This document shows, piece after piece, positions 1 to 64,000 of a stretch of 64,000 bases of DNA (positions are counted from its first letter, which is position 1; every line of letters begins with the position of its first letter). The translations under genes were made by a program, and so were the position numbers. Source of the DNA: a virus; IMG/VR virus record IMGVR_UViG_3300022562_002256, positions 134,046 to 198,045 of that record. One strand, 5' to 3'. The notes below the pieces were generated by a model, which saw only the letters and a list, made by a program, of their open reading frames with translations, was not told the origin of the DNA and made no database searches.

Positions 1-200
1 GCCCGGGTGGCCCAGTCGTATCGCCACAGCGCCTCCGACAGCGCCGATGCCCAATCTCCCGACTCGAAGTCAGCCGGTGATACCTCAGGGATCGGCGCTC
101 CCCAACACGTGTGGCATGGGACCGCCTCGGTGTTCATCCCGCACCCGCCGACGTCCTCGTCGCTGTACCCGCGCCCCTTGCATTCCCCGCACGCCTTCAC
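1..200 (-). CDS. small Cys-rich protein with DnaJ-like CxxCxGxG zinc finger (partial, runs off window)
   Basis: GTG at 200 overlaps NADAR stop (GTGA); translation MKACGECKGRG...CHTCWG. Confidence 0.5.
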   Translation of the reverse strand, partial: MKACGECKGRGYSDEDVGGCGMNTEAVPCHTCWGAPIPEVSPADFESGDWASALSEALWRYDWATR

Positions 201-802
201 GACACCACCCCGTAGCGCAGGATGCGCGCAATGCCGTCGGCGATGTATGTGTCGCACGTAGGACACCAGTGCTCTTGGCCCGAACACGGCTCGAGGTAGT
301 CGCCGTCGCACCCATCGAGGCAAGCACCCGGGTCGTGAAGCAAAATCGCCGCCACGGCGAGCTCGCGCCGCCTGCGCATGAGCAAGCGCCCGAGCATGTT
401 TTCGCCCGGCGCGGCGCAGTCGGTCCGGGCTCCGCACCGGCAGTCACCCCAAAAGTTGTCATGCCAGTCGTTGCCCTCGACGAGGATCTGATCTCCTGTG
501 GCGATCAGGCGCTGCGCGAGCGGCGAGCCTTGCTCGAACTTCGAGCGCAGGCAGTCGCGCATCACACCGACCTTGACCGCTTCCCAGTCGTGGCGGAGCG
601 GGAGCTTTCGCCCCTCGCGCTTGGCTTGTCCAGCGTTGAGGCTGCCGTAGCCGACCATGAATGGCTGCCTGAGCCTTGCCACAAGCGTCTTGGCCGCCTG
701 AAAGGCGTGCTCCACGCTGGGGTACTCTGCCCCCTCGAAAAACACACCGGTCTTGACGAAGTTCGACAAGAAGGCGTTGTCGCCCCGAAACGACTCGATC
801 AT
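197..802 (-). CDS. NADAR (YbiA/DUF1768) family ADP-ribosylhydrolase-like protein with Cys-rich C-terminal extension
   Basis: FLSNF, YPSVEHAFQAAK, W..VK..VM...LRSKF, L.ATG...LVEGN.W.D.FWG, GENMLGRLLM are NADAR family motifs. Confidence 0.9.
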   Translation of the reverse strand: MIESFRGDNAFLSNFVKTGVFFEGAEYPSVEHAFQAAKTLVARLRQPFMVGYGSLNAGQAKREGRKLPLRHDWEAVKVGVMRDCLRSKFEQGSPLAQRLIATGDQILVEGNDWHDNFWGDCRCGARTDCAAPGENMLGRLLMRRRRELAVAAILLHDPGACLDGCDGDYLEPCSGQEHWCPTCDTYIADGIARILRYGVVS

Positions 803-809
803 GTTCCAC

Positions 810-1070
810 CTACGCGCAATCATCCCCATGGCCCGAGCCCGGTTCCGTCGAGTCCTCCGGCGACCCGCCGTTTGCCCCCGCATACGCCTTATTCAAGGCG
901 TATGCTCGCTCATACTCGGGGTGCCCGGGACCGTATCCCGCTGGCTGATCGACGTGGGGCTTTTCACAGCGGCACCAGACAAAGTGACCGGCGATCCCAC
1001 ACGGGTCGCCAGCAGGATACGGGTTCGGGGGGCCGACGACACGAGCCATGGGCACAACAAATTTGGTCAC
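810..1070 (-). CDS. hypothetical protein
   Basis: GTG start with GAGGTG RBS, downstream of sigma54 motif at 1094-1109. Confidence 0.45.
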   Translation of the reverse strand: MTKFVVPMARVVGPPNPYPAGDPCGIAGHFVWCRCEKPHVDQPAGYGPGHPEYERAYALNKAYAGANGGSPEDSTEPGSGHGDDCA

Positions 1071-1093
1071 GGTATCACCTCAGCCTCGTTCCA

Positions 1094-1109
1094 TGCACAA
1101 ACCGTGCCG
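1094..1109 (-). promoter_or_regulatory. sigma54-type -24/-12 promoter motif
   Basis: CGGCACGGTTTGTGCA (GG-N10-GC), back-to-back with the motif at 1128. Confidence 0.6.
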
Positions 1110-1127
1110 CGACGGGGACAACGCCCC

Positions 1128-1143
1128 CGGCACGGCCGTTGCA
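1128..1143 (+). promoter_or_regulatory. sigma54-type promoter motif
   Basis: CGGCACGGCCGTTGCA; ATG 14 nt after the -12 C. Confidence 0.7.
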
Positions 1144-1155
1144 CGCTCCCGGGGC

Positions 1156-1974
1156 ATGACCACCGACACTCTCGCCGTCCGCGCCACCGCCCGAGAGCTC
1201 GTCGCCGTGTTTCAGGAGGCTGCCGCCACCGTGCGCACGTGTTTCGGCGCGCTGCATGCGGCTGAGGCGCGCCTCGCCGCCGCCTTCTCGATGGCGGATG
1301 GGTACGCGCGCATCCGGATCCCAGCGACCCGGTGCCACCACTCGGCCGAGTTCGACCGGGCTGAAGAGTCCATCGCCGAGATGGCCCGGGACGCGTGGCG
1401 CGCCATCGTCGACCGACTCGACCTGCGCCGCCTGCTGTCCGTGGCACGCTATGAGCAACTCCAGACCGAGTTGGAGAAGGGGGCGCTCCCCGAGCTGACC
1501 GAGGACGCTGTGGTCGCCTTCGTACGGCGCTACGTCGACCAGATCGAGGAGATGCACGACGAGGCTGTGGCCGAGGTGTTCGAGTTCCTGCGCCCCCGAA
1601 GTCTCGGGATGAAGCGCCTCAAGACCAACTCCGAGCTCGAGGTGCCAGCCAAGGTCATCCTGCGGTTGGTGGCGCGAGGTCCCATGGGGTACTGGCGGCT
1701 GCGTTATTGGAAGGTGGCACAAAACCTCATCGCCCTGGAAAACGTCCTCCACGCGCTTGATGGTCGTGGCATGGTGGCATCCAGCAGTCGGAGCGCCCTA
1801 CAAACCGCGATCGAGGAGACCACAACGGGGACCGGGGAGACCGACCTGTTCTCGTTTCGGTGCTGCGAGAACGGGAACCTTCACTTGCGCTTCAAGCGAC
1901 TCGACCTGCTCGCCCGGCTCAATGCAAAGGCGGGCGGCAAGCGGCTTCGGCCGCCGACAGCGCCCTGTGCGTAA
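1156..1974 (+). CDS. DUF4942 domain protein
   Basis: C-terminal GETDLFSFRCCENGNLHLRFKRLDLLARLN resembles the DUF4942 signature; AWRAIVDRLDL and VFEFLRP blocks also fit. Confidence 0.7.
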   Translation: MTTDTLAVRATARELVAVFQEAAATVRTCFGALHAAEARLAAAFSMADGYARIRIPATRCHHSAEFDRAEESIAEMARDAWRAIVDRLDLRRLLSVARYEQLQTELEKGALPELTEDAVVAFVRRYVDQIEEMHDEAVAEVFEFLRPRSLGMKRLKTNSELEVPAKVILRLVARGPMGYWRLRYWKVAQNLIALENVLHALDGRGMVASSSRSALQTAIEETTTGTGETDLFSFRCCENGNLHLRFKRLDLLARLNAKAGGKRLRPPTAPCA

Positions 1975-2021
1975 ATCGTGCGCCTTCCGCCGCAGAATTT
2001 GCCGCGGCGGCCGTTGGCAAG

Positions 2022-2783
2022 TCATGCCTCTGCACCGATCCGCACGACCGGCACCACGCACCGGGTCCGGGTCGCCTGGTGCCAATAGGGGGCGCGTGTC
2101 CCGTCCACACGCTCACACCACGACCCCGGTGCGAGCATGGCCGGGTCTGATATACCTCCGTCGCGCACCAAAGGGAGCGACCGCTGCGGCGCCCCCTTCC
2201 ACACCAGCGATCGGTCGGCGTCGAGCCGCGTGAACTCGTACCCAAGCACCGTCCCCAGCCCACGGTTGTGGTCCCGGCCGAGCCCGCCGATGAAGTCGAG
2301 CAGCGTGGCGACCTTGCCACGGTCGCCGAGCAGCGCGAAGTCCAGGTAGGGCGTGGTCAGCGTGGCCACGGGAATATTCAGGCTTTTCCCCCAGCCCCCC
2401 GAGATGCCCAACCGCTCGATCGCGTAGTGTTCCGCTCGCGCGCGCTTGCGGCGCCACCGTTTCGACTCGACGGCGCACCGTGCTGGCCAGCCCCACGACG
2501 CGTGCGCGATCGGCCAGCCCCCGATCACCGAGTCCGCCACGGGGATCGGGATGTCGATCTTCGGCGTGCCGGCCGGAATCTCGGCGAACACGTCGTCGGG
2601 CAGCCGGCCGGTGGCGTCAAGCACCACGGCGAATTGGATGGCGCCGTCGATGGTGATTGCGTCCCGTCCATCCCACGCAACCGGCGACGCCAGCCACACG
2701 CGCACCCGGAACGGCTCGACTCGGCTACAGCCCCACCGCGCGCGAGATCGGGTCACCCACGGGGGTTCGACCCAGCCGATCAC
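2022..2783 (-). CDS. csf3: type IV CRISPR-associated Csf3 (Cas5-group RAMP)
   Basis: N-terminal EPFRVRVWLASPV strand; GKSLNIPVATLTTPYLDF..LGD...V..LL..IGGLGRDHNRGLGTV Gly-rich loop; GTGA-coupled to csf2 stop. Confidence 0.8.
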   Translation of the reverse strand: MIGWVEPPWVTRSRARWGCSRVEPFRVRVWLASPVAWDGRDAITIDGAIQFAVVLDATGRLPDDVFAEIPAGTPKIDIPIPVADSVIGGWPIAHASWGWPARCAVESKRWRRKRARAEHYAIERLGISGGWGKSLNIPVATLTTPYLDFALLGDRGKVATLLDFIGGLGRDHNRGLGTVLGYEFTRLDADRSLVWKGAPQRSLPLVRDGGISDPAMLAPGSWCERVDGTRAPYWHQATRTRCVVPVVRIGAEA

Positions 2784-4339
2784 GACGCGGCACCCCCGTC
2801 GCCCTCGCGCCCGCTGCGGCGTCGTCGACCGGCCTTTACGGGCCCCTTGGCGGCGGGTGGGGCTACCCCCGCGTCGCGCCCGGTCGGCGCGGTTTTGGCG
2901 GCACTCTGGCGCCGGCCTGGCCGGTCCTCGAGCAACCACGCGCGCAGCTCATCCCGGTGTTCCGCCACCCACGCCTGGTACACGGTCGGTGGCGGCAGCG
3001 GTGGTGCACTCCCGCCCGGGACATAAGCGACGAACCCCACCGCACCGAGCCCCCGGGCGTTCGCGGCGCCGACAAACCCGTCCTGCTGGAATTCTACGAG
3101 CAGATCGGCCATGCACGCCCCGGCCACCTCGCTCACGCCGTCCAGGCCGATGAGCTGAAATCTGTGCACCAACTGCACACCGGGGATGAGCACCTCCGTG
3201 TTGACCAGCATCTGCACGCCCTTGCAGTCCTCGATGTCCCGGTGGGCGTGGTGCGTCAGAAGTCTGAGTTGCGTGAGTGTGTCGGCCGGCTTCAGCGACG
3301 CCGTGAATTCGGGCAGCGTCATCGCGGCGCCATCGCGCGTCTTGGGCTGCAAGAGCGCATGCACCATCCACGCGTTCTCGCGGCACAGCAGGATCACGTC
3401 ATGCACCCGGAGCAGCCCTCGCATGATCTGCCCATCAACAACCCCCGCGAACAAGTCCCACGCGGGGCATACCGCGCGAGCACGCCGCCGAACCGCCACG
3501 TCCACCGCATCGCCGTCCGCCCCCGCCTCAATGGTTCCGCCCGACAGCAGCGCGTGGGCCCGGGGCGCCGGCAAGTCCTGTGCGGTCAACCCGACAAGCT
3601 GCAGCATGCGCCCCATGATGATGTCACGCCAGCATCCGCGGACCGCGTTGCCCGACACCAGCGGCACGATCGCGATCTCGCCTGTAACGGGTGACACCAC
3701 GCGCTGTCGCCGAAACATGGTCACGTTGCCGCTCTTCTCGTCGTGACCATGAGCCATGGGGGCGACCAGCGTCCACACGGCGGTGTATGCCCGGGGTGTG
3801 AGCAGGTCACCTGGCACCTCTGCGGTCCACGTCTCGGCACTGGCGGAGGCATCGGCCCACGGGGTGAACAACGCCTCCTCTCCGTCGACCGGCGGCGCCG
3901 TTGCGAAGGTGGCGAACAGCGCGGGGCTCTCCGTCACCGCAAGCCGGAGCGCATCGAAATCAATCGCTTTGCACACCGCTGTCCAGGAGACGGCTGCCGT
4001 GGTCTCGTCCGCCTCGGGATGCTCAATCTCCAGCACGCCCGCCGGCACGAGCAACCGCGGGATGAGCACGTACACCGGCCGGGCCGTGATCTCCTTGCCT
4101 TCGTCGTTCTCAAAAGTCCCGCCCGTCTCATTTATGCTGAACCGCTGGCACAGCATCCGGGTGAACTCAAGCGTCGACCGCGCGCTGGTCACCATGGGCA
4201 CAAGGGCGTCGCGTAGTTCCTCGCTGATGTTGCGGCGGCGCCGCCGAGGAATGCCCTCCCAATCGACGCGGCGCCACAGTGCCCGGAGCAGGTAGGCCAT
4301 GAGTGCGGTCGCGGCATGAATCGCAGGCGGTGTCGTCAT
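2780..4339 (-). CDS. csf2: type IV Csf2 (Cas7) with N-terminal Cas11/small-subunit-like helical domain fused in frame
   Basis: TLVAPMAHG, GNVTMFRRQRV, VPLVSGNAVRG.WRD, LLSGG, P.WDLFAG, QMLVNTEVLIPG, FVGAANARGLGAV are Csf2 motifs; N-terminal ~170 aa is helical (LWRRVDW..LEFTRMLCQRF); GAGGA RBS before ATG 4339. Confidence 0.85.
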   Translation of the reverse strand: MTTPPAIHAATALMAYLLRALWRRVDWEGIPRRRRRNISEELRDALVPMVTSARSTLEFTRMLCQRFSINETGGTFENDEGKEITARPVYVLIPRLLVPAGVLEIEHPEADETTAAVSWTAVCKAIDFDALRLAVTESPALFATFATAPPVDGEEALFTPWADASASAETWTAEVPGDLLTPRAYTAVWTLVAPMAHGHDEKSGNVTMFRRQRVVSPVTGEIAIVPLVSGNAVRGCWRDIIMGRMLQLVGLTAQDLPAPRAHALLSGGTIEAGADGDAVDVAVRRRARAVCPAWDLFAGVVDGQIMRGLLRVHDVILLCRENAWMVHALLQPKTRDGAAMTLPEFTASLKPADTLTQLRLLTHHAHRDIEDCKGVQMLVNTEVLIPGVQLVHRFQLIGLDGVSEVAGACMADLLVEFQQDGFVGAANARGLGAVGFVAYVPGGSAPPLPPPTVYQAWVAEHRDELRAWLLEDRPGRRQSAAKTAPTGRDAGVAPPAAKGPVKAGRRRRSGREGDGGAAS

Positions 4340-4397
4340 TCGGTCGTGTCCTCTTCGTTCTGTCCGTGTTTCGTGGCGAGGTCGACCCGCCGCTTCT

Positions 4398-4426
4398 ATT
4401 GTAACACATCCCGCGACGGGTGTGAG
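4398..4426 (-). promoter_or_regulatory. sigma70-like promoter for the csf2-csf3 operon
   Basis: CTCACA-N17-TACAAT with extended -10 TG, ~60 nt upstream of csf2 ATG. Confidence 0.5.
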
Positions 4427-4446
4427 GCGGCTGCACACCGGCGCGA

Positions 4447-4462
4447 TGGCACGATGCATGCA
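4447..4462 (+). promoter_or_regulatory. sigma54-type promoter motif
   Basis: TGGCACGATGCATGCA upstream of ORF 4500 and the cysH-like gene. Confidence 0.65.
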
Positions 4463-4499
4463 TGTGGATGCGCCCGGGGGGGGGGGAGGACCAACCGCG

Positions 4500-4730
4500 A
4501 TGAGACGACGTGTCATTGTCGACCCGTACACGCCCGGTAGACACGTCAATGCGATGACCATCGACGATGACACGGGCAAGCGAATTTTCGTCTTCCCCCG
4601 CCCCGGCAGCGTGGTCGTAGGTGTCTGTGAGCGCAAGAAGGCAGCGAGCGTTCTCCTACGAGTCGAGGAGGTTGACGACCTCCTCGCCGCCCTGCGTGAC
4701 GCGAGCGCCGTGGCAGGAGGCAAACCGTGA
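4500..4730 (+). CDS. hypothetical protein
   Basis: GGAGGA RBS, 76 aa, follows a G11 tract. Confidence 0.6.
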   Translation: MRRRVIVDPYTPGRHVNAMTIDDDTGKRIFVFPRPGSVVVGVCERKKAASVLLRVEEVDDLLAALRDASAVAGGKP

Positions 4731-4874
4731 CGCGCGCGAGGGTCGCCGTCCCTGACGCGCTGGGACGCCAACGATGGTAAGCGTCTTCTAGACGGGCAGT
4801 CCGTCGCGTGGACAGCAAAACCATGGGTCTGGGCGCTGACATACTCGGTGGTCCGATGACGTCGGATGCGGGGC

Positions 4875-5834
4875 ATGGCTGACCGCTCCCGGTTCGAGTC
4901 GACGTGCCCGTGCCCCGCGTGCGGCGGGTGCGCATGCCGGTGGCTGCTGCGTATGCCCGCTACCGTGTGCCAGTCTGTGCCACGATGTGCCTGCTCACGA
5001 GGGTTGGCTGCCGACGAGCCTGTCCTGTGGCCCACCGACGTCGCTGCGTGGGCCCGGTGGATGGCCGCGGCCCGCATCCATGCCCGCTCGGTGGCTCACC
5101 GCCGCGTTGTCGAGCAGGCACGGCGGGCGGTGGACCAGGCGCTTGTCGGCGCGTCGACGGCATGCGTGATGGTGAGCGCAGGAAAGGACTCGACCATCCT
5201 CGCGCACGTGGTGACGGCGTTGATGGGGCGGCACGACGTGACGTTGGTGTCCGAAAAAGATGACCTCGACTACCCGGGGGAGGAGGAGTACCTGCGGCTC
5301 CTCGCCGCGGAGTGGGGGGCAACGCTCCGCGTCGTACGGCCGCGCGTATCTCCAGCCGAATGGATTCGATCGCGAGGAGCCACACGCGCTCACCGGGCCG
5401 CGGATGACATCCACTCACGCGCGGCTGGGCTGAGCAAGGCGTGCTTTTATCGCGTGGTCGAGGCGGTCAACGCCGAGTACGATGTCGTGATGCTCGGTCT
5501 CCGTGCGCAGGAGAGCACGGTTCGACGAATCGTAAGGCACAGGCGGGGGCTGGTCTACACGCTCGCGTCGGGGCAGCGCCGGGCCAACCCGCTGTTCGAT
5601 TGGCGAGGGCTTGACCTCTACGCCTACGCCGAGAGCCACAGCATCCCCCTGCTGCCGCTCTATCGGTGCATCGCGTTCATGCACGAGCGCCGGCCGTGGG
5701 ACGTGCGTAAGGCGTGGTGGCTCCCCGGGGGCCATTCTACACGCAACGGCGGAGTCGCGTGGCTCAAGCACTACTTCCCCACACTGTATGATCAACTTTG
5801 CGAATGGATCCCAGGCGCGCCCGCCTATCGGTGA
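4875..5834 (+). CDS. cysH: CysH-like (PAPS reductase / PP-loop) protein of the type IV-B-associated kind, with Cys-rich N-terminal extension
   Basis: SAGKDS PP-loop, KDDLDYPGE, GLRAQES..RR, ANPLFDW...DLYAY....IPLLPLY; no C-terminal ECGLH of true CysH; adjacent to csf2/csf3. Confidence 0.85.
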   Translation: MADRSRFESTCPCPACGGCACRWLLRMPATVCQSVPRCACSRGLAADEPVLWPTDVAAWARWMAAARIHARSVAHRRVVEQARRAVDQALVGASTACVMVSAGKDSTILAHVVTALMGRHDVTLVSEKDDLDYPGEEEYLRLLAAEWGATLRVVRPRVSPAEWIRSRGATRAHRAADDIHSRAAGLSKACFYRVVEAVNAEYDVVMLGLRAQESTVRRIVRHRRGLVYTLASGQRRANPLFDWRGLDLYAYAESHSIPLLPLYRCIAFMHERRPWDVRKAWWLPGGHSTRNGGVAWLKHYFPTLYDQLCEWIPGAPAYR

Positions 5835-6068
5835 GTCATCCCCCCTCTTGCGCTGGCTGTGGGGTGGGTTGCACATCAGTTTATGTGGCGGGTGTGGAGC
5901 GGGGGGGTAGGCGGCGCAAGGCTTGCGCCGAACCGGCAGAATTTACCTGCGCCGATCCGGCACGATTTCCCAAACGACACGACACCCACGCGACGCACAC
6001 GTGGCGTAGCGCACGAAAGTCTTGCGCGCCTATTTGGGCACGCGCGCAAGAAAACGAGGGCCGGAGTG

Positions 6069-6084
6069 TGGCACGGGCAATGCA
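6069..6084 (+). promoter_or_regulatory. sigma54-type promoter motif
   Basis: TGGCACGGGCAATGCA; ATG at 6098 opens only a 17-aa ORF. Confidence 0.6.
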
Positions 6085-6123
6085 AGAGTGCTTAGGCATG
6101 ACCACGGCGAATCCATCTTCGCC

Positions 6124-6759
6124 TCACTCGATTGTATCGGCAGAAACTTGACTGTATTGGTAGACCACATCGGCAAGATCAAACCGCCACCTTGCCACCA
6201 TCTTGCGCCCGGGCGCCCCGTGGGTGGGCCACCTTGCTTCTGGCATCCCGGAGTCGCCTATCACCACCTCGGGCATCACCCACCGCATCCCCGCTGCGAG
6301 CACGGCGTCCTCGAGCGCCACCATGTCGTTCGCCCACGCCCGCAACACATCGTTCGGAAGGCGGTCCCACCGCGTGTCGTACCACACAAACCCGCCTCTT
6401 GTCGTACAGTGGACACCCTTCAATCGGAGGGCGTATCGCTCCGCTCGCTCTGACATCGGCGTTCTCACGCTTCTGTACCCCAGGGCATCCTGCCCGGCAT
6501 CGCGCCATGTCGGGCCAGTGGCATCGGCGTCGCCAAGGGCAAGCCACTCATCGGGTCTCCCAGACCGAACGCCGTGCCACACGCCGTGACCATCCTTATC
6601 GACCACGAGCGGGCGCCATTCCTCATTCAACGTCATGTGGGCGTTGCACCTTATCCGCTCGACGCGAAGCCACTCACACTCGGGCCGGTAGAGGCGCACG
6701 TCGGAACGCCCACACACGCTGCACGCGTACCTGTGGTAGTATCGGTTACCGCTGGTCAT
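6124..6759 (-). CDS. hypothetical protein with N-terminal CxxC
   Basis: ATGA-coupled to upstream ORF; YACSVCGR. Confidence 0.55.
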   Translation of the reverse strand: MTSGNRYYHRYACSVCGRSDVRLYRPECEWLRVERIRCNAHMTLNEEWRPLVVDKDGHGVWHGVRSGRPDEWLALGDADATGPTWRDAGQDALGYRSVRTPMSERAERYALRLKGVHCTTRGGFVWYDTRWDRLPNDVLRAWANDMVALEDAVLAAGMRWVMPEVVIGDSGMPEARWPTHGAPGRKMVARWRFDLADVVYQYSQVSADTIE

Positions 6760-6986
6760 GTCGGCCTCGCCCACCACTCCGTCTTGCACGTTGTGCAGAC
6801 CAACCACTCCACGACATTGGCACACCGGCGCCACGCGTGGCACACACTGCACCACTTTTCCACGACCGTCGTCTCCGTCGCATACAAAGGGGTGCTGATA
6901 ACCACCCCTTGCATGGTCACAAGATCGACGGGCGCTCCAGTCAAGCGCTCGACGCGTCGATTCCGTTCTTCCCCGTGGGTGTGCAT
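6756..6986 (-). CDS. small zinc-ribbon protein
   Basis: CSVC...CTTC; ATG 14 nt after sigma54 -12 element. Confidence 0.6.
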   Translation of the reverse strand: MHTHGEERNRRVERLTGAPVDLVTMQGVVISTPLYATETTVVEKWCSVCHAWRRCANVVEWLVCTTCKTEWWARPT

Positions 6987-6998
6987 GCCAGCCATCAA

Positions 6999-7014
6999 TG
7001 CACATACCGTGCCA
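6999..7014 (-). promoter_or_regulatory. sigma54-type promoter motif
   Basis: TGGCACGGTATGTGCA. Confidence 0.7.
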
Positions 7015-7192
7015 ACGGTGAGCGGCGGCGTTCTCTTCCGCCGCGGGCTGTGTAGAACCGCCTTCCACCGCCATAGCCCATCTGTTATGCAATTTGTGCG
7101 CGCCGCGGCGGTAATTTTTACGCGCCGACTACTCGGCCTTCTGGGTGCTACGATCTGCTACCCCTCCGCCGCCCTACGCATCACGACGTAAG

Positions 7193-7672
7193 TCACGTCG
7201 TGCATAAGTTGCGGGGGTCGCCGGTGTCTCGCATGCCACGCCGCAGTTTGGTCAGCTCGGCGTGGACCGAGTAGGGCGTCACCTGCCGGTCCACCCAGTC
7301 TCGCAACGCCGCCTCGTATGCCCACCGCTTGCCCCCCCGCGCCTTCAGCAGCGGCACTGGATCGTGATCCCGGAGCGCCAACCGTCCGACCTCTGACTCG
7401 CTCATGCCGAGCACATGGGCAATGTCACGGCGCCCATGCACACGCGCCAGGGCGGTCCCGTCCGCGAGCACGCCACCGTTGAACGTGCGGGCCTTCCACT
7501 CGTCGAGCGCGCCCGGCTTTGCCCACGGCTGTCCCCGAACCGCCATCACCGGCAGCGGGTCGACGCGCCTACGCGCGTAAGCCAACACCGTGTCGGGGCA
7601 CGACACGACGGCCAACCGGCGCGCTATGGCCTTCCAGCCGATGAGAGGGGGCGCCGATGGGGCTGTCAGCAC
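7193..7672 (-). CDS. tandem excisionase/AlpA-like helix-turn-helix protein
   Basis: two related units LIGWKAIARRL..S.DTV..YA.R..DPLPV....W and VHGRRDIAHVLGMS.SEV.RLA.R..DPVPL....W. Confidence 0.6.
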   Translation of the reverse strand: MLTAPSAPPLIGWKAIARRLAVVSCPDTVLAYARRRVDPLPVMAVRGQPWAKPGALDEWKARTFNGGVLADGTALARVHGRRDIAHVLGMSESEVGRLALRDHDPVPLLKARGGKRWAYEAALRDWVDRQVTPYSVHAELTKLRRGMRDTGDPRNLCTT

Positions 7673-8217
7673 GGCGGGCCACACCAGCCCCACCACAGGC
7701 TGATGAACATGTCGGCCGCCGCCGACAACGCCGCGTCGTGATCCTCGTAGATGCCGGTCACACGGTCGGGTTCGTCTTGCATGCGCACGATGCCGACGTG
7801 GCCGCCGCGGCAGAGCCCCGTCGTCGGGTATGGCCCATTGGGGAGCGCCTCCGTTATGGCCCACGCAGCCCGCTGCATAGGCGACAGATCCGCCCATGCC
7901 ACGCAGTGCGGATTCCCACCACACGCGGCGGCGTACGTCTGTTCGCCGGCTGACGGTGCCGAGTTGTCCACCGGCGCTGGAGGAGACTCACTCGCGTCCC
8001 AGCGCTCGACTATCGCGCCGGTGCCGGTGACATCGCGCATGCCCACCGCGCAGTCCAGAAATTCCCCCCCAGCGATTTCGCGCGCGCGCACGCCATGGGC
8101 GGTGTGGCCCCCACAGAACAGCAATACCGTGCTTTCCGCCAGCCCGTCAACCACGCGGCGCCGCCAATAGAGCCGCCCCGGCGTGGGCCGCCACGCCGCA
8201 TCAATCACATCGCCCAT
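7666..8217 (-). CDS. hypothetical protein
   Basis: GGAGGAG RBS, downstream of sigma54 motif at 8248. Confidence 0.6.
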   Translation of the reverse strand: MGDVIDAAWRPTPGRLYWRRRVVDGLAESTVLLFCGGHTAHGVRAREIAGGEFLDCAVGMRDVTGTGAIVERWDASESPPAPVDNSAPSAGEQTYAAACGGNPHCVAWADLSPMQRAAWAITEALPNGPYPTTGLCRGGHVGIVRMQDEPDRVTGIYEDHDAALSAAADMFISLWWGWCGPPC

Positions 8218-8247
8218 GTGCTTGCTCCTCCGCGAGCGCCCCCCACA

Positions 8248-8263
8248 TGCACGCCGTGTGCCA
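8248..8263 (-). promoter_or_regulatory. sigma54-type promoter motif
   Basis: TGGCACACGGCGTGCA. Confidence 0.7.
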
Positions 8264-8267
8264 GCAC

Positions 8268-9485
8268 TCAGGGAGCGTCCCCGCGGAAATAGGACGCCTC
8301 GATGCGGGCGGGCCGCTCGCTTGGTGACGACGGGCGGCGGCCCGCCCTGTCGTCGCGCGGGGGGATGAGCCCGTGGAGTTGCGACTCGTCGGCAACCAAA
8401 TCCCGCCGCCCCTCCATGAGGGCACGCATCCCAGCCGCGGGCACCCTCCGCAAGCGCGACTCCAGGCGACGTCGCGCCGCCGCAAGGATGCGCCGCACAT
8501 CCGCGTCCGAAAGCCACGCCGACGCCGCGTTAATGGCCTCAGCCGCATCGAGCAACGCCTCACGCCGGGCCGCCACCACACCGACACGTCGCACGCGCAC
8601 GTCGGTCGGGCGCACATCGACCCCGCCTACCCACGCCCGATACATCAACACTCGCTCGGCCATAGGGACATCAGCGCCAGCGAGCGCTGACACTTCCGCC
8701 GGCGACAGGTCCGCCGCCCCTACCCCCCGCTCAGCGTCTACCCCCCGTTCGACCGTAGCAAGGCCCTTGACACCAAACTGCGCCGCCCTGGTCTCGCGAC
8801 ATTCGATCTCCCCCCATCGCGCCCGCGTCCGGCCCCGTGTCTCCGCCGCCCGGTCGAATGAAACCGCTCCCGCACCAAGCGGGCAGCGGGCCGCCGACGC
8901 CGCTGCCAACACGTGCTGCGCCGACCGGAACGGCGCGCGCGGGGTAGTCGTCTGGCGTTGCCGGATCCGTCGATCGCACGGGTCACCACTCAGAAGCGCC
9001 GCAACCGCAGGGTCATGCGCCCAGGGGGCCAGTGCCGCCACGATCGCCTCCCAGCCGCCACTGAGCAACGGGCGGAGGTCGTTGTTCTCGAGCGCGCGGA
9101 ACGAAAGCGACACCATGCGCCGCACCTCGTCAGGGGATGTCCGCGGTGGCCGGATGAACCGCCACCGCTCGTACGCCTCCAACAGGAGGGGGCAGTCGCG
9201 CTTTTCGTCGCGGAGGTTGTGCTCCGTCGCCCCGTAGGGCATGCACACGCGCCGCGTAGATGGCTTTCCGTATGCCGGTCGGCCCTGTGGGTAGTCGGCG
9301 ACGTGGCGGCCCCGTGTGGGGGCGCTGTGTGCCACGGCGAGGCGTTCCGCCAGCGGGCGCTCGACCACATCACCCCACGGCGAGGTCGGATCCGCCGGGT
9401 CCAGACGCCGGACGCTCAATGTCGCTCGAGAACGGGGTGGCGGAGTATGTTCGCTCGGGATCTGTTGCACCTGGGGGGCTGCCAT
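8268..9485 (-). CDS. hypothetical protein (405 aa)
   Basis: long ORF with GGAG RBS in a co-oriented gene run; no recognised family. Confidence 0.6.
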   Translation of the reverse strand: MAAPQVQQIPSEHTPPPRSRATLSVRRLDPADPTSPWGDVVERPLAERLAVAHSAPTRGRHVADYPQGRPAYGKPSTRRVCMPYGATEHNLRDEKRDCPLLLEAYERWRFIRPPRTSPDEVRRMVSLSFRALENNDLRPLLSGGWEAIVAALAPWAHDPAVAALLSGDPCDRRIRQRQTTTPRAPFRSAQHVLAAASAARCPLGAGAVSFDRAAETRGRTRARWGEIECRETRAAQFGVKGLATVERGVDAERGVGAADLSPAEVSALAGADVPMAERVLMYRAWVGGVDVRPTDVRVRRVGVVAARREALLDAAEAINAASAWLSDADVRRILAAARRRLESRLRRVPAAGMRALMEGRRDLVADESQLHGLIPPRDDRAGRRPSSPSERPARIEASYFRGDAP

Positions 9486-9518
9486 GCTCTCCTGTCTAGC
9501 ACGGCCCCGGCATCTCGG

Positions 9519-10004
9519 CTAAGAGACATCGGCTTGCTCGCAGCAGCGAAGCAACTCGGAGGTCAACAATCCACACGCCGCCGCGACCCGTCCCAACACA
9601 ACGAGCGACGGCACCCGCTCGTCACTTTCCATCAAGGATATGTAGGGGCTGGTTACGCCGACAGCCCGGGCGAGCGCCTTCTGGCTCAACCGCGCACTGA
9701 CACGCGCGCGCCGCAGTCCTTTCCCACAGCGCAGACGGGCGTCAGCCTTTTCCGCCCTGGCGGCGTCATGCCTTATGGTGGCAGACTGATGCCTGTTCGC
9801 GAGGGATCGCAGGTCCCGTGCCAGGTTGGGGAACTCGCGTTCACAAGCGTCCGCATACGCCAGCGCCGCCGGAACCGCATACGGGTCGTGGGCCCAATCG
9901 AGCACAAAGTACTCGCAACCCTCGTGCTTCGCCCCGGGCGCAGAACCGCCATCCGTGCGCTCCACCGTGAACTTCCTGTACACCCCTTCGCTTTTCTCAC
10001 TCAT
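9519..10004 (-). CDS. phage conserved N-terminal domain fused to XRE-family HTH
   Basis: GVYRKFTVERTDG..PG.KHEGCEYFVLD..HDPYA..A..AYA (common phage domain) plus LRRARVSARLSQKALARAVGVTSPYISLMESDERVPS (XRE). Confidence 0.75.
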   Translation of the reverse strand: MSEKSEGVYRKFTVERTDGGSAPGAKHEGCEYFVLDWAHDPYAVPAALAYADACEREFPNLARDLRSLANRHQSATIRHDAARAEKADARLRCGKGLRRARVSARLSQKALARAVGVTSPYISLMESDERVPSLVVLGRVAAACGLLTSELLRCCEQADVS

Positions 10005-10025
10005 CGCCAACTCCTTGATACCCTT

Positions 10026-10634
10026 TCACCGCCCCACCAACATAGCCCCCGGCAAGAGCCCCAAGCCCCGGGCAAGAGCAGCACAGAAACGCAGCTTTTC
10101 TTCAGCGCACCACCATCGCACGTAGTACGTGACGTCGACCATCTCACACCCCACGTCGACTACGTGGTCGACGCACCACCCCGTCGGTGCGAGTAGCGCA
10201 CACAGTTCGGCATTGGCGGGGGGCGGGTCGCTGAACTGCCGCAACCACAGCATGCGCGCTCGGTGCGCTGCAATCACCTCGGCGGGGAGAGGGGTGCGTA
10301 TGACGCTCTCCCCCCTGACCACAAGGCGCTCCCCCTCCCACCACCTATACCGCTCCCACGGCACGGTGTCATGCTCGATGAAGTGGGGCACGCAAGAGCA
10401 TGGGCGCTCCGTTGGGTGCGCATCGCTCATCGTCTCCACGATGGTTACCTGCTCGCTGTAGTCGGGCGAGAACCACCACCAATCGCCGGCAGGTTCAAGC
10501 CCCTCAAACGTGACGGGTGGGGGCGTCGCGCCCAACCCCACCGCAGCAAGTGGCACCCGCACGGCGAGGTGGGCGTGCCGGTGCTTGCTGCGCACCCCAC
10601 GCATGAGACGCTTCCGTACCGTTCTAGCGTTCAC
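10026..10634 (-). CDS. hypothetical protein
   Basis: ORF in co-oriented operon. Confidence 0.5.
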   Translation of the reverse strand: MNARTVRKRLMRGVRSKHRHAHLAVRVPLAAVGLGATPPPVTFEGLEPAGDWWWFSPDYSEQVTIVETMSDAHPTERPCSCVPHFIEHDTVPWERYRWWEGERLVVRGESVIRTPLPAEVIAAHRARMLWLRQFSDPPPANAELCALLAPTGWCVDHVVDVGCEMVDVTYYVRWWCAEEKLRFCAALARGLGLLPGAMLVGR

Positions 10635-11139
10635 TTAGCCCCCACCTTGCGCGCCAACCACGCGCGCGCCTCCGGGCTCGCGGGCTCGACGTACACCAAT
10701 GCGAGACCGTACCACCAACCGGTGTCGGCATCGCACGTGGTGCGACGCACGCACTTGACCACGAGCCACTCCCCCGCCCACTCTCCCGGCGCAGGTCTCC
10801 CCGCTCCATGGAATAGGAGTAGAGCGCGCTAGCGCGAGGGTCATCGATGTCGACTTGACATGCCCACCGCGCCGGATGGCGCCGCGGGTCGTCGGGGTAC
10901 AAGCGAAGGCTGCACGCCGCGATCTCGCCCAGCATGAGGGCGCGCCACCCCTCGATCGGTGTCGCATCGGGCGGGGCGTGGAGGTAGCACACCTTCGCAC
11001 CGTCGGGGCGCACGTACACCGCCACCCGGCTGTAGTAGCCACACTCGACGCAGCACGTGTGCTGCGTCGAGTAGCGCAGCAAGCGCCCACCCCCGCAGGT
11101 CGTGAAGGTGCACCCGCTGCACAGCGGTGGTAAAATCAA
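10624..11139 (-). CDS. Cys-rich hypothetical protein
   Basis: TTGA-type overlap with upstream gene; several CxxC. Confidence 0.4.
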   Translation of the reverse strand: MILPPLCSGCTFTTCGGGRLLRYSTQHTCCVECGYYSRVAVYVRPDGAKVCYLHAPPDATPIEGWRALMLGEIAACSLRLYPDDPRRHPARWACQVDIDDPRASALYSYSMERGDLRRESGRGSGSWSSACVAPRAMPTPVGGTVSHWCTSSPRARRRARGWRARWGLSER

Positions 11140-11864
11140 TGCCTTTCATCGCGCCCAAGCCAGTCCGGCATATCGCACACTTCAACGCCGTCGAGCAGAC
11201 AGCCGGAGCGCGCGCGCCCGAGCGCGTAGTAAGTCCGGTTCTCGCACATCAGCCGTGTCGCACCGGCGCGCCACGCCGGATCGCGCATATCGACTTGTGA
11301 CCAGCAAAGCCACTCCCCCCACCCCGCGAAGATCACGGGCACCTGAGCATCGCGGCACTGGTTGACCACCTCGCGCACGTGCTCGGGGCGCAGCCAGTCG
11401 TCGAAGCCGGCGACGACCACGATGTCCGGGCGCACACGTCGCACACGTCGCACACTGCCCTCGGACACCCACTCCATTGTTCTCCGGTCGATGTGCCCCA
11501 TCTCATAGAAAACGCGGCGTAGATCAATCGAGTCCATCGGCTCGACCAGAAGGCCGTGACGGGCGGCTTGCACCGCGAGCAGCCGCGAGAGGTCGGCCAA
11601 GTCCTCTTGGCGCCGCACATGACGCGCGGGGATGATTTCCCCACCCGCCTCGACGAGAAGTCCACCCACCTCCTTCGGATCCCATTCGCCGGCGCAGATG
11701 AAGGTCGAGCCCCGCCCCGCCGCCTCCGCAATTGTTCGACCACCCGGCCAAGTCGGCCCCGAGTCAAACAACCCCGGCGAGCACACCACAAGGGTGGCAT
11801 CCGGAATCGGCTCACCGGTGTTCCACCGCCACACGCCCACTGTGCGCCGCGCATGCTCAACCAT
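11136..11864 (-). CDS. degenerate DUF5131 (Gp37/Gp68-like) protein, copy 1
   Basis: LLVEPMDSIDL, DIVVVAG, EHVREVVNQCRDAQVPVIFAGWGEW, SGCLLDG....MP resemble DUF5131 C-terminal motifs; no radical-SAM Cys triad. Confidence 0.65.
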   Translation of the reverse strand: MVEHARRTVGVWRWNTGEPIPDATLVVCSPGLFDSGPTWPGGRTIAEAAGRGSTFICAGEWDPKEVGGLLVEAGGEIIPARHVRRQEDLADLSRLLAVQAARHGLLVEPMDSIDLRRVFYEMGHIDRRTMEWVSEGSVRRVRRVRPDIVVVAGFDDWLRPEHVREVVNQCRDAQVPVIFAGWGEWLCWSQVDMRDPAWRAGATRLMCENRTYYALGRARSGCLLDGVEVCDMPDWLGRDERH

Positions 11865-12414
11865 CGACGACCTCGTCGTCGTCGCCCGCGGCGACCCGCA
11901 TGCTGGCTTCTCGGCATTGCTTTACAACGTCGGCCACGTGTTCTGGGTTGAGCGGGCCCCAAAATCCGCTCACAACCACGAAGTCCACCACGTCCGCGGG
12001 CGAACACCACGGGCCGTATCTGTGTTCGGGCTTGGATGGGGCGTACTTGCACAACACAGGGTGCACGTTCAGCCCCTCGACCGGGTCGACCACAATCGCA
12101 CGCTGGCGAGATCGCACCGCGAGGAGATCGGGCAGTCGCGCAAGGTCCGAGAACCACCTGAGGTACAGCGCCGGAATCATCCAGCTTGGCAAGTTGACGT
12201 TGTCAGCACACACGAACGTTTGTAGCGGCGCAGATGTAGGCACCACGAACGCCGCCCGCCGCTTCTCGCCATGGTCACGCATGGCGAAGTATTGGCCGTA
12301 GTCGCACCGGGCTAGCATCTCCGGCGCGCACACGACGACATCTGCGTCCGGAATCGGCTCGTGACGGTCCCACCGCCACGCACGGGGCCTGTCACGTGGT
12401 GCGTGCTTGATCAC
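11857..12414 (-). CDS. degenerate, C-terminally truncated DUF5131-like protein, copy 2
   Basis: WRW...EPIPDA.VVVCAP shared with copy 1; VVDPVEGLNV, DFVVVSG, EHVADVVKQCREA. Confidence 0.55.
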   Translation of the reverse strand: MIKHAPRDRPRAWRWDRHEPIPDADVVVCAPEMLARCDYGQYFAMRDHGEKRRAAFVVPTSAPLQTFVCADNVNLPSWMIPALYLRWFSDLARLPDLLAVRSRQRAIVVDPVEGLNVHPVLCKYAPSKPEHRYGPWCSPADVVDFVVVSGFWGPLNPEHVADVVKQCREASMRVAAGDDDEVVDG

Positions 12415-12896
12415 GGCGCACCTCCGAATATCCACGGAACGGCGGCAATGGCATCCTCGGCGTCACGAATCCCATCCCGGTAGCGTCGCAGGCTCTCTCG
12501 CTCATACTCGAGAGCCTGCTCGGCCTCATGGACACGACTTTCCACGTCCTCGGCACTCCGCCTCAGCCCGGAGAGACACCGCATTGCAAGATGCGCCGCC
12601 GCAATCCTAACACCAAGATCGATGTCGGTCTCCGTGGCCGTACGGATCCTGCATGGGACGGCGGTACCCTTCGCCTCGCGCGGGACACCGATCTCCGCGT
12701 GGGGTGGGTTGAGCCGCCAGCGCCGCCGTCCCATGTCATTCGGCCCTTTTTGGTCGTACGGGGTCTCGGTGATGTAATCACGCGAGCTCCCGCGGACCAC
12801 TTTCGCCACAGCGACCACCTTGCCGTCAGCGATGCGCTCGATCGCTACGTGGTCGCCTACCTTGAACGCCCCCCCTTGCTCAGCGCCGCTCGTCAT
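12411..12896 (-). CDS. hypothetical protein (SH3-like N-terminus, coiled-coil C-terminus)
   Basis: GGAGG RBS; FKVGDHVAI start. Confidence 0.55.
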   Translation of the reverse strand: MTSGAEQGGAFKVGDHVAIERIADGKVVAVAKVVRGSSRDYITETPYDQKGPNDMGRRRWRLNPPHAEIGVPREAKGTAVPCRIRTATETDIDLGVRIAAAHLAMRCLSGLRRSAEDVESRVHEAEQALEYERESLRRYRDGIRDAEDAIAAVPWIFGGAP

Positions 12897-13356
12897 CGTC
12901 CGCCTCCAACCATCGTGTTGTTGCCTCGGCCATGAGTGCTGCGAACACGTCGGCCGGCAATCGCTCTCGTGCCACGTCCACGAAAAGTCGCTCCTTCTCC
13001 CGGTGGACCGCGCGCGCCTCCACAGCCGCCGTCCGCTTGAATTGGGCGAGGATGCCGTGCGCCGCCGCAACTTCGCGCTTACGCTGGTCCCTCAGCGCCA
13101 AGAGCGCGTTGTACTCGTCTCGAGGCATGTACTCCCCCGTCCGCGCCGCGCGCGCTTGCGCCTCCCGGATGCGGCCCGCCAGAAGCGAGCACTCGGCCTC
13201 AAGCCGGTCTTTTAGGGCCCGTGCTTCTTCGTGGGTGGCTGGAGGCCGTGCTGACTCCGTGGAGAGTGCCTGTGGGGCGCCCAGCGCAACAGGCACGGCA
13301 TCGCGATCCGCACGTGCGCGCCACCACACCTCAATGCCGACGCCCGGGGGCGCCAT
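12880..13356 (-). CDS. coiled-coil hypothetical protein
   Basis: TGATG coupling; helical, charged composition. Confidence 0.55.
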   Translation of the reverse strand: MAPPGVGIEVWWRARADRDAVPVALGAPQALSTESARPPATHEEARALKDRLEAECSLLAGRIREAQARAARTGEYMPRDEYNALLALRDQRKREVAAAHGILAQFKRTAAVEARAVHREKERLFVDVARERLPADVFAALMAEATTRWLEADDDERR

Positions 13357-13568
13357 CACGGCGTCACCCAGCACGTCGGCCGACCAACAAGCGAGCACTC
13401 GATCGCCTGTAAAGGGTTCGGCGGCACGCTCAACGTGCAGTGCGCGACCACATCGGACGACGCATGACATCGCACACGGGGCTCGCGCAGACCAAGGTCG
13501 ACAGCCCACGCCGTGCCGATCACTGGGCCATCCAGCACCCCCGCCACCAACCGTGCCATCACCGTCAT
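13356..13568 (-). CDS. hypothetical protein
   Basis: ATGA coupling and GGAG RBS. Confidence 0.45.
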   Translation of the reverse strand: MTVMARLVAGVLDGPVIGTAWAVDLGLREPRVRCHASSDVVAHCTLSVPPNPLQAIECSLVGRPTCWVTP

Positions 13569-13921
13569 GGCTCCTCTGGTGGCAATTCCCGTGCCACCCA
13601 CCGTGCGAAGTCGCCGAGCAGCTTGGGTAGCTCGCTGAGCCGCCCCTCCTCACGCAGGATGGTCGTCAAAAACCAACTCGACGGGCCACCATTAATCGAC
13701 GCCACCCATCGGATCATGGCGTCACGGGTCTCAAACGGGTTCGCGCGGTGCGCCGCCGGGCGCAGGAGCAACTGTCGAGTTTCAACCAGGTTGTACATCG
13801 CCAGTTCCTGGGCGAACGGTGGCCCCCACATCTCCGGCGCGCGCTCATAGTTCTCGATCCATGCGCTCACCCGGGTGAGCGCGGCGTCGAACCCTTCAGC
13901 CTTTTTGGCGTCACTGGTCAT
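13565..13921 (-). CDS. hypothetical protein
   Basis: ATGA coupling in operon. Confidence 0.6.
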   Translation of the reverse strand: MTSDAKKAEGFDAALTRVSAWIENYERAPEMWGPPFAQELAMYNLVETRQLLLRPAAHRANPFETRDAMIRWVASINGGPSSWFLTTILREEGRLSELPKLLGDFARWVARELPPEEP

Positions 13922-14469
13922 TGCTCGCCTCGTAGGCGGCACATCTCGGCGTATAACCTCTCACCGGTGCCGCTGGCCTTTTCCTCGACGTACAACGCCT
14001 CCAACTCGCCCCACGCCCCGACGAGTGGCCCCCACCCCGGGTAGCGAGCCATCTCCCCGATGCGCGCGCGCCACTCCGGGAATTTGGCCAGCAGCCTGTG
14101 GCACCGGCCGAAGTCGGCCGGGTCAAGTGGCGGACTCGGCCCCCACGTCGACTCGGCCGCCATGCCCTGCATGTGACGCCAGATGGCCACCGACGAGATC
14201 CCCGTGTCTCCCGACCGAATCCACTGCTCGGGCGTGGTGACGTTCAGTTCGACGCATCGGTCGTAGGTGTGCCCCAACCGCAGGCACGTCGAGCACCTCA
14301 CGTCGGGCGGCTCGCGACAGTCCGCGTGCTCATCCGCGAACGCCTTCAGTGAGGCGAGGTAGATTGACATCGGCACGGGCATGGAGATCGCGTACGACTC
14401 CCCGCAATGATTGCACTGGAGTCGCCCGAGGTCGCCAGCTACCACGTGGCTGCGCTGTGTCTTTTCCAT
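13918..14469 (-). CDS. conserved phage protein with N-terminal Zn-ribbon
   Basis: W..SGDTGISS.AI...M....P.DPADFGRC.RLL..FPEWR.R..EM is a recurrent phage motif; GGAGG RBS. Confidence 0.7.
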   Translation of the reverse strand: MEKTQRSHVVAGDLGRLQCNHCGESYAISMPVPMSIYLASLKAFADEHADCREPPDVRCSTCLRLGHTYDRCVELNVTTPEQWIRSGDTGISSVAIWRHMQGMAAESTWGPSPPLDPADFGRCHRLLAKFPEWRARIGEMARYPGWGPLVGAWGELEALYVEEKASGTGERLYAEMCRLRGEQ

Positions 14470-14858
14470 AACCTCCTAATAACGCCTTGGTCACCCCTAG
14501 GTGACCAAGGATTCCGGTCGCACATCGCGTGGTGCCGCTTCGTGCCACGTCCCCGGCACTTTCGGCACAGGTTGTGGCACTGCCTCGCCCGCGCTTGCCG
14601 CTCTTGGCCAAGCACCGTGGCCCGCGCCGCCGGGACCACCTCGACCCGGACGTCGGGGGGCAGCACAATCGCCGACGTGTCAGCGATGGCAGCGACGGTG
14701 TCCCACCACTCCGGCACGTTCGCCAACCGCGCGACGGTGATCATGCGGAGCGGATGTCGCCGACGCTCGGCGTAGCAGAGGCGCACATACTCCCGCTGCT
14801 CGCGGCTCCATGGCACCGGCCACGCCAGCCACGGGTCGGCAATGCACGCGGTGTCCAT
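14439..14858 (-). CDS. hypothetical protein
   Basis: TGATG coupling; C-terminal CxxxCxxC. Confidence 0.45.
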   Translation of the reverse strand: MDTACIADPWLAWPVPWSREQREYVRLCYAERRRHPLRMITVARLANVPEWWDTVAAIADTSAIVLPPDVRVEVVPAARATVLGQERQARARQCHNLCRKCRGRGTKRHHAMCDRNPWSPRGDQGVIRRLWKRHSAATW

Positions 14859-15493
14859 CACGTGGTGGCCACCACCACATCCGCCGTGTCTACTTCCCAG
14901 GAGCGAATCGGGTCGCGCCACCCGCGGACGTGCTCATCCATCCATGCCTCGACATCCTTCTCGAGCGACCGAAGGCGTTCGTCGCGCACCGGCCAATCGA
15001 GTTGCCCGACGGGAAGACGGGGAGACTGGTAGACCACGGCACCCGCAGTATCGCTCGATGCATCCAGCACCTCAACATAATCGGCCGGATAGGGGGCGGC
15101 GGCGTCGCCGTGCCGCCATCGCAGCACAAACCGCGGCACGAAGCTCATGCGCGCCCGGCGGTCGCAAACCGCGGCGTTGTAAAAGATCCGCGCGCGCTGT
15201 CGGCCCCGCTCATCGCGCAACTCCGACAACATCGGGTGGGTGGTCGGAGCCTTCGACCACCCTGTCGGGAGTTTTACGTTGACGAACAAGGGATCACCCG
15301 CCACCGGACCCTCGATCACCCCTCCCAGCGCCGTGAACAGCTCCGCGCCACGCTCGCCCATGTCCGACGGGAGCGATGTGCTTTCCGCCAGTTCGCGCTG
15401 TCCTCGCGCCTCTTGGGCCTCGATGCCGCCAGGCGTATCCGCTGTGATGATTTTGACCGCCATCGGAAGCCTCGTCGTGTTCGTGATGCTCAT
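14858..15493 (-). CDS. conserved phage protein
   Basis: IEAQEARGQREL..S..LP, DPLF..V.LP.GW.K..T.H.M.S.L.DE.GR.RA.IFY. Confidence 0.7.
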   Translation of the reverse strand: MSITNTTRLPMAVKIITADTPGGIEAQEARGQRELAESTSLPSDMGERGAELFTALGGVIEGPVAGDPLFVNVKLPTGWSKAPTTHPMLSELRDERGRQRARIFYNAAVCDRRARMSFVPRFVLRWRHGDAAAPYPADYVEVLDASSDTAGAVVYQSPRLPVGQLDWPVRDERLRSLEKDVEAWMDEHVRGWRDPIRSWEVDTADVVVATT

Positions 15494-15738
15494 GCTCGTT
15501 CTCGCCCTTCCTTAACCGCCCGCTCCAACGGACCCGGTTCTCGCTCCTCTGTCGACGGTTGTGCCGAATACAGTGTCACCGTCAGCCCGCCGACCGAAAT
15601 GGTCACCGTCTTGCTCGCGGCGGAGTCGGCTACCATCGCTGCCACTGCGCGTGCCCGCGGGGCCACCCATCGGCGCGCGCTCATGCCGACGGTGTGCACA
15701 TCACGTGCCAAGCCCCGCGCTACATCACCAATCTTCAC
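15490..15738 (-). CDS. hypothetical protein
   Basis: GGAGG RBS, ATGA coupling downstream. Confidence 0.45.
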   Translation of the reverse strand: MKIGDVARGLARDVHTVGMSARRWVAPRARAVAAMVADSAASKTVTISVGGLTVTLYSAQPSTEEREPGPLERAVKEGRERA

Positions 15739-16048
15739 AGATGTCCTCCAACACGTCCGCCGCGACCGAACGGATCGTTTCGCTCGGATCGTTCGACGCG
15801 CACCTTCGTATGCGCTCGATGACATCATCACTGGGGTGTCGCGCCAGCCCATACAGCGCCCCCTCCCTGACCATCGATGACTCGTGGTCGAGCAACGGGA
15901 TAAGCGCGGATGTCACGCGTTCGGCGTCGAGCGTCAGGATGTACCCAGCGTGCTCGGCGGCAAACGTGAGGTCGTACGGCGCCAACCCGCCACCCCTGAT
16001 CGAGCCAAGGAGAGCCTCCGGCTCATGGCGTGCCTGCCAGATGAACAT
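15725..16048 (-). CDS. HEAT-repeat protein
   Basis: LIPLLDHESSMVREGALYGLA...DPSETIRSVAADVL. Confidence 0.7.
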   Translation of the reverse strand: MFIWQARHEPEALLGSIRGGGLAPYDLTFAAEHAGYILTLDAERVTSALIPLLDHESSMVREGALYGLARHPSDDVIERIRRCASNDPSETIRSVAADVLEDICEDW

Positions 16049-16095
16049 AGCCTCACACGAGCTCGACCACGTAGGCCGGGCGACGTCATCCGCTC

Positions 16096-16620
16096 TCACC
16101 GATGCCTCCCCGTGACCGGCACGCCGTAGCGCCTGCACATCGCTACGAACTGCTCCCGCAACTCTGGCAACTCGGCGCGCGGGTAGGTTGGCGCATCGCG
16201 CCTCAGCTCCGGAACCGCCTTGCACGCGATGCGCTTCACGTCGGGCCCGAACAGGCACCGCCTCACCTCGAGCTCACGCGCCACGGCTGCAACAGCCGCC
16301 TCCAACGGAACCAGCAACCCCACCGCAGCCTGGCGCATGGTAAACACCGATCGGTCACAGAAACCATACCGCTTAAACGGTGCGGCGTCGTGCTCGTTGA
16401 CCCCCCTCGCGCCCTCCGCCACCGACCCCGCCCAGGCGATGATGCCGGCCACCAGCGGGTCCTCCTTGGCTCCACGACGCCGGGCGGTGCCACAGCATCC
16501 ACGCCCCTGTTTATCGCTCACGACAACACCTCCGACCACGATGCCACACGCGAGGGCGGCCACCGCGTGCCCTGCCTCATGCCGCGCGATCGACGCCAAT
16601 CCGGGCTTCTTACGTGCCAT
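16096..16620 (-). CDS. HEXXH zinc metallopeptidase domain (M41/FtsH-like, standalone)
   Basis: ARHEAGHAVAA and downstream AG..AE motif. Confidence 0.7.
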   Translation of the reverse strand: MARKKPGLASIARHEAGHAVAALACGIVVGGVVVSDKQGRGCCGTARRRGAKEDPLVAGIIAWAGSVAEGARGVNEHDAAPFKRYGFCDRSVFTMRQAAVGLLVPLEAAVAAVARELEVRRCLFGPDVKRIACKAVPELRRDAPTYPRAELPELREQFVAMCRRYGVPVTGRHR

Positions 16621-16652
16621 GTGTGGCACCATAACCACGGCCGAGCCGCGTG

Positions 16653-16934
16653 TCAGCCGTACACCGGCCGCATCTGCTCGTCGAACCTCGGCGGCTTCCC
16701 CTTGAGGGCTTCACGCACCTGCCGAGCCGACCACTGGTCAGGCATGACATCCCATTCGCACAGCACCAACATGCGGTTGATCTGCAGCAGTTGCGCCGCC
16801 GTGAAGCGATCATTGAACGACTCGGCGGTGGCGTCCATGTTGGAGCGCAACAGGCGGATTTCCTCCGCCCCCGTGAGCACCTCGCCGTCCACAACCAACC
16901 TGCCCCGTTCGACTCTGTTCTTGGCCTTGTCCAT
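16653..16934 (-). CDS. hypothetical protein
   Basis: ATG 16 nt after sigma54 -12 element. Confidence 0.6.
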   Translation of the reverse strand: MDKAKNRVERGRLVVDGEVLTGAEEIRLLRSNMDATAESFNDRFTAAQLLQINRMLVLCEWDVMPDQWSARQVREALKGKPPRFDEQMRPVYG

Positions 16935-16948
16935 GATCGCACTCAGCT

Positions 16949-16964
16949 TGCACGATCCATGCCA
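16949..16964 (-). promoter_or_regulatory. sigma54-type promoter motif
   Basis: TGGCATGGATCGTGCA, identical to 40984-40999. Confidence 0.7.
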
Positions 16965-17476
16965 CATGGCGACGTCACTCCTGGTCAGTCGCTGGCTCCG
17001 GCACCACGTCGATCCGTACCCGCTCGATCCGTGCCGCGCCCCCGGTCCACCTCGACCTGCGACCCGTAGGTGAAGCACATCACCCCATTATTTCTCTCCG
17101 GTGCCCGTGCTTGCGTGGCGTCCCACCCCCGCGAGGGTGGCCATCGGCGTTGCCTCGCCTTGCGTGTTTCGATGCGCCGGAGTGCTCCACGCACCCACGC
17201 CCATGCGAGGCGCCACCATGGCGCCGGCGGGGCGCTGCTGGCGACCCACGGTAGGGCGACCCGCTCACAACGTCTCAGCCCTTAACGAGTCAGCCCTCTC
17301 ACTCGCTCAGGCCACGATGCGTGCACGGGCACCCTTTCAAAATGGCGCCCACCATCCGGGCGAGGCCGCGCGGTCGTCGATCGACTCGTCCGACCACGGC
17401 GCGGGCGTGTTCAGTATTGACTGTGGCTTGACGCGCGCGGCGCGGCGACCCACCTTCCCACCATGCGAGGTGCCCC

Positions 17477-18103
17477 TTGAAGCGTCGCTCCGCGCAACTC
17501 GCGATCGTCGACCTTGGCGCGCCGGCGCCGTCTACCTGCCGGCTGTGCGGGGCGCCAAACAAGCCCAGGTGTCCTTACTGCGAGAATGTTCTTCTGCGCC
17601 CCGGCTCTGCATCGTGGCGACGGTGGACGCGCGGGCTCATGGCGACCATGCAGAGCCGGCTGCGAGACGCCGGTCTCCACGGGCTCATCGCTGACACGGC
17701 GTCGGCTCTCTTCGCGGGGACGAGCGTTCCTGACGTTGCGATGCCACACATCAGCGACATCGCCGCGCAACCCATCTCCGTGCGGGCGTATTGGCTCCTG
17801 GTCGACCGGGCGGTGATGCGCAGTCACTTCCTGCGCATCGCATGGGACCGCGGTCTGCCGGGGGCCGAAGCCGAGGGGTGGGCGGAACGGCTCGCGGACA
17901 TGTGGACCGAAGAGCAGGCGAGGACCCGTGTGCGCGTGGAAGCGCCAGCGTTGCGGCTGCGTGTCGAAGTGCCGACGACGGGCGCGCGGGTGGTGCTCGA
18001 TGATGATCTGGCACGGGCGGAGGCAGAGCGGCTTGCGGCAGAAGAAGCCGACCACGCCGCGCGCGGCGTGGGGCAGTTGAGGGTCCTGACGCCGACCGCC
18101 TGA
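17477..18103 (+). CDS. hypothetical protein with Zn-ribbon
   Basis: CRLCGAP...CPYC; GAGG RBS. Confidence 0.55.
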   Translation: MKRRSAQLAIVDLGAPAPSTCRLCGAPNKPRCPYCENVLLRPGSASWRRWTRGLMATMQSRLRDAGLHGLIADTASALFAGTSVPDVAMPHISDIAAQPISVRAYWLLVDRAVMRSHFLRIAWDRGLPGAEAEGWAERLADMWTEEQARTRVRVEAPALRLRVEVPTTGARVVLDDDLARAEAERLAAEEADHAARGVGQLRVLTPTA

Positions 18104-18245
18104 CGGTGGTCACCGCGAGCGGATCACACGCCTGCGTGGGCGCGCCGCTGATCTTTTCAATTCGGCCAGAGCCCCTTCAAGGGCGCGGAGTCGTTCCTCG
18201 GCGCGATCGGCACGTTCCTCCGCCTTCTCGAGATCCTCGTCGGCC

Positions 18246-18449
18246 TCACGCAAACGCATCTCGGCCCGCCGCGCGAAATGCGCCGCGAGGACGCAGCCGC
18301 CGCTGGCCGTTCGGGCCGTCGAAACGGATCATCCGGTGGTTGGAAGCGGGGGTGGTGGTCCCGTCCGCGTTCTCGCGCGAGGGGACCACTACGGTGATCG
18401 CGGTGTTGTCGTGACGGCGATGAGGACGGCGAGGATTATTGGCGTTCAT
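18246..18449 (-). CDS. hypothetical protein
   Basis: ATG 15 nt after sigma54 -12 element. Confidence 0.5.
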   Translation of the reverse strand: MNANNPRRPHRRHDNTAITVVVPSRENADGTTTPASNHRMIRFDGPNGQRRLRPRGAFRAAGRDAFA

Positions 18450-18462
18450 GTCTAGACCATCT

Positions 18463-18478
18463 AGCACGTGCCGTGCCA
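18463..18478 (-). promoter_or_regulatory. sigma54-type promoter motif
   Basis: TGGCACGGCACGTGCT. Confidence 0.7.
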
Positions 18479-18704
18479 AGACCGCCGCTCACTGAGCGCG
18501 TGTGGCGGCATGCGAGGCGAGGCAGCACTGCTACACGGCCTTGCGTCGGAGTCGTGTCGCGCCTCGCGCGCAACAACTGCGCGGCCGAATCCGGGATGTT
18601 CTGGATACGCAAGGGGTGTGCCGTTCGTAGACCGGCGTGTTCGATGCCGAAAGCGAACGGTGCGCCGGCGTTGCGCGCTTCGCGCAAACCGTTCGTGCGA
18701 TGTT

Positions 18705-19937
18705 CTACATCCGGGGACTGCCTGTTCGCACTGGCGCCAGTGCGGACGCCAGCGTGGCAACCAACTCGCCGAGCCATGCGGAGGCGGCCAATTGCGCGTC
18801 CTCCGCGCTGGCAAACGAGGCGGGATGGGTGACATCACCCGCGCTCAATTTCCAACGACCAGGGTCGAAGTATGCTCGCTGGACATCAACGCATATCGGG
18901 CCGACTGTGGCCCGATAGCCCACCTGCCGCCCATCCCACCGCATCTCCTCCCAGGCAAAAGCGCGATCACCCCCAGCGATGATGATCGATGGCGGCTTGG
19001 CGGCCTTGCTGCAGTCGCCGACTGCGGCTCTGCGTGCCTGGATGTCGCCACCCAGCAGCTCGGTGAGGCGCTGGTAGGGATCACCGTTGTGGGTGACGAC
19101 CTCGGAAAAGCCAGCCGCCGCCGAGTGCCCGCCACCCCCGAACCGCTTGGCAATGGCCGCGACATTCACCCCGGCGTGGGATCGCAGTGCCCAGTCGAGC
19201 ATCACCCCCTCTGACTCGTGGCGGTAGGCGAAGGAAGCCACGATATCGGCGTCGTGGATGACGTCACACACCTCCGACCGGACATCGTAGTCGGAGACCA
19301 CTGCCACCCGGTGCCCGCCCACGACAAGCCGGACGGCGGTGGCGGCTGCACGCGTCACGCGTGCAGCCGCCTTGTCGGCCAAGATGGGCCCAATGTTGTC
19401 GAGAAGCGGCATAGCGCCGCTGAGCCCAAGCTCGAGAAGGCGCGGGAGTGGCACAAACTTGAGGGCGAGTGTCAAGGCGTAGGCGCGGTCCCAGTCCGGG
19501 TCACCCCGTTGCCACGTGTCGTAGATGCCCACAAGCCGAGCGAACTCATCGATGCGGTGAGGCACGTCGCGTCGACCCCGAATTTGCGTCCACGCACGAG
19601 CGGCGAGAACCGCCCCACTCACACCGGGCTCCGTGGCCTCGTCGGCAAAGACACCACGGTCCCCGAACGCAGCCACAATATCTGCAGCGCCCTTGTGGTG
19701 GTCGAGGACCACGGCTCCCGCATCGACGAAATCGCGGATGCGCTCGCGAGGAGGCGTCATGTCACAGAAGAGCAAGCCCGGTTCTGCCACAATGTCGCGA
19801 TGAGCCGCGGAGGCGTAGTGGACAGCACGTACCCTTGCCGTCGGCAGAGCATCCATCAAGATGAGCGCCGATGCGTGGCCATCGGCGCAGTCCGCATGCA
19901 CCACGATGGTGGTAACGCCCAACTCGTCAAGCATCAT
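18705..19937 (-). CDS. DHH/DHHA1 family phosphoesterase with extra C-terminal domain
   Basis: HADCADG, FCDM, VLDHH, SGAVL, YDTW, SLRS-like ALRS, FGGGGH..AAGF; GGAGGA RBS. Confidence 0.9.
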   Translation of the reverse strand: MMLDELGVTTIVVHADCADGHASALILMDALPTARVRAVHYASAAHRDIVAEPGLLFCDMTPPRERIRDFVDAGAVVLDHHKGAADIVAAFGDRGVFADEATEPGVSGAVLAARAWTQIRGRRDVPHRIDEFARLVGIYDTWQRGDPDWDRAYALTLALKFVPLPRLLELGLSGAMPLLDNIGPILADKAAARVTRAAATAVRLVVGGHRVAVVSDYDVRSEVCDVIHDADIVASFAYRHESEGVMLDWALRSHAGVNVAAIAKRFGGGGHSAAAGFSEVVTHNGDPYQRLTELLGGDIQARRAAVGDCSKAAKPPSIIIAGGDRAFAWEEMRWDGRQVGYRATVGPICVDVQRAYFDPGRWKLSAGDVTHPASFASAEDAQLAASAWLGELVATLASALAPVRTGSPRM

Positions 19938-20105
19938 CGGTCCTCCTGTCAGCGATGCGCTGCCGAAGTTGATCGTGAGTCGGCGGCTCCACAATGGCGC
20001 GCGGGCCGAGCGAGGTGACGAGGCGGGGTCGGGTGGTCGTCGTGGTAGGCATGCTAGACTTGGGGTGCACTTTCCGTGCCGAGCGATGTCGTACGCGCCC
20101 GATTG

Positions 20106-20674
20106 TTATGCGGCCTTGCGGGCCGTGGCGCGGGTGCCTGCCGACATCCCCAGGTGCACATCGAGCGCTGGGCGGGGCTGCCTGCCGATCTCGCGCCACC
20201 AACGCATTCTGGCGGCCAGGCATCCGCCGGGCTCCTCAAAGTCATGGTTTCCGCCCCGCCCCTCAAGAGCTAGTGCGTTTAGTTCGGCATGTGTAATCCC
20301 TCGCCTACCTTGTCGGCCCCACCCGACTGCGCAAACGCTCTGCGCGCGGTCGTCGGTTACGAGGAACCCGTCCATGTTTTCGTGCCAGCGGGATCCGATA
20401 CGGATCCCGCCGGGCGCCCGAAGCCACTCGGGCCAGGCCGTCCAGATTCGGAGCGCGCGGCGCTCGCCAAGCGACTCGACGTGCTCGACAACGCCGTCTA
20501 GAAGCGAATCTCCGGGCTCGACCTCACCCGCGTGGATCACGCGCTGCACGCGCGTGAAGCCGCGGTCGTCGATGGGGCCCACCGGTAGCACGTGGAGTGT
20601 CGTCAAGTCGACACTCCGGCCGCCATCGAAATGGATCCGCACGGCTCTGCCATGCGTCCAGCGCAGGTGTACAT
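20106..20674 (-). pseudogene. hypothetical gene with apparent 1-nt frameshift right after ATG
   Basis: AAGGAGAG RBS + ATG at 20674 is out of frame with the long GC3-rich frame; adding one G (ATG GTA CAC) restores it. Confidence 0.45.
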
Positions 20675-20712
20675 TCGAACTCTCCTTTGGCTGCCTTAGT
20701 CCGCCGCTCTCA

Positions 20713-20728
20713 TGCACGTGGCGTGCCA
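20713..20728 (-). promoter_or_regulatory. sigma54-type promoter motif
   Basis: TGGCACGCCACGTGCA, identical to 29473-29488. Confidence 0.7.
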
Positions 20729-20732
20729 ACGA

Positions 20733-21068
20733 CTACCGCACCCGCACCTCCGCCCAGGAGTCATGACACCCCGGCGCGGTCAGGTCGACGCCCCGCCCGT
20801 TCACGACACGACCGTGGACCGCCGCAATTGCGTGCAGTCGGCTCATCGCCGCTTCCGTGGTGGCATACCACCACAGCGTTTCGCCGCGCCAAGTGGCATA
20901 CCTCATGGCCAGAACCGCGCCGCCCTGTGGGCGCAGCCGAACGTCGACCCCCTCGTCACAGAGGAGAACGGGATCCCCGCTCCGCCGCGCGCGCTCGGCC
21001 GCGATCTCGACCTCAAGGCGGGCCAACTCATCAAGCGACATACCTACAAGATTACCTACAAGACTCAT
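20733..21068 (-). CDS. hypothetical protein
   Basis: ATGA coupling. Confidence 0.55.
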   Translation of the reverse strand: MSLVGNLVGMSLDELARLEVEIAAERARRSGDPVLLCDEGVDVRLRPQGGAVLAMRYATWRGETLWWYATTEAAMSRLHAIAAVHGRVVNGRGVDLTAPGCHDSWAEVRVR

Positions 21069-21451
21069 CGTGATTCTTCCTCGACGTGCCGCCACCGCTC
21101 CTCTGTGGTGACCCACCACGCCCACCCTGAGCGCTGGACCTCGCGCTCGAGGAAGCGCTCTTTCGCAGCTTCCGCCCGCTGCTCGGCGGTCTTGACGGCG
21201 GCCATGATGAGATCGTGCTCCTCCTTCGCGAGAGCTCGGCCCGGGGGAAGGAGCCGCTTGCGCTGAACGCGCAGGTCAACAAGCGCGCGTTCAAACCGGC
21301 GCTTGGCACGACGTGCACGACGTGCTCGACGTCGTGCTTGCGGTGCCCAGTAATCGTGCGCACCCGGATCATCACGCTCAGGCTCATGGTGTCGGCGCAA
21401 GCCCCCACGGCCCGGACGAGCCGCATAATGGGTCACGATCAAGTTGCTCAT
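21065..21451 (-). CDS. Arg-rich hypothetical protein
   Basis: AAGGAG RBS, ATGA coupling. Confidence 0.55.
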   Translation of the reverse strand: MSNLIVTHYAARPGRGGLRRHHEPERDDPGAHDYWAPQARRRARRARRAKRRFERALVDLRVQRKRLLPPGRALAKEEHDLIMAAVKTAEQRAEAAKERFLEREVQRSGWAWWVTTEERWRHVEEESR

Positions 21452-21735
21452 ATCGCTCCTTTCCGCGTCTCTTCAACCAAAGCCGCCGCTCTCGCGGCGT
21501 GACTCTCCCACCCAATTCCATCGGCCATGAAGCCGACGATCGCGTATAGAAGCGCCGACAAGGCCGGCGCGTCCAGGGTGATGTCGTACGCGAGGGCGTT
21601 CATGTCGACCTCGCTGTAGTCCGCCCGCCGCTCGAGCCACCGCTCCACGCGTTCCACAGCCTCAGCCACAAGGGGCTCGGCGGCGAGTGCGCTCTGCGCC
21701 GCGATCACGCGGCGCGCCGTGTCGGCGAGGGTCAT
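21448..21735 (-). CDS. hypothetical protein
   Basis: GAGGA RBS, ATGA coupling. Confidence 0.55.
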   Translation of the reverse strand: MTLADTARRVIAAQSALAAEPLVAEAVERVERWLERRADYSEVDMNALAYDITLDAPALSALLYAIVGFMADGIGWESHAARAAALVEETRKGAI

Positions 21736-22232
21736 CGCGTCCTCTGGCCGCGCCGTGCCTTGCACGCCGAGACCGCCCATCGGCATCGCCGCTCACGGCG
21801 GGTAGAGATGCGCATCTCCGGGACCGGAGCGCAAACCTGGTCAGACTCGGGCTCCCGCTCGGGCTCAGGGATGAAAAACCGATAAGATGACGACGTCGCC
21901 CCGAACAGCGCGCCAGCCATGCGGCCAGCCACGCGCCCCTCCACGCACACGCCGTGGGCGAACACGGCCTCCGAGCTGGTCTGGGTCAGACCATACCTCC
22001 CACTATAGACGCTGATTTTTTGGATCAACACTTGCGGCTGCGCCGCGAGCCACTCGCGCACGGCAGGCCACGATGAGCCAAACATCGCGGCGTCCAGTTC
22101 GAGCCACGACCCTTGTCGGTCGACCCCCGTTGCCACCTTGGACAGGCTGCCCGCGGGCAGCCTGTACTCCGCCTCGATGGCAGCGTAGTACGCTGCCCGA
22201 GCCGCTATCACGAAGGAAAGATTTGCTTCCAT
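21732..22232 (-). CDS. hypothetical protein
   Basis: ATG downstream of sigma54 motif at 22255. Confidence 0.55.
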   Translation of the reverse strand: MEANLSFVIAARAAYYAAIEAEYRLPAGSLSKVATGVDRQGSWLELDAAMFGSSWPAVREWLAAQPQVLIQKISVYSGRYGLTQTSSEAVFAHGVCVEGRVAGRMAGALFGATSSSYRFFIPEPEREPESDQVCAPVPEMRISTRRERRCRWAVSACKARRGQRTR

Positions 22233-22254
22233 TGGTCTCTCTAGTTGTTTTGTA

Positions 22255-22270
22255 TGCACGTGCCGTGCCA
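22255..22270 (-). promoter_or_regulatory. sigma54-type promoter motif
   Basis: TGGCACGGCACGTGCA, identical to 38180-38195. Confidence 0.7.
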
Positions 22271-22741
22271 CGGGTGCGCTCACCCGTCTCTGAGTTTCAT
22301 AAGCGCGCGGTCGTCCACACCGACCGCGCTGATGACGATGAGTCCTCGCTCGGCGCACCGCAGCGCGAAGGCGAGACGGTCCTCGAGCGTCGAATCGTTC
22401 AACAAGGGCACTGAGAGCATAGAGCGCACGCAACTCGTCATTTTTCACCAGCGCGAGATCTTGCGCGGGCCTCAGCGGGATGACTCCACGGATCCCGTGG
22501 AGCGGGTCAACGGTGGTTCGGTCGCGGTGGGCTGGCAGACCGAATTCGCACTGTTCGAAGGGGCAGTGAGCACCCCCGTGCCACGCCGCGTCGTGCCCAT
22601 CGCGCGGCTCGAAAGAGCGACCGAGGGCGACCTCCGAGTCACGGCAGTCGCCGCACAGGTCGGCCCCCGAATCGAGAGCCCCGCTCGCGAGCCGGTCACA
22701 TCCGTTCGCACACATGGTCGTCCAGATATTCATTTTCCCAC

Positions 22742-23071
22742 CTATAAAAGGCGCACTTCGTGCGCCACAAGGCGACGCGCCTCGTCGCCTTCGCGCGTAC
22801 GCGCCGCGACCAAGGCGGCGATGCGACCGCGGGCCGCGCCGAGCGTCGTGGCGTCAACCTGGGCTCGAGCCCAGAGTGCGTCGCTTTCGGCGTCCCAGGC
22901 AGCCTGGGCGCCGAGGTCGTCGGCGGGTGCGCCAGGGAACAGGGGCCGCGGTCGGGCGGCGAGCCACTCAAAATGGGTGGTCCGAGCATACGCTCGGACT
23001 AGGTGCGCGGTCTTTGCGTCGAGGCGATGCGCTCGGCGGCGGCGGCGGAGTCGGCGTGCTCTGGGGTTCAT
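22742..23071 (-). CDS. hypothetical protein
   Basis: ATG 14 nt after sigma54 -12 element. Confidence 0.55.
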   Translation of the reverse strand: MNPRARRLRRRRRAHRLDAKTAHLVRAYARTTHFEWLAARPRPLFPGAPADDLGAQAAWDAESDALWARAQVDATTLGAARGRIAALVAARTREGDEARRLVAHEVRLL

Positions 23072-23083
23072 GTCCTGCTGTCT

Positions 23084-23099
23084 TGCACTGTCCGTGCCA
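23084..23099 (-). promoter_or_regulatory. sigma54-type promoter motif
   Basis: TGGCACGGACAGTGCA. Confidence 0.7.
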
Positions 23100-23211
23100 T
23101 CGTGGCGCGGCAACCGCACGGCGCGCTGGTCGTGTGCGGCCTTACGGTGGCGGATCGGCGTCGATCCACGCCGTGTCAATGATTTTGGGCACTTAGCCGC
23201 GCCGGCGGGGC

Positions 23212-23315
23212 GTGGCATGTTGCCACACCGTGGCAGACCGCCACACGTCGCAGAACCAGCACTCAAGTGGCTGCCAGCACGCGGTCCTGGAACAAATCCG
23301 TGGCAGAACGCCACA
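23212..23315. repeat. three palindromic GTGGC-N5-GCCAC boxes
   Basis: boxes start at 23212, 23230 and 23300; the last two lie in 18-mers CCGTGGCAGA(C/A)CGCCACA with 17/18 identity. Confidence 0.7.
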
Positions 23316-23376
23316 ACCAATACTGAACACGGCGCCGGGGAGAGCGGGAACACCACGCCCTCACGCCCCACCGCCC

Positions 23377-23495
23377 GCGCGCTTCTTGCGTTTAGCCGGC
23401 AGAATTTACCGGCACCTGCTGACAGCCGGTTGAGCGCTAGATCGTGCGTGCCGACGTGAGCGGATTCACCGACTCGGCAAAATCGACGCGCAAAC
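23377..23495 (+). repeat. 119-bp dispersed repeat, copy 1
   Basis: ungapped manual alignment to reverse complement of 36706-36824 gives 103/119 identity. Confidence 0.9.
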
Positions 23496-23599
23496 GGTGC
23501 GCCAAGGGGCGATAGTCCAGAATCGTGGAGCGGGCTGTTCGCCCCGAATTGTGCCGCAAACGCAAGAGCGCACGCGGAGACGTCCCTCCCCTCGCCAAG

Positions 23600-23615
23600 T
23601 GGCACGGTGCGTGCA
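23600..23615 (+). promoter_or_regulatory. sigma54-type promoter motif
   Basis: TGGCACGGTGCGTGCA; ATG 15 nt after the -12 C. Confidence 0.7.
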
Positions 23616-23628
23616 AGTAGGTTTGGAC

Positions 23629-23874
23629 ATGAACAACAACGCCGCCGCCACCATCGCCCACCTTGACGCCGCCGAGCTCACCCTGGTTCGTGAGCTGGCC
23701 AGCCTCAACGCCGACCTTCGCGCCCATGCGGCAAGCGCGGGCCCCATGTGGCTCGCCGCCACCCGCAACACCAAGGCGGGCCTGGAGAGTGCGCTCCGCC
23801 AGACCAGGATCACCCGTCGCCGGGCGGTCGCCGAGTGGAACAGGCAAGAAGCCATCCGAGAGGGCGACCTGTAG
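23629..23874 (+). CDS. small helical hypothetical protein
   Basis: apparently leaderless ATG after sigma54 motif. Confidence 0.6.
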   Translation: MNNNAAATIAHLDAAELTLVRELASLNADLRAHAASAGPMWLAATRNTKAGLESALRQTRITRRRAVAEWNRQEAIREGDL

Positions 23875-23897
23875 AGCTGAAAGGGGGCGCGCTTCGG

Positions 23898-23926
23898 TTG
23901 ACGGCGCCGCCGAGCCCCCTTATGAT
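23898..23926 (+). promoter_or_regulatory. sigma70-type promoter
   Basis: TTGACG-N17-TATGAT; ATG 7 nt after -10 (leaderless). Confidence 0.7.
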
Positions 23927-23932
23927 CGGGGT

Positions 23933-24295
23933 ATGGCAAACGGGGCCGTCGTGGGTGGGGGTACAGCCGCCGGGGATTGGATAGGATGGCTGATACTGGG
24001 ATGCTTGGCCTTGGTGGGGGGGGTGTGGCTCGCCGCCCACCTCGCAGCGCACTGGGAAGACATCGCTCACTGGTGGCGGATCCGCCGTTACGCTCTCCGA
24101 CATGCCGACAGACTCCTTACCGAGTCCCGGGCTTACGACGTGCTGCAAGCCACCATTCGCCGTCTCACCGCTGAGAGGGAGGCGCTCCACCGCGAGATTG
24201 AACATCTTACCGCCGAAAACGCTGGGCAGCGCCGCCTTCTTGAAGAGGGGGACCACAACCGGATCAGCGTGTTCCGTGTCGAGAGCCTCCGGTGA
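23933..24295 (+). CDS. membrane-anchored coiled-coil protein
   Basis: N-terminal TM segment WIGWLILGCLALVGGVWLAA followed by heptad-like helix. Confidence 0.65.
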   Translation: MANGAVVGGGTAAGDWIGWLILGCLALVGGVWLAAHLAAHWEDIAHWWRIRRYALRHADRLLTESRAYDVLQATIRRLTAEREALHREIEHLTAENAGQRRLLEEGDHNRISVFRVESLR

Positions 24296-24498
24296 GCGCG
24301 CATAGAGACGACCAACTGGCGACGTGTCACGACCATCGCAGCGTGTTCCGTGAGCGGCCGGCAAACTTCGATGAGTTGGTCGCGTTCGAGCGGCGGATGC
24401 TCGAGACACGTGGCTGGGTCCAATTCGTCGACGACCACAACCGGGCGCAGCGGGTCTACCTGTCGTCGCGGCGCCCGGCGCCACCCGCAAAGAAGTAG
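24292..24498 (+). CDS. hypothetical protein
   Basis: GTGA coupling. Confidence 0.5.
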   Translation: MSAHRDDQLATCHDHRSVFRERPANFDELVAFERRMLETRGWVQFVDDHNRAQRVYLSSRRPAPPAKK

Positions 24499-24564
24499 GG
24501 CAGCAACGCCGTCGGTCTTGCCAGGCTTGACAGCCGGGCGGATCGCGCTAGTTAGAGCGGCAGC

Positions 24565-26529
24565 ATGCCCACGCCGCCCTACGCCCGCCTCGGAGTCCGC
24601 GTCAACGGCGGCGCCCCCCAATACGGTGGCATCACCGTGGCGCACGGCGACATGGTGCAGATCGTTGCCGAGAATACCGCTTTTTGGGGGTCGCCTGCGG
24701 CGTTGTGGACGATCTACGAGTACCCCGATGGGTGGACGGGGCCGGGTGCCCCCTGGGTTGCCACCGTGGTGCCCCAGCCCAACGGTCTCCCCGACGCGAC
24801 CGTGTTCGTGTACGCGGGCAACACGTTCCCCCCGGCGTTCGCGGTCCCTGTCGCGCCGCAGTGGGGGAAGTTCCTCCTTTCCCTGCTGGTCAACGGCGGG
24901 GTGTCCCAGACGGTCCCCCGGGAGACTTTGTACGACGAGGCCACGTCCTTTCAGGTGCTCAGTCCGCTCGGGTTCGGCGACGTCGCGTTCCGAGAGACGA
25001 GCCAGTGGGGGGCCTGGCGGGGGTGGGCTGGGCCTCTCAAAGAATTCCTGCGAGACGCCGACACAGCCATCGCCGCCGCCGGGGCGCTGAGCGACGCAAC
25101 ACCGGCTGCCATAGGCACTGCTGCCGCCGGCGTGTCGGTGGCGGCGTCTCGTGGCGACCATGTGCACGCTGTAGGCGAGAACCTGGTGTTTCCCGCGACG
25201 GGCACCACCACCATCGCGAAGGCTCAAGCAGCCGCCGTTGGGTTGCTTACGACGCTGCGGGGGCAACAGGGGGCTGTCGGCAGCGCCGGTGGCACGTTGG
25301 AAATCGGGCCCGGCGCGGGCGGGACGCCGGACGTCGACTCGCCGGGCGGCTTAACTGTCAACCTCCAAAGCGATGGAGTGGCGAGCGGGGTGCTCACGTG
25401 GTCGGCCGGCGCATTGGGGTCGTTTCTCACCCTGGGTTACGACAGCGCCACCACATCTGTGAGCGAATCCACCACAAGACCGACGCTCTTGCGCAACTCT
25501 GCCACCGACCATCGGTGGCAGATCGGTGGCAATGACAAGGCCACGCTCACTGCGACGGTGATGACGCTGCAGGGCATCGGGTTGGTGACCGATTATGTCG
25601 CCACGGCCTCGACGGGGGTGGCGGTTACCGGTGCACTCCGAGGGACATCCTCAGCCCCCCTTGTGGCGTTCCGAGAGACCGGAGGGCTGTACGACATCGT
25701 TGCGCTCGCCTCTCTAGGCGACAACAAAACGTATGTCGGAGACGAGGTGGGTGAAGGGACCGTCGTTCGGGCGGGGGCGACCAAAGAGGTGCATGTCGAG
25801 ATCGATGGCGCCACCGTATACCTCCGCGTGACCGAGACATCGGTCAAATTCCTGCAAGATATCACAGTGCTGGACGCCACCAAGCTGACGCTCGCCGCAG
25901 CGCAGTCGCTCTACGTCGACACCCACCAGGCAGTCTCGCTCACCGGAGGGTTCCTGACGCTGGGGTCCGACTCGGAAGGGGGACTCGATCTTCGCATCGA
26001 TGGGGGCAACGAGCATCGGTTGTTGGTGTCGAACGTCCCGGTTTTGTCGGTCGGCGGCAACTACGCCACGCTGGGGGGCACATTCACCTCAAGCGGGACG
26101 AACGCACCCACGTTTCAGGTGAGTTTTCCGCTGAAGACGGGGACACGGGGAGCGTCCACCCTGCGCGATGCGCTCGAGGCTGGATACGTCACCACCACCG
26201 ACGCGACGACCACCACCGCCTACGAAGCGACACTGAGCGACAACAGCATCGCGACATACGAATTCGACGTGGAGGCTCGCGACCCCGCCACCGGCAACAG
26301 TGCGGGCTACAAGCGACAGGTGCGCGTTAAGCGCCACGGCGGCGGCGCCGCGACGATTGTGGGGACTGGACCTCGCACGCTCGGCGTCGATGACGCCGAC
26401 GCCGGTGCCGCCGGATGGACGGTTGGGGTGGACGTGTCGGTGAACAACGTTCGCGTCCGAGTGACTGGCGCGCTTGGCGTCACGGTCAAGTGGTACGCGA
26501 GCGCCAAAGTAGTGGAGATGGTGCCATGA
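24565..26529 (+). CDS. virion structural protein, tail-fibre-like (654 aa)
   Basis: T/G/A/V-rich beta composition; ASRGDHVH fibre repeat shared with 45952-47016; C-terminal V.V.VTG..G.TVKW domain. Confidence 0.6.
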   Translation: MPTPPYARLGVRVNGGAPQYGGITVAHGDMVQIVAENTAFWGSPAALWTIYEYPDGWTGPGAPWVATVVPQPNGLPDATVFVYAGNTFPPAFAVPVAPQWGKFLLSLLVNGGVSQTVPRETLYDEATSFQVLSPLGFGDVAFRETSQWGAWRGWAGPLKEFLRDADTAIAAAGALSDATPAAIGTAAAGVSVAASRGDHVHAVGENLVFPATGTTTIAKAQAAAVGLLTTLRGQQGAVGSAGGTLEIGPGAGGTPDVDSPGGLTVNLQSDGVASGVLTWSAGALGSFLTLGYDSATTSVSESTTRPTLLRNSATDHRWQIGGNDKATLTATVMTLQGIGLVTDYVATASTGVAVTGALRGTSSAPLVAFRETGGLYDIVALASLGDNKTYVGDEVGEGTVVRAGATKEVHVEIDGATVYLRVTETSVKFLQDITVLDATKLTLAAAQSLYVDTHQAVSLTGGFLTLGSDSEGGLDLRIDGGNEHRLLVSNVPVLSVGGNYATLGGTFTSSGTNAPTFQVSFPLKTGTRGASTLRDALEAGYVTTTDATTTTAYEATLSDNSIATYEFDVEARDPATGNSAGYKRQVRVKRHGGGAATIVGTGPRTLGVDDADAGAAGWTVGVDVSVNNVRVRVTGALGVTVKWYASAKVVEMVP

Positions 26530-27113
26530 CGAACAGGTCGTTTCTGGGTATTTGTGTGTTGGTTTGCACTATCAACACTCCGGCGCTCGCGCAGCCGCTT
26601 GTGTGTGGCTGCCAGGTGGTTGGCGAGAACGACGGGTACTCGGTTGAACTCCTAACCGCCGCCGGGGAAACACTGAGTGGGCGAATTGGCGGCGAACTGA
26701 TGTGGTACACGGAGAACAACCAGACCGGCCCGCTGACAGTGTTCGCTGGTGCCGTGCACGCCCGCACGTTTGCCGCCACCCCTCCTGTGTTCGTGACGGG
26801 AAACATCACCGTGACGCCGGACATGATGACGGTGGTTGTCAACCCGGACGGCGACACGGCGGTGGTCAGCCTTCCAGTCGCGCTCTACCAGCCGGGGCAG
26901 CGGGTGACCATCAAGCAACTAGGTCAGGGTGCGGTCGACGTTCATGGAGCGTTTTCGTGGTATTTGCAGGCTCCGGAAACGATTGATGGCAGCCCGTCGT
27001 ACATGCTTCCCACTCCGGTCGGAAGTGGCTGGCCGGCGGTCACGCTGGAGGCGTGGGTGTCGGAAACGTGGCCCTACCGTTCGGGTTGGGTCATCGTGGG
27101 GGCGTACCAATGA
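26526..27113 (+). CDS. signal-peptide-bearing beta-rich protein
   Basis: MTNRSFLGICVLVCTINTPALA|QP signal peptide; ATGA-coupled to fibre gene. Confidence 0.6.
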   Translation: MTNRSFLGICVLVCTINTPALAQPLVCGCQVVGENDGYSVELLTAAGETLSGRIGGELMWYTENNQTGPLTVFAGAVHARTFAATPPVFVTGNITVTPDMMTVVVNPDGDTAVVSLPVALYQPGQRVTIKQLGQGAVDVHGAFSWYLQAPETIDGSPSYMLPTPVGSGWPAVTLEAWVSETWPYRSGWVIVGAYQ

Positions 27114-27131
27114 GTCGGCGGTCGGGGAACA

Positions 27132-27557
27132 ATGACCGCCGCCGCCACCGACTCCGAGCGAGTCAGCCCCCTGCCGGAGCCGAGCAGCTCGGACCCGAGG
27201 ATATCGCTTCCGACGGCGCCGTTGCCCGACGACCCATCGGTGTACAGCACGTTCGATCCGGCGCTGCGGCATTCTTTTTTACCGCCGCTGCCGACGTCGA
27301 CGCCGATCCCCCCATCATCGACGGCGCCGTCCACGAGCGCCACTTCCGGTTTGACCCCCCCTGACCCCCCCTTGGAGATCCCCATGAGTGACACCATCCC
27401 CCCGGTTGCCGCACCTAGTCCGGATGTCACGACAACCGAACCCCCACCCCGCCCGCCGAAGGACGACGGTTGCATCCTCCGGCGCTGGCCGGTGGTGGGC
27501 GCGCTTGTCGTCGGCGTCATCGTCATCGCTGCGGTTGTTTGGGCGGTGATGCGGTGA
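27132..27557 (+). CDS. Pro/Ser/Thr-rich protein with C-terminal TM helix
   Basis: WPVVGALVVGVIVIAAVVWAVMR. Confidence 0.6.
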   Translation: MTAAATDSERVSPLPEPSSSDPRISLPTAPLPDDPSVYSTFDPALRHSFLPPLPTSTPIPPSSTAPSTSATSGLTPPDPPLEIPMSDTIPPVAAPSPDVTTTEPPPRPPKDDGCILRRWPVVGALVVGVIVIAAVVWAVMR

Positions 27558-27862
27558 CTGCCCCGGCGGAGGCGTTGTTCGGCGTCGATCCGCTGGTCAT
27601 CGCGCTGGTCATGCTCACCGCAGCGCTGCTATTTCTCATGCCATGCGCGCCCCTCCTCTTGGCGCTGTGGACGATGGTCCGCCGCGAGGGGCGCCTCGAG
27701 GTTGAGGCGCGAGCCGAGTTCGTCCGCGCTCAGACAGAACGCATTCATGCCCGGGTCGAGCTCGCGCGAGTCCGAGCGACATCACGCGCCACGGTTGGGT
27801 TTAGACCCGACGGGGCCCCGCCCTCTCGAGGACCAGCCAGCCGACCTGCACCAGCGCCATAA
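27554..27862 (+). CDS. small membrane protein (possible lysis-related)
   Basis: GTGA coupling; hydrophobic N-terminal segment, basic tail. Confidence 0.5.
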   Translation: MTAPAEALFGVDPLVIALVMLTAALLFLMPCAPLLLALWTMVRREGRLEVEARAEFVRAQTERIHARVELARVRATSRATVGFRPDGAPPSRGPASRPAPAP

Positions 27863-28418
27863 GCACGGCCTGGACCCGGCCCTGATACGCCTGGATCGCA
27901 GGTACGAGCAGTGCTGCACCGTCGAAGAGCAGCATCCCCGTGGCGCAGACCACGGTGATGTCCACCCCGCTGCGGCCCACGACTGGACGTTGGCGACGGC
28001 ACCGCCACCAACCAACCGCCCCCACGGCGACGGCGCACAGGCTCGGCCAAAACTGCGCTGGCCCCCACCATGTGGCGGTGCCCGGTGCACAGCCCACAGC
28101 GAGCGCTGCCCCTAGCCACGCGACAGAAAGGGCCCGCCAACGCGTCGCCCATGTGTCCAGGTAGGCCAGGGCGTTGCAGCCCGCGACGGCGACATATACG
28201 GCCAACTGGACGCGTGCAGGGGCGTCCAGCCACACGAGACAAGCGTACGCGAGCGACACGGCGAGGCATGTCGTCACTGGCCAGTGACGGCGGCGGCGGC
28301 AAACGATAATGGCGGCTGGGACAAGCGCAGCGAGCGAGAGAGCCGCACCGATCACGCGCGATCCCCGCAGGGCCGAAAAGAGTCCCCCGGGGTGAGGTCG
28401 GCCAGCGGCGTCAACCAC
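27801..28418 (-). CDS. multi-pass membrane protein
   Basis: five to six hydrophobic segments; GAGGAGG RBS. Confidence 0.55.
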   Translation of the reverse strand: MVDAAGRPHPGGLFSALRGSRVIGAALSLAALVPAAIIVCRRRRHWPVTTCLAVSLAYACLVWLDAPARVQLAVYVAVAGCNALAYLDTWATRWRALSVAWLGAALAVGCAPGTATWWGPAQFWPSLCAVAVGAVGWWRCRRQRPVVGRSGVDITVVCATGMLLFDGAALLVPAIQAYQGRVQAVLMALVQVGWLVLERAGPRRV

Positions 28419-29245
28419 GATGGCACATCCTCCTCGACGTGGCCGGAAAGCAGCCTGCCGGAGTTTGCGGCACCGACATGTTTTGCGAGTAGTCCGGTGG
28501 GCTGCTCGACCCAGTGGCGCGATTCACAATAGGACAAGGCGCCGGTACACACACGGTACGAGGACGAGCCCTCGTATACTGCGGTCAACCACTCACCCCA
28601 ACCCAAAAACACGGCAGGCGTATCGACGGCACGGCACTGGTCGAGTACTTTGCGAACGGAGGTGGGGTCGAGGGGGTTTTTGATGCCGACGACCACCACA
28701 AGGTCAACCCGGGAGGCCGCGCTGATTTGCCCCAAGTCGATTGGGGCAAGCGGTTCGATGACAAGTGCGTGCCGCGCCGACCGCGCAGCGAGCAACGCGT
28801 CGAGCCGCTCCATATCCCCCTGGACCCGCACAAGAAGCGCTGGGATGACCCGGGATGGCGGCTCGTCACCGTCCTTCCAATCGGACCCAGGCACAACAAA
28901 GTAGCGCTCCGGGCATCCCCACACAGCATAACGGGCCACCGCCCCATGCACGGTGCTGTCCGATGAAAGCCACGGAGCGCACACGACGCAGCGCGCGTCG
29001 GGGACTGGTTCGCCCGTCGGCCAATCCCAAAAGGCGTAGACGAGTGGGTCGGTTGGCCGCACGTTCCACCGCCGGGAGAATTCGTTTTCGGACAAATGGC
29101 GCTCCATCGTCCCGTCTGCGTGGCGCACGTGCCAAGGGTATGGCGTGCCAGCCTGATGGCGGGCCATTCCAAAAGCTGTGGGGTCGTCGCGCCGCACCAC
29201 GGGGATGGTGAGGGCGCCGTCGCCGTCTGGGCAGTAGTCACTCAT
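28352..29245 (-). CDS. degenerate DUF5131-like protein, copy 3, with extra N-terminal domain
   Basis: WDW.TGEPVPDA.CVVCAP, LVIEPLAPIDL, VDLVVVVG, VLDQCRAVDTPAVFLGWGEW, SGRLLSG. Confidence 0.65.
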   Translation of the reverse strand: MSDYCPDGDGALTIPVVRRDDPTAFGMARHQAGTPYPWHVRHADGTMERHLSENEFSRRWNVRPTDPLVYAFWDWPTGEPVPDARCVVCAPWLSSDSTVHGAVARYAVWGCPERYFVVPGSDWKDGDEPPSRVIPALLVRVQGDMERLDALLAARSARHALVIEPLAPIDLGQISAASRVDLVVVVGIKNPLDPTSVRKVLDQCRAVDTPAVFLGWGEWLTAVYEGSSSYRVCTGALSYCESRHWVEQPTGLLAKHVGAANSGRLLSGHVEEDVPSWLTPLADLTPGDSFRPCGDRA

Positions 29246-29459
29246 GATGCCCTCGTGGTGGCAGTGAGCCTATCGCTCCGCGGAGAAGGCGTAGGTCCCA
29301 CTCGGCCTCGGCGCGGGTGTGGCGCCACACTGGTTGGGCGGCGTCATCGCACAGCGCGACCAGCGCATCCATCGCGTTCTCGGATGGAAAACGGATGAGC
29401 GCAACCGCTTGGTAGAGCGGCCCGGTCGCGCTCATCCGCTCCTCGATGAAAAGGCTCAT
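29238..29459 (-). CDS. hypothetical protein
   Basis: ATG 15 nt after sigma54 -12 element. Confidence 0.55.
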   Translation of the reverse strand: MSLFIEERMSATGPLYQAVALIRFPSENAMDALVALCDDAAQPVWRHTRAEAEWDLRLLRGAIGSLPPRGHHE

Positions 29460-29472
29460 GACTCGCGCCCTA

Positions 29473-29488
29473 TGCACGTGGCGTGCCA
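29473..29488 (-). promoter_or_regulatory. sigma54-type promoter motif
   Basis: TGGCACGCCACGTGCA. Confidence 0.7.
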
Positions 29489-29515
29489 ACCGTCGGCGGT
29501 AGGTGTCGAGTGGCG

Positions 29516-29531
29516 TGGCACAGCGCATGCA
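29516..29531 (+). promoter_or_regulatory. sigma54-type promoter motif
   Basis: TGGCACAGCGCATGCA; divergent partner of 29473; ATG 15 nt after the -12 C. Confidence 0.65.
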
Positions 29532-29544
29532 GGACACTCGTTTC

Positions 29545-29883
29545 ATGGTGAGTGTTGTGATGCATGATGCAATTCTCCGCCTCGCGCGCGGCGAGTTTAC
29601 CACCGACCTGGCGCGGGTGTGGCGGCGCCTGCCGACCGAATGCCGCCACGACGGTGCCGCCGCGGCACGCGCGGCGCGCACCGTTCGGATGCACACCAGT
29701 CGGTGGAGGTCCGACGGGCATGGCGGGTGGGTGCATGTGAACGGGCTCGGATTTCAGACGGTTGCCCTTGTCCACGGTTGGCACCGTGGCTGGGTTCTGA
29801 TCAAGCCGTCGGGGGTGCGCCTCTGGTATCCATCCCCCGCAAAGGCTATCAGGGCGTGGGCCAAACGCCGTCCACCTTGCTAA
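29545..29883 (+). CDS. hypothetical protein
   Basis: apparently leaderless start after sigma54 motif. Confidence 0.5.
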   Translation: MVSVVMHDAILRLARGEFTTDLARVWRRLPTECRHDGAAAARAARTVRMHTSRWRSDGHGGWVHVNGLGFQTVALVHGWHRGWVLIKPSGVRLWYPSPAKAIRAWAKRRPPC

Positions 29884-29901
29884 AACGCGTGGCCCGGCAA
29901 C

Positions 29902-30120
29902 ATGAATAATTCAATTGAGCACAAGACGACGGTCGGGGCGCTTCATGTCACGTGGAGCGGCGGTGTGCCGACGTGGGAAGCGGATGACCCCGCCCCGCCA
30001 TCGGGCGGCGGGTGGAAGTTGGCGGCGACAGCGACGGGCGAGTTCGTCGATGGCTATGCACCAATCATCCGAGATTGGGTCCGCGACACCAGGCCTAAGG
30101 TGAGCCGGGTGCCGATCTGA
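29902..30120 (+). CDS. hypothetical protein
   Basis: 72-aa ORF co-oriented with upstream gene. Confidence 0.45.
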   Translation: MNNSIEHKTTVGALHVTWSGGVPTWEADDPAPPSGGGWKLAATATGEFVDGYAPIIRDWVRDTRPKVSRVPI

Positions 30121-30170
30121 GGCGCCGCTGTGGGGCGCGCCGCCGCCCGCCGTGCTAAGGTTGGGGGGCG

Positions 30171-31193
30171 ATGAAGTTCAGCGCCTTCGCCCCCTTCGGG
30201 ATGTTTGCCTTCAGCTCCAAGCCGACCCACGCGGAGGCGTTCTACCGCTCGATGGTCGCGGCGGTGGGCAATGTGCCGGGGTCGACCGTGGCGAAGGGGA
30301 CCATCTCGACTGCGCCTGGCACCCGCATGGAGGCAAAAATCTACGCGGACGCTATGGCCTTCGCTCGCGCGCGCTACCTGCTCGAGCACGCGGGGGCCCA
30401 GCGTCTGCCGGAACAGCTCACGGAGTTGCTCCCCACCCGCGAGACCGAGTACCAGATCGTCCCCGGGTTCCGTGACACCGTAACTGAACGGCGGCGGGCC
30501 GTCGCGGCTCGGATGATGTTACCGCGAGGGGCGGCAAAGACGGAGGTCGAAAACGCGTTGCTCACCCTTCTCGGGCCGGCGTTCATCGCCTATCGGCCAA
30601 CCCCCGCGAGCGAGGCGACTCAGTGGCCGGTGTCGCTTGGCGACCAACCCCAAAACCTCCAACTGCCGTCGGTGCCACGCAGGTTGGTCCGCCTACTCGA
30701 TCCGATCACGATCGGGCTAGGCTCCCCTCAATTTGTGCGGTATGAGCGCGTGGTTCCGGACACATCGGACTCCCCGCCGCTCCACGTGCTCCTCGTAGGG
30801 GACACGTTGGTGTTTGATGCCGGCAACCTCGACATGGCGGAGACACTGACCGTCACGGAACTCGGGTCCGTACAGCTCGTCCCGGGGGGCCCGACGTACG
30901 CGACGCTCGAGGCGACGTTCAACAACCCGCACGCCACGGGGGCGGTCGCCACGACAGCACCGTGGCCCGTGTGGGTATCGTCGAAACGCAACAACTTGGT
31001 GGTGCTCACCGGGCCCGCCGCCGAGGACGCGGAGACTCGCCGCAAGACCGACGAGCAACTCGCGCGCCAGCTCCGCGGAGTGAGCACATGGTACATTGCG
31101 GGCGAGTCGTCGCCGGGCAGCATGACGACCGGACCGTTTCAGGTAGGGATTGGCAAGCTAGGAATCACCACCATAGGACTCATCGTCCTTTAG
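30171..31193 (+). CDS. baseplate/tail protein, DUF2313 (YmfQ / Mu gp48)-like
   Basis: LTELLPTRETEYQIVP...DTVTERRRAVAAR resembles the ELLP.WE..YG..P....L.ERR.R motif. Confidence 0.55.
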   Translation: MKFSAFAPFGMFAFSSKPTHAEAFYRSMVAAVGNVPGSTVAKGTISTAPGTRMEAKIYADAMAFARARYLLEHAGAQRLPEQLTELLPTRETEYQIVPGFRDTVTERRRAVAARMMLPRGAAKTEVENALLTLLGPAFIAYRPTPASEATQWPVSLGDQPQNLQLPSVPRRLVRLLDPITIGLGSPQFVRYERVVPDTSDSPPLHVLLVGDTLVFDAGNLDMAETLTVTELGSVQLVPGGPTYATLEATFNNPHATGAVATTAPWPVWVSSKRNNLVVLTGPAAEDAETRRKTDEQLARQLRGVSTWYIAGESSPGSMTTGPFQVGIGKLGITTIGLIVL

Positions 31194-31427
31194 CGGATGC
31201 TCGGACTCGCCCATCGGCTCGAAGGGGTCGACGGCCAGCCGCCCGAGAGGCGACAGATCACGCCGTTGATCACCGCGCTTCCCCGTCAAGTAGCCAGCGC
31301 GGATGAGTCGGCGGATGGCTGCTTCAGGAAGCACATGGTCGCCCACCTTCCACCGCCGACCATCGCGTACGGCGCCGTGTGTCCCAACGGCGCCCAAGAT
31401 TGCTCGCTCAGCGGGTGTTATGCCCAT
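31158..31427 (-). CDS. small winged-helix-like protein
   Basis: ITPAERAIL...IRRLIRAGYL...LSPLGR. Confidence 0.5.
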   Translation of the reverse strand: MGITPAERAILGAVGTHGAVRDGRRWKVGDHVLPEAAIRRLIRAGYLTGKRGDQRRDLSPLGRLAVDPFEPMGESEHPLKDDESYGGDS

Positions 31428-31504
31428 AGTCCACGGAACAGGGGCGCAAGGACACGAGCTGCGAGGTAGGCTGGGTTTAACGTTTTCATGTTTCCGTGTT
31501 CGTG

Positions 31505-31520
31505 TGCACGGCTCGTGCCA
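31505..31520 (-). promoter_or_regulatory. sigma54-type promoter motif
   Basis: TGGCACGAGCCGTGCA; ATG at 31489 opens a 23-aa ORF overlapping the next start. Confidence 0.65.
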
Positions 31521-31723
31521 TCATGCCGCCTGGGTGACCGGTTGGGCCGGGTACTGCTCAACTTTGGCCGTGAGTGCTAAAAATCGCCTATCGTGTAGAG
31601 ACTTTCGTGATCGAACGACGCATGGTTGATCCCGTCGCTACACGGAGATCAACGGACTGAGCCTCCCAGGTGGGCAAAACCAGGGAGGCTCTCAGTCAAT
31701 CACCGAAGACACGGAGATCAACC

Positions 31724-32143
31724 ATGGCAGAACAGAGCACACCGGCCCGCGTGGGCCAAGAAGAGGACCCTTTCATCGCCCTGCTCGGACGGCACACGGG
31801 CGCCATCGTGCGCATGACCGCGGTGCTCACGAAGCTCTCGGGGCGCCTGGACGCGCTCGAGACACGCCTCGACATCCCCAAGAAGCCCGCGGACGAGGAT
31901 GCTCCTGTCCCCTTCGCGATCGGGATCGACGGGCGCGCCTTGCTCCACGTCGACCACGTGGACATGTCGGACGGGCGGCCCTACCCCACTTGGGAAGGCG
32001 TGATGCTGAGCGAGCAGGGGACCGCCGAGCTGCTCACCTATGCCGCGGACGGTGCGTTCGACGCCGCCGCGAAGATGGGCGCGTGGCTCAAGAAGATGCG
32101 CCAAAAGGCCAGCGAGACCGCGGCGGAAGGCGAGGAACCGTGA
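31724..32143 (+). CDS. IS passenger hypothetical protein
   Basis: GGAG RBS; inside IS ends. Confidence 0.65.
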   Translation: MAEQSTPARVGQEEDPFIALLGRHTGAIVRMTAVLTKLSGRLDALETRLDIPKKPADEDAPVPFAIGIDGRALLHVDHVDMSDGRPYPTWEGVMLSEQGTAELLTYAADGAFDAAAKMGAWLKKMRQKASETAAEGEEP

Positions 32144-32475
32144 CGCTGCGCCTCGTCCGAGATGAGCCTCCCAAGGCTCCGACCAAGCGGCGCAAGGGCG
32201 AGCGACGCCCCGTGCTCACCGCGGACGAAGAGAAGCGCTTCCGTGCGGCGATGCGCGGCTTGGAAGGCGCCTTCGGGTCGTGGTCGTGCCTCGCAGCCGC
32301 GATGGACGTCGACCCCGGTGCGCTCCGCCGCATGATGCGCGGCAGTGCGAGCGTCTCCGGTGAGATGGTCGTCAAGGCCATGAAGGCGAGCGGCTTGAGC
32401 CTCGCGGATCTGCTCGGCGGTCCTGTCCTCGCAACCCGGTGCCGCGCGTGCGGTGCCGTCAAGAGGGCAGCATGA
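32140..32475 (+). CDS. IS passenger XRE-like HTH protein with C-terminal CxxC
   Basis: SWSCLAAAMDVDPGALRRMMRG...VSGEM; CRAC. Confidence 0.6.
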   Translation: MTLRLVRDEPPKAPTKRRKGERRPVLTADEEKRFRAAMRGLEGAFGSWSCLAAAMDVDPGALRRMMRGSASVSGEMVVKAMKASGLSLADLLGGPVLATRCRACGAVKRAA

Positions 32476-32660
32476 AGCCCTTGATCGGTCACGAGAGGAC
32501 GCGAGCCCGGCGCGCGGTTGAAGCCCTTCGACCGTACGATCGCACGGTTGTTGCCCGCTTGCTCGACATGAAGCGCCACACCGTCCGCTACATCCTGGAC
32601 GGCAGGATGCTCCCCGGGCCGCGGTTCCAAGCGGCTGTCACGCGCGTCGTCTCGCCGTAA
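32472..32660 (+). CDS. IS passenger small HTH-like protein
   Basis: ATGA coupling; VVARLLDMKRHTVRYILDG. Confidence 0.5.
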   Translation: MKPLIGHERTRARRAVEALRPYDRTVVARLLDMKRHTVRYILDGRMLPGPRFQAAVTRVVSP

Positions 32661-32886
32661 CCTTTCTCACCCTACAGGCTCACCCCACGAAAAGCTTGCT
32701 TCCCAAGCTTATGGGCCTTGACATCTGTCCAGCTCAAGCTAGATAGAGGTCGAGCCTGCTGTCAACAGGCCCAACATGCCGAACCGCTTCACCGGCTCGG
32801 GAACGGTGTTTCCACCGCACGTGTGGGCATGGTGCTCATGCGTTCTGAGTTCGTCAAGTGGTTCTCGCGAAGTAGGCACGATAGAT

Positions 32887-33378
32887 ATGGATAGTCCTTA
32901 CTACGATCATTTTGTCAAAATCTGCTTCAAGCTGAGGGCGCGCAATCGCGCATGCGTCAATGCGGCCGATGGCATCGTCCAAGATTTGCGGCATGCGTGC
33001 GGTGACACGACGGAACGGAATCCGCGCCGCGTTCAATGCGTCCCCCCGGAACCGCTAAATGATGGTGAGCGTAAGATTGGCCGAGAAGGACAATATGCTA
33101 TCTCGCCTAACGGCGTTCTGCGGCAACGCCTGCGAATAACCATCACGTCTGTTGCCACGGAGGAGCCGGAGATTCTCGATCTTGACGTGCTCATTCGACA
33201 GGAAACAAAACACAAAGAAACAAGCTTCGTGAGTGTCACGTTGACATCCCTTGACGGAACCGCTGTCGATTATTCGCCTGACAGCCGCGTCAAGGCCATA
33301 AGTGACACCCTAATGCAGCAAATCGCCAACGAAGTCGAGCGCCTTCTGGAGGCGCGACTTGGCGGCTCGACGCAATGA
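32887..33378 (+). CDS. IS passenger protein, lower GC than surroundings
   Basis: ORF downstream of TTGACA at ~32718; AT-richer codons. Confidence 0.55.
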   Translation: MDSPYYDHFVKICFKLRARNRACVNAADGIVQDLRHACGDTTERNPRRVQCVPPEPLNDGERKIGREGQYAISPNGVLRQRLRITITSVATEEPEILDLDVLIRQETKHKETSFVSVTLTSLDGTAVDYSPDSRVKAISDTLMQQIANEVERLLEARLGGSTQ

Positions 33379-33534
33379 TCTGGTGTCTACGATGATTGGT
33401 CCTGTGGGGGGAACCGTTGTCGCACGTATCCCAATCTCCACCCCATCCGTGTTAATGATCGGTATGTAGTAGACACCGCGTGCATCGGGCTTGATGGTTG
33501 TGAGGTGACTGCGTTGCTCGGCGTGGTTGTTCAT
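33310..33534 (-). CDS. IS passenger small protein, leaderless
   Basis: TTGACA(33564-33569)-N17-CAAAAT promoter, ATG 7 nt downstream, overlapped by 20-bp near-palindrome. Confidence 0.5.
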   Translation of the reverse strand: MNNHAEQRSHLTTIKPDARGVYYIPIINTDGVEIGIRATTVPPTGPIIVDTRSLRRAAKSRLQKALDFVGDLLH

Positions 33535-33565
33535 GGGTCAATTTTGACCCATAGGCACGGCGCTG

Positions 33566-34660
33566 TCAAGTCTCATCATCAAACAGCTTGAGCTGCGTCC
33601 CCTTCGGAGGAAGCGGCTTGCTCGGCTTCACCGCCGATGGCTCGCTCTGCGCTGTCTTCTCGGGATGAGCAGCCGCCCACGCGAAGAGATCACCCTGCCG
33701 TTCGGCCATCGCCGCAGGCGTCGGAGCGGGCTTGCTCCCCGGCGTAGGGACGGCACGAAGCCAGACGCCGGTGCTCGTCTTCCGCGAGGCACCTGGCGCG
33801 CCTGGACGCGGCGTGAGGGGTTGCGGACTCGGAGCTTCCCCTTCGGGTTCGGACAGGCACGCCGCGACGAACTCCTCAGCGCTCCACACGTGGTCCGTGA
33901 TGCCCGATTGCATCGCGGGGGTCACGCGCAGGGCCATGTGCACACGACAGAAGTTGAAGAAGCCTACGTACGCGCTGATCGAGGCGCGGTGATGCGCGAG
34001 CGTCTTGGACGCGCCCGTGCCTCTCCGGACGAGGCGCCGTAGCTGCGTCCTGAACGAGAGGTTGAGCCGCTCCGCGTGCGACGTGGAGCACTCGTCCAGG
34101 TTCGGCGCTCCCCAGATCGTGCGCTTCGTCATGCCGGGCCCGTCGCTCTTCAGACGACCGCGCTTGCCGCCGTTGAAGCTCTTGACGACCTGCGCATAGT
34201 CGATGTCGGTGAACGCCGCTCCGACAGCTCGGGGGTAGCCGGGGTACGCGTCCGTCGACAGCACGGGGATCGTGACCAGCCTCGCTCGGAGGTCCGCGAG
34301 GAACGCGTCCGTGGTCTCTTGGGTGCGCTTACCGACGCGGTACGACACGACGAGCTTCGCGGTCTTGGCGCTCGCGAGGTACACCCACTGCTCGCCGATC
34401 GCGTCGTCATGCACCTCGGGGAGGTTCTTCTCCCTCACCTTGACGTAGCTGTGCAGCTCGTCCCCTTCGATGTGCTCGATGCTCAAGCCGCGGACGAGGC
34501 GGTCATGAACACGGTCGTACCCCTGTCCGATCGCGAGCAAGAGGCGCAGGACCGTGGGTTGACTGACGTCGGTCAACCTCGATGCGGCACGCACCCCCGC
34601 CCCCTCCATGAGGTGCGCAAAGACCTCGGCTTGACGCGACAGCGGAAGCACGTTCGCCAT
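33566..34660 (-). CDS. IS1-family DDE transposase
   Basis: N-terminal HTH (EGAGVRAASRLTDVSQPTVLRLL), DELHSYV, YRVGKRT, STD, STS.AER.NL..R..LRR, TPAM..G.TD.VW. Confidence 0.92.
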   Translation of the reverse strand: MANVLPLSRQAEVFAHLMEGAGVRAASRLTDVSQPTVLRLLLAIGQGYDRVHDRLVRGLSIEHIEGDELHSYVKVREKNLPEVHDDAIGEQWVYLASAKTAKLVVSYRVGKRTQETTDAFLADLRARLVTIPVLSTDAYPGYPRAVGAAFTDIDYAQVVKSFNGGKRGRLKSDGPGMTKRTIWGAPNLDECSTSHAERLNLSFRTQLRRLVRRGTGASKTLAHHRASISAYVGFFNFCRVHMALRVTPAMQSGITDHVWSAEEFVAACLSEPEGEAPSPQPLTPRPGAPGASRKTSTGVWLRAVPTPGSKPAPTPAAMAERQGDLFAWAAAHPEKTAQSEPSAVKPSKPLPPKGTQLKLFDDET

Positions 34661-34952
34661 GGGGCTTGCCTCCCAAGCGGTTCGGCTCCATGCTCCCTCT
34701 CGTGACGCGTCGGGTGGACCTACCGCTTGATGCTCCGCCCTGCGCTGGACATCCCTCCGTTGCAGGGCGTTTTCGTTGGTAGATCCAAGATAAGGCTTTG
34801 AAACAAGGCGATCTAGCTCTTTTTTCTCCACAGGGACGTAGGATGTCCGAGCTGCTTCGTGTGTCATCGCTGCGCTTCCGTGTTGCATGCCGTGTGTGTT
34901 GCTTCTGCCGGACGATGAGCGTCAGACTGCTAAAGTTTGAAACCTCGACTGC

Positions 34953-36251
34953 TCAACTTTGAGCACTACCTTGGGCCGTGTCGACCGGCTCAGCCACAAC
35001 CCGACTCAGCACCGTTTGCTTGGCCCCCTCATACTCGCCATGCCGCTTCACTTTGCCGGCGAGCGTGTAGCGCCGCCCCACGTCGGCGAAGGTGATGGCG
35101 GACACGCCGGACTCGTACCACACGATCGTCGCACCGTCGACGGTGCGAGCTTTGATCATCGTGCTGTACCCGAACCTGCCATCGACGCCGTGGACGAAGT
35201 CGATGGCGACCGGCTCGGTGGAAAGCACGGTCGGCGCGCCCTTGAGAGGCTGCCCCCGCTTGCCCACCTTGGCGGGGAGGCCGAACGTGACTTTCTCGCC
35301 GATGCCGCCGAGGTGGATGTTCACCTGGGGCCGGGCCGCACGCTCTGCAGCCGCACGGGCACGCGCCACCGCTCGCTGGTAGGCAACAATCATGCTCGCG
35401 GCGAGGCCAGCCGTCTTGGCCTCCACCAAGCCGGTGCGCGCGATGGCCCGCAGGTTGTGGAGGTAGTCGCCCTTGTCCGTGGCGACGTCGGCGTCAGTGA
35501 GCGACTCAGCCCACTGCTCGGCGGCGTCGGCCATGGCTCTGTGCTCGTCGGTGGGTTCGGCGCGCACGGCATCGGCGCCGCGTGCGGTCAGGCTGGCCCA
35601 TGCCCTGTCCGCAGTGGCCATGGAGGCGGTTTCTCGTGCCGTCGTGCGCGAGACCCAGCCCCAGTCGTCGTGGCCGACAAACCAAGCCACGTCAGCCAGA
35701 AACTCGGCCAGCGTGAGGACGTTGGCGCCCCGGGTGCCACCACACCCCTCCATGCCGTCAGAGGCGATGGCGCGCGCGTCGGCGAGCATGGAAGCCCGCG
35801 CCGCAAGGCGGACCCCGCTGTCGTCACCGAGGAAGTCGTTAATGCAGGTCGAGCCGACCTGAGCGCTGCGGCCGTCGTCATGGCGCACGACGTAAGTGTC
35901 GAGGCGACGTCGCGCGGCGCGGCAGTGGTCGCACTGCGGCCCGCGGGTGCGGTACTCCGGGGGCACCGTCTCGTCGGGGCAGGCGTGGACGACGTTCTCG
36001 CCGTCGAGGTGCTGCAGGGTGGCGACGAAGGTCCACCCCGCGTACCGGACGCGGGTGTCGACCATTGTCAGCGGCACACGGGTGACCCAGCCGTAGTCGG
36101 GATCGGGGACCAACTCCCACTCGGTCTGGGCCTTGCCCCACGACCACTCCAGAAGCGGGAGGCCCTTGCGGGCGGCGCGCTTGTTCAGGGCGTGGAGAGC
36201 GTGCTCCACGCGCTCACGGTTGGCGAGAAGGACTTCGTATACGGTGGTCAT
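34953..36251 (-). CDS. conserved phage protein (Zn-binding CxxC + C-terminal OB-fold-like); 3' end supplied by IS right end
   Basis: CDHCRAARRR.DTYVVRHDDG...QVGSTC..DFLG; YTLAGKVKRHGEYEGAKQTVLSRV; last 5 codons GSAQS* lie in the IS IR. Confidence 0.75.
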   Translation of the reverse strand: MTTVYEVLLANRERVEHALHALNKRAARKGLPLLEWSWGKAQTEWELVPDPDYGWVTRVPLTMVDTRVRYAGWTFVATLQHLDGENVVHACPDETVPPEYRTRGPQCDHCRAARRRLDTYVVRHDDGRSAQVGSTCINDFLGDDSGVRLAARASMLADARAIASDGMEGCGGTRGANVLTLAEFLADVAWFVGHDDWGWVSRTTARETASMATADRAWASLTARGADAVRAEPTDEHRAMADAAEQWAESLTDADVATDKGDYLHNLRAIARTGLVEAKTAGLAASMIVAYQRAVARARAAAERAARPQVNIHLGGIGEKVTFGLPAKVGKRGQPLKGAPTVLSTEPVAIDFVHGVDGRFGYSTMIKARTVDGATIVWYESGVSAITFADVGRRYTLAGKVKRHGEYEGAKQTVLSRVVAEPVDTAQGSAQS

Positions 36252-36271
36252 CGCGGCGTTCCTTCCGTGGC

Positions 36272-36574
36272 TTAGTCGTCGTACCATCCGTCATCGTCAT
36301 CGCAATCGGCGGTGTGGTTGGGGGCATCGAGGAGGATCGCGTCCTCCTCGGCCGGGGTCAACTCACCGCCCCATACAACCATGATCGACCGCCCGAAGGC
36401 GTCGAGGACCAGGTTCCCCGCCTCGTCGCGCTTCTCGACGAGGATCTCGTCGATCTCGGCGTCGGCCGGCTCACCGACAGACCGGTCGGCGGGATAAAGG
36501 ATGACGCAGACCGTCAGTTCGACCATCTCGTCATCTCGCTCGACCTCGTACCCCATCTCGATGTGCGTCGTCAT
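36272..36574 (-). CDS. acidic hypothetical protein
   Basis: ATG 14 nt after sigma54 -12 element. Confidence 0.6.
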   Translation of the reverse strand: MTTHIEMGYEVERDDEMVELTVCVILYPADRSVGEPADAEIDEILVEKRDEAGNLVLDAFGRSIMVVWGGELTPAEEDAILLDAPNHTADCDDDDGWYDD

Positions 36575-36586
36575 GCCGTCCCATGT

Positions 36587-36602
36587 TGCACGGTCCGTGC
36601 CA
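36587..36602 (-). promoter_or_regulatory. sigma54-type promoter motif
   Basis: TGGCACGGACCGTGCA. Confidence 0.7.
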
Positions 36603-36705
36603 GGTGACGTCGACGCCCCTGGTTGTTGTGGGCTTGTGTTTGCGGCGCATCTCCGCTCGGCGGGGGGCGCCCCTTCGAATCTGGAAAGCAGGGTTCGCAC
36701 GCGCG

Positions 36706-36824
36706 GTTTGCGCGTCGATTTTGGCGAGTTGGTGAATCCGATCACGGTGGCACGCACGATCTGGCACTCAAGTGGCTCTCAGATTATGCCGGTAAATTCT
36801 GCCGGCCAAACGCAAGAAGTGCGC
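36706..36824 (-). repeat. 119-bp dispersed repeat, copy 2 (inverted)
   Basis: see copy 1 at 23377-23495. Confidence 0.9.
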
Positions 36825-36878
36825 ACGTCTCAGGGAGGCGAGTCCACGGGCGGCGGTGGCACGGCGGCCTGCGCGCCA

Positions 36879-36894
36879 TGGCACGCATTGTGCA
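36879..36894 (+). promoter_or_regulatory. sigma54-type promoter motif
   Basis: TGGCACGCATTGTGCA; ATG 14 nt later opens a 25-aa ORF. Confidence 0.7.
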
Positions 36895-36980
36895 ACGAGG
36901 ACCGTCATGGGCACACACATCATTGCGGATATAGGGGCGCCGCCGTCCGGCGCATGCACCGTGTCAAGCGAGGAGGGGTC

Positions 36981-37225
36981 GTGAGTCGCCACTACTATGC
37001 CGCCATCGTCACCGATGGCATGCGCCCCGTAGCCTGGGGATGTGGGACGAGCGGTCGGCGGAACGTGACGCAACCAGGTGGCTCGACGTCGAAGCGATGG
37101 GGCTCACCACAGCCCGCGTCACACGCCGGCAATACCTCGCCATCAAGGCGGGGACGCCGGGTTGCGACGACTTGGGTATTGTCGTCAAGGTGCGAGCCGA
37201 TGGACGCCTGATGGTGACGACGTGA
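36981..37225 (+). pseudogene. small gene with apparent 1-nt frameshift
   Basis: GAGGAGG RBS + GTG; adding one G near 37051 joins SRHYYAAIVTDG..WGCGTSG to SAERDATRWLD. Confidence 0.4.
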
Positions 37226-37760
37226 GCCCCAGGGAAGAACTGGCCGCCATTGATGCGGAGATCGAACAGCTCGAGGCACGGCGCGCGGCGATATACAAGG
37301 CGTCGGCCGCATCCGCCGACCTCGCCGACAAGGTGTGCGACGACCACCTTGCCGAGTTGCTGTCCGAACCACTGCCGCGGATGCACTACCCGGTCATCGT
37401 CGCCGGGTTCACCTGGCGCCCCGGCGCTGCGTACATGGTCCCCAACCGCCGTCAGAAGCCGGGGGTCACGACGTGGGTGGCCGTGCGGCCATGCGACGAC
37501 ACGCGCACGTACCTCGGCGTGCTCGTCGGCGACATCGCGACCATGCTCGATGTGCGCTACAACTCGAGCGCCGGTGTGATGGAGGTGGCACCGGCGCTCT
37601 ACAACCCGGCGATTTGGGTACCTGATCTCGCGCGGCTCGTGTTTGGCCTGGGGTCGTGGTGGGGGGAGTGATCACGACCCCAGATGGGCTCCGCCAGATC
37701 ACCGATGCGGACATCAGCAACGTCTGGTATGTCCGGGCGCTGAGGGACATGGGTGGGTGA
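37222..37760 (+). pseudogene. conserved phage protein with frameshift in G6 run at 37661-37666
   Basis: VAVRPC..TYLGV..GD, NPAIWVPDL...FG..SWWG stops early; shifted frame continues VITTPDGLRQITDADISNVWYVRAL, the C-terminus I recall for this family. Confidence 0.55.
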
Positions 37761-37791
37761 CGCGCCCTGCGGGTGTTGGTAGAGAAATGAT

Positions 37792-38085
37792 ATGGCTCGA
37801 ACCAAGAAACAACCAGCACAATCCATGCCAGGCGCACCGATCAGCGACGACCGCGTGGCGGACGACTCGATCGCGCGCAAGCCCCTTCCTGGAGGATGCC
37901 CGGTCCAGCTTTGGCCCGTGGAACTGGCGTCGGGGCTTCGCGTGGTCGAGCCCCCAGCGCACGGTGATCTCTTCGCATGGGCGGCGTCAAGGCCCGCTCA
38001 GGGGACACAACTCAAGCTGTTCGATTCCGCGGGCGGGGTCGGTGATGACGATGACGGACATGGGAGGACCACGCCCCGAGGATGA
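37792..38085 (+). CDS. small protein with QLKLF clamp-binding-like motif, similar to the transposase tail
   Basis: GDLFAWAA and GTQLKLFD are also present in the transposase C-terminus. Confidence 0.55.
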   Translation: MARTKKQPAQSMPGAPISDDRVADDSIARKPLPGGCPVQLWPVELASGLRVVEPPAHGDLFAWAASRPAQGTQLKLFDSAGGVGDDDDGHGRTTPRG

Positions 38086-38179
38086 TGAGGCGCCACCCGA
38101 GCGGCTTCCGGAACGGCCGGCGGTGCGCGCAGTGATCCATGGCGGAGCGCCTCGCAAGCCATGCCCGCGGGCCCATGCT

Positions 38180-38195
38180 TGGCACGGCACGTGCA
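38180..38195 (+). promoter_or_regulatory. sigma54-type promoter motif
   Basis: TGGCACGGCACGTGCA; ATG 15 nt after the -12 C. Confidence 0.7.
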
Positions 38196-38208
38196 AGCGT
38201 GCCCCGGC

Positions 38209-38769
38209 ATGAAGGCGCCCATCACCAACACCGCCCGGGTCGCTATAGGCTTCCGCGATGTGCCTCGGTTTCCAGAAGCACGCTACGAGATCACGGTCGA
38301 TTGGCGTGACCTGGAGGGTCACATCGGAGCCATCGACAAAGATCGTGGGTTCGTCATGGAGCCGGACTACCAGCGCGGTCACGTGTGGACTGACGCGCAG
38401 CGGTCGGCTTACATCGAGTACGGGCTCATGGGGGGCGAGTCGTCGATGGTAATCACCGTCAACTGCGCTGAGTGGATTTCCGGACTTGACGCGCAGGTCG
38501 AGTTACTCGATGGGCTGCAGCGTGTCACGGCGGTGAGGATGTTCCTCCGCGGCGATGCCACAGCGTTCGGACAGCGCGTGCATGAATTTGGAGACATCCG
38601 CCGTTGTCGAGCGGGCTTCCGGTGGCGCGTGCTCACGCTCGCGACGCGGGTGCAGGTGCTCCGGCAATACCTGCTCATGAACTCGGGGGGTGTTGTTCAC
38701 TCGCCCAAGGAGATCGCGCGCGTGCGGGCGTTGCTGGACGCGGCGCAAAGAGAGGGTGACGCCGCGTGA
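38209..38769 (+). CDS. standalone DUF262 (GmrSD N-terminal / ParB-like) protein
   Basis: PDYQRGHVWT..Q...YIE, LLDGLQRVTAV..F, LMNSGG..HS..EI. Confidence 0.8.
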   Translation: MKAPITNTARVAIGFRDVPRFPEARYEITVDWRDLEGHIGAIDKDRGFVMEPDYQRGHVWTDAQRSAYIEYGLMGGESSMVITVNCAEWISGLDAQVELLDGLQRVTAVRMFLRGDATAFGQRVHEFGDIRRCRAGFRWRVLTLATRVQVLRQYLLMNSGGVVHSPKEIARVRALLDAAQREGDAA

Positions 38770-38786
38770 CATTTTGGCCATGGCAG

Positions 38787-38855
38787 ACCACGCCGATGGG
38801 ATGGACGAATCCCGGGCTGAGACCCGAGACCGCCCGAACCAGCAACACCAACGGA
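38787..38855 (+). repeat. 69-bp RNA-like element, copy 1
   Basis: first 40 bp 36/40 identical to 56891-56930; CACCAACGGA recurs at identical spacing. Confidence 0.85.
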
Positions 38856-38862
38856 GGCACAC

Positions 38863-39564
38863 ATGACTTGTTCTGTAAGTTGCACTGACGCCGGATTTTC
38901 ACGCGTTCACGCGTTCGTTCCCTCTCACACGTCTGCGTTTGTGGTGGACACGGACACGTATGCTGGTCACTTCGAGCGTGAGCTCGTTGCCCATATGACA
39001 GGTCACGTCGGCGACTGCGGCGTGGGGGACGCCCTGGCCGCGGCGGCCCGCGCCGAGTTGCCATCGCGTGTGCGGGAATGGGCGGATGCGCACGTCGTGA
39101 AGCTGCCAGCCGCGGATGAGCAACGGTGTTGCAGGCCGGCCGGCCTCGTTCCAACGCCAGGCTGGTTCAACACCGGCCTGGGTGACCACTTCCCCGATGG
39201 CACGTCGACCGAGGTGGTGAGGGCTGCGTACGAGAAGGCCGCGCGGGCGGAGCTCGCCTATCGAGCGGATGGCCTGGAGCGACAGCGAGCAAGCGCCATC
39301 ATGCGACCGGACATCGAAGCGATCGACGCCGCCCTAGTGGAGGCACGGGAGTGGACGGAGAACCTCTTGGCGCAAGGCCCGGGCCGCTACGCCGCCTACC
39401 TGTCCGTGGCGGTCTGGCTCGCCGCGCCACCACCCGAGTGGGTGGTAAAGACTTTCAAGGAGCGGGCCTGGTCGTTCCAGGCGTTGCCGTCGCCAAAGCA
39501 CAAGCCACACGCCATCACGGGATTCCGCTATCAGTTCGGCGATGGCACCACGCGAGCGGCTTAG
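38863..39564 (+). CDS. hypothetical protein
   Basis: GGAGG RBS; FVVDTDTYAGHFERELVAHMTG. Confidence 0.65.
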   Translation: MTCSVSCTDAGFSRVHAFVPSHTSAFVVDTDTYAGHFERELVAHMTGHVGDCGVGDALAAAARAELPSRVREWADAHVVKLPAADEQRCCRPAGLVPTPGWFNTGLGDHFPDGTSTEVVRAAYEKAARAELAYRADGLERQRASAIMRPDIEAIDAALVEAREWTENLLAQGPGRYAAYLSVAVWLAAPPPEWVVKTFKERAWSFQALPSPKHKPHAITGFRYQFGDGTTRAA

Positions 39565-39577
39565 ATAACCACGGCGT

Positions 39578-39593
39578 TGGCACGCTTTGTGCA
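39578..39593 (+). promoter_or_regulatory. sigma54-type promoter motif
   Basis: TGGCACGCTTTGTGCA. Confidence 0.7.
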
Positions 39594-39643
39594 ACGCCCA
39601 AGCACATCTCGCGCTTGTTCAACGCGCGAGTATGGAGATGCTC

Positions 39644-39913
39644 ATGCCAACCAGAAAAATCGCCGATATGCCGCTCCCCGACCAATGGCGGCGGGTGTGC
39701 ACGCATCCCGAACACAACCCGCCATCGATGATGGTGTACCAACCCGGGGTGTACGAGCACACGTGTCCCGGGTGCGGTCGACGCGTAACGTTCACCGTGC
39801 CCATGGTGTGGTGGTCTACTAAGCCGCTCGCGTGGTGCCATCAGCCGAGCGATGACGATGCCTCTGCTCAGGCTTACAGGCGGGGCAGAGCGACGCTCCC
39901 GCCGACCCTATGA
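39644..39913 (+). CDS. small Zn-binding protein
   Basis: C.HPEHNPP.M....PG.YEHTCPGCG. Confidence 0.6.
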   Translation: MPTRKIADMPLPDQWRRVCTHPEHNPPSMMVYQPGVYEHTCPGCGRRVTFTVPMVWWSTKPLAWCHQPSDDDASAQAYRRGRATLPPTL

Positions 39914-40461
39914 GATATCGCTGCGCCGGCGGCGTGGTCTACTCGGCGCGTGTGGATCACCGCGCCGACCCGGACGCGTTGATGGTCACCATCAGGCCGC
40001 TGGCCAGCGATGCGCCTGACCTTATCGGTTCCGCGTTCGCCCCGTCGCATCAGATATGGTCTGCGGCCATGCGTGCCCGAGATGAGGCGGCCGAGTGGCG
40101 GAGGCGGGGTGACGACCTGTTGGAGGCACCTACCGCGGTCGAGAGGGTGGCATGCTACGCGCGCGCAGAGCGGATCGAGGCTGAGGCGTGGGCGGCATAC
40201 ATGCCAGCGTTCATGGCCGAGATGCGTGTCAGTGCGGGGCTGCCTCCAAGTCGGTGGGGGCCCGGCGAGCGGGCGGCGGACCAGCGCGGGGTGGTAGCGC
40301 GACGGGACGCGTGGGAGCACGTGCTCAGCCGCGATCGTGTGGTTGTGCTGTGCTACTGTGTGGTGGCACCGTTGCCGGCTGAGCTGCGATGCCATCGGGT
40401 GTTGCTCCGGCGAGACATCTTGCCGGCCATGGGCATGAGGGACGGCGGTGAGCTGCGGTGA
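39910..40461 (+). CDS. DUF488-like protein
   Basis: FAPS, W..Y...F..EMR.S, W..VL....VVVLCYC.....CHR..L. Confidence 0.5.
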   Translation: MRYRCAGGVVYSARVDHRADPDALMVTIRPLASDAPDLIGSAFAPSHQIWSAAMRARDEAAEWRRRGDDLLEAPTAVERVACYARAERIEAEAWAAYMPAFMAEMRVSAGLPPSRWGPGERAADQRGVVARRDAWEHVLSRDRVVVLCYCVVAPLPAELRCHRVLLRRDILPAMGMRDGGELR

Positions 40462-40510
40462 ACCCGGCACAAGTGCCCAGGCACTTCAGTGGGAGAGGCC
40501 GGCGCCGACA

Positions 40511-40936
40511 TCACGATGATGGAGGGCACTCGTGTTGGTCCCACGGCGGAAACGGGAACTTGAGCATAGCGACGCGGACGTCGAAGGGCTTGTAGACGCC
40601 GCTTGCGATGAGCTTTCCGTCGACCAGACGGACGGTGCCGCTCCACGTGTGCCCGAAGGGCTCGCTGTTCCATGACCATGGCTCGCGGCTCACGAGCGAG
40701 CAGCCCGTGTCAGCGAGCAGCCCGTCGAGGTCGGTGGGGAGCACCAAAGTCGTCCACCCCTCGATACCGTGCGCGGGGTCGGCGTAGAACAGAATGGCGC
40801 GCGTGGCGAACTGGACATCGCCGCCAACCAACCCCACCTTGAGGATTTCGTAGGGCCTGGCGATCGTGGTGGGATCGTCGACGAAGCGGCTTCCGCACTT
40901 GGGGCAGAGGAGGATGGCGGGGAGGGGTGTATCCAT
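40511..40936 (-). CDS. hypothetical protein with N-terminal CPKCG
   Basis: single ORF opposite to flanking operons. Confidence 0.5.
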   Translation of the reverse strand: MDTPLPAILLCPKCGSRFVDDPTTIARPYEILKVGLVGGDVQFATRAILFYADPAHGIEGWTTLVLPTDLDGLLADTGCSLVSREPWSWNSEPFGHTWSGTVRLVDGKLIASGVYKPFDVRVAMLKFPFPPWDQHECPPSS

Positions 40937-40983
40937 AAGCGCGTCCTGTGCAAGACGCGGGCCGCCTTGAGGGGCGGCCCGGG

Positions 40984-40999
40984 TGGCATGGATCGTGCA
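40984..40999 (+). promoter_or_regulatory. sigma54-type promoter motif
   Basis: TGGCATGGATCGTGCA. Confidence 0.7.
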
Positions 41000-41076
41000 T
41001 GGTGGCGGATGGAGGAACAGATGATAACAGCACAGGCAGCGATGGATCGGCTCGCATCGAGGGACAGTCAGGCATT

Positions 41077-41394
41077 ATGACAACCCCCGTGAGCGCGGAC
41101 GTCACCGAGCGCTACCTGCGCGCGAAGGGGTGGACCAAGCGGGGTGCTTGGTGGGTGAACCCCGACCACTCGCGTTCGGTGTGTCTTCAATATGTCGCAC
41201 ACGAGGGAGTCGGTGCGCTAACCCCACGTGAACTAATCGAGATTGGTATTTGCGTGGCGGTCGACCACCTCCAGCGTCGCGGCACGCCACCGGGCACGCA
41301 CGCCGATCGAGTGCAGGTGGTGGCGGAAGGCGAGCTCCTCGCGCTGGTCGGGTTGACCCTCGAGGCGTGGGATGCGACGAAGGGGCCAGCATGA
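41077..41394 (+). CDS. hypothetical protein
   Basis: ATGA-coupled to a 19-aa upstream ORF (41021-41080). Confidence 0.6.
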   Translation: MTTPVSADVTERYLRAKGWTKRGAWWVNPDHSRSVCLQYVAHEGVGALTPRELIEIGICVAVDHLQRRGTPPGTHADRVQVVAEGELLALVGLTLEAWDATKGPA

Positions 41395-42098
41395 CGACGT
41401 TGTACTTCGGGCCGCCCCCGCATATGGACGTGGTGCGCAATGTCTTCCACGACGTCGTGCCTGGACCAGCGGCGGTGAGCCCTGCATATCCGACGGTGCT
41501 CATCGGAGTCGGCGCAGAAGGGTGCGCTGCTCTCGCGGAGGTGTTGGCCGTTGCCAGCCAGCAGATGCATCGCGGCCTGCGCGGTGTGGTCCTTGTCGAC
41601 CCCGTGGCGCCGTACGCGGCTCGGCGCCGCGTGCATGTCGCGCAAGGTCATGGGCCGGAGTGCTATGTCGATGAGATCCCGCTCGGTCCGCTCGAGCGGT
41701 TCCGGCGGATAGCCGAGGCGTGTCGCAACGGCGAGCCGTGGGCTGACGGTGAGCCCAGCCGGTTGCGGTTTGTCATCGCATGCAGCCCGGTCGCACAACG
41801 GTGTGCCGAGTGCGCGGCGAACACGGTCCCCGGTTGGGTGTCGGTTGCGTTTTCGCGCGCCCACCAACCCTGCTGTGCCTGCGGCGGTACGGGGCGCATG
41901 CTTTCCAGTGCCGAGGTGGCTCACGAGTTGTCCGGCGGAACGACGGTGCCGCGGGGCGGTCTGTGGCTTGGCCGCCTGTGGTCGAGTGGTGGAATGTCGG
42001 TCATGACCTACGCGGACCGGGGCAAACTCGCTCTCCACGCGGCAGTGGCACACCTGGCGGCGCTGTTGGCTGATTGTGGCACCGAGGAGGCGAGATGA
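41391..42098 (+). CDS. hypothetical protein, tandem paralogue A (Rossmann-like N-terminus, two CxxC)
   Basis: MTTLYFGP..., VLIGVGAEG, LRGVVLVDP, CSP..CAEC..CCACGG. Confidence 0.65.
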   Translation: MTTLYFGPPPHMDVVRNVFHDVVPGPAAVSPAYPTVLIGVGAEGCAALAEVLAVASQQMHRGLRGVVLVDPVAPYAARRRVHVAQGHGPECYVDEIPLGPLERFRRIAEACRNGEPWADGEPSRLRFVIACSPVAQRCAECAANTVPGWVSVAFSRAHQPCCACGGTGRMLSSAEVAHELSGGTTVPRGGLWLGRLWSSGGMSVMTYADRGKLALHAAVAHLAALLADCGTEEAR

Positions 42099-42667
42099 CC
42101 ACTCTCTATTACGGGCCGGCTGAGCAACTCGGTACGGTCCGCGAGGCGTTTCCAAACGCCCAGCCCGGGTTGCCTGCGGCCGTGGGGCCATCTCCGCAGG
42201 TGCTTGTGTCGGTGGGGGCCGACGGGTTTGCCGACCTCGCCTACGTGCTCGCGAGCGCCGGCGAGCAAATGAAGGGCGGGTTGAGGGGCATCCTGCTTTT
42301 TGACCCGTGCTGGAGGGGGCCGGGCGTCGAGTCGGTCGTGGGAACGGGGAACCCCCTCGCCCACCTGGCGGCCCGCGCCGCGCGGCATGCCCCGACCGAG
42401 TTGTGGGTTCTTATCGAGTGCAGTCCGCGACTAAAATCCTGCTTTGGCTGCGGTGTGGCGGCCCAGCCATGTCAGGTCTGCGCGGGCGCAGTGACGTCCA
42501 GTGCCGAGGTGGCGTGGCACCTGTCCGGCCGCCGCTCGATGCGGCGCGGTGGCCTGTGGATGGAAGGGGGTTTGGTGATCATCACTCACCCGGATAGGAG
42601 CGATATTGATGGCGTGGCCCTCGGGCCAGCGGTAGCTCGCCTTGCCAGGAATGTGGGGGCGTCATGA
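42095..42667 (+). CDS. hypothetical protein, tandem paralogue B
   Basis: MTTLYYGP..., VLVSVGADG, LRGILLFDP, CSP..CFGC..CQVC, SSAEVA..LSG...RGGLW. Confidence 0.65.
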   Translation: MTTLYYGPAEQLGTVREAFPNAQPGLPAAVGPSPQVLVSVGADGFADLAYVLASAGEQMKGGLRGILLFDPCWRGPGVESVVGTGNPLAHLAARAARHAPTELWVLIECSPRLKSCFGCGVAAQPCQVCAGAVTSSAEVAWHLSGRRSMRRGGLWMEGGLVIITHPDRSDIDGVALGPAVARLARNVGAS

Positions 42668-43368
42668 GTTGCGTGTACTTCAACACCCCCGACGGGTGGG
42701 CCCGCCTCGCCGGTGCTGAGCGCTACCATGCCGCTCATGTGGCGGAGGCCGTGGGGCTCACCATGTTACTCGACGCGGAGTGGGATGCGCTTGTCCCTCA
42801 GCCAAACGTCGCGGTTGGTCACCGCACGCGGGAGATGCTGCGGGTGTTGCTGAGCGTGTCCGCTGAGGACTACGCCTACCAACTCCCCGACGGGAGCCGT
42901 CATGGCGTTTGGCAGACGCTCCTGAATACCGCCATCGCCACGGGGGCAGACCCCGTGTGCCTGCTCGCGCACATCCACGGTCAGTGCGAGATCCATTGCT
43001 ACACCGACGGCGAGCACCGTGAGTGGCTCGCGTCGATAATCGAGTCTGGGCGGCGCGTCAACGTGATGCGCCCCAACATGGGATGGGAGGGCGTCGTGAG
43101 CCTGCTCCGGTCATCCTCGGTTCATCCGGTCGTGATGAGCTACAGCGTGACGGAAGGCTTTCCTAACTCGGCGGTGGCACAGTGGGATGGCACAGGTGAG
43201 GCGTGGGCCGCGCTGCCCAAAGCCGAGCAGTGGCGACTCGCGACGGGAGGGCTCCGAGCGACGCGGAAGGGCTGCCGGTTGGCGCCCGAGACGCTGCGCC
43301 GCGGGTTTGGCACAGGGCTGAGCGCGTTCGATGTGGTGCATGCGCTGAAGCCCGTGCGGGGGCAATAG
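42664..43368 (+). CDS. conserved hypothetical protein
   Basis: LNTAIATGADPVCLLAHIHGQCEIHCY, GWEGVV.LLR, PVVMSYSVTEGFPN. Confidence 0.7.
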   Translation: MSCVYFNTPDGWARLAGAERYHAAHVAEAVGLTMLLDAEWDALVPQPNVAVGHRTREMLRVLLSVSAEDYAYQLPDGSRHGVWQTLLNTAIATGADPVCLLAHIHGQCEIHCYTDGEHREWLASIIESGRRVNVMRPNMGWEGVVSLLRSSSVHPVVMSYSVTEGFPNSAVAQWDGTGEAWAALPKAEQWRLATGGLRATRKGCRLAPETLRRGFGTGLSAFDVVHALKPVRGQ

Positions 43369-43370
43369 TC

Positions 43371-43565
43371 ATGGACGACGAGCCGGATACGCTGATCACA
43401 GCGGACCGCGAGTTCATCGAGGGAATGCGCGGAGCGTCGTTGCCCGACCTCGACACGATGCTTCGGTGGCAGTGCGGCGAGCCGTGGCGCCGCATGGCGG
43501 TCCTTCGGGCGATGGCTCGCCGCCGTGGCGAGCGCATGCCGGCGGTAGACGACGTGATGATTTAG
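43371..43565 (+). CDS. hypothetical protein
   Basis: last gene of operon before portal. Confidence 0.5.
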   Translation: MDDEPDTLITADREFIEGMRGASLPDLDTMLRWQCGEPWRRMAVLRAMARRRGERMPAVDDVMI

Positions 43566-43581
43566 CACTACTCCTTACGTC

Positions 43582-43610
43582 GGCCCGTGGCACAAAGTGT
43601 GCCACGGGCC
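43582..43610. promoter_or_regulatory. 29-bp palindrome: terminator-like hairpin and/or bidirectional sigma54-type site
   Basis: GGCCCGTGGCAC-AAAGT-GTGCCACGGGCC; both strands read TGGCAC-N6-TGCC (GG-N10-GC). Confidence 0.55.
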
Positions 43611-43852
43611 GCTCCATCTCGGCTCGGCGCCCGGTGCGGTATGGTTGGCAGCTACAATTAGCGTGCAAGCTGTCGGCCGGTTCTCGGCACCATGCGCGCC
43701 GCTGCTGTGCCAGGGTGTGCCTACACTCGCGCACGCGGTGTGCCCTCGCGGGGTGACGTGCGCATTGGTAGACCACCTCACGGCCGGGGGCGCTGCTTCG
43801 CCGCGCTCCTTCTCGGCGCTTCCGGCCGCCTTTTGCTCATGGAGCCAACCAT

Positions 43853-45406
43853 ATGGCACGCAGGCCCCGGAGGGTGGCAACCCCCGCCCCGACGGGCCAG
43901 CGTTCGGCGCCGCTCCCGACATCCCAAGTCGACCATCGGCCCGCAAGCACGATCGTCCTGGCCCCGGCGCCCTGGGTGGACCGCTACCCGACGATGCTCG
44001 GGTCGCAGATCACGGCCCAATACATCACGTCCGCGATCCGGATGTGCATGTCCGGCTACCGGCGCGAGTATGTCGACCTGCTTGATGAAATGTTGGTGGG
44101 TGAGCCGACGGCGTTCGCCTGCCTCACCCACCGGATCAACTCGGTGTCGAGCGCGCGGTTGATCATCACGCCGGCCAAACTACGTGTGGGGCATCCCGAC
44201 GCCGACCTGGCCAAAGAGATCGCCGACGACCTCGAGTGCCAGATCGATGGGATTCCGGAGTGGCAGAGCGCGCTAGGGCGGCTCTTGTGGGGCAACTACT
44301 ACGGCGTGAGCGCCACGGAGATACTGTGGGACCGAACCGCCGACGGCTGGACGGTCGTTGGGCTGGACCAGATCAATTCGCGGCGGCTGAGTTATCCCGA
44401 CTCGATGAGCTGGCAGCTCCGGATATGGGACCAGGCTGCAGGAGTGGTTGAGCCGGGGAACATGACCACGGGGATGTACGGCCTCGCCCCAGAGGAGTTC
44501 CCCAACAAGTTCATCATTTTTCAGTCCTCGGTTCGAGGCGACTACCCTACGCGTGAGGGGCTCGGTCTGCAGCTCCTCTACTGGTTTGGCCTCAAGGGCG
44601 TGGGCGCGCGCGGGTGGGGGCAATTCATCGAGCGATTTGGCAAACCGTGGGTGCATGGGAAATACTCCACGGCGGAACCAGACATTCCTAAGCGGGCGGC
44701 GACCCCCGAAGACATCCAAGCGCTCGATGCAGCGCTCGCGGCGCTCGGGTCGGGGTTCCTATCCTCAGCGGCGCTCCCCGACTCGGTTGACATCCAATTG
44801 GACGGTCCCGGGCTGACCAGCGCTGGATCGACGGGAACAGGGCACGAGGCGCTGGTCAAGTATGTCGACCAGATGATCGAGGAGGTCATCCTCACGCAGA
44901 GCGGCACGACGACGCAGGGACCGAACGGGTCGCGAGCGGGCAAGGAGACGATGAAGGAATCCACCAGGGAGACCTTCAGATTCGATGCGCGATGCCTTGC
45001 CGACGTGCTTCAAAAATACCTAATCAGCGCGCTCATGCGGCTTCGGTGGCCTGGGCTTATGCGGCTCGCACCCAAGATCGGGCTCCATGTCGAGAAGCAA
45101 GACCCCCTCGCGAACATCGAGCTCGCGGCGGAAGCAGCGAAGGCTGGGCTCCCGGTGGACGCTGACAAGGTTGCCGCGGAGAACGGCATCCCGCTGATCC
45201 AGGCGATCAAGGGTCATCCCCCCCGTCGAATGTACCCGGTCAAGCCCGTCGAACCGTATGACTTGCCCATCGTTAGGCCGCCGCAAGACAAGGCGCTCGC
45301 GGACGGGGGCGACACGGCGACTGAGGATGCCCCAGAAGGGGCTGCCGAGGGCGACGACCAACAACCCAACGATTCAAACAACTCAGCCGAGGACTCGGCA
45401 GAATAG
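43853..45406 (+). CDS. portal protein (DUF935 / Mu gp29-like)
   Basis: LWGNYYGVSATEILW, W..FIERFGKPWVHGKY, AL..LGS, ALPDSVDIQL, DARCLADVLQ..LI..L. Confidence 0.88.
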   Translation: MARRPRRVATPAPTGQRSAPLPTSQVDHRPASTIVLAPAPWVDRYPTMLGSQITAQYITSAIRMCMSGYRREYVDLLDEMLVGEPTAFACLTHRINSVSSARLIITPAKLRVGHPDADLAKEIADDLECQIDGIPEWQSALGRLLWGNYYGVSATEILWDRTADGWTVVGLDQINSRRLSYPDSMSWQLRIWDQAAGVVEPGNMTTGMYGLAPEEFPNKFIIFQSSVRGDYPTREGLGLQLLYWFGLKGVGARGWGQFIERFGKPWVHGKYSTAEPDIPKRAATPEDIQALDAALAALGSGFLSSAALPDSVDIQLDGPGLTSAGSTGTGHEALVKYVDQMIEEVILTQSGTTTQGPNGSRAGKETMKESTRETFRFDARCLADVLQKYLISALMRLRWPGLMRLAPKIGLHVEKQDPLANIELAAEAAKAGLPVDADKVAAENGIPLIQAIKGHPPRRMYPVKPVEPYDLPIVRPPQDKALADGGDTATEDAPEGAAEGDDQQPNDSNNSAEDSAE

Positions 45407-45414
45407 GACTCACT

Positions 45415-45906
45415 GTGGCACTCTTCCCCAGCGTCTCGTACCTGATGGACCGTCCTCGCGAGACGGTGACGAAGGAACTCCTTGGGCGAGTTCATGATGC
45501 TATCGCGATTGAAATGGCCGGCAAGACAGCCCACTGGTCGGCGCGCGGGCCGCTTCGCGAGCCGCTTCACAGCATCAGCGACCGAGTGGCAAAGATGGGC
45601 CGAACGCACGCCGAGAACTGGGCGGAGCGTGCCGCCGCCCTTGGCGCCACGCCGTCCGCAGGGGTGTCGATGTCGTCGCTGCCAGCGTACCCGGAGGGGC
45701 TGGTTCGGTGCGAGGACCACATCGAAGCGCTGCTGACCATGTTGCGGGCCTACCAAGAGAATCTGCTCCGCACGGTCAATGCGGCTGCAGCGGTCAACGA
45801 CGGTGTGACCGCGAACGATGTGCCGACCTACATGAAAGAGGTCGACGCGGTGGGGTGGGCGTTGCTGGCGCAGATGCCGCCAGCGCAGACCGGCACATCG
45901 ACGTAA
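45415..45906 (+). CDS. dps: Dps / ferritin-like protein
   Basis: KTAHWSARGP...LHSISD..., AENWAERAAALGATP match Dps ferroxidase-centre motifs (HW, HxxxD, ExxAER). Confidence 0.85.
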   Translation: MALFPSVSYLMDRPRETVTKELLGRVHDAIAIEMAGKTAHWSARGPLREPLHSISDRVAKMGRTHAENWAERAAALGATPSAGVSMSSLPAYPEGLVRCEDHIEALLTMLRAYQENLLRTVNAAAAVNDGVTANDVPTYMKEVDAVGWALLAQMPPAQTGTST

Positions 45907-45951
45907 CAATCTATCACGGGTGGCTACAACCCCGAAAGACTTGAGGAACAC

Positions 45952-47016
45952 ATGACAACGGTGGTGGTCATCGATCGGCAGCAGATCGGCTACAACGTTC
46001 AGGAAATCGGCAATAAACTGTCCGAGTTGTCCGAGCAGGTGAGTGCGGACCTGGCGGCGCTCGAAGGCGCGGGTGGCGGTCTGGACTGGAAAACCAGCGT
46101 GGTGCTCGCAACGGGCGCGCCGCTCCCGGCAAACACGCGGACGGACAACGTGCTTCTCGCCGACGCGGACGGGTTTCTTGGGTCCATCGATGGCGTGGAC
46201 ACGGGCACGCTGACCCCTCCCTTCCGGGTGTTGGTGAAGGACGAGGTGGCGGGCGAGAACAACGGCATCTTTCTCGTCACGTCCGTTGGCGGGCTCGCCG
46301 CTAAGTGGACGGCGACGCGCACGACTGACGCCGACACGAGCGACGAGGTGACCACCGGGATGCAAGTCCCGGTCGAGACCGGCACGGAAAACGGCGGTCT
46401 CATCTTCCGTCTCGCGACCGCCGCCCCGATCACGCTGAACACCACACCGCTGTCGTTCGTCGATGCGCGCGGGCTGGCGACGACAGCGCCGGCGGACGTC
46501 ACGAAGGCCGCCGCCGAGGTGGGGACATCGACCGAGGTGGCGCGGGCCGACCACAAGCATGACGTCTCGACGGCAGCGCCGGGGGCGGTGGCGATCGGCG
46601 ACGCGGCAGCCGAGGGTGTGGCCACGTCGCTGGCGCGCTCTGACCACACCCACTCAGTCGCGGGGGCGGTCGCGGTCGATGTGGCGCTGGCCAACGCAGA
46701 AGGTGTTGCGACCACGGTCGCCCGGAGCGACCACGCGCACAACAGCCTGAACCAGCGCTTCCAACTCACGCTGGTGGCTGGCACGGCAACCAAGGCGGCG
46801 GGGGTTACGGTCACTGCCAATACGCGGGCGACGGTCACGCTGGTCACTCCAGGCGCAGGAGTGTCGGGGACGCGGTATGCGGTGGCGTACAGCATCGGTG
46901 CCCCGGGTGCTGGCTCGATCACTGTCACGGCGAAAGACAGCGCGGCCGGCGACAACACGGTGATCACCGACGTTTCGGTGCTCGACGTGGTGTGCGTCGA
47001 GGCAGCCGCGGTCTGA
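45952..47016 (+). CDS. head fibre/decoration protein with HxH fibre repeats
   Basis: VLVKDE..GENNGIF.V...W...RTTDAD...EV..G..V.VE.GT.N domain; three ARxDHxH repeats. Confidence 0.7.
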   Translation: MTTVVVIDRQQIGYNVQEIGNKLSELSEQVSADLAALEGAGGGLDWKTSVVLATGAPLPANTRTDNVLLADADGFLGSIDGVDTGTLTPPFRVLVKDEVAGENNGIFLVTSVGGLAAKWTATRTTDADTSDEVTTGMQVPVETGTENGGLIFRLATAAPITLNTTPLSFVDARGLATTAPADVTKAAAEVGTSTEVARADHKHDVSTAAPGAVAIGDAAAEGVATSLARSDHTHSVAGAVAVDVALANAEGVATTVARSDHAHNSLNQRFQLTLVAGTATKAAGVTVTANTRATVTLVTPGAGVSGTRYAVAYSIGAPGAGSITVTAKDSAAGDNTVITDVSVLDVVCVEAAAV

Positions 47017-47029
47017 AAGGTCGGTTAAC

Positions 47030-49111
47030 ATGACCACCAACCAAGTCCTGTTGGACCTCGGACCGGGGGACGTCCACATGCCCCAGCCGCTCGGCGTTGT
47101 GGCTCCCCCGCCCCCGAAAGCGGGTGGACGTCGTACGCTGAAGCCGCTCACCACGGAGGAGCGGAACGCGCTCCCCGACTCAGCCTTTGCGCTGCCGAAA
47201 GAGCGGCGGTATCCGATCCACGATGCGGCCCACGCGAAAAACGCGATGGCGCGGCTCGAACAACAAAAGAGCCGGATGTCGGGGACAACGTACGCGAGAG
47301 CGCGTGCAAACATTTTGAAGGCGTACAAGAGGTTTGGGATCAACCCGCCGGCCGAGTCAAAGAAGACCAGCGCGCTCATCCGAACGGCGGGGTTGTCGAT
47401 CCATGTTCAGCACCGCCTTGCGGCGGAAGGGGCCACCGGCGTGGTCGGTCAGAAAGGGGCCCAGGAGCCCACGCAACTGCTCCGGGCGGTTGAGGTGTCA
47501 TCGAGGACCATCGGCGATGTTCTGGGGGCGACCGAGGCCGCTGCCGGTGCGGCTGGGGGCGATGCGTCCGTGCCTGTCTGGAACCAGATCGCGAAGCTCG
47601 GGCAATGGGCGGGGCACCCGAGTGGGCCATTCCAGATCACGCGCAAAGATGTCGCGGACATGGTGCGAAACTTCCGCGCGTCGCAGAACCGTCGCGTTGC
47701 GATTGACTTTGAGCACGCGAGCGAGGCCGACCCCACGAAGGGGTCGATCCCGACGGAAGGCGCTCCGGCGCAAGGGTGGATCATCGACCTGCAGGATCGC
47801 GGTGCGGACGGGTTGTGGGGGTTGGTGCAGTGGCTTGAGCCGGCGCGCAGCTATATTCGCGAAGGGAAGTACCGCTACTTCTCCCCGGCGATCCGATTCA
47901 AGTCGAAAGAGCGCGAGTCGGGGGATGACGCGGGCGCTCGCCTGACGTCGGGCGCCCTGACCAACAACCCCTTCCTGGATGGGATGATGCCCATGGCCGC
48001 AAAAGACACTGGGGCGGGGCCGGCCGCTCAGGGGAGTGGCGGTGCCAAGCCGGGGTCGACGGAGTGGTCGACAGGTCCGGATGGCACGCTTGTGACGCTG
48101 ACCTACGCTCACACGCCGGACGAATACATGCCGCGGATGCGGGCGGTGCTCAAACTCGAGCCGACGGCGACCGCAGCCGAGTGCATGGCGGTGGTGAAGC
48201 GGCTTCAGGAGTACTTTGACATCGCTGGCCAAATGGTGTGCGTGTGCCAGGGCGTTGACCTGGGGGCGTACATGCCGGCGATGCGCGAGATGGTGGCGGC
48301 GCCGCTCGGGTGCACGTGGGAGCATGTGTTCGAGGTGTTCGAGCAACTGCTCGAGTGCCTCATCGGTGACCAGGACGACGACTATGACGAGGAGGCCGCG
48401 CCGTCCTCGCGAGGAATGAGGGATACGATGACCACTGTGACCACTGAAAAGATCGAGGAAATCACGCTCCGTGCGGGGGCGGCGGAGGCGAAACTCAAGG
48501 ACGCCGAGGAGAAGGCCACGGCGTTGACGGCGCGGCTCCAGGAGGCTGAGAGCACGATGACGGCGCTCCGGGCGTCGGAGGCAAGCACCACGGCGAAGGC
48601 CACGGCATTGGAGGGGAAAGTCGCTGAACTCACGCTTCAGCTCAATGACAAGACCGGCAAACTGTCGACGCTCGAGACGGAAATCGCAGGGTTCCGCGAG
48701 GCCGAAAAAACCCGCCTTGTGGCCGAGCGGGGGGCGCGGGTGGATGCCACGCTCGCGACCTACGGTGAAAGCCGTAGCCTCAAGCCGGCCGATCGCGATA
48801 CGCTGCTGACCCTGCTGACGGTGGACCCGGCCGGGTATGAGCGGATGTACCCGTCCGTCCCACCGGGGCAGGCGCACTTGCTCACCAATCTCAACCGCCA
48901 GGCCGGCGGCACAGGCTCGGGGAGCGCGGGCCCCGGGAGTCTCGCCCCCCCCGAGATGACCGATGGCGTGCAACTGGCTGCTCCGGGCGACACCGCGTTT
49001 GCGCTGTCGCAGAGGCTCCGCAAGGAGAGAGGGCTGGATCTGGCCGACGCGGCGGTGCTGGCCAGCAGGATGATTCTGGCGCGCGACGCACGTGCGCGGG
49101 GTGGCCGCTAA
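47030..49111 (+). CDS. Mu-like prohead protease with N-terminal DUF6582-like domain and C-terminal scaffold
   Basis: IDFEHAS, APAQGWI..L, GLWG.V.W...A..YI..G.YRYFSPA, ALTNNPFLDGM; LPDSAFALPKERRYPIHD..HA.NA; coiled-coil tail. Confidence 0.88.
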   Translation: MTTNQVLLDLGPGDVHMPQPLGVVAPPPPKAGGRRTLKPLTTEERNALPDSAFALPKERRYPIHDAAHAKNAMARLEQQKSRMSGTTYARARANILKAYKRFGINPPAESKKTSALIRTAGLSIHVQHRLAAEGATGVVGQKGAQEPTQLLRAVEVSSRTIGDVLGATEAAAGAAGGDASVPVWNQIAKLGQWAGHPSGPFQITRKDVADMVRNFRASQNRRVAIDFEHASEADPTKGSIPTEGAPAQGWIIDLQDRGADGLWGLVQWLEPARSYIREGKYRYFSPAIRFKSKERESGDDAGARLTSGALTNNPFLDGMMPMAAKDTGAGPAAQGSGGAKPGSTEWSTGPDGTLVTLTYAHTPDEYMPRMRAVLKLEPTATAAECMAVVKRLQEYFDIAGQMVCVCQGVDLGAYMPAMREMVAAPLGCTWEHVFEVFEQLLECLIGDQDDDYDEEAAPSSRGMRDTMTTVTTEKIEEITLRAGAAEAKLKDAEEKATALTARLQEAESTMTALRASEASTTAKATALEGKVAELTLQLNDKTGKLSTLETEIAGFREAEKTRLVAERGARVDATLATYGESRSLKPADRDTLLTLLTVDPAGYERMYPSVPPGQAHLLTNLNRQAGGTGSGSAGPGSLAPPEMTDGVQLAAPGDTAFALSQRLRKERGLDLADAAVLASRMILARDARARGGR

Positions 49112-49160
49112 CCATTTGACGGTGCGCTGACGTCACGGCGCACAGAAACCAGAGGAACCG

Positions 49161-49607
49161 ATGGCTTACGAGCAGGACGGCGGCTACCAGATTTCTGGTG
49201 GCGATCTGCCGTGTGGAAATTACACCGCGGCGGACATCCCCGCCGGCCGTATTGTGCTTTTGGATACGGCGAACACTATCGACACCGCGGGGAAACCGAG
49301 GGGTGTGGTTCTCCCGAGCGCCGGTGGCGGCGTGGTCGGGACGTTTGGCATCACCTCGACGAGGCATCCCGCCATCTCGACGGCGGGCTATCCGGGCCAG
49401 GGGCTTGTGCGCGTTGTGGGCTCGTACCCGGTGATTGCGGATGGCGCGATCACGGTCGGTGACTACGTGCAGGCGTCGGACACGGTCGGAAAATTGGGGT
49501 ACGCGAAGCTCTGTGCAGCGGCCACTGAGCAAGTCGGGCAGGCCATGAACACGGTTGCCGACGGGCAGGTCTGCCACGTTTTGATCTGCAAGGCGCGTAA
49601 CGCGTAA
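49161..49607 (+). CDS. capsid cement/decoration protein (DUF2190-like)
   Basis: ADGAITVGDYVQASD.GK, VG.A...A.DGQV..VLI; lies between protease and capsid genes. Confidence 0.75.
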   Translation: MAYEQDGGYQISGGDLPCGNYTAADIPAGRIVLLDTANTIDTAGKPRGVVLPSAGGGVVGTFGITSTRHPAISTAGYPGQGLVRVVGSYPVIADGAITVGDYVQASDTVGKLGYAKLCAAATEQVGQAMNTVADGQVCHVLICKARNA

Positions 49608-49640
49608 CATCTGCGTGGGCGCAGGGAAAGAGACAAGAAA

Positions 49641-50759
49641 ATGACTACGGTAGAAAGGCTTGCCCCAGGCGACTTTGTGCAGGTCGACCTGGCAAACAAC
49701 GTCGTGAGGATGCGCGACGTTGGTACGGGGCAGATCATCACCCTGGACCTCGGGCCAGCGGACGTGCACTTCGAGCGTCCGTTGGCGACCTACGCGGCTG
49801 GGTATGCGCTCGACCGCGAAAACCTGATCGCCGATCAGGTGTCGCCGGTTGTGCTCACACCGTCGGCCTCGGACTACTTCTACAAGTGGTCGAAGGACGA
49901 CGTGTTCAAGCGCGTCAAGAGCGCGGTCGCCGTGCCTGGTGGCAACGTGACGGAGGTCTCACCGCAGCAGTCGACCGTGCCGTTCCGCACCGTGCAGCGT
50001 GCGGTGCGGACCAGCCTGCCGAGTGAGGTCCAGGCCAACGCCGACCCGGCCGTTGTGCTCGGGCGTCGCGTGTTGGACATGCCGCTCGACAAGCTCCTGC
50101 TCGAGCGCGAGTTGCTGGTGGCCGAAAAGGTCACCGACCCGGCGAACTACACCGCACCGTACAAGCGCACGCTGGCGATCGACGAGCGGTGGAATGGCGG
50201 GTCGAAGTCCAACCCGGTCGAGAACCTCTTGGAGCGGGTTGAAGCGTCGCTGGTGCCCATCACGGGCATTGCGATGAGCCTGCGCACCTACAACGCGTTC
50301 AGCACGAACGCCCAGGTGCAAAAGTTCGTCGCGTCCAAGACGGCGCTTAAACCCCGGTTTGGTGCCATCGACGCGAACGACTTCGCGGCGTTCCTCAACC
50401 TGCCTCCGTTCATCATCGGGGCGCAGAAGTACATGGGCCCGTCGGGCGTGATGGACTGGGTGTGGGGCAATAACGTGGTGCTTTTCACGAAGCCCAAGAG
50501 CATGCCGCCGATGGGCACGCCCATCTCCTTCAACACGTTCCGCTACACCGGCGGTATCGCGTCTGGGGTCAATGCGCAACAGGCCGCAAACTTCGGCTCG
50601 GTCTCAATCGAGAACGGCTGGGGTGTGCGGACCTACTACGACCCCAACCGAGGGCCGCAGGGCTCCAAGGTGTGTGTGGCGTTCGTGCAGGACGACGAGT
50701 TCTTCGTCGAAGAGGCGGTTTCTGGCCTCATCGAAGGCGCCTGGCAGACCCCGCCCTGA
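49641..50759 (+). CDS. major capsid protein
   Basis: DVH.ERPL...A.GY....LIADQVSP.V, YFY.W, RW.....NP, WGNNVVLF; position in head module. Confidence 0.85.
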   Translation: MTTVERLAPGDFVQVDLANNVVRMRDVGTGQIITLDLGPADVHFERPLATYAAGYALDRENLIADQVSPVVLTPSASDYFYKWSKDDVFKRVKSAVAVPGGNVTEVSPQQSTVPFRTVQRAVRTSLPSEVQANADPAVVLGRRVLDMPLDKLLLERELLVAEKVTDPANYTAPYKRTLAIDERWNGGSKSNPVENLLERVEASLVPITGIAMSLRTYNAFSTNAQVQKFVASKTALKPRFGAIDANDFAAFLNLPPFIIGAQKYMGPSGVMDWVWGNNVVLFTKPKSMPPMGTPISFNTFRYTGGIASGVNAQQAANFGSVSIENGWGVRTYYDPNRGPQGSKVCVAFVQDDEFFVEEAVSGLIEGAWQTPP

Positions 50760-50808
50760 GCAGTGAGCCTGGGTTGAGTTTTCGTGTGCGGGCGAGCGGG
50801 TTAGAGCC

Positions 50809-51258
50809 ATGGGACAGTACATCTCGGTCGCTGACCTGCTCGCCGCGCTGGGGGAGACGGTGCTCAACGCCACGGCGGACGATGACAACGATGGCACGCC
50901 GGACCCGGCCGTGCTCGCGTTGGTCATCGAGGAGGCCGAGGCGGAGGTAGACTCGTATCTCTACGGGTTTTTCACCTTGCCGTTGATGGAGCCGACGGAC
51001 CCGCTGGTTCGTCTCGCCTCGCTTGACTTCGCGGTGGCGTTCCTGATGGAGCGCCACCCGGAGTACGTGCGGGACCGTGACGCACAGTACGGGAAAGACC
51101 GCTACGCCAGGGCCAAGGAACGGATCTTGCGTGTGCAGCAGGCTCGGCAGCGCCTCCCTCGCGAGGAGACCAAACAGACGCCGAAGAACGTGGGGGGCAT
51201 CGTCATCGACGGTGGCACGAAGTTCTTCGGCGGCGTCGGCGAGGGGTGGGGGTGGTGA
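50809..51258 (+). CDS. head-tail adaptor (DUF1320 / Mu gp36-like)
   Basis: YISVADL....GE..L....DDD.DG..D..V....IEEAEAEVDSYL, L.RL..D.A...L, RY..A...L..V. Confidence 0.85.
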   Translation: MGQYISVADLLAALGETVLNATADDDNDGTPDPAVLALVIEEAEAEVDSYLYGFFTLPLMEPTDPLVRLASLDFAVAFLMERHPEYVRDRDAQYGKDRYARAKERILRVQQARQRLPREETKQTPKNVGGIVIDGGTKFFGGVGEGWGW

Positions 51259-51286
51259 TGTCGGCTCCGGTGGTTACGATGCAGGC

Positions 51287-51634
51287 ATGACCAAACCGCG
51301 CCCGGCGGGCTTTGCGCTGACCCTCGGTGAGGATGCGAGGGCGCTTGCATTCGAGCGTGCTCTGGAGTACTTGCGCGCACAGGGCGTTGACACGGACGCG
51401 TTAAGGGCGCAAGTCCGCGAGGTCTCCGAACCCGTGGATGACGACGTGCAGGCCGGGTCGCTCGGCCTGACCACCGACGAAGTCCTGCAACGCTACGATG
51501 CGGCGAGGGCGTGGCTGGCATCCAAGCCGGAATGGTGGCGGGAAGCGTACGACGAGGCGTACCGCCGCGACAAGGGTGCGGTGCGCGAAGAACGGCGCGC
51601 ACGCGTGGGTTTAGGTTGCGGTCATGCCAAATGA
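51287..51634 (+). CDS. hypothetical protein
   Basis: ORF after a TACGAT -10-like element. Confidence 0.55.
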   Translation: MTKPRPAGFALTLGEDARALAFERALEYLRAQGVDTDALRAQVREVSEPVDDDVQAGSLGLTTDEVLQRYDAARAWLASKPEWWREAYDEAYRRDKGAVREERRARVGLGCGHAK

Positions 51635-51866
51635 CTCCATGGCGGTTACCGACAGGGTGTTGCTTTGCGCGTGCCTACGCACTGCCATAGGGCGCGTCCA
51701 ATGCGGCGTGCGATGCTTGCTACCTACGGGCAGGTGGGGTGTGGTGATGGGGTTCTACACGCTTTTGCGTGGGAATTTTGTGACAGTGTGTGATCCCGTG
51801 AAAGGGTACGTGATCCTAGACGCCGCGCAGCAAGCGCAGATTATGCCCGTCATTGGGTCGGCGTGA
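51624..51866 (+). CDS. hypothetical protein
   Basis: overlaps upstream stop. Confidence 0.4.
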   Translation: MPNDSMAVTDRVLLCACLRTAIGRVQCGVRCLLPTGRWGVVMGFYTLLRGNFVTVCDPVKGYVILDAAQQAQIMPVIGSA

Positions 51867-51878
51867 GGCACTCCAACC

Positions 51879-52994
51879 ATGGCTGACCAATTCGGCGCGC
51901 TCCCTCTGCCGGTGCCGGTCCCGGCCGCGCGAGACGACCTCGTCCCACCGATCCCGGCGGCTCGCACCTCGCTCGGCGACCCGTGCCTCGATACGCTGTT
52001 GTCGTACATCGCGGCGGTGCTGGAGTACCTCCTAACGTCGGCATGGGCAACCCGCGCGCCCGGCTCGCAGATCAACCGGGCGGCGCGCTTCCTGAGCACG
52101 AACGACCCCCGCGAGGGGAACCTGTCGGACAACCAGGTGCCGGGGCTGTTTCTCTTTCGCTCGAAGGGGCAGACATCCTCGAAGTACGCGGCGGACCTAC
52201 CATCGACCGAAGAGGTGCTGATCCTTGATTGGGTGCTCCCCGCGGACGCTCAGTTCAAGGACAAGGCCCGTGGCAACATAATCAACGCGATCACCAAGGC
52301 GTTGGTTCTTGCAATCGAGCACGGGGTGCATCCCGCCTGGGTGGTCGCGGCGGACCTCGCTCAACCCACGGCGGTGAGGCTTGATGCAGCGACGCCGGTA
52401 GCTCCGACGGTATACAGCGACGCCGACCTCGATGGCGCGATTGGCGGTGGCACGGTCTACGCGGCGCGTCCCGTGACGGTGACGACCGCCCCGCGCGCGG
52501 TGCCGACGTACAACACCACCGACCCGATTGTAGTAACGGGGACATTGCCCACGGGGCAGGGGTGGACCGACACGCTCTACCTGACGGACCCGCTCGGTGG
52601 CGAGACCGTTGCCACGGGCTGGAACTTTGCGAGCGCGCAGAGCGTTGCGGCTCCTGCGCAGCTCTTGGCGTCAGGGTCATGGTCGTTTGGGTTTGCGGAT
52701 AGCCCAGAGAAGCCCTACGGATCGCCGGTGCGGCGCTACGCCGGGTTGCTTTACTCGCGGTGCGGTGTGGGGGAGCGGACCACGCTCAAAGTCACGCGAG
52801 GAAGTGGGCGGGACGCCGCCTCGACGCTGGAATACCAGATGTTTGAGTTCGAGATATACGTCCACGAAATCTACCGCGTCGATCAGTCGGTCTTGCCGAC
52901 GTGGGCCGACGCCGCCGAGGGGATCGGTATCAGGATTCAGGAGACTGTCGCCGGGACGCCGGAGATCTACCAGACGGCGGACCTCGACGCGTAG
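51879..52994 (+). CDS. probable tail completion/terminator-like protein with inserted beta domain
   Basis: position before sheath; P.LFLFR and L.L.WV blocks; T/P-rich insertion; inference only. Confidence 0.45.
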   Translation: MADQFGALPLPVPVPAARDDLVPPIPAARTSLGDPCLDTLLSYIAAVLEYLLTSAWATRAPGSQINRAARFLSTNDPREGNLSDNQVPGLFLFRSKGQTSSKYAADLPSTEEVLILDWVLPADAQFKDKARGNIINAITKALVLAIEHGVHPAWVVAADLAQPTAVRLDAATPVAPTVYSDADLDGAIGGGTVYAARPVTVTTAPRAVPTYNTTDPIVVTGTLPTGQGWTDTLYLTDPLGGETVATGWNFASAQSVAAPAQLLASGSWSFGFADSPEKPYGSPVRRYAGLLYSRCGVGERTTLKVTRGSGRDAASTLEYQMFEFEIYVHEIYRVDQSVLPTWADAAEGIGIRIQETVAGTPEIYQTADLDA

Positions 52995-53002
52995 GGTGCT
53001 CG

Positions 53003-53212
53003 ATGATGGCTGACTGCGAGGCGATACGCGAGCAGCTCTTGAGAAGCCGCTCGCCCGAGGAGTTTGCGGAGGACGCGGGGCTGTCGGACGATGTGATCGA
53101 CCGCGCCTTGGAGGAAGGCCGTCGAGCCGCTGCCCAGGTGACGGCGGCGCATCCGGGCTTGCCGTGGTTCGGGGCGGTCGCCGGGCCCGTCACGCTGGAG
53201 GTGAGGCAGTGA
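53003..53212 (+). CDS. hypothetical protein
   Basis: 69-aa ORF. Confidence 0.4.
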   Translation: MMADCEAIREQLLRSRSPEEFAEDAGLSDDVIDRALEEGRRAAAQVTAAHPGLPWFGAVAGPVTLEVRQ

Positions 53213-53600
53213 CGGACCTCAGCGTCAGAACGGCGGTGGCAACCTTGCCGTCGTAGTCGAAGGACAGGTCGGGCGGCTGCGCGAACCGGAAGTCGTGTGT
53301 CATCCCGTCGATGGTGATGCACGAGCGGCACAACATCTCGCTGCCCCGCACCTCTGCCTGCACGACACGGCCGTTGGTGGCTGGATCATCCTCGCATGTC
53401 ACCTGCATCCCTACGGGCGGCAGCAGCGATGTGAGGTCGGCTGGCGGTGGCGGTGAATCCGGGGCCGTAAGCCTCTTGAGGTCTTCCTCAAGGACGTTCA
53501 TCCCAGCGATGTCTACGGCCCACGCCTCGATCGTCGTCGGCGTGACCTCGGCGTCACCGCCCCGCATCCCCGCTTCGAATAGCCTCACCCAACTTTTCAC
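53190..53600 (-). CDS. hypothetical protein (moron, opposite strand)
   Basis: GTGA coupling to upstream ORF. Confidence 0.55.
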   Translation of the reverse strand: MKSWVRLFEAGMRGGDAEVTPTTIEAWAVDIAGMNVLEEDLKRLTAPDSPPPPADLTSLLPPVGMQVTCEDDPATNGRVVQAEVRGSEMLCRSCITIDGMTHDFRFAQPPDLSFDYDGKVATAVLTLRSVTASPPA

Positions 53601-53905
53601 GTCGACACCGCCGCGCCTTCCTTGGCCCCCTGCTCCTCAAGCAGCTCGGTGAGGCGGATGAGCCGATCGGCCAAGGCTTGATAGTCCGGGAACGGAGTTC
53701 CAGGCTCGCGCCACGCCGTCCGGAGCGAGACGCCGAAGCTACACGCCCCCATGTCGGTCCACACTCCGATCATGACGTAAGCCTCGTCGACCGACGCGAT
53801 CATTCCCCGCCCCACCATCTCCTCGGCGATGTCCACCGGGAGACGGCCTTGGATCCCGCTGACCGACATTTGATCCCATAAATACTTTGCGGACTCGATG
53901 TCCAT
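53597..53905 (-). CDS. hypothetical protein (moron, opposite strand)
   Basis: GGAGG RBS; Y..GVSLRT.W-like motif. Confidence 0.6.
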   Translation of the reverse strand: MDIESAKYLWDQMSVSGIQGRLPVDIAEEMVGRGMIASVDEAYVMIGVWTDMGACSFGVSLRTAWREPGTPFPDYQALADRLIRLTELLEEQGAKEGAAVST

Positions 53906-53960
53906 GTCCGAAACCTCCGTCCGGCAACCATAACCACTCCCCGGGAGCGAGCCACAGACC

Positions 53961-54665
53961 ATGCAACCTCTTCTCTCCAAGTCCACGCTGATGGTGGTCG
54001 CGAACCCGTTTGCCGCGGCGCTCGACGCCGCTGGGCAGCCGTGTGGGTTCGTGCAGTACGACCCGGAGCACGCAGGCGGGACGGGCCCTCAGCGGGTGCG
54101 GTACATCGGCTGCCGGCTCAACCGCAAGCAAACTGAGCGCAGCGAGGTGTCGCCCGCGCGAGCGGCGAAGGACTGGCGCATCTATCCGCGTGTGGAGACC
54201 AAGGTCGTCTACAACCTCGAGCCGACGCCGATCGCTCACAGCGCCTATCACGTCAAGCTCGTGCGAGCGGGCGCGCTGTTCGCGGCGGACGAGGCGACGG
54301 CGCGGCTGTGTGGTGCAGTCGGCCCGAAGACGCCGTTCCGTGCGCCGACGGTGCGCCTTGAGGAAGCGGCGACCGAACGGATCCACGAGTGGTGTGATGC
54401 AAACCCGGGCGCGACGGTCGACCCGGGCTCGTGGAAAGCGGTTGGGGTCGTGCTGGCCCCCAGAGCGCCCGTTGCGGCGTCGACGATTGAAGAGCGGCTG
54501 GCGGCCCGTGCGGCTGGCGCAAAGCTCGCTGAAAGCGACGGTGTGGCCAAGACACCCGTTCCAGGGCCCGTGCTCACGGCGAGTGGCGGCGATGCCGTAC
54601 CCCCGCCGATCGGGCCACCGGAGAGCACGGGTGGTAACGAAGCGACGGCTGGAGGTGCACCGTGA
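53961..54665 (+). CDS. hypothetical tail-region protein
   Basis: GTGA-coupled to sheath gene. Confidence 0.65.
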   Translation: MQPLLSKSTLMVVANPFAAALDAAGQPCGFVQYDPEHAGGTGPQRVRYIGCRLNRKQTERSEVSPARAAKDWRIYPRVETKVVYNLEPTPIAHSAYHVKLVRAGALFAADEATARLCGAVGPKTPFRAPTVRLEEAATERIHEWCDANPGATVDPGSWKAVGVVLAPRAPVAASTIEERLAARAAGAKLAESDGVAKTPVPGPVLTASGGDAVPPPIGPPESTGGNEATAGGAP

Positions 54666-56173
54666 CCACGGGGTTCATCGACTCGCTCAGCGATACGGAC
54701 AAGGACCCCCGGTTCGTCGGGCAGACGCTCTTCGGGCAGGGCAAGGTCGCGACCGGCCCGCTGAAGCTCTTGCTCCACGGCGACGCCGGCACCGGCGGCA
54801 CGCTGACGCCCGACACCGACATCAAACGTTGCCTAAACGACAGTGAGGCGGCGGTGCTCACGCAGGTGGGGAGCGAACTCTACCTGATGGCGATCGGTGC
54901 GCTCCAGATCCCGAACATCGAGCTCTACCTCGGAACGTCCGTGCTGGCGGCGTCCACGGCCGCGGAGGCGACGATCACCATTGCCGGCGCGTGGACGACC
55001 CCCGGTGACTGGCGCTATCGGATCGGGGGGGTAGAGATCACCGGCGGCATCGCCGCGACGGATACCCCGACCACCGTTGCGACGGCGATCACGGACTACA
55101 TCCTGGCTCACCCCGAGCTCGGCGTGACGGCGACGTCGCTCGCTGGGGTGGTGACGCCGCGAGTGATCAGCGAAGGCGCGCGGGGCAATGACTGGACTCT
55201 GGTGCAGGACGTCACGGGCCTTCCGGCGGGCGCGACCAGCGTGATCGCCGGCGGTGCGAGCATCACCAACGGTGGCGTGCGATTCACGGGCGGCTCCGGG
55301 ACCGAGGACGTCACCAACTTCCTCGCGGTGGAGTTCGACGGGCGATTCGAGCGGGTGTGCACGGCGGTGCGCGACTCGACCAATGCTGGCAAGTGGGAGG
55401 TCAATCTCGACTCGAAGGCGCTCCCCGACGAGGGGCGTATGGAGCACGCCGTGCTCGGGTTCAACTCGTCGCTGCTTGCCACGGTGGCGGCGGTGGCGCA
55501 GACCACACTGAACAACCCCCGGATGCAGGTGCTGTGGCACTTGAACGGGGAGACCCCGCCCCCCGTGGTCGCGGCGACGTTTGCGGCACAACGGTCGGCG
55601 GTCGAAAACACCACACCCAACGTCAACTGGGACGATGAGGTAATCCCCGGCGCGCGGGGCACAACGGACGCGGACGCGGACATTCCGAGCCACTCCGACC
55701 GGGTGGCCGCGCTCGATGCGGGGGTGACGCCGATCACAACGATCAACGGGCAAGCCGCGATCGTGCGGTCGATCACCACGCGGTCGCTCACGAGCGGCGG
55801 CGACGCTGACAACCGCACGGTGGACACGTCGGACTCGTGGGTGCCGGACTGGGTGCGCGATCAACTCCGCATCTACTGGACCACGGATTTCAAGATCGCG
55901 AACCCGTTCGTGCGTGACAACTTCGCGCCCGAGGAGACCCCGCCTCGGCGCGGGGGGTTCGCGACGCCGAAGCTCTGGCAGCAGAACGCTCAGCGGCTCA
56001 TGCTGGTGTGGCAAGACGACCTGATCGTCACCAAGGTCGAGACCAACCCCGTGGTGGCGCAGTTCAACGCGGTGGCGAAGCGGATCGTCTCGCGCGTGCC
56101 GGTCATCGTGTTGCCGAAGCAGCACCAGATCGAGGTTTCGGTCGAGCAAGTCCCGTATGAATCCGCGGCGTGA
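54662..56173 (+). CDS. contractile tail sheath protein (Mu gpL-like)
   Basis: FG.GS-like start, A.ATITIAG..T..G.....IGG, DSTN...W, N.PR.Q, L.AGVTP, IVRSITT; 503 aa preceding tube. Confidence 0.88.
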   Translation: MTTGFIDSLSDTDKDPRFVGQTLFGQGKVATGPLKLLLHGDAGTGGTLTPDTDIKRCLNDSEAAVLTQVGSELYLMAIGALQIPNIELYLGTSVLAASTAAEATITIAGAWTTPGDWRYRIGGVEITGGIAATDTPTTVATAITDYILAHPELGVTATSLAGVVTPRVISEGARGNDWTLVQDVTGLPAGATSVIAGGASITNGGVRFTGGSGTEDVTNFLAVEFDGRFERVCTAVRDSTNAGKWEVNLDSKALPDEGRMEHAVLGFNSSLLATVAAVAQTTLNNPRMQVLWHLNGETPPPVVAATFAAQRSAVENTTPNVNWDDEVIPGARGTTDADADIPSHSDRVAALDAGVTPITTINGQAAIVRSITTRSLTSGGDADNRTVDTSDSWVPDWVRDQLRIYWTTDFKIANPFVRDNFAPEETPPRRGGFATPKLWQQNAQRLMLVWQDDLIVTKVETNPVVAQFNAVAKRIVSRVPVIVLPKQHQIEVSVEQVPYESAA

Positions 56174-56203
56174 CCCGGGCGAGGAAGGCAAAGGAACACC
56201 ACT

Positions 56204-56572
56204 ATGGCCACTGTTGTAGCGCCTGAAGTGTACATTGGCAGCCGGTACGTCGGGTTGATGGAGGAGACCAGCCTCTCGTTCATGTCGAACGGGGAGCAGC
56301 TCATTGCGGCAGAGGCAGTGATCGAGTCGACCGGGGTGGTGACGACGGAGGGGGAGATCAAGTCGATCATCACGCAAGAGGGGCCGGAGTTGGACCTCGT
56401 TCAACTCACGATCGACCAGACGACCATCACGCTGTCGTACGTGACGAACGGGCGGGCGTACATGGTCGACGGCAAGGTCAACAAGGCCGCCATCACGGGC
56501 AACGTGAAGACCGGCGCCACAAAGGGGACGCACACGTTCCGCGGTGGCAAGCCCCGCGTGATCATCGTGTGA
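56204..56572 (+). CDS. tail tube protein
   Basis: 122 aa directly after sheath; beta-strand pattern, TF.G near C-terminus. Confidence 0.75.
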   Translation: MATVVAPEVYIGSRYVGLMEETSLSFMSNGEQLIAAEAVIESTGVVTTEGEIKSIITQEGPELDLVQLTIDQTTITLSYVTNGRAYMVDGKVNKAAITGNVKTGATKGTHTFRGGKPRVIIV

Positions 56573-56624
56573 TGCCCGGCGGTGCCGCAGGCCAGTTGAC
56601 AATCCACGGCGCCGCCACATATTG

Positions 56625-56830
56625 ATGGCAGAACATCCGCCACCGCTTTCGCAGGCGCGAAGTAGGCCCTGCCGCAAAAGGGTCGAGAACGGCGGATACC
56701 ACAAGAGAGCCGGAACCCTCGATGCGGCGGGAGAGAACGGTAAGAGTTGCCTACTACGGTGGGGTGACCCGGTCGGGTGGAAAGCCAGGCAATGAAGGGC
56801 CCGGACATGCTTCCGGGCCCTTTCGCTTTT
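56625..56830 (+). ncRNA. candidate structured non-coding RNA (alternatively a 56-aa ORF)
   Basis: TTGACA at 56597, nested stems (AUCCGCC/GGCGGAU enclosing UUCGC/GCGAA and GGCCCU/AGGGUC), ending at a strong terminator. Confidence 0.35.
56795..56830 (+). terminator. intrinsic terminator
   Basis: AAGGGCCCGGA-CATGCT-TCCGGGCCCTT followed by TCGCTTTTG. Confidence 0.75.
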
Positions 56831-56853
56831 GTGCTGCCCTCGAGCGGCTCACA

Positions 56854-56880
56854 CCAAGGGTGACGCAGCGTCACCCTTGG
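56854..56880. repeat. perfect 13-bp-arm palindrome
   Basis: CCAAGGGTGACGC-A-GCGTCACCCTTGG. Confidence 0.8.
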
Positions 56881-56890
56881 TCCCCCGCGA

Positions 56891-56959
56891 ACCACGCCGA
56901 TGGGATGGCGGATTCCCAGGCTGAGACCCGTCCGTGGGCAATTCGGCACCACCAACGGA
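56891..56959 (+). repeat. 69-bp RNA-like element, copy 2
   Basis: see 38787-38855. Confidence 0.85.
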
Positions 56960-57055
56960 TGACGGCCTTGTCGACGTCCTCCGTGTCAGCCGGTGTTGAG
57001 CCGATGTGAGAAGGTGGTTGCGCCGGCGAGCGCTGCTCGCCGGGAAGGACGAACC

Positions 57056-57427
57056 GTGAAGACGTTGAAGGACATCACTGATGAAATGATCATCGATGCC
57101 GTGGCCAGCTTCGGGTTTCGAGGCGTCCCCTCGAAACAGGAGTTTGCCGGGGACATCGGTTCGGGGCTTGCCGACCTCGCCCGTCGACTTCAACTTGTAC
57201 CCACGGATGTGTCGCTGTGGGAGCACGACGGCGGTGACGCGATCGCAGGGGCTTTGTATGAGCGTATGCGTCATCTGCCCGCTAAGATCATCACGGACTC
57301 CACGGGTTGGCTATTGACGCCCGAGGCGTGGGCACGTCGACTCGTCGGGCTCGACATGATCCAGATCGCCACCGCGCTTCGCGGGCTCGGAGAGGCTGCC
57401 CAACCATCGGGGGCGGCCCACGGTTGA
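57056..57427 (+). CDS. hypothetical protein
   Basis: AAGGA RBS + GTG, preceded by hairpin 57023-57043. Confidence 0.6.
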   Translation: MKTLKDITDEMIIDAVASFGFRGVPSKQEFAGDIGSGLADLARRLQLVPTDVSLWEHDGGDAIAGALYERMRHLPAKIITDSTGWLLTPEAWARRLVGLDMIQIATALRGLGEAAQPSGAAHG

Positions 57428-57496
57428 CAGGCAGTGACAGAACGTGGTACAGCCATCGTCGAGGGTGGGCGCGGTGATCGCCCGAAGGAGTGAACC

Positions 57497-57628
57497 ATGG
57501 CCACGGGAAGCGACGACGCGGTAATGGCGGAAAAAGGGCGCGGCATCCAGCGGGCGCTCGACGAGGGACGGCCGCGCGAGCGCTGCGGCGTGGTGGCGCC
57601 GGGCATCGACCCGGCGCTGCGCTTTTAG
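57497..57628 (+). CDS. 43-aa small protein
   Basis: AAGGAG RBS; downstream of TTGACA-N18-TACAGC at 57424. Confidence 0.4.
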   Translation: MATGSDDAVMAEKGRGIQRALDEGRPRERCGVVAPGIDPALRF

Positions 57629-57640
57629 GACCGACGAGCC

Positions 57641-58354
57641 ATGGCCAAATTCCGTGACGTTGCGGCCGGGGCGCAAGCCCGTAAGCTGTTTGACTTCCCG
57701 CTTCCCAGCGGGACCACCGTACCGGTCGCGCTCGTGCCGCTGTTCGGCGAGAGCGAGGCCGAAGTGTTTCGGGACGCGCGGCTGTTCGCGATCGAACGTG
57801 GGCTACCGGACCCCAAGAAGGGCGACGAGCTCTACGAGCTGGGGCTGTGGGTTGCGACCATCGTGCGCGGCGTGGTGGACCCCGACTCGCCCCAAGACGC
57901 GCCGGTCCCGTTCTTCGACAGCGTGGCGCAGATCATGGACCCGCGCAAAGGGCTTGGCCGGGAGTGGATCGCCTTGCTCTTCGAGGCTCAGCAGGCGTGG
58001 CAGGATGAGATATCGCCGCGCCCGAAGGCCATGGGCGCCGTCGAGTATTTCCAGGCCATCGCCGAGATAGTGGAGGCGCCGCCGCATGCGGAGATCCCTT
58101 TCTTCAGATGGCGGCGCGGCTTGCAGGCCAGTTTTCTACGCACGCTTTGCGCGACGTTCTACGAAGTACACCTGGGCAGGTCTACACCTGGTGCGCCCTC
58201 ACTGGGGACATTCCTAAACTTTACGAGCTCTGTGTCGACCATGACCGACGACGCGAAGAAGCCGAACGCAAGCGAGCCGAAGCCCGAGGAGCCGGAACCC
58301 CCGGGTGACGACTCGGCGCCAGCGGGCGACGCTCAGCCGGAGCGCCTCGCGTGA
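57641..58354 (+). CDS. probable tail assembly chaperone 1
   Basis: between tube and tape measure; D.DSP....PFF.S...I, L.E.Q..WQDEISP. Confidence 0.6.
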   Translation: MAKFRDVAAGAQARKLFDFPLPSGTTVPVALVPLFGESEAEVFRDARLFAIERGLPDPKKGDELYELGLWVATIVRGVVDPDSPQDAPVPFFDSVAQIMDPRKGLGREWIALLFEAQQAWQDEISPRPKAMGAVEYFQAIAEIVEAPPHAEIPFFRWRRGLQASFLRTLCATFYEVHLGRSTPGAPSLGTFLNFTSSVSTMTDDAKKPNASEPKPEEPEPPGDDSAPAGDAQPERLA

Positions 58355-58932
58355 CCACCTACAGCGGCGCGCAAACGGGGCAAGGGGCCACTAAGCCGCT
58401 CCGGACGATGCACCTGCCGCCGTCTGCCTTCAAAGACGCCGTACGACCGCCCGAGCCCCGCCTAGTGGGGCTTCGGCTGCCGAGCGAGGGCGACCTCCAA
58501 ACGGTGCGCTGTGAGGCGGTACGCAAGCTGGCTACGAGCCTCAAGGGTGTTCCAACGTCAGACGACGTGTGGATCGAGGCGTACAACCAAGAGGTCATGC
58601 TCCTGACGATCTCGGCCGTGCTGTGCCACCCCGACGACAGCACCCGCGATTACTGGGAAAACGCTCAGCGAACGGTCGTGCGCAACTCCCTCACCCAAGG
58701 GGGCTGCGAACTTCTGTGGGACGAGTTGGAGTTGCTCAAGCTCAAGACCGCCCCGACCGCACCACAGGCGAGCGACGACGACATCGATGCGCTGTGCACG
58801 CGTCTTGCTGACCCCGACTTCGCATCCCACCTCCCCCCCGGCGACACCCGCGCTCTGCGGCGCATCCTTCGCCACTGCCTCGACATCCTCGAGGCATACG
58901 ATTCCCCCCCCGAAACCCCTATCGACGAGTGA
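58351..58932 (+). CDS. probable tail assembly chaperone 2
   Basis: GTGA coupling; VGLRLPSE.D, LC.PDD....YW, LWDELE resemble chaperone 1 architecture. Confidence 0.55.
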   Translation: MTTYSGAQTGQGATKPLRTMHLPPSAFKDAVRPPEPRLVGLRLPSEGDLQTVRCEAVRKLATSLKGVPTSDDVWIEAYNQEVMLLTISAVLCHPDDSTRDYWENAQRTVVRNSLTQGGCELLWDELELLKLKTAPTAPQASDDDIDALCTRLADPDFASHLPPGDTRALRRILRHCLDILEAYDSPPETPIDE

Positions 58933-58941
58933 GGACCGCGC

Positions 58942-59289
58942 ATGTCATTCGAGGCCGAGTTGCGAACCTTGGCCGCGGACATGCAGGCCGAGTTCAACAC
59001 CGAACTCCGCCGGGCGACGGAGCGTGCGCTGGCCGAGGGGGTGAGCGTCGCACGTGGGACACATCGATATCGAGATCGCACAGGCGAGTTGTCGCAGTCG
59101 ATCCGGGGCTATGTGGTCGAGGCAGCGGACGGCTCGGTCGATGCCGTGCTTGAAGCGACGGCACCATACGCCGAGTTTGTGAACGCGAAGGACGGATTCA
59201 TGGAGCGCGCAGAGGCGGCGGTGGCGCGCACGTTGGAGCAACAGATCGCAGCAGCGGCCACGCGGCTGAGCGCTAAGTTTTCGAGGTAG
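58942..59289 (+). CDS. tail component, HK97 gp10 / Mu gpG-like
   Basis: RTGELSQSI and APYAEFV...FM.RA motifs. Confidence 0.65.
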   Translation: MSFEAELRTLAADMQAEFNTELRRATERALAEGVSVARGTHRYRDRTGELSQSIRGYVVEAADGSVDAVLEATAPYAEFVNAKDGFMERAEAAVARTLEQQIAAAATRLSAKFSR

Positions 59290-59291
59290 TC

Positions 59292-61811
59292 ATGGCGGTA
59301 CGGATTCCGGTCGGTGTCGCGGCAGACCGTTCCTTGTCGACGGTGTTTGAGCCGCTGATCGCCGCGTCGGCGAGGGCGCAAGCCCAACTCCGTTCCGACG
59401 CCGAGGCCACCGCCGCCTTTCAGGACAAGTCCTACGCCCGCGCTGTGGCCGCTGCCGAGAACGCCGCCGACGCCGCCGTGGCCGCCGCCGAGCGCGTCTC
59501 CACCACGCGACAACGTGCGGCCGAGTTGGCCGCAGCCGGCGATGCAAGGGCGGCTGCAAAGGCCAGCGCCGCGGTTGATAAGGCGGCCGTAGCGGCGGAA
59601 AAGGCTGCGGCCAAGTCGACGGCGGCCCGAGTGCGGTTGGCCGCGATGGCGCTCTCCGTGGAGGCAAAGGCCACCGCCCAAATGGAAGCGGTGTTCTCCA
59701 AGACGTACGACAAGGGCGTTGCGGAAGCGGAAAAGGCAGCACGAAAGACCGCCGACGCCGCCGAAAAGGCAGCGAAGAAGGAGATCCAGGCCGCCGAAAA
59801 AGCGTCCGCTGCCAAGATAAAGGCGGACGAGCGGGCGTCCGCTGCGGCGATCAAACTCCTTGACCGTCGTCTTGCGGCGGAAGCGCGGGCGGAAGCTGCC
59901 GAACAGCGCCGCGCTCAGCGGCACGTGACCCGAGTGCGCGAGCGGTACTTTGTCGAGCAGCAGCGAGAGGGAGAGCGCACCGACCGCGAGCGGACATCCC
60001 GGATGATGGGTGTCGGCCGCGAGGCGGCGCAGACATTCGCCGGAGTCGCCCGGCGGGGCATGCAAGTAGGCGGGGAGATCCTCAGAGGGACGGGGGTCTC
60101 GTTCGACATCGGCGCTGCCATAGCGCGACGAGGGCAACTCGAGTCGGCAGCCGTGGCCATTTCCAACGCCGCCTACAAGGAGGGCGGCGAGAGGATGGAC
60201 CCGAAGCGGCTGGTCCAACTCGCGCGTGAGCAGGGGCAAAAGTACTCGCTCGACCCGTCGACGGTGCTCGGCGGCCTTGCGGCCTACCAAGAGAAGACGG
60301 GTGACCTGCCCACGGCGATGGCGGGGCTCGAGGGCCTCACACGGTTGGCGAAGGCCACGAACACATCGCTCGATGATATGATCTCCGCGGCTGGCGACGT
60401 CGGCACCGCGCTCGGCGATGTCGGCCAGCAATTCAAGACTCCGGAAGATAAGGCGAGAGCGATCGAGCGCGTGATGCGTGGCATCGCCGCGCAGGGTCAA
60501 GAGGGCGCGGTCGAGATCAAGGCGCTATCGGTGCAGATGGCAAAACTGGCGGCAGCGAGCGGATTCTTCACAGGCGACCGCGAGGAGAACCTGCGCAAGA
60601 TGGGCGCGCTGGTTCAGCTATCCAGGCAGGCTGGTGGTGCGTCGAGCTCGATTCAGGCCGCCACGTCAATCGCGGCCTTCGTGAACACCCTTCGCACGCC
60701 CGCTCGGCGTGCGAAATTTGCCGAGGCCGGAGTAGATTTGGAAGACAAGGCGACGGGGATGCTCAAGGACCCGTTCGAGATCATCCGCGAGTCGCTGAGG
60801 AAAACGGGTGGCGACACAGACAAGATGAAGAAGTTGTTCGCCAACGTGCTGGGCGACAAGCCGGTTACGGCGCTGGCGATTGCCTACAAGCAGGCTGGCG
60901 GAGGCGAGGCCGGCATCGCTGAGGTCAACCGGCAGCTCGCGCGGTTCAGTGGTGTGATGACGTCATCGCAGATCCAGTCGAACATCGACCTCTCGGAGAA
61001 AACCACGGCGAGCCGAGCCCAAAAATTCCAGAACCAGCTCGACACCATCGCGGCGAGCCTCGCAGAGCGCGTTCTACCAGCGATGGAGAAGCTGGCCCCC
61101 AAGGCATTGGAGGTGGCTGACGCGTTGAGCAAGATGGTGAGCATCGCCGCCGAGAACCCGGGCAAGGCCATCGTGCTTGCCATTGTCGCAAGCATTGCGA
61201 AGGCGCAGATCGGTGCCAGCATCGCGAGCGCTATTCCCGGGCTGCTGAGCGGTGCCGGTGGCATGGCCGGTGCTGCGGCGGCCGGAAGTCTGGGGCTAGC
61301 CGGGAAGGCGGGCCTTGTGGGTTTGGCGGGAGCCGCTGGCTACGGCATCGGTTCGCTGCTGGCCCCCTATATTTTCGAGCCGATCTTCGGTGGCAAGGAG
61401 AAGGGGGCGGAGGAGGCGAGCGCGGCTGAGGCGCGCCGGCTCAACCTTCTTGGCAAGGCCGACGCAGAGAAGCGGCGGACGGGCAAGGTGTCGGCCGACA
61501 CGCTGGGGGAAATTGAGCGGATGCGGGCGGAGACCGAAGCGCGAGTCAAGGCGGCCGAAGCACCGACTTCGGTGCTGGGCGCCATGTTCTCCACAGAGAA
61601 GACCATCGGCCAGGCGGGTGCTGAGCAAGCGGATGCGGCGAATCTGAAGGGGCTGCGGGCCGACCTCGCGAGACTCATCGCGGTAACGGAGGCGAACAAG
61701 CCCCCCAAATCCGTCACCGTCGACAACATGCCGGCCGCAGGTGCTGGAGGCGCGGCGCCGGTGGCCGGCGCGGGCACGTCGAACACCAGCGCGCCGGTGG
61801 TGGCGCAGTAG
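59292..61811 (+). CDS. tape measure protein
   Basis: 839 aa Ala-rich helical; tape-measure core (G..YQEKTGDL, L.RLAKAT..SL.D, GAVEIK.L) and Gly/Ala TM-like region. Confidence 0.88.
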   Translation: MAVRIPVGVAADRSLSTVFEPLIAASARAQAQLRSDAEATAAFQDKSYARAVAAAENAADAAVAAAERVSTTRQRAAELAAAGDARAAAKASAAVDKAAVAAEKAAAKSTAARVRLAAMALSVEAKATAQMEAVFSKTYDKGVAEAEKAARKTADAAEKAAKKEIQAAEKASAAKIKADERASAAAIKLLDRRLAAEARAEAAEQRRAQRHVTRVRERYFVEQQREGERTDRERTSRMMGVGREAAQTFAGVARRGMQVGGEILRGTGVSFDIGAAIARRGQLESAAVAISNAAYKEGGERMDPKRLVQLAREQGQKYSLDPSTVLGGLAAYQEKTGDLPTAMAGLEGLTRLAKATNTSLDDMISAAGDVGTALGDVGQQFKTPEDKARAIERVMRGIAAQGQEGAVEIKALSVQMAKLAAASGFFTGDREENLRKMGALVQLSRQAGGASSSIQAATSIAAFVNTLRTPARRAKFAEAGVDLEDKATGMLKDPFEIIRESLRKTGGDTDKMKKLFANVLGDKPVTALAIAYKQAGGGEAGIAEVNRQLARFSGVMTSSQIQSNIDLSEKTTASRAQKFQNQLDTIAASLAERVLPAMEKLAPKALEVADALSKMVSIAAENPGKAIVLAIVASIAKAQIGASIASAIPGLLSGAGGMAGAAAAGSLGLAGKAGLVGLAGAAGYGIGSLLAPYIFEPIFGGKEKGAEEASAAEARRLNLLGKADAEKRRTGKVSADTLGEIERMRAETEARVKAAEAPTSVLGAMFSTEKTIGQAGAEQADAANLKGLRADLARLIAVTEANKPPKSVTVDNMPAAGAGGAAPVAGAGTSNTSAPVVAQ

Positions 61812-61815
61812 GCGA

Positions 61816-62432
61816 CTACGCGCCGTGGATGACGTCAGCAAGCGCTCGCACACGGGCGGCGTCGAGCACGCCGAAGGACGACTCATCCGCTCGATTTTCT
61901 CGACGGCTGGCGCTTGACCGGTCCCGTCACCGGATGTGGTCACGACGTCGACGCCGGCTATCGCCGCTCGCTTGGCCACCGTGCCTACGTGCTCCGGGGG
62001 GACGTGTGCCTGATACTTGAACGCCACGCCCCCGAAAAAGAGTCCCTGCCACGCGCTGTAGTCTCGGGTCATCCGGAGGCACGTCGCTGTGTCGTGTGCC
62101 GCATCCGCGCCAGCATCGGTGCCTGCGTTGTCGACCCACACGCCCCGAGCCCCGCATGCCGCTGCGCCCCCGATCGCTGTGGGGATGGAGTGGCCGAGCA
62201 GGTTGATGCCGATGAAAGTGTTGGCGCAGCCGGAGTGGTCGAGCACGGTGGCCAAGGAGCACACCTCGCCAGCCCGCATGCCGCCCTGGTTAATGAGGAA
62301 CACCCCGTCGGCGCCGTTGGCGAGCGCCGTGTCGACCGCTTGACGAGCTTGCACAGCGTCGATGCAGTGAACCACGGGGAGGAACACACGGGGCCGCCCA
62401 AAGACTTCGAGGATGCGGTTGGTGGCGTTCAC
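61816..62432 (-). pseudogene. btpA: BtpA/SgcQ-family TIM-barrel gene with internal deletion and frameshift
   Basis: LPVVH, A...GADGVFLINQG, IGINLL, G.W.DNAG, L.FGGVAFKYQ, VDVVTTSG.GTG.A....KI..M then jumps in another frame to ESSFGVLDAARVRALADVIHGA*; the ASG...LVAT segment is missing. Confidence 0.7.
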
Positions 62433-62500
62433 GGGTGGCAGCGTAAGGCGTCGCGCCCACGGACGCAAGGCACTCGGCGACGTGCTAAACACGGTGAACC

Positions 62501-63415
62501 ATGACTGGGATAGCCGACAGCTTCAAGACAGCCTCGTTTAATGGGATCGAGTTCCCTTACACCGACCGCTCGATCAAAGGCTCCGGGCGGCACCACGTGC
62601 ACGAGTACCCGCATGCCCCCGGCGGCGACGACGAGCCTCTCGGCCGCAAGCTGTACGAGTTCGGCTTCACGTGCGACTTTGACACGGGGTTCTCGGACCG
62701 ATTCCCCAACCTCTACCCCAATACGCTGATCTTGCTGTTTGCCACGTTCGACACACAGATCGCGGCGCCGCTCGTGCTCCCCGGGTTCGCCACGTATACG
62801 GCGCGTGCGATAGACTGGGACACGCGGCTCAGCGCACGAATCCGGTCGGGTGAGAAGGTGTCGTTTAAGTTCATTGAGGTGCTGGACGAGATCCTAGCGG
62901 TGCAGATTTTCACCACGCCGCCGGCGGCGATCCCGGACCTCACAACGGCGCTCCAGACCAAGGTCACCGCGCTCGCGGCAGCGCCGCTGGGGAGCCTGCC
63001 GTCCAATGCTGTGCCGGACCCGGCAGATCTCGACAACATCCTGAGCATCTCCGCGGCGCTGTCGGCGCTGCCTACCGGGTCGCCGCAGGTGCCGCCGCAG
63101 GCATCGGCGCTTGTGGCGGCATGCCAAGCGTACGACACGCTCACATTCGCGCGGTACGCCCGGTCGTACGACGTGATGGAGGCAAACCACGAGCTCGCGC
63201 TGGCGGCGATACGGCTGCGGCGTGACTCGCTGCTCCGGTCTCGCCCGCTGCTGACGTTCGTGGTGGACATGCCGTCGATGAGCGCGGCGGACATCGCGAT
63301 CCGACTGTATGGGTCGACCGAGAACACCAAGGAGTTGATGTCTCTCAATGGGTTTGCGGACGCGCTCGCCATCCCCAGCGGCACGCGAGTGCAATACTAC
63401 GGGGCGGTGACCTAA
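62501..63415 (+). CDS. DNA circularisation N-terminal domain protein (Mu N-like) with C-terminal LysM-like domain
   Basis: ASFNGIEF...S..G..RH.VHEYP...G...E.LGRK; S...IA.RLYG....EL..LNG. Confidence 0.85.
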   Translation: MTGIADSFKTASFNGIEFPYTDRSIKGSGRHHVHEYPHAPGGDDEPLGRKLYEFGFTCDFDTGFSDRFPNLYPNTLILLFATFDTQIAAPLVLPGFATYTARAIDWDTRLSARIRSGEKVSFKFIEVLDEILAVQIFTTPPAAIPDLTTALQTKVTALAAAPLGSLPSNAVPDPADLDNILSISAALSALPTGSPQVPPQASALVAACQAYDTLTFARYARSYDVMEANHELALAAIRLRRDSLLRSRPLLTFVVDMPSMSAADIAIRLYGSTENTKELMSLNGFADALAIPSGTRVQYYGAVT

Positions 63416-63534
63416 CGGTTGCTCTGCCGCGACCCGGACGGGTCTTGGGTCGCATACGACGACGCTCCTCCGACGGTGGTCGAGGCCGGAAGGGGCGATG
63501 TGGCACAAGCGCAACCCGCTGTGAGAAGCCGCCG

Positions 63535-63562
63535 TTGACGCCACGTGCTCGCGCCTTATGCT
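63535..63562 (+). promoter_or_regulatory. sigma70-type promoter
   Basis: TTGACG-N16-TATGCT. Confidence 0.55.
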
Positions 63563-63680
63563 GTGAGCCACAAGCGCGGGCAATAGGCGCTGCCATCGAG
63601 TCGGCACAGGTGGACGGACCCGCGGGCGCATCGGCCGATGACAGCCGGGAAAGACCGGTATCTAGCCCCGGAGGTCAGCA

Positions 63681-63860
63681 GTGACGTTTGCGACCGAGGC
63701 GCCCAACAGGTGCCCCCACGATCGGTTCTGGTACGAGGACTGCGAGAGTTGCGCGGACCTCCGGGTGCTCGCGTACATCCAGCGGCGCGTCGAGGTGGAG
63801 CCCGGTGTCCGCGCTGACACGTTACTCACCGAGCTCGCGCGGGGCGACCACTACGACTGA
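63681..63860 (+). CDS. 59-aa small protein (moron)
   Basis: GGAGG RBS + GTG; CPHD...CESC. Confidence 0.5.
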   Translation: MTFATEAPNRCPHDRFWYEDCESCADLRVLAYIQRRVEVEPGVRADTLLTELARGDHYD

Positions 63861-64000
63861 GGGCGCGCACGCTGGGGGGGGCGGCAGGAATTGGCGCAGG
63901 TGCTCGTACTCCACCACGTGATCGTCGATGCCGTAGGAGTCTACAGCGCGACTCTTGCATGCCCCAACGCGAATGGCCAAACGCGCCGCCGCCCGGGCCT

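What the first reader, a model, noticed from the sequence alone, without database searches (positions are those of the whole stretch)
1094..40999. Genome-wide sigma54-type promoter set driving phage accessory genes
Seen: 20 intergenic (T/C)GGCA(C/T)-N7-TGC(A/T) motifs with exact GG-N10-GC spacing, at 1094-, 1128+, 4447+, 6069+, 6999-, 8248-, 16949-, 18463-, 20713-, 22255-, 23084-, 23600+, 29473-, 29516+, 31505-, 36587-, 36879+, 38180+, 39578+ and 40984+. Nearly all point into a downstream gene, three pairs are identical 16-mers, and I noticed none in the structural region. Established: this is the RpoN -24/-12 consensus, and sigma54 needs an AAA+ enhancer-binding protein; none is visible in the window. 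Inference: the phage ties its early programme to a host sigma54 activator or state, as in myxobacteria.
Basis: partly seen in the sequence, partly recalled or inferred. Interest (0 to 1): 0.82.

Follow-up and report, generated by a model that had tools for sequence, protein, structure and literature searches.

The report
Phage-wide sigma-54-type promoter set
A 198-kb uncultured phage places about 70 copies of the bacterial sigma-54 promoter signature in front of its small non-structural genes, usually 12-13 bases before the ATG. It therefore seems to run much of its programme on an enhancer-dependent host sigma factor and to make nearly leaderless mRNAs, although it encodes no activator for that factor.

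Summary
It occurs 24 times in the window against 1.8 expected, and 68 times in the whole 198,045-bp phage genome.

- **Specificity:** only this spacing is enriched. 49 of 68 sites lie in the 19% of DNA that is non-coding (P about 1e-21).
- **Direction:** the element is directional and points into the next gene.
- **Distance to the ATG:** 39 of 68 sites have an ATG 11-14 nt downstream with no Shine-Dalgarno. Most others have longer leaders with GGAGG.
- **Match to sigma-54:** the consensus TGGCACGG-NNC-GTGCA fits the sigma-54 consensus yTGGCACGrnnnTTGCw at every strongly conserved position but one.
- **Other phages:** four further IMG/VR contigs carry the motif. The three I fetched share no protein homology with this phage beyond three hits (two to DNA-modification genes) and show the same ATG spacing. 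None of the four has a sigma-70-family gene in the sequence held, so the reader of the motif is probably host-encoded.
- **What the phage lacks and has:** no sigma-54, no bEBP, no GAFTGA motif and no T7-like polymerase. It does encode three sigma-70-family factors and uses a second, sigma-70-type promoter class in the motif-free zones.

The host is unknown and the source of activation is unexplained. Other agents of this scan noted similar promoter sets in unrelated phages. I found no published precedent.

The parts
1094..1109 (-). -24/-12 motif CGGCACGGTTTGTGCA. It sits back to back with 1128+, with 18 bp between them. GAGG and a GTG at 1070 open an 86-aa ORF (810-1070).
1128..1143 (+). -24/-12 motif. 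An ATG 12 nt downstream at 1156 opens a 272-aa ORF with no SD (leaderless class).
4447..4462 (+). -24/-12 motif. A 37-nt leader carries GGAGGA before the ATG at 4500 (76 aa). The cysH-like gene follows.
6069..6084 (+). -24/-12 motif. The ATG 13 nt downstream opens only 17 codons, and the site faces a convergent gene. It may give a small peptide or an antisense RNA. A partial cassette-B element lies upstream (GGCAGAATTT at 5935).
6999..7014 (-). -24/-12 motif. An ATG 12 nt downstream at 6986 opens a 76-aa ORF (leaderless class).
8248..8263 (-). -24/-12 motif. A 30-nt leader carries GGAGGAG before the ATG at 8217 (183 aa).
15695..15710 (-). -24/-12 motif inside a minus-strand operon. An ATG 10 nt downstream at 15684 opens 64 codons.
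16949..16964 (-). -24/-12 motif TGGCATGGATCGTGCA, the same 16-mer as 40984+. An ATG 14 nt downstream at 16934 opens a 93-aa ORF.
18463..18478 (-). -24/-12 motif. An ATG 13 nt downstream at 18449 opens a 67-aa ORF.
20066..20081 (-). -24/-12 motif. An ATG 13 nt downstream at 20052 opens a 41-codon ORF that runs into the start of a 410-aa gene.
20713..20728 (-). -24/-12 motif, the same 16-mer as 29473-. A 38-nt leader carries AAGGAG before a 23-codon ORF that overlaps the next gene start.
22255..22270 (-). -24/-12 motif, the same 16-mer as 38180+. An ATG 22 nt downstream at 22232 opens a 166-aa ORF.
23084..23099 (-). -24/-12 motif at the outer edge of cassette A. An ATG 12 nt downstream at 23071 opens a 109-aa ORF.
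23100..23599 (.). 500-bp divergent control region made of cassette A (reversed) plus cassette B. It holds three GTGGC-N5-GCCAC palindromes (23212, 23230, 23300) and the B core GCCGGCAGAATTTACCGGC (23395). Candidate enhancer or operator DNA.
23600..23615 (+). -24/-12 motif TGGCACGGTGCGTGCA, the commonest 16-mer (six copies in the genome). It lies 205 bp from the cassette-B core. An ATG 13 nt downstream at 23629 opens an 81-aa ORF.
29473..29488 (-). -24/-12 motif, back to back with 29516+ with 27 bp between them. An ATG 13 nt downstream at 29459 opens a 73-aa ORF.
29516..29531 (+). -24/-12 motif. An ATG 13 nt downstream at 29545 opens a 112-aa ORF.
31505..31520 (-). -24/-12 motif. An ATG 15 nt downstream at 31489 opens a 23-codon ORF that overlaps the ATG of the next ORF at 31427.
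36587..36602 (-). -24/-12 motif, 204 bp from the reversed cassette-B core. An ATG 12 nt downstream at 36574 opens a 100-aa ORF.
36603..36878 (.). Cassette B, reversed (core at 36788), lying between divergent motifs.
36879..36894 (+). -24/-12 motif. An ATG 12 nt downstream at 36907 opens a 25-codon ORF.
37815..37830 (-). Weak match (TGGCAT...GTGCT) with no ATG downstream. Doubtful, possibly chance.
38180..38195 (+). -24/-12 motif. An ATG 13 nt downstream at 38209 opens a 186-aa ORF.
39578..39593 (+). -24/-12 motif. A 38-nt leader precedes the ATG at 39632 (93 aa).
40984..40999 (+). The last motif before the head genes. GGAGGA and an ATG at 41021 open a 19-codon ORF that overlaps the ATG at 41077 of a 105-aa gene.
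61259..61274 (+). Weak match inside the 839-aa gene at 59292-61811. Most likely chance.
16628..16637 (-). Example of the second promoter class: TGGTTATGGT with an ATG 7 nt downstream. This is a sigma-70-type -10 directly before a start codon, shown for contrast.

Best explanation
The motif is a set of about 70 sigma-54-class (-24/-12) promoters, most likely read by the host RNA polymerase carrying host sigma-54.

Transcription would start about 11-12 nt after the final A of the motif. That makes roughly half of the transcripts leaderless or nearly so, with 0-3 nt before an AUG and no Shine-Dalgarno. The rest carry 20-100-nt leaders with GGAGG, or start RNAs with no ORF.

The promoters front the clusters of small, mostly unknown non-structural genes, often as divergent pairs. 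One of them appears to front a phage sigma-70-family factor. The replication zone and the head and tail zones lack the motif. They use a sigma-70-type class, TTGACA-N12-13-TGGTTATGGT, and hold two more phage sigma genes. This suggests a cascade in which sigma-54 promoters form one temporal or conditional class.

Open-complex formation at sigma-54 promoters needs an AAA+ activator, and the phage encodes none. The activator is therefore inferred to be a host bEBP or an unrecognised phage factor. It may act through the conserved palindrome-rich cassettes A and B that lie about 100-200 bp upstream of about 14 of the promoters.

Shown here: the motif, its spacing, direction and position, its recurrence in other phages, and the absence of phage sigma-54 and bEBP genes.
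For: - **Enrichment and spacing.** The window holds 24 sites against 1.8 expected. The genome holds 68, and only the N6 spacing is enriched. The relative entropy is about 22 bits.
- **Match to the consensus.** The sites agree with yTGGCACGrnnnTTGCw (quoted in PMC12754779) and with TGGCACnnTTnTTGC (PMC8743547). The one difference is G instead of T at about -15.
- **Non-coding and co-oriented.** P = 1.7e-21 for non-coding location. 58 of 68 sites point the same way as the next gene.
- **Fixed distance to the ATG.** ATG counts peak at 12 nt (14 sites) and 13 nt (20 sites). 39 of 68 sites have an ATG at 11-14 nt, against 3% at random positions for an ATG opening an ORF of at least 35 codons. 33 of these open ORFs with coding potential and, in all but three, no SD-like match. 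14 other sites have longer leaders with an SD-like match.
- **No room for another promoter.** Back-to-back divergent pairs lie only 16-27 bp apart.
- **Directional, not symmetric.** 24 of 26 GCACG-N3-CGTGC cores carry TG on exactly one flank, and none carries it on both.
- **No hairpin covariation**.
- **Predicted +1.** Two ORF-less sites share a 13-mer that begins exactly at the 11th nt after the motif.
- **Internal control.** The sigma-70-type class places the ATG 6-7 nt after its -10 element. Each class therefore has a distance of its own, and that of the sigma-70-type class fits its polymerase geometry.
- **Other phages.** Contigs G001 (18 sites), G003 (7) and G004 (7) carry the motif with an ATG 11-15 nt downstream in most sites of G001 and G003 and three of seven in G004. 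Their only homology to this phage is three tblastn hits, two of them to DNA-modification genes. G002 carries five sites. None of these contigs has a sigma-70-family gene or a clear bEBP in the sequence held.
- **Nothing in the phage to read it.** There is no sigma-54, RpoN box, bEBP, GAFTGA or T7-like polymerase.
Against: - The host is unknown, so the presence of sigma-54 in it is untested.
- Heavy use of leaderless mRNA is best known from phyla that lack sigma-54 (Actinomycetota, Deinococcota).
- No activator was found, and most promoters have no visible upstream enhancer.
- The -15 base is G rather than the consensus T in 53 of 68 sites.
- A relative with a 56%-identical portal (L026, 21.6 kb around the packaging and head genes) has no copy of the motif, so conservation among true relatives could not be shown.
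- The strict motif-plus-ATG pattern is at background level in 301 Acidobacteriota and 251 Methylomirabilota genomes.
- There are no transcript data.
Confidence: 0.68

Rival explanations
1. The motif is a promoter, but it is read by something other than sigma-54. That could be an unrecognised phage-encoded specificity factor, or a host factor in a lineage without rpoN, and it would happen to prefer a sigma-54-like sequence.
For: The host is unknown. Leaderless mRNAs are typical of phyla that lack sigma-54. No bEBP is present. G replaces T at -15. The phage encodes three sigma factors and many unknown proteins.
Against: The two blocks are only 5-6 bp apart, which does not fit sigma-70-family -35/-10 geometry. 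The five other motif-bearing contigs have no sigma-70-family gene in the sequence held, and the three I fetched share almost no proteins with this phage. A common, host-encoded reader is therefore more economical. The 7-mer TGGCACG plus TGCA at exact spacing is the sigma-54 signature.
Confidence: 0.15
2. The sites bind sigma-54 holoenzyme, or a phage repressor, without firing. They would act as directional operators, roadblocks or polymerase-docking sites, like the oriented stoperators of cluster A mycobacteriophages or the 'repressive' RpoN sites of E. coli. Transcription would come from elsewhere.
For: Sigma-54 holoenzyme forms stable closed complexes without an activator. PMC8743547 proposes that RpoN holoenzyme on such sites represses transcription. 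No activator is encoded.
Against: Divergent gene pairs have nothing but two motifs between their ATGs. The fixed 12-13-nt distance to ATGs that lack an SD is hard to explain unless the mRNA starts there. Where leaders are longer, an SD appears.
Confidence: 0.1
3. The element works as a hairpin: GCACG, a 3-nt loop, then CGTGC. It could be an N4-type single-strand hairpin promoter, or an RNA or DNA structure for processing or termination.
For: About 30 of 68 sites can form a 5-bp stem with a 3-nt loop.
Against: There is no compensatory change. All 12 sites with A at position 7 fail to pair with position 11 (C in 11, A in one). All 8 sites with A at position 12 keep C at position 6. The conserved TG/A flanks lie outside the stem. 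No T7/N4-like polymerase domain was found, though that search had no positive control.
Confidence: 0.04
4. The motif is a chance or selfish repeat with no regulatory role.
For: Some copies lie in repeated cassettes.
Against: None of 100 shuffles reaches the count. The spacing, strand and position are all specific. Most copies lie outside repeats and in front of unrelated genes.
Confidence: 0.02

Closest known systems
Bacterial sigma-54 (RpoN) -24/-12 promoters such as glnAp2, pspA and nifH, activated by bEBPs (NtrC, PspF, NifA)
   Same: GG and GC doublets lie exactly 10 bp apart. The extended TGGCACG...TGCA consensus is present. Sites lie just upstream of genes and point into them. Some are preceded by palindromic upstream elements at enhancer-like distances.
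   Different: About 70 copies sit in one phage genome, with no bEBP gene. G is preferred at -15. About half give 0-3-nt leaders. Many have no room for an enhancer. Membership is not proven, because sigma-54 dependence is untested.
Leaderless mRNA expression from a -10 element placed next to the ORF (Deinococcus-Thermus, Actinomycetota; PMC12340547 title and abstract; definition of <=5 nt in PMC12754779)
   Same: The promoter-to-ATG distance is fixed, the start codon is AUG and there is no SD. The phage's own TGGTTATGGT class behaves exactly this way.
   Different: Here the same design is combined with a -24/-12 promoter. I found no description of that combination in the library searched.
Phage sigma cascades, such as SPO1 gp28 then gp33/34 and T4 gp55/gp33 with the sliding clamp (from my own knowledge)
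   Same: The phage encodes several sigma-family factors, its own beta clamp, and promoter classes with separate genomic territories.
   Different: One class looks like host sigma-54 rather than a phage sigma. The temporal order is not known.
Stoperators of cluster A mycobacteriophages (from my own knowledge)
   Same: Many copies of a short asymmetric site lie in intergenic DNA, oriented with transcription.
   Different: Stoperators are repressor sites that block elongation. Here the sites are the only candidate start signals between divergent genes, and they sit at a fixed distance from ATGs.
Sigma-54-type promoter sets noted by other agents of this scan in unrelated uncultured phages (e1-5525078, e1-3429583, e1-3539627)
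   Same: Many -24/-12 motifs front phage genes, the ATG lies 13-14 nt downstream in one case, and no activator is visible.
   Different: These are different phages, probably with different hosts. The notes are unchecked AI leads, not evidence.

Membership tests
sigma-54-dependent promoter | Conserved GG and GC doublets exactly 10 bp apart | tested here: met
   68 sites have the N6 spacing. Neighbouring spacings give 1-10 sites.
sigma-54-dependent promoter | Extended consensus yTGGCACGrnnnTTGCw | tested here: met
   The consensus here is TGGCACGG-NNC-GTGCA, compared with the consensus quoted in PMC12754779. The only departure is G for T at about -15, in 53 of 68 sites.
sigma-54-dependent promoter | Transcription starts about 11-12 nt downstream of the GC | not testable with these tools
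   Support is indirect only. The ATG peak lies at 12-13 nt. An SD appears only in longer leaders. A shared 13-mer begins at the 11th nt after the motif at two ORF-less sites.
sigma-54-dependent promoter | Sigma-54 (RpoN) is present in the transcribing cell | not testable with these tools
   The host was not identified. The phage itself has no sigma-54 domain or RpoN box.
sigma-54-dependent promoter | A cognate AAA+ bEBP with a GAFTGA loop | tested here: not met
   This was tested in the phage only. PF00158 gave only P-loop-level hits. There is no GAFTGA in any of the six frames. The one classic AAA protein, g91, is of the Cdc48/proteasome type. A host bEBP cannot be assessed.
sigma-54-dependent promoter | An upstream activator sequence about 80-200 bp away | tested here: inconclusive
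   Cassettes A and B carry palindromes upstream of about 14 of 68 promoters. The B core lies 181-210 bp from a promoter in 7 of 7 copies. Many promoters have no room for such an element.
leaderless mRNA | At most 5 nt between the start site and an AUG, with no Shine-Dalgarno | tested here: inconclusive
   The sequence features fit at 33-39 sites. The start sites themselves are not measured.
N4-type hairpin promoter | A stem of 5-7 bp and a 3-nt loop are required, read by a virion RNA polymerase | tested here: not met
   There is no compensatory covariation. No RNA_pol (PF00940) match was found, but the control genomes did not ring either, so that absence is weak.
sigma-70-family promoter | -35 and -10 elements about 17 bp apart | tested here: not met
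   The blocks of the motif are 5-6 bp apart, and no TAnnnT follows it. A separate TTGACA/TGGTTATGGT class exists elsewhere in the genome.

The most novel reading that the evidence does not exclude
A scattered group of uncultured phages runs most of its non-structural genes from sigma-54 promoters fused directly to leaderless ORFs, while encoding no AAA+ activator. This would imply a phage-made factor of a new kind that unlocks sigma-54 holoenzyme, or a way to exploit a constitutively active host activator. The repeated palindromic cassettes would act as portable enhancers.
Probability: 0.3. Interest if true: 0.85.

Novelty: new variant of a known kind. Interest (0 to 1): 0.72.

Why it matters
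Sigma-54 transcription is the one bacterial mode that needs ATP-driven activation from an enhancer. Phages are not known to build their programmes on it.

A phage with about 70 such promoters and no activator gene raises a sharp, testable question: who fires them? The answer would show one of three things:
- a phage tying its gene expression to a host signalling state;
- a new class of sigma-54 activator or de-repressor;
- unexpected activator-independent use of sigma-54.

The direct fusion of -24/-12 promoters to leaderless ORFs is also a compact expression design that could be tested and reused. Its recurrence in unrelated phage contigs suggests an overlooked strategy rather than an oddity.

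Tried and rejected
- **Host identification failed.** Megablast and tblastn of head and tail genes against cultured phages gave nothing close. An IS-like transposase has relatives of at most 39% identity in Rokubacteria, Chloroflexota and Acidobacteria MAGs. Atlas look-ups of DnaN and RecD2 were taxonomically uninformative. NCBI-sourced portal clusters carry no names. The csf2-like gene is only 27-30% identical to actinobacterial and haloarchaeal plasmid genes.
- **Bacterial scans gave no lead.** The strict motif-plus-ATG pattern is at background in 301 Acidobacteriota and 251 Methylomirabilota genomes.
- **Relatives were uninformative.** No close relative turned up in IMG/VR by exact 19-mer or by portal peptide patterns. 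A Logan contig with a 56%-identical portal has no motif in 21.6 kb, but that stretch is mostly packaging and head genes.
- **Myxophage lead rejected.** Myxophage Mx4 has no copy of the motif.
- **No known RNA in the cassettes.** Rfam found nothing there.
- **Activator candidate rejected.** g91 belongs to the Cdc48/proteasome AAA clade and has no homologue in the other motif-bearing contigs.
- **Literature.** Eight searches found no phage described as using sigma-54 promoters (one search was malformed).


Full report
**What the window is.** The window is the last 64 kb (134,046-198,045) of a 198,045-bp IMG/VR virus record. The record has a 144-bp direct terminal repeat, is rated complete, and has 66% G+C. 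It has no close relative among cultured phages. Window 41-64 kb holds a Mu-like portal and protease and other virion genes.

**Checking the observation.**
- The pattern as written, with N7, gives 2 hits, which is chance.
- With N6, which is what GG-N10-GC means, there are 24 hits in the window against 1.79 expected. None of 100 shuffles came near.
- The whole genome has 68 strict sites, plus three intergenic TGGCGC/TGGCCC variants found by a weight matrix.
- Only the N6 spacing is enriched: counts are 68 against 1-10 for N2-N10.
- By my own crude gene calls, 49 of 68 sites are fully non-coding although only 18.8% of the genome is (P = 1.7e-21).
- 58 of 68 point the same way as the next gene.
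- The motif is absent from genome 58-106 kb and 175-198 kb, apart from two weak intragenic matches.

**Anatomy.**
- The consensus is TGGCACGG-NNC-GTGCA.
- After the motif, ATG counts peak sharply at 12 nt (14 sites) and 13 nt (20 sites). 39 of 68 sites have an ATG at 11-14 nt. Only 3% of random positions have an ATG there that opens an ORF of at least 35 codons.
- 33 of these ATGs open ORFs of at least 38 codons with coding potential, and in 30 of them the spacer holds no Shine-Dalgarno-like match.
- 14 other sites have leaders of about 20-110 nt that do carry an SD-like match, often GGAGG. The absence of an SD is therefore specific to the short spacing.
- Several sites open 17-25-codon ORFs that overlap the next start codon.
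- Two sites without an ORF share the 13-mer GGCGTAACGACGG, beginning exactly at the 11th nt after the motif. Nothing else around them is similar.
- Three divergent pairs sit back to back with only 16-27 bp between the motifs. Nothing else in those regions could serve as a promoter for either gene.

**Is it a palindromic operator or a hairpin?** The core GCACG-N3-CGTGC is palindromic in about 30 sites.
- 24 of 26 perfect cores carry TG on exactly one flank and none carries it on both, so the element is directional.
- There is no compensatory change. All 12 sites with A at position 7 fail to pair with position 11 (C in 11, A in one). All 8 sites with A at position 12 keep C at position 6.
- The bases therefore behave as independent contacts on double-stranded DNA, not as a stem.

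**What reads it?**
- The sequence matches the sigma-54 consensus yTGGCACGrnnnTTGCw (Bush and Dixon, as quoted in PMC12754779). It also matches the E. coli holoenzyme-selected TGGCACnnTTnTTGC (PMC8743547). The single difference is G for T at about -15.
- The two blocks are too close together for a sigma-70-family -35/-10 pair.
- The phage has no sigma-54 domains, RpoN box, bEBP domain, GAFTGA loop or T7-like polymerase.
- Its one classic AAA protein, g91, is of the Cdc48/proteasome type.
- It does encode three RpoS/RpoD-like sigma factors, at 22.6, 77.6 and 95.5 kb. The first of them, on the minus strand, lies just downstream of the motif at 23514.

**The test with other phages.**
- A scan of IMG/VR for the motif plus 12-13 nt plus ATG found contigs with several hits.
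- With the looser pattern TGGCAY-N6-TGCW, G001 (62 kb) has 16 sites against 0 for the control. G003 (36 kb) has 7 against 2, G004 (63 kb) has 7 against 1, and G002 has 5 against 3. The pattern used throughout this report (YGGCAY) raises G001 to 18.
- In the three contigs I fetched (G001, G003, G004) the ATG again lies 11-15 nt downstream in most sites of G001 and G003 and in three of seven in G004. The only homology to this phage is three tblastn hits, one short (g25 in G003) and two in G004 (g179, a D12-class methyltransferase, and g184).
- None of the five contigs has a sigma-70-family gene or a clear bEBP in the sequence held.
- Phages that share almost no genes but share this signal point to a host-encoded reader. 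The known host protein with this specificity is sigma-54.

**A second promoter class as an internal control.**
- The motif-free zones use TTGAC(A/G)-N12-13-TGGTTAT(G/C)(G/C)T.
- Several copies place an ATG exactly 6-7 nt after the -10 element. That is the geometry of a leaderless transcript from a sigma-70-type promoter.
- Leaderless expression is therefore general in this phage. Each promoter class keeps the ATG at a distance of its own, and that of the sigma-70-type class fits its polymerase geometry.

**Possible enhancers.**
- Two families of conserved non-coding cassettes sit between divergent motif promoters or upstream of them.
- Cassette A has 4 copies, each with three GTGGC-N5-GCCAC palindromes.
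- Cassette B has 7 copies, with the core GCCGGCAGAATTTACCGGC.
- The B core lies 181-210 bp from an outward-facing motif in 7 of 7 copies. The intervening roughly 70 bp is conserved in length but not in sequence.
- A shared element, AGCCACTTGAGTGC, lies within 220 bp upstream of 14 promoters.
- The genes downstream of the cassettes are not paralogues, and Rfam finds no RNA in the cassettes.
- G003 has its own upstream 18-bp palindrome.
- All this fits enhancer or operator DNA, but most promoters have nothing comparable.

**Weak points.**
- The host is unknown despite many attempts.
- The activator is unexplained.
- Conservation in true relatives could not be tested. The one relative fetched covers mainly late genes and has no site.
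- G001's portal is nearest to that of myxophage Mx4 (35% identity), but Mx4 has no site at all.
- There are no transcript data.

**Verdict.**
- The sigma-54 reading is the best-supported one, at about 0.7.
- The claims about early timing and myxobacteria are untested.
- I found no published phage with such a promoter set.
- Other agents of this scan report similar sets in unrelated uncultured phages. I treat those notes as leads only.

Noticed in passing
genome 22641-23429(-), 77556-78608(+), 95491-96246(+) (loci L004, L006, L007): The phage encodes three RpoS/RpoD-like sigma-70-family factors. They are 35-53% identical to one another. The first lies downstream of a sigma-54-type motif, and the other two lie in the motif-free zone.
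   Followed up: partly
window 16628(-), 53927(-), 6898(-); genome 8413, 19744, 51075, 55749, 69484, 70495, 71472, 73124, 73185, 88725, 103547: A second promoter class, TTGAC(A/G)-N12-13-TGGTTAT(G/C)(G/C)T. In several copies an ATG lies exactly 6-7 nt after the -10 element, giving leaderless genes from sigma-70-type promoters.
   Followed up: partly
window 23100-23599 and 36603-36878; genome about 14.2, 15.3, 23.6, 46.7, 49.9, 106.4, 117.8, 119.7 kb: Two families of conserved non-coding cassettes, 130-250 bp long and rich in palindromes (GTGGC-N5-GCCAC three times; GTGGATC-N6-GATCCAC; GCCGG-N9-CCGGC). They lie between divergent promoters in front of unrelated genes.
   Followed up: partly
genome 46963-46975(+) and 49710-49722(-) (L005): A shared 13-mer, GGCGTAACGACGG, begins at the predicted +1 of two promoters that have no ORF close behind. 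It may be the common 5' end of non-coding RNAs, one of them lying upstream of tRNA-Tyr (47664-47751).
   Followed up: partly
genome 48186-49349(+) (L005:8186-9349): A phage-encoded DNA polymerase III beta sliding clamp (DnaN, three Pfam domains).
   Followed up: no
window 2022-4339(-) and 5004-5834(+): A RAMP/Csf-like operon with a neighbouring gene that an earlier scan note reads as cysH-like (a type IV-B-like locus). The 519-aa RAMP-like protein is 27-30% identical to genes on actinobacterial and haloarchaeal plasmids. The operon is not fronted by the sigma-54-type motif. A TACAAT-like -10 lies upstream on the minus strand.
   Followed up: partly
window 33566-34660(-): An IS1/IS66-like DDE transposase gene in a stretch of lower G+C (62%). 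Its nearest relatives, at no more than 39% identity, are in Rokubacteria, Chloroflexota and Acidobacteria MAGs.
   Followed up: partly
window 43588-43606: A perfect 19-bp palindrome, GTGGCACAAAGTGTGCCAC, in the 308-bp gap upstream of the portal gene. It scores as a weak motif on both strands.
   Followed up: no
window 38740-38826 and 56844-56930: An 87-nt direct repeat (77% identity) that contains a GGGTGACGC/GCGTCACCC inverted repeat. Function unknown.
   Followed up: no
window 20603-20674(-), 31418-31489(-), 41021-41080(+): ORFs of 19-23 codons start just after motif promoters and overlap the start codon of the next gene. They may be translationally coupled leader ORFs.
   Followed up: no
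genome 63714-64940(-) (L006:3714-4940): A 408-aa protein with an unknown N-terminal half and a classic Cdc48/proteasome-type AAA domain. It is the only classic AAA+ ATPase in the phage.
   Followed up: partly

Follow-up and report, generated by a model that had tools for sequence, protein, structure and literature searches.

What does a CRISPR effector module without an array do in a phage? The question is raised by three genes at positions 2022-5834 of the window (the 64,000-nt stretch of viral DNA that was analysed), which encode Csf3/Cas5, Csf2/Cas7 and a divergent CysH-like PP-loop enzyme. An earlier note, made from the sequence alone, had described them as a phage-borne, array-less type IV-B-like module, and HMM, profile and fold evidence agree on this description; the csf2, csf3 and cysH-like genes are real, but their boundaries needed correcting (Table 1). 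The phage setting holds as well, as the window also encodes a Mu-type portal and protease, a major head protein and a tail sheath, and the source record is a complete phage genome of 198,045 bp with direct terminal repeats (CheckV completeness 100%). The name "Mu-like myovirus" fits the head module, the only Mu-like part of this 198-kb phage with its direct terminal repeats. We identify the locus, with high confidence, as derived by reduction from a type IV-B CRISPR-Cas effector module and situated in the DNA-modification region of the phage. This identity combined with the mechanism proposed below, in which the module is a platform for nucleic-acid modification, makes an explanation that we consider slightly favoured as a whole. 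That phages carry type IV-B was known already (PMC10848311) and is seen here in 79 IMG/VR loci; what is new is a variant with Cas11 fused to Cas7 and Csf1 lost, the genes apparently still being selected.

Table 1. Features of the locus, with positions in the window and the evidence for each.
Feature	Position	Strand	Evidence
csf3 (Cas5 of type IV), 253 aa	2022..2783	-	PADLOC, PDB profile matches, relatives
cas11::csf2 fusion, 519 aa	2780..4339	-	homologues, alignment, AlphaFold model
Csf2 (Cas7) RAMP domain, fusion residues 183-475	2915..3793	-	PADLOC, profile, fold
Cas11 (small subunit) domain, fusion residues 1-178	3806..4339	-	fold, hhalign, PADLOC
sigma-54-type promoter-like motif TGGCACGATGCATGC	4447..4461	+	pattern match, divergent intergenic region
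small ORF, 76 aa	4500..4730	+	sequence, translation
cysH-like PP-loop ATP pyrophosphatase-family gene (CasCysH-like), 276 aa	5004..5834	+	PAPS_reduct, phmmer, alignment

A small and a backbone subunit in one polypeptide

The larger Cas gene starts at ATG 4339, which lies downstream of a Shine-Dalgarno-like AGAGGA and is where, by alignment and sequence, its homologues begin. A longer ORF of 765 aa (2780-5077) was rejected as over-extended, its first 246 residues being Arg/Pro/His-rich junk. The AlphaFold model of the 519-aa protein has a pLDDT of 87.9 and a pTM of 0.82, residues 476-519 forming a basic tail of low model confidence. Its Csf2 domain matches PADLOC typeIV_Cas7 over residues 188-469 (E 1.9e-42), and a profile search finds the Csf2 of PDB entry 7JHY (E 1.7e-19), identity with JS623 Csf2 being about 29%. 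The fold agrees: VIA-align gave Z 18.8 and rmsd 2.8 over 227/228 residues with 7jhy_e (type IV-B) and Z 19.8 with 8rc3_A (type IV-A1), and in Foldseek the best matches were all type IV Csf2, with Csm3 following them.

Cas11, overlooked in the earlier note, is fused to the N-terminus of Csf2, as judged from fold, hhalign and HMM results. Modelled alone (pLDDT 87.5) and compared with 48,161 PDB chains, the N-terminal domain had a single match at Z >=5, namely 7jhy_h, the Csf4/Cas11 of the type IV-B complex 7JHY (Z 8.8, rmsd 3.6, 111 aa), which by itself is only a moderate score for a domain made up largely of helices; the second-best chain reached Z 4.2, and small chains of type I Cascade entries that may be Cas11 appear among the lower rows. 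An unrelated helical/beta domain, such as one that stands in for Csf1 or on which accessory enzymes dock, could be imagined instead, as Foldseek returned no match at E <=0.001, ESM Atlas returned no usable match, the PADLOC typeIV_Cas11 HMMs match weakly (E 0.0036 and 0.0065) and the model contains a four-strand beta insert that is foreign to classical Cas11. However, the one outstanding chain is none other than Cas11 of type IV-B, the insert is absent from short members of the family, and hhalign pairs the domain with the Cas11 ORFs upstream of unfused csf2 at a probability of 88% (E 3.2e-06). The weak HMM matches, moreover, fall on exactly the ORFs in the Cas11 position of unfused loci, the domain is the only typeIV_Cas11 match in a six-frame scan of the genome, and relatives have no separate cas11 between csf1 and the fused gene. 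We regard a domain other than Cas11 as highly improbable; the single polypeptide comprises the small subunit Cas11 and the backbone subunit Csf2/Cas7, and the subunit that is actually missing is Csf1.

Cas11 is also joined covalently to Cas7 in type III-E Cas7-11 (gRAMP), but this is an analogy only. Cas7-11 is a single-protein effector with several Cas7 domains, an array and its own crRNA processing, whereas here each chain carries one Cas7 and polymerisation is still required. Membership of type III-E was rejected on the single Cas7 domain of the model and an array-free genome.

The csf3 gene is translationally coupled to cas11::csf2, its GTG start overlapping the upstream stop by 4 nt. Residues 22-247 of Csf3 match PADLOC typeIV_Cas5 Csf3_0_IV (E 2.1e-24), and the match to NCBIfam TIGR03116 (E 9.8e-06) is under the family cut-off. 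Against the PDB its profile matches Csf3 chains only (8rc3_F, 3.8e-13; 7xfz_B, 3.2e-11), and it is 34-61% identical over ~240 aa to the product of the gene 3' of the fused cas7 in 16 related loci.

Loss of csf1 and condition of the locus

Subtype IV-B, as represented by Mycobacterium sp. JS623 pMYCSM02 (PDB 7JHY), has Csf2, Csf3 and Cas11 homologous by sequence and fold to those described here. It also shares a cysH-like neighbour without the conserved C-terminal Cys motif, carriage on a mobile element, and the lack of an array, Cas6, an adaptation module or a helicase. The present locus differs in that Cas11 is fused to Csf2, Csf1 is gone from the whole genome, cysH is divergent, and the module travels on a 198-kb phage instead of an actinobacterial plasmid.

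The earlier note had reported no array, cas1 or cas6 in 64 kb and had reasoned that an array plus cas6 and csf1 elsewhere would make this an ordinary split system. None of these turned up in the entire 198,045-bp genome: repeat scans revealed no CRISPR-like repeats, and Cas6, Cas1 and CasDinG were not found. Searches of the complete genome for Csf1 gave nothing significant with TIGR03114 or with PADLOC Csf1_0_IV (E up to 1), and phmmer with two Csf1 proteins gave a best E of 0.0048 (13.8 bits), away from the locus. An iterated Csf1 HMM likewise found none in this genome, and the same HMM finds csf1 in 16/16 distinct fused relatives.

These relatives form a clade of at least 76 proteins, with 76 homologues of the same architecture (434-531 aa) and one more of 303 aa; 12 of the 79 IMG/VR loci are fused. 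The fusion protein is 30-59% identical to its homologues (32-55% in viral loci). In a tree of the Cas7 domain only, a branch with SH-aLRT 96 sets the fused rows apart from the others, the window lying within the fused group, and by this tree the cas11::csf2 fusion arose once, in a phage clade. Genes of the fused loci sampled (L003, L005-L007 and L009-L020; 16 distinct, 17 with one duplicate) are homologous to the fusion, csf3, cysH-like and cassette genes of this phage. In the relatives, these lie in a single co-directional operon in the order csf1, cas11::csf2, csf3, (MTase, gB, IbrA-like, ParB-like), cysH. Here, in contrast, there is no csf1, 8 kb separate the cassette from the locus, and cysH is inverted. 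Because csf1 is directly upstream in all 16 distinct fused loci (E 4.5e-34 to 8.9e-62; four of them also match PADLOC typeIV_Cas8 at 4e-09 to 2e-13), its absence here points to a secondary loss, and by this comparison the csf1-less state is a secondary reduction of the locus.

Loss of csf1 could mean that the original function was lost. The locus might in that case be a decaying remnant, left by a rearrangement that deleted csf1 and broke up the operon, with genes that no longer work as a system; this would fit its being the only csf1-less one of 17 sampled members of the clade, with a distant cassette and an inverted cysH. Against such decay, all three reading frames are intact and every family-invariant residue is kept. 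In addition, a run from another study contains pieces covering the stretch at roughly 94-99% identity, including contigs of a variant strain of the same layout that bridge the start of cas11::csf2, the intergenic region and cysH. Among the differences from this strain listed for the two Cas genes, 23/29 affect the third position of a codon (p 5e-07) and just 6 residues are altered, a count resting on 40 listed differences of 403. From this pattern the two Cas genes look selected, evolving still under constraint, and we consider a remnant very unlikely. A Csf1-less type IV effector has a precedent in type IV-A2, a variant of IV-A believed to have remained functional as a CRISPR-Cas system after losing Csf1 (PMC7038947), although type IV-A2 is plasmid-borne, has DinG, Cas6 and an array, and has no Cas11.

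The CysH-like protein, the cassette and possible functions

The CysH-like protein matches Pfam PAPS_reduct (PF01507) with E 2.6e-09 (37.8 bits; cut-off 22.5) and is 28-55% identical to its fused-clade counterparts. By phmmer it matches the CysH of a Rhodovastum IV-B locus (9.3e-15) and that of JS623 (6.6e-08), and alignment with these two shows an invariant S-x-G-K-D-S PP-loop and G-x-R-x-x-E-S, with no C-terminal catalytic-Cys motif. The nearest solved structures are PAPS reductases and CysD. Its frame is open from ATG 4866, but TTG 5004 is the likely start.

Several relatives have a methyltransferase, an IbrA-like/ParB-like pair and cysH in one operon with their Cas genes. A DUF3440 part and a ParB-like gene are both present in 9/15 distinct fused loci as against 8/70 unfused loci, and ParB and DUF3440 genes adjoin the locus of the Rhodovastum IV-B plasmid. 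The homologous cassette of this phage is part neither of the window nor of the Cas operon; it lies at genome 124023-127854 (minus strand), with C5, Dam-type and N4/N6-type methyltransferases as neighbours. At genome 124649-125791 it encodes a PAPS_reduct+DUF3440 protein (PF01507 + PF11922, both above cut-offs), and beside this a 209-aa protein that is 38% identical to an annotated ParB N-terminal-domain protein of Rhodovastum and has weak ParB HMM matches only. The two thus have the makeup of an IbrA/IbrB-type pair, a PAPS_reduct+DUF3440 gene next to a ParB-like one, for which we know of no chemistry. The pair presumably resembles DndC/DndB of DNA phosphorothioation, and the IbrA-like gene has weak DndC HMM matches. 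The link between cassette and Cas genes in this phage is one of homology to the relatives, where common descent may account for part of the shared synteny.

In the solved JS623 complex, Csf2 forms a filament and Cas11 a minor filament, bound to heterogeneous RNA, and co-expressed crRNAs were not loaded (PMC7937560). For type IV-B, a sink for crRNAs or small RNAs and a CysH-coupled modifying complex are standing hypotheses; it has been proposed that CasCysH, which is without the catalytic Cys, adenylates the nucleic acid that the complex binds (PMC8175902). The gene context, judged from the relatives' operon with its methyltransferase, IbrA-like/ParB-like pair and cysH, leans to the modification reading. 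As in the JS623 complex, Cas7 domains would polymerise along RNA into a helical filament, with Csf3 capping its 5' end; the covalent tether would supply the Cas11 minor filament 1:1, and assembly may need no large subunit. Because there is no array or Cas6, the bound RNA would not be canonical crRNA, and could be transcribed from the phage or the host, or be borrowed as a guide. The filament would then give the CysH-like adenylate-forming enzyme a platform on which nucleic acid is bound, and the methyltransferase/IbrA-like/ParB-like cassette probably also cooperates with the filament; the likely result would be nucleic-acid modification in early infection, either against host restriction or for host takeover. 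We offer this mechanism tentatively, as somewhat short of an even chance, and the full version, in which a tethered Cas11-Cas7 filament without a large subunit is an RNA-templated platform bringing both the PP-loop adenylating enzyme and the cassette to nucleic acid, is speculative and rather unlikely. The separation of the cassette from the operon in this phage, and the position of cysH on the opposite strand, speak against the platform mechanism. If true, the platform would make type IV-B systems RNA-scaffolded or RNA-guided nucleic-acid modification machines, used by phages against host restriction, and this csf1-less phage would define their minimal working core.

The same filament might instead act as a sponge that binds small guide RNAs, host crRNAs among them, regardless of sequence, and thereby weaken the host's RNA-guided defence, CysH being an accessory or unrelated. 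Consistent with this standing hypothesis are a locus without array or Cas6 on a phage, the heterogeneous RNA of the JS623 complex, and the 1:1 tethered Cas11-Cas7 without a large subunit, which suits a non-targeting RNA binder. It would, however, leave unexplained the near-universal linkage to cysH (15/16 fused and 54/70 unfused loci) and the modification-enzyme cassette in the same operon of relatives, and we consider it a doubtful, if serious, alternative. Less probable still, and in our view quite unlikely, is a complex that takes its crRNAs from the host's array or a co-resident one and uses them to repress or mark matching DNA or RNA of competitors in the manner of type IV-A transcriptional interference. 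In its favour are the homology of Cas7, Cas5 and Cas11 to effectors loaded with guides, the presumed functionality of type IV-A2 without Csf1, as noted above, and two-repeat candidates near csf genes in a few viral unfused loci; yet this complete genome has no Cas6, repeat or mini-array and no Csf1 for PAM/DNA recognition, and the JS623 complex ignored the crRNAs offered to it.

The divergent intergenic region

Between the Cas genes and the divergently transcribed cysH-like gene, a small ORF occupies the position of the relatives' csf1, on the opposite strand, with GGAGG and a poly-G run upstream. No homologue was found in related loci, and no family match save one NCBIfam match at chance level (dCTP deaminase, E 0.014); whether it is a real gene is uncertain. 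The motif TGGCACGATGCATGC is oriented towards the small ORF and cysH, for which it may serve as a promoter, and its pattern, YGGCAY-N6-TGC, has 29 matches in the 64-kb window where 5.5 were expected.

Genes of the csf locus

Because the window is GC-rich (66%), it holds many long spurious ORFs. Codon-position scoring left three real genes between 2022 and 5834, and these are the leftward csf2/csf3 pair and the divergent cysH-like gene described in the earlier note, now with corrected boundaries. The GTG start of csf3 overlaps the stop of the upstream gene, which we call cas11::csf2 for reasons given in the next section. A 765-aa ORF (2780-5077), read as a single giant protein, was rejected as an over-extension: homologues begin at the ATG of the 519-aa frame, and the leading 246 residues of the ORF are Arg/Pro/His-rich junk without counterpart in them.

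Features of the csf locus and its surroundings in the window
Feature	Position	Direction	Remarks
210-aa gene	197-829	leftward (-)	phrog_1017, 3.5e-35; PADLOC candidate defence protein PDC-M42C, 3.4e-09
csf3	2022-2783	leftward (-)	253 aa; downstream of the 519-aa gene
cas11::csf2	2780-4339	leftward (-)	519 aa; ATG at 4339 preceded by an AGAGGA motif
Sigma-54-type promoter-like motif	4447-4461		directed into the small ORF and the cysH-like gene
G run	4477-4487		~11 G; the small ORF's GGAGG follows closely
Small ORF	4500-4730		
cysH-like gene	frame open from 4866	rightward (+)	most likely start TTG 5004, judged by alignment with relatives
IS1-family DDE transposase gene	33566-34660	leftward (-)	PF03400, 6.4e-09; between early and structural genes

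The promoter-like motif (YGGCAY-N6-TGC) occurs 29 times in the window against 5.5 expected from shuffles, for example at 4447, 6069, 7000, 8249, 23600 and 43588; no promoter was identified for the leftward csf pair. The small ORF has no homologue in related loci and gave only a chance-level match in family searches. The G run is three bases shorter in a variant strain from another study. Rfam at gathering thresholds matched nothing in the window.

Pfam produced no match to the csf2 and csf3 products and NCBIfam matched them only below threshold, so PADLOC models were needed to recognize them: typeIV_Cas7 matched residues 188-469 of the 519-aa protein (1.9e-42) and typeIV_Cas5 the 253-aa protein (2.1e-24). 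A profile built from 48 homologues found Csf2 of 7JHY, the type IV-B complex of Mycobacterium sp. JS623, in the PDB at 1.7e-19. The confident model of the 519-aa protein (pLDDT 87.9) likewise matched type IV Csf2 folds best (Z 19.8 to IV-A1; Z 18.8, rmsd 2.8 and 227/228 residues to the 7JHY chain 7jhy_e), with type III Csm3 ranking after them, and the Csf3 profile matched nothing in the PDB but Csf3 chains. In the rightward gene, Pfam PAPS_reduct scored above its cut-off (2.6e-09). Its product aligns with the proteins linked to type IV-B in Mycobacterium sp. JS623 and on a Rhodovastum plasmid, keeping the PP-loop (here SAGKDS) and a G-x-R-x-x-E-S motif, and the alignment shows no conserved C-terminal catalytic cysteine motif; CasCysH has been described with the same features (PMC8175902). 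The csf2, csf3 and cysH-like assignments of the earlier note are thus borne out.

The N-terminal domain and the absence of csf1

The N-terminal 178 residues of the 519-aa protein are very probably Cas11. The extension is conserved, as all but one (303 aa) of 76 database homologues measure 434-531 aa. Folded alone (pLDDT 87.5) and compared with 48,161 PDB representatives, residues 1-178 had a sole match at Z>=5, the type IV-B Cas11 chain 7jhy_h (Z 8.8, rmsd 3.6, 111 residues); the second-best match reached Z 4.2, and several small chains from type I Cascade entries, of unassigned subunit identity, appeared in lower rows. Profile-profile comparison with ORFs that directly precede unfused csf2 in loci of viruses and plasmids gave a probability of 88% (E 3.2e-06), two PADLOC type IV Cas11 HMMs matched at 0.0036 and 0.0065, and in a six-frame search of the 198-kb genome with such an HMM the domain was the sole match. 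Foldseek against the PDB found nothing at E<=0.001 (top rows MutS, probability <=0.2), and ESM Atlas gave no usable match to residues 1-185 (TM <=0.35). A beta insert in the domain is missing from shorter members of the family. The literature searched does not describe a Cas11-Csf2 fusion, and 50,697 GenBank phage records gave no tblastn match to the fusion protein. The fixed 1:1 Cas11:Cas7 architecture is paralleled by the Cas11-Cas7 fusions of type III-E and should ease reconstitution.

Phage-borne type IV-B loci are not new: 79 IMG/VR loci encode Csf2 relatives, 12 of them in the fused form, and such loci are already in the literature (PMC7038947, PMC10848311). The present locus leaves that picture unchanged. 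In a tree of the Cas7 domain only, the fused proteins group together (SH-aLRT 96), and the window protein falls within this group. Since all 16 distinct fused relatives have csf1 directly upstream of the fusion (E 4.5e-34 to 8.9e-62; four independently confirmed by PADLOC), we conclude that its absence here is a secondary loss. TIGR03114, PADLOC Csf1_0_IV and an iterated Csf1 HMM found nothing in the 198-kb genome, no Csf1 remnant was present in any frame, and direct phmmer gave only a chance-level match elsewhere in the genome (best E 0.0048). The locus has Csf2, Csf3, Cas11 and a cysH-like gene and lacks array, Cas6 and helicase, as in type IV-B, but it also lacks Csf1, and for this reason we file it as a IV-B-derived variant rather than a canonical member.

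Accessory genes right after csf3 vary among the fused relatives, including those of an 863-aa HNH-domain protein (L003:10306-12897; L-numbers denote compared loci) and a 480-aa protein with a weak Cas6 C-terminal match (L006:9291-10733). Near unfused viral csf loci, 14-20-nt repeat pairs spaced 60-71 nt (L053:5843, L031:10393, L021:7683, L067:5608) may be two-repeat mini-arrays; such a mini-array has reportedly been seen in Fuxivirus.

Carrier phage and signs of selection on the locus

The 198,045-bp genome, a single IMG/VR virus record of which the window is the final 64 kb, has 144-bp direct terminal repeats and a CheckV completeness of 100%. Its head module (Mu-type portal and protease, with major head protein and tail sheath genes also in the window) agrees with the earlier description of a Mu-like phage, which does not extend to the whole phage given its size and terminal repeats. 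The absence of an array and of cas6, previously noted for 64 kb, holds for the complete genome: repeat scans found no CRISPR-like repeats, not even pairs, and Cas searches found no Cas6, Cas1 or CasDinG.

All reading frames of the locus are intact and every family-invariant residue is kept. Pieces of ~94-99% identity from a sediment metagenome of a different study cover the whole stretch. Contigs of that study run across the start of cas11::csf2, the intergenic region and cysH, which means that the layout without csf1 is no assembly artefact of a single sample. Among 40 listed of 403 differences, 29 fall in the two Cas genes, 23 of these at third codon positions (p 5e-07), with six residue changes, an indication of continued selection on the Cas genes, although such a count is not a dN/dS estimate. 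A decaying remnant that has already shed csf1 thus seems very improbable beside this conservation. The locus is distinguished by a lost csf1 and a split layout, within a complete 198-kb phage, and by signs that selection continues. As Cas11::Cas7, Cas5 and the CysH-like protein form a natural minimal set apparently selected without Csf1, they suggest that the large subunit is dispensable for the system's activity.

The source sample was marine sediment. The only fused-type matches in a species-genome collection were in a Sorangium sp. MAG (L088) and a Deltaproteobacteria MAG (L089), on myxobacterial or deltaproteobacterial contigs; together with the GC content and the sigma-54-type promoter-like motifs, they hint at a Myxococcota host.

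Modification genes and possible function

To our knowledge, type IV-B is a CRISPR-Cas subtype without known function. In two relatives (L005 and L007), csf1, cas11::csf2, csf3, a small MTase gene, a 293-aa gene, an IbrA-like gene (PAPS_reduct+DUF3440), a ParB-like gene and cysH form a single operon, and two others (L009 and L010) keep the same genes and order with a 1-2 kb gap after csf3. The DUF3440 and ParB pair accompanies 9/15 distinct fused loci versus 8/70 unfused loci (IbrA-like neighbours were counted by the DUF3440 part alone; whole-protein searches cross-match CysH) and also adjoins the Rhodovastum plasmid locus. Linkage to cysH is found in 15/16 fused and 54/70 unfused loci. The phage studied here has a homologous cassette outside the window, 8 kb before the Cas genes (genome 124023-127854), among C5, Dam-type and N4/N6-type methyltransferases. 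This recurrent link of MTase, IbrA-like and ParB-like genes with Cas genes may point to nucleic-acid modification rather than interference.

From the subunit set, which is established, we infer a working mode by homology with 7JHY (PMC7937560): the Cas7 domains would polymerise along an RNA, Csf3 would sit at one of the ends, and the covalent tether would supply Cas11 at a 1:1 ratio. Without array and Cas6, the bound RNA would not be home-made crRNA. It might be guide RNA taken up by a complex acting as a sponge, which we consider rather unlikely, or borrowed crRNA serving guided binding, which we consider highly doubtful. Because of the cysH linkage and the modification-enzyme cassette in relatives, we tentatively favor a filament that would serve as a nucleic-acid-binding platform for adenylation or other modification, used early in phage infection; adenylation of complex-bound nucleic acid was proposed for CasCysH by Taylor et al. 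(PMC8175902). The locus is no new kind of system, yet it offers a useful natural minimal one for an unsolved subtype.

The DNA-modification island of the phage comprises genome 120931-132347 (L008) and window 1093-1974, and encodes a C5 cytosine MTase, a small N4/N6-type MTase, the IbrA-like/ParB-like pair and a Dam-type D12 MTase; a DUF4942 gene in it is convergent with csf3. A ~90-aa domain without Pfam match, bearing an F-I-T-P-H-A-V-R-R-Y-R motif, recurs around type IV-B loci (L003:9988-12894, L007:5639-6184, L011:14101-14445, L002:5905-6876, L088:464-1645). It lies between csf3 and cysH on the Rhodovastum plasmid, occurs twice at the C-terminus of the 863-aa HNH protein, and here is a stand-alone gene heading the MTase/IbrA cassette (genome 127851-128216 (-), L008:11852-12217).

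Follow-up and report, generated by a model that had tools for sequence, protein, structure and literature searches.

A predicted Cas11-Csf2 fusion conserved among type IV-B CRISPR-Cas loci and found without csf1 in one phage

Analysis of a 64,000-nucleotide window of the IMG/VR virus record IMGVR_UViG_3300022562_002256, a complete 198-kb genome of an uncultured phage with direct terminal repeats whose host group is probably Myxococcota, uncovered a type IV-B CRISPR-Cas module whose small subunit, Cas11, is predicted to form the N-terminal part of one protein with the backbone subunit Csf2 (Table 1). We consider it very probable that this is a true and selected Cas11-Csf2 fusion, in an operon with csf3 and next to a divergent cysH-like gene, in a complete phage that has neither a CRISPR array nor csf1. 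Comparison of the loci at the sequence level indicates that related elements often carry the fusion, and that the loss of csf1 is a peculiarity of this one phage.

Table 1. Features of the phage type IV-B locus (positions in the window)
Feature	Position	Strand	Details and basis
csf3 (Cas5)	2022..2783	-	253 aa; PADLOC Csf3_0_IV, E 3.7e-24; TIGR03116, E 9.8e-6
cas11::csf2 fusion gene	2780..4339	-	519 aa + stop; ORF and translation
C-terminal tail, basic and disordered	2783..2926	-	residues 472-519; pLDDT 38-60
Csf2 (type IV Cas7) domain	2927..3784	-	residues 186-471; type IV Cas7 profiles
Predicted Cas11 (type IV-B small subunit) domain	3809..4339	-	residues 1 to ~160 and start of linker
Putative sigma-70-like promoter, extended -10	4398..4426	-	CTCACA-17-TG-TACAAT; consensus match only
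76-aa ORF	4500..4730	+	divergent from csf2, upstream of cysH-like gene; sequence and RBS
cysH-like PP-loop (PAPS-reductase family) gene	4866..5834	+	PF01507, E 2.6e-9; phrog_2302, E 1.1e-17

The Csf2 domain was readily recovered by the PADLOC typeIV_Cas7 profile (E 1.9e-42) and by comparison with Csf2 of 7JHY (E 3.7e-20), the type IV-B effector of Mycobacterium sp. JS623 whose architecture was described by Zhou et al. 2021 (PMC7937560), and a Foldseek search with its Cas7 fold returned type IV-A and IV-B Csf2 and Csm3 as the best matches; since TIGR03115 matches it only weakly (17 bits, with the cut-off at 130), it is a divergent member. Because the Cas7 profiles begin at residue 186, ~185 residues precede the Cas7 fold without a stop; an earlier note made from the sequence alone had remarked on such an uninterrupted stretch, put at ~170 aa, in this 519-aa csf2 ORF. 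That note had also described the N-terminal stretch as helical, which holds for its helices (4 + 4) but not for a four-strand β insert at residues 70-118 that is shorter in most relatives, and it had rightly pointed to a basic, disordered C-terminal tail, a Lys/Arg/Gly-rich version of which is found across the fusion family. A linker of ~25 residues separates the two domains, and the AF2 model of the whole protein has a pLDDT of 88.9 and a pTM of 0.83. The reading frame stays open as far as 5077; the coding signature (GC low at the second and high at the third codon position) sets in only from ~4330, and the start methionine (MTT...) is common to all homologues.

A start-codon scan places the GTG start of csf3 over the stop of csf2 (GTGA), and csf3 adjoins csf2 in all relatives; this arrangement of the sequence indicates that csf3 is translationally coupled to the fusion gene, the first of a two-gene operon. 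The cysH-like gene lies divergently, 527 bp from csf2, with its PP-loop motif (SAGKDS) intact and its true start possibly at the ATG at 4953, and the copies in the loci of relatives are 45-55% identical to it. Searches of Pfam, PHROG and PADLOC with the 76-aa ORF gave no match, and the relatives have no copy of it. Neither a spaced-repeat array nor a long-period tandem repeat occurs in the whole genome, Rfam has no match in 1-9000, and none of the ORFs on either side of the locus looked like Cas6, a helicase or an adaptation gene. As regards type IV-B membership, the locus has Csf2, Csf3, Cas11 (as an N-terminal domain, with no separate gene), a cysH-like gene and no array; what it lacks is Csf1, the Cas8-like large subunit.

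Searches for Csf1 over the phage genome were negative throughout: TIGR03114 found no match in the whole 198,045-bp record, the canonical Csf1 HMM nothing at E <= 10, and a clade-specific Csf1 HMM, which recovers every relative at E <= 1e-32, gave at best E 3.2 in six frames with filters off, so that the check for a nearby csf1 homologue yielded none. The earlier remark that no csf1-sized ORF lies beside the operon stands in the sense that no recognizable csf1 exists genome-wide, but ORFs of that size are many in this 67% GC DNA, none of them Csf1-like. The relatives in clade A (L001-L012, L080-L081, L086-L125, L128 and L130, from viral and metagenome contigs and Myxococcota MAGs) also carry this Cas11::Csf2 fusion, at 30-59% identity, followed directly by csf3, and their loci include a cysH-like gene. 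They differ from the phage in that csf1 directly precedes the fusion in each of the 53 whose upstream sequence is available (PADLOC Csf1_0_IV, E 1e-17 to 1e-10), and in that cysH lies on the same strand, downstream. The phage is thus the only csf1-less one among 54 clade-A loci. A second fused clade, B (e.g., L036, L018, L020 and L055), likewise has Cas11 joined to the N-terminus of Csf2, with a shorter linker, no β insert and an easily recognized Cas11 sequence, and it too retains csf1, in the order fusion, csf1, cysH-like, csf3. In a tree of the Cas7 domain, as defined by HMM, clades A and B are sisters, set apart from the split forms by a branch with support 0.999, which suggests that a single fusion event took place. 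Of the 163 loci retrieved, ~100 belong to the fused branch, a share that is no estimate of frequency since the loci were picked with fused clade-A motifs. As the 53 relatives keep csf1, its loss is particular to the phage and no property of the fusion, and as clade B keeps it as well, the fusion normally operates alongside Csf1, whose absence is a derived state. The survey of homologues for the fusion together with csf1 absence therefore bore out only its first half, the fusion being common to 76 clusters, and the proposal that the fusion goes with absence of the large subunit, as a self-contained filament without a PAM-reading subunit, is not supported in that form.

By analogy with 7JHY, the Csf2 domains would polymerize along RNA into a helical backbone, with the tethered Cas11 domains forming a minor filament on the Csf2-Csf2 interfaces; their ratio to Cas7 would be a fixed 1:1, as follows logically from the fusion. 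Csf3 would cap one end of the filament, and the CysH-like enzyme would act with or on the particle. Filament assembly, RNA as the ligand and cooperation with CysH are what we infer from this analogy; RNA binding or sequestration rather than DNA targeting, the role that the earlier note favored, has already been proposed for type IV-B generally (PMC7038947, PMC8175902). In the phage, Csf1 was probably lost during a rearrangement that also put cysH upstream in divergent orientation, leaving a natural Csf1-free version of the module. We tentatively propose, as a possibility that falls short of an expectation, that this version is a functional minimal type IV-B particle of only Cas11::Csf2 and Csf3 with CysH as partner, in which an extra tethered Cas11 at the filament end replaces the large subunit, and which acts free of Csf1, for instance by covering or sequestering RNAs of the host or of rivals in the course of infection.

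Alternatively, the module could be a decaying remnant, in which the complex died with the loss of csf1 and the remaining genes are merely not yet broken. Csf1 looks generally required, given that only one of the 54 clade-A loci is without it, and the atypical arrangement with a divergent cysH and the strain-level breakpoints at 4731-4756 point the same way. Yet all three genes are intact, with every family-invariant residue, the PP-loop motif and the start-stop coupling of csf2 and csf3 retained, and the branch of the phage is of ordinary length for its clade (in a Cas7 tree with most split forms left out). Further, a contig from another study (X3) carries a 96.5%-identical variant of the fusion over residues 105-437, with 35 substitutions and no indel, in which 23 codons are changed synonymously and eight non-synonymously. 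With its ORFs intact and the ~3.5% divergence mostly synonymous, the csf1-less module appears to be still under purifying selection. Type IV-A2, which is Csf1-less as well, is considered CRISPR-Cas-functional by Pinilla-Redondo et al. (PMC7038947). We accordingly regard decay as rather unlikely.

Less probable again is that a large subunit is still used and goes unrecognized, either as an analogue encoded nearby or as Csf1 provided by the host or by another element resident in it. Csf1 proteins bear an N-terminal zinc-finger-like Cys motif, and two of the candidates would fit such a description: the cysH ORF starts with eight Cys in ~40 aa, and a zinc-ribbon ORF at 6127-6759 (- strand) has the N-terminus CxxCG...C...C. 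Both Csf1 HMMs, however, give the cysH N-terminus negative scores, and the CysH proteins of relatives have no such extension, starting ~5-10 aa ahead of the conserved EPxL motif, which rules out the Cys-rich start as a grafted Csf1 zinc finger. The zinc-ribbon ORF has only sub-threshold matches in the ESM Atlas, the third candidate (the 76-aa ORF) contains no Cys and lacks homologues in the relatives, and no phage ORF does better than E 3 with the clade-specific Csf1 HMM.

The assignment of the N-terminal domain to type IV-B Cas11, as the earlier note had read it, is based mainly on one structural match of the predicted model, whose helical folds commonly draw middling Z values, the sequence similarity being weak. 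When this model was compared by VIA-align with 48,161 PDB chains, Cas11 of 7JHY (chain h, 143 aa, in an entry that contains only Csf2, Cas11 and RNA) came first at Z 8.7 (rmsd 3.5, 110 residues aligned) against Z 4.4 for the runner-up, and further Cas11 and Csm2 chains were found lower down. A Foldseek search of the PDB with the isolated domain yielded no match under E 0.1. At the sequence level the isolated domain has just two matches among the 5,027 PADLOC models, both typeIV_Cas11 (E 0.0036 and 0.0064), and hhalign pairs it with stand-alone IV-B Cas11 at E 8.8e-4 and with a merged Cas11 profile at E 1.5e-4 over 97 collinear columns, at probabilities of only 23-52%. A Pfam search returned no match, and a profile of the domain found none among PDB sequences, 7JHY Cas11 not being recovered; the stand-alone Cas11 profile did not recover it there either. 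Nine residues of the domain are invariant in an alignment of 14 clade-A sequences. An unrelated helical domain, with a generic helical-bundle likeness to Cas11, might be suspected from the empty Foldseek search and the low hhalign probabilities, and helical models often score Z >=8 by chance; but the 7JHY chain stands 4.3 Z units above 48,160 others, and the system in which it serves as small subunit is precisely the one to which the Cas7 half of this protein belongs; its fold has been described as set apart from those of the other small subunits (PMC7937560). The only PADLOC matches being typeIV_Cas11 likewise speaks against such a domain, as do the clade-B extension, which matches stand-alone Cas11 directly (E down to 9e-11), and the fact that no fused locus has a separate cas11 gene. 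We hold this alternative to be very improbable, and identify the domain, on the strength of the model, as type IV-B Cas11.

An assembly artefact behind the fusion or the csf1-less junction, conceivable in that the source record is a metagenome assembly, is scarcely credible, considering that the fused frame recurs in over 50 independent contigs drawn from many samples, and that contigs of other studies run from the csf2 start through the intergenic region and the small ORF and cross the domain junction without indels, an X3 contig doing so also without a stop and an X3 contig spanning 4226-4794 with the csf1-less junction. Homologues form 76 protein clusters of 430-530 aa that cover >85% of its length, and 54 clade-A loci, the phage included, carry it. 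These sequence comparisons indicate that the Cas11-Csf2 fusion is genuine, conserved and selected. We found no published description of such a fusion in the literature covered, to which Moya-Beltran et al. 2021 (PMC8658065) did not belong.

Among known systems, type IV-B of JS623 is like the phage module in its Csf2 backbone, Cas11 fold, csf3 and cysH-like gene, as well as in having no CRISPR array, no Cas6 (in the phage, among the ORFs flanking the locus) and in being carried on a mobile element. It differs in that its cas11 and csf2 are separate genes, csf1 is encoded, cysH lies downstream, Cas11 lacks the β insert, and the particle contains five Cas11 to six Csf2. An earlier instance of Cas7 and Cas11 domains sharing a polypeptide is type III-E Cas7-11 (gRAMP; PMC11127173); however, it is of unrelated origin, with several Cas7 domains in one protein that binds crRNA as a monomer, and involves neither polymerization nor CysH. 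Type IV-A2, with no Csf1, and IV-E, with a Csf3-Csf1 fusion (Pinilla-Redondo et al. 2020; PMC7038947), show like the phage that a type IV module can do without Csf1 and that neighboring subunits can fuse, but they have DinG, Cas6 and arrays, no Cas11, and other subunits fused or lost.

The fused loci constitute a large natural branch in which Cas11 would be covalently tied to Csf2 and the stoichiometry thereby fixed; such a branch reveals which termini have to lie near each other once the particle is assembled and offers simpler constructs for structural work. The sole type IV-B structure has, to our knowledge, no density for Csf1 or Csf3, and we know of no established function for this class 1 CRISPR-Cas subtype. 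The single Csf1-free member is in effect a natural deletion experiment, and its contrast with the close Csf1-bearing relative L001 could reveal what Csf1 contributes. With loci drawn from IMG/VR viral records and metagenome contigs, the present set adds to the view that type IV-B serves mobile elements rather than their hosts.

No intrinsic-terminator-like site was found in 1900-6200. The putative promoter, 59 nt upstream of cas11::csf2, is the sole sigma-70-like site in that same region, for which shuffled sequence gives a mean of 0.3 such sites.

Residues 186-471 of the 519-aa protein match type IV Cas7 (PADLOC, E 1.9e-42), the closest sequence with a solved structure being Csf2 of 7JHY, the type IV-B complex of Mycobacterium sp. 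JS623 (E 3.7e-20); a confident AF2 model of the whole protein, built from a 46-sequence alignment (pLDDT 88.9, pTM 0.83), recovered Csf2 of types IV-A and IV-B, and Csm3, in Foldseek. For the N-terminal extension, earlier proposed to be Cas11-like, we built a separate model of residues 1-177 (14 clade members; pLDDT 89.1) and searched 48,161 PDB representatives with VIA-align, independently of Foldseek. The first match was 7jhy_h (Z 8.7, rmsd 3.5 Å, 110 residues aligned, model range 3-153), with the runner-up at Z 4.4 and Cas11 and Csm2 of types I-B, I-A and III lower down the same list. Apart from RNA, 7JHY consists of six 300-aa Csf2 chains and five Cas11 chains, so its 143-residue chain h is Cas11; the IV-B Cas11 fold is described as differing from that of other small subunits (PMC7937560). 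Among 5,027 PADLOC models, only the two typeIV_Cas11 models matched the isolated domain (E 0.0036 and 0.0064), and hhalign aligned it with stand-alone IV-B Cas11 from canonical csf1-cas11-csf2-csf3 loci (E 8.8e-4) and with a merged Cas11 profile (E 1.5e-4; 97 collinear columns across the whole domain); Foldseek, Pfam and PDB sequence searches with the domain returned no match. The N-terminal domain is thus very probably Cas11, distinguished from known IV-B versions by an added β insert (residues 70-118) that is only a hairpin in most relatives.

The fusion itself, reported earlier as lacking an intervening stop, is seen well beyond this phage: the full-length architecture is found in 76 protein clusters, and the clade-specific N-domain lies in frame with Csf2 in 54 loci. 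Nine residues (Y16, L17, R19, R34, E41, R66, W119, F145, A146) are invariant in the 14 aligned N-domains of clade A, the loci sharing this N-domain. Near-identical DNA is present in public-run contigs of other studies, and one contig from run X3 spans residues 105-437 with 35 substitutions (codon changes: 23 synonymous, 8 non-synonymous), no indel and no stop. For practical purposes, an assembly artefact or hidden stop as the source of the fusion is excluded.

Many further Csf2 genes from viral and metagenome contigs encode proteins of 404-505 aa whose N-terminal extension directly matches stand-alone Cas11 (E down to 9e-11), defining a second fused clade, B. Its gene order (e.g., L036:7596-10906) is cas11::csf2, csf1, cysH-like, csf3, permuted relative to the canonical csf1, cas11, csf2, csf3, cysH. 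An unrooted FastTree of 140 HMM-defined Cas7 domains separated A and B together from all split forms by a branch of 0.999 support; the few "split" labels within A and B are contig-end truncations, apart from L043, which is a frameshift or a true split. A single fusion event would be the simplest reading of this tree. In the type IV papers searched, a set without Moya-Beltran et al. 2021, no description of Cas11 fused to Csf2 was found.

The earlier note had also reported that no csf1 lies by the operon, and this stands: neither TIGR03114 (Csf1) nor a Csf1 HMM from canonical loci matched the phage genome. The canonical HMM does match the ORF directly 5' of the fusion in relatives, and an HMM of those ORFs matches every relative and, reciprocally, canonical Csf1 (E 5e-7 to 5e-4); its best hit in the phage had E 3.2 (six frames, filters off). 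PADLOC independently called three of the relatives' ORFs Csf1_0_IV (E 1e-17 to 1e-10). The csf1 gene is immediately 5' of the fusion on the same strand in 53/53 clade-A loci with upstream sequence, the window phage being the sole exception, and an independent X3 contig bridges the csf1-less junction (4226-4794). The absence of Csf1 is thus a genuine, derived loss peculiar to this phage, whose sequence nests within clade A. The fusion is not an adaptation to lacking a large subunit, so that the earlier interpretation was half right: the fusion is genuine, and its link to Csf1 loss falls away. What emerges is a fused type IV-B branch that is widespread and apparently undescribed, with one natural Csf1-free member.

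The phage locus combines its parts list with csf2-csf3 coupling, an intact PP-loop and purifying selection, and has neither csf1 nor, anywhere in the phage genome, a CRISPR-like array. By analogy with 7JHY (PMC7937560), the Csf2 domains would polymerize on RNA, each Cas11 domain sitting on one Csf2-Csf2 interface; with Cas11 fused, the Cas11:Csf2 ratio would be n:n, not (n-1):n, leaving one terminal Cas11 domain spare at the end usually given to the large subunit's Cas11-like C-terminal bundle. Csf1 loss might be eased by this spare domain. The linker (~25 residues, conserved Pro176) is predicted by its length to span tens of angstroms. Candidate roles for the particle are RNA sequestration, guiding CysH to nucleic acid, or another; the same question stands for type IV-B as a whole (PMC8175902, PMC7038947).

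The virus record (198,045 bp, G+C ~67%), of which the window is bases 134,046-198,045, has direct terminal repeats and is rated complete. Some relatives lie on MAG contigs of Myxococcota and Sorangium, which would fit a possible myxobacterial host. csf2 ends and csf3 begins within a shared GTGA, csf3 using GTG as its start codon. The frame of the fusion ORF is free of stops as far as 5077; its codon-position GC signature begins only at ~4330, and its MTT start is common to homologues. As relatives' CysH start a few residues ahead of a conserved EPxL, the true cysH-like start may be ATG 4953. From the first ATG, this ORF has 8 Cys within its first ~40 aa, a stretch absent from relatives' CysH and without similarity to Csf1, which may be untranslated given the alternative start. 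Contig ends are loose in three runs (X1, the source sample, X2 and X3) at a mosaic breakpoint between the 76-aa ORF and cysH, adjoining the spot where the locus departs from relatives; related strains apparently join different DNA there. Beyond csf3 lie the DUF4942 and then the NADAR gene, neither kept beside relatives' loci. For the 211-aa ORF, ESM Atlas matches stayed below threshold, and Pfam, NCBIfam, PADLOC and PHROGs gave none.

Features of the phage locus (window coordinates) and tailed Csf1 proteins of related loci
Feature	Position	Strand	Remarks
NADAR-domain gene	197-883	-	PF08719, E 1.2e-22; anti-phage NADAR model DS32_2 matched below cut-off
DUF4942 gene	1048-1974	+	directly 3' of csf3, convergent
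csf3	2022-2783	-	directly 3' of csf2
cas11::csf2 ORF, 519 aa	2780-4339	-	type IV Cas7 profiles
Csf2 tail	2783-2926		last residues GGAAS
Sigma-70-like promoter	4426-4398	-	only such site in 1900-6200
G homopolymer, ~11 G	4470-4482	+	just 5' of 76-aa ORF RBS, in divergent promoter region
X3 variant	4476		3 nt shorter at this point of the G homopolymer
76-aa ORF	4500-4730	+	divergent from csf2; without relatives
Mosaic breakpoint	4731-4756		
cysH-like PP-loop gene	4866-5834	+	PF01507, E 2.6e-9; SAGKDS motif
Cys-rich cysH start	4875-5030		
211-aa ORF	6127-6759	-	convergent with cysH; N-terminal CxxCG...C...C zinc-ribbon-like motif
Tailed Csf1	L006:7064-8092; L012:6929-7918; L081:18-824; L011:7034-8059; L009:3793-4866		

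Among the Csf2 fusions (P0003-P0075), about half carry a short terminal Leu/Phe motif beyond the basic Lys/Arg/Gly tail (e.g., ...EAGAL, ...EGVF, ...EETF), which the window Csf2 lacks. Long disordered tails also occur in 5 of 13 clade-A Csf1 proteins, four ending in QLSLF, QLTLF or QLGLAF and that of L009 in QLPLWR. These ends resemble the bacterial sliding-clamp-binding motif, QL[SD]LF; if they are clamp motifs, IV-B complexes with tailed Csf1 could be recruited to the replisome.
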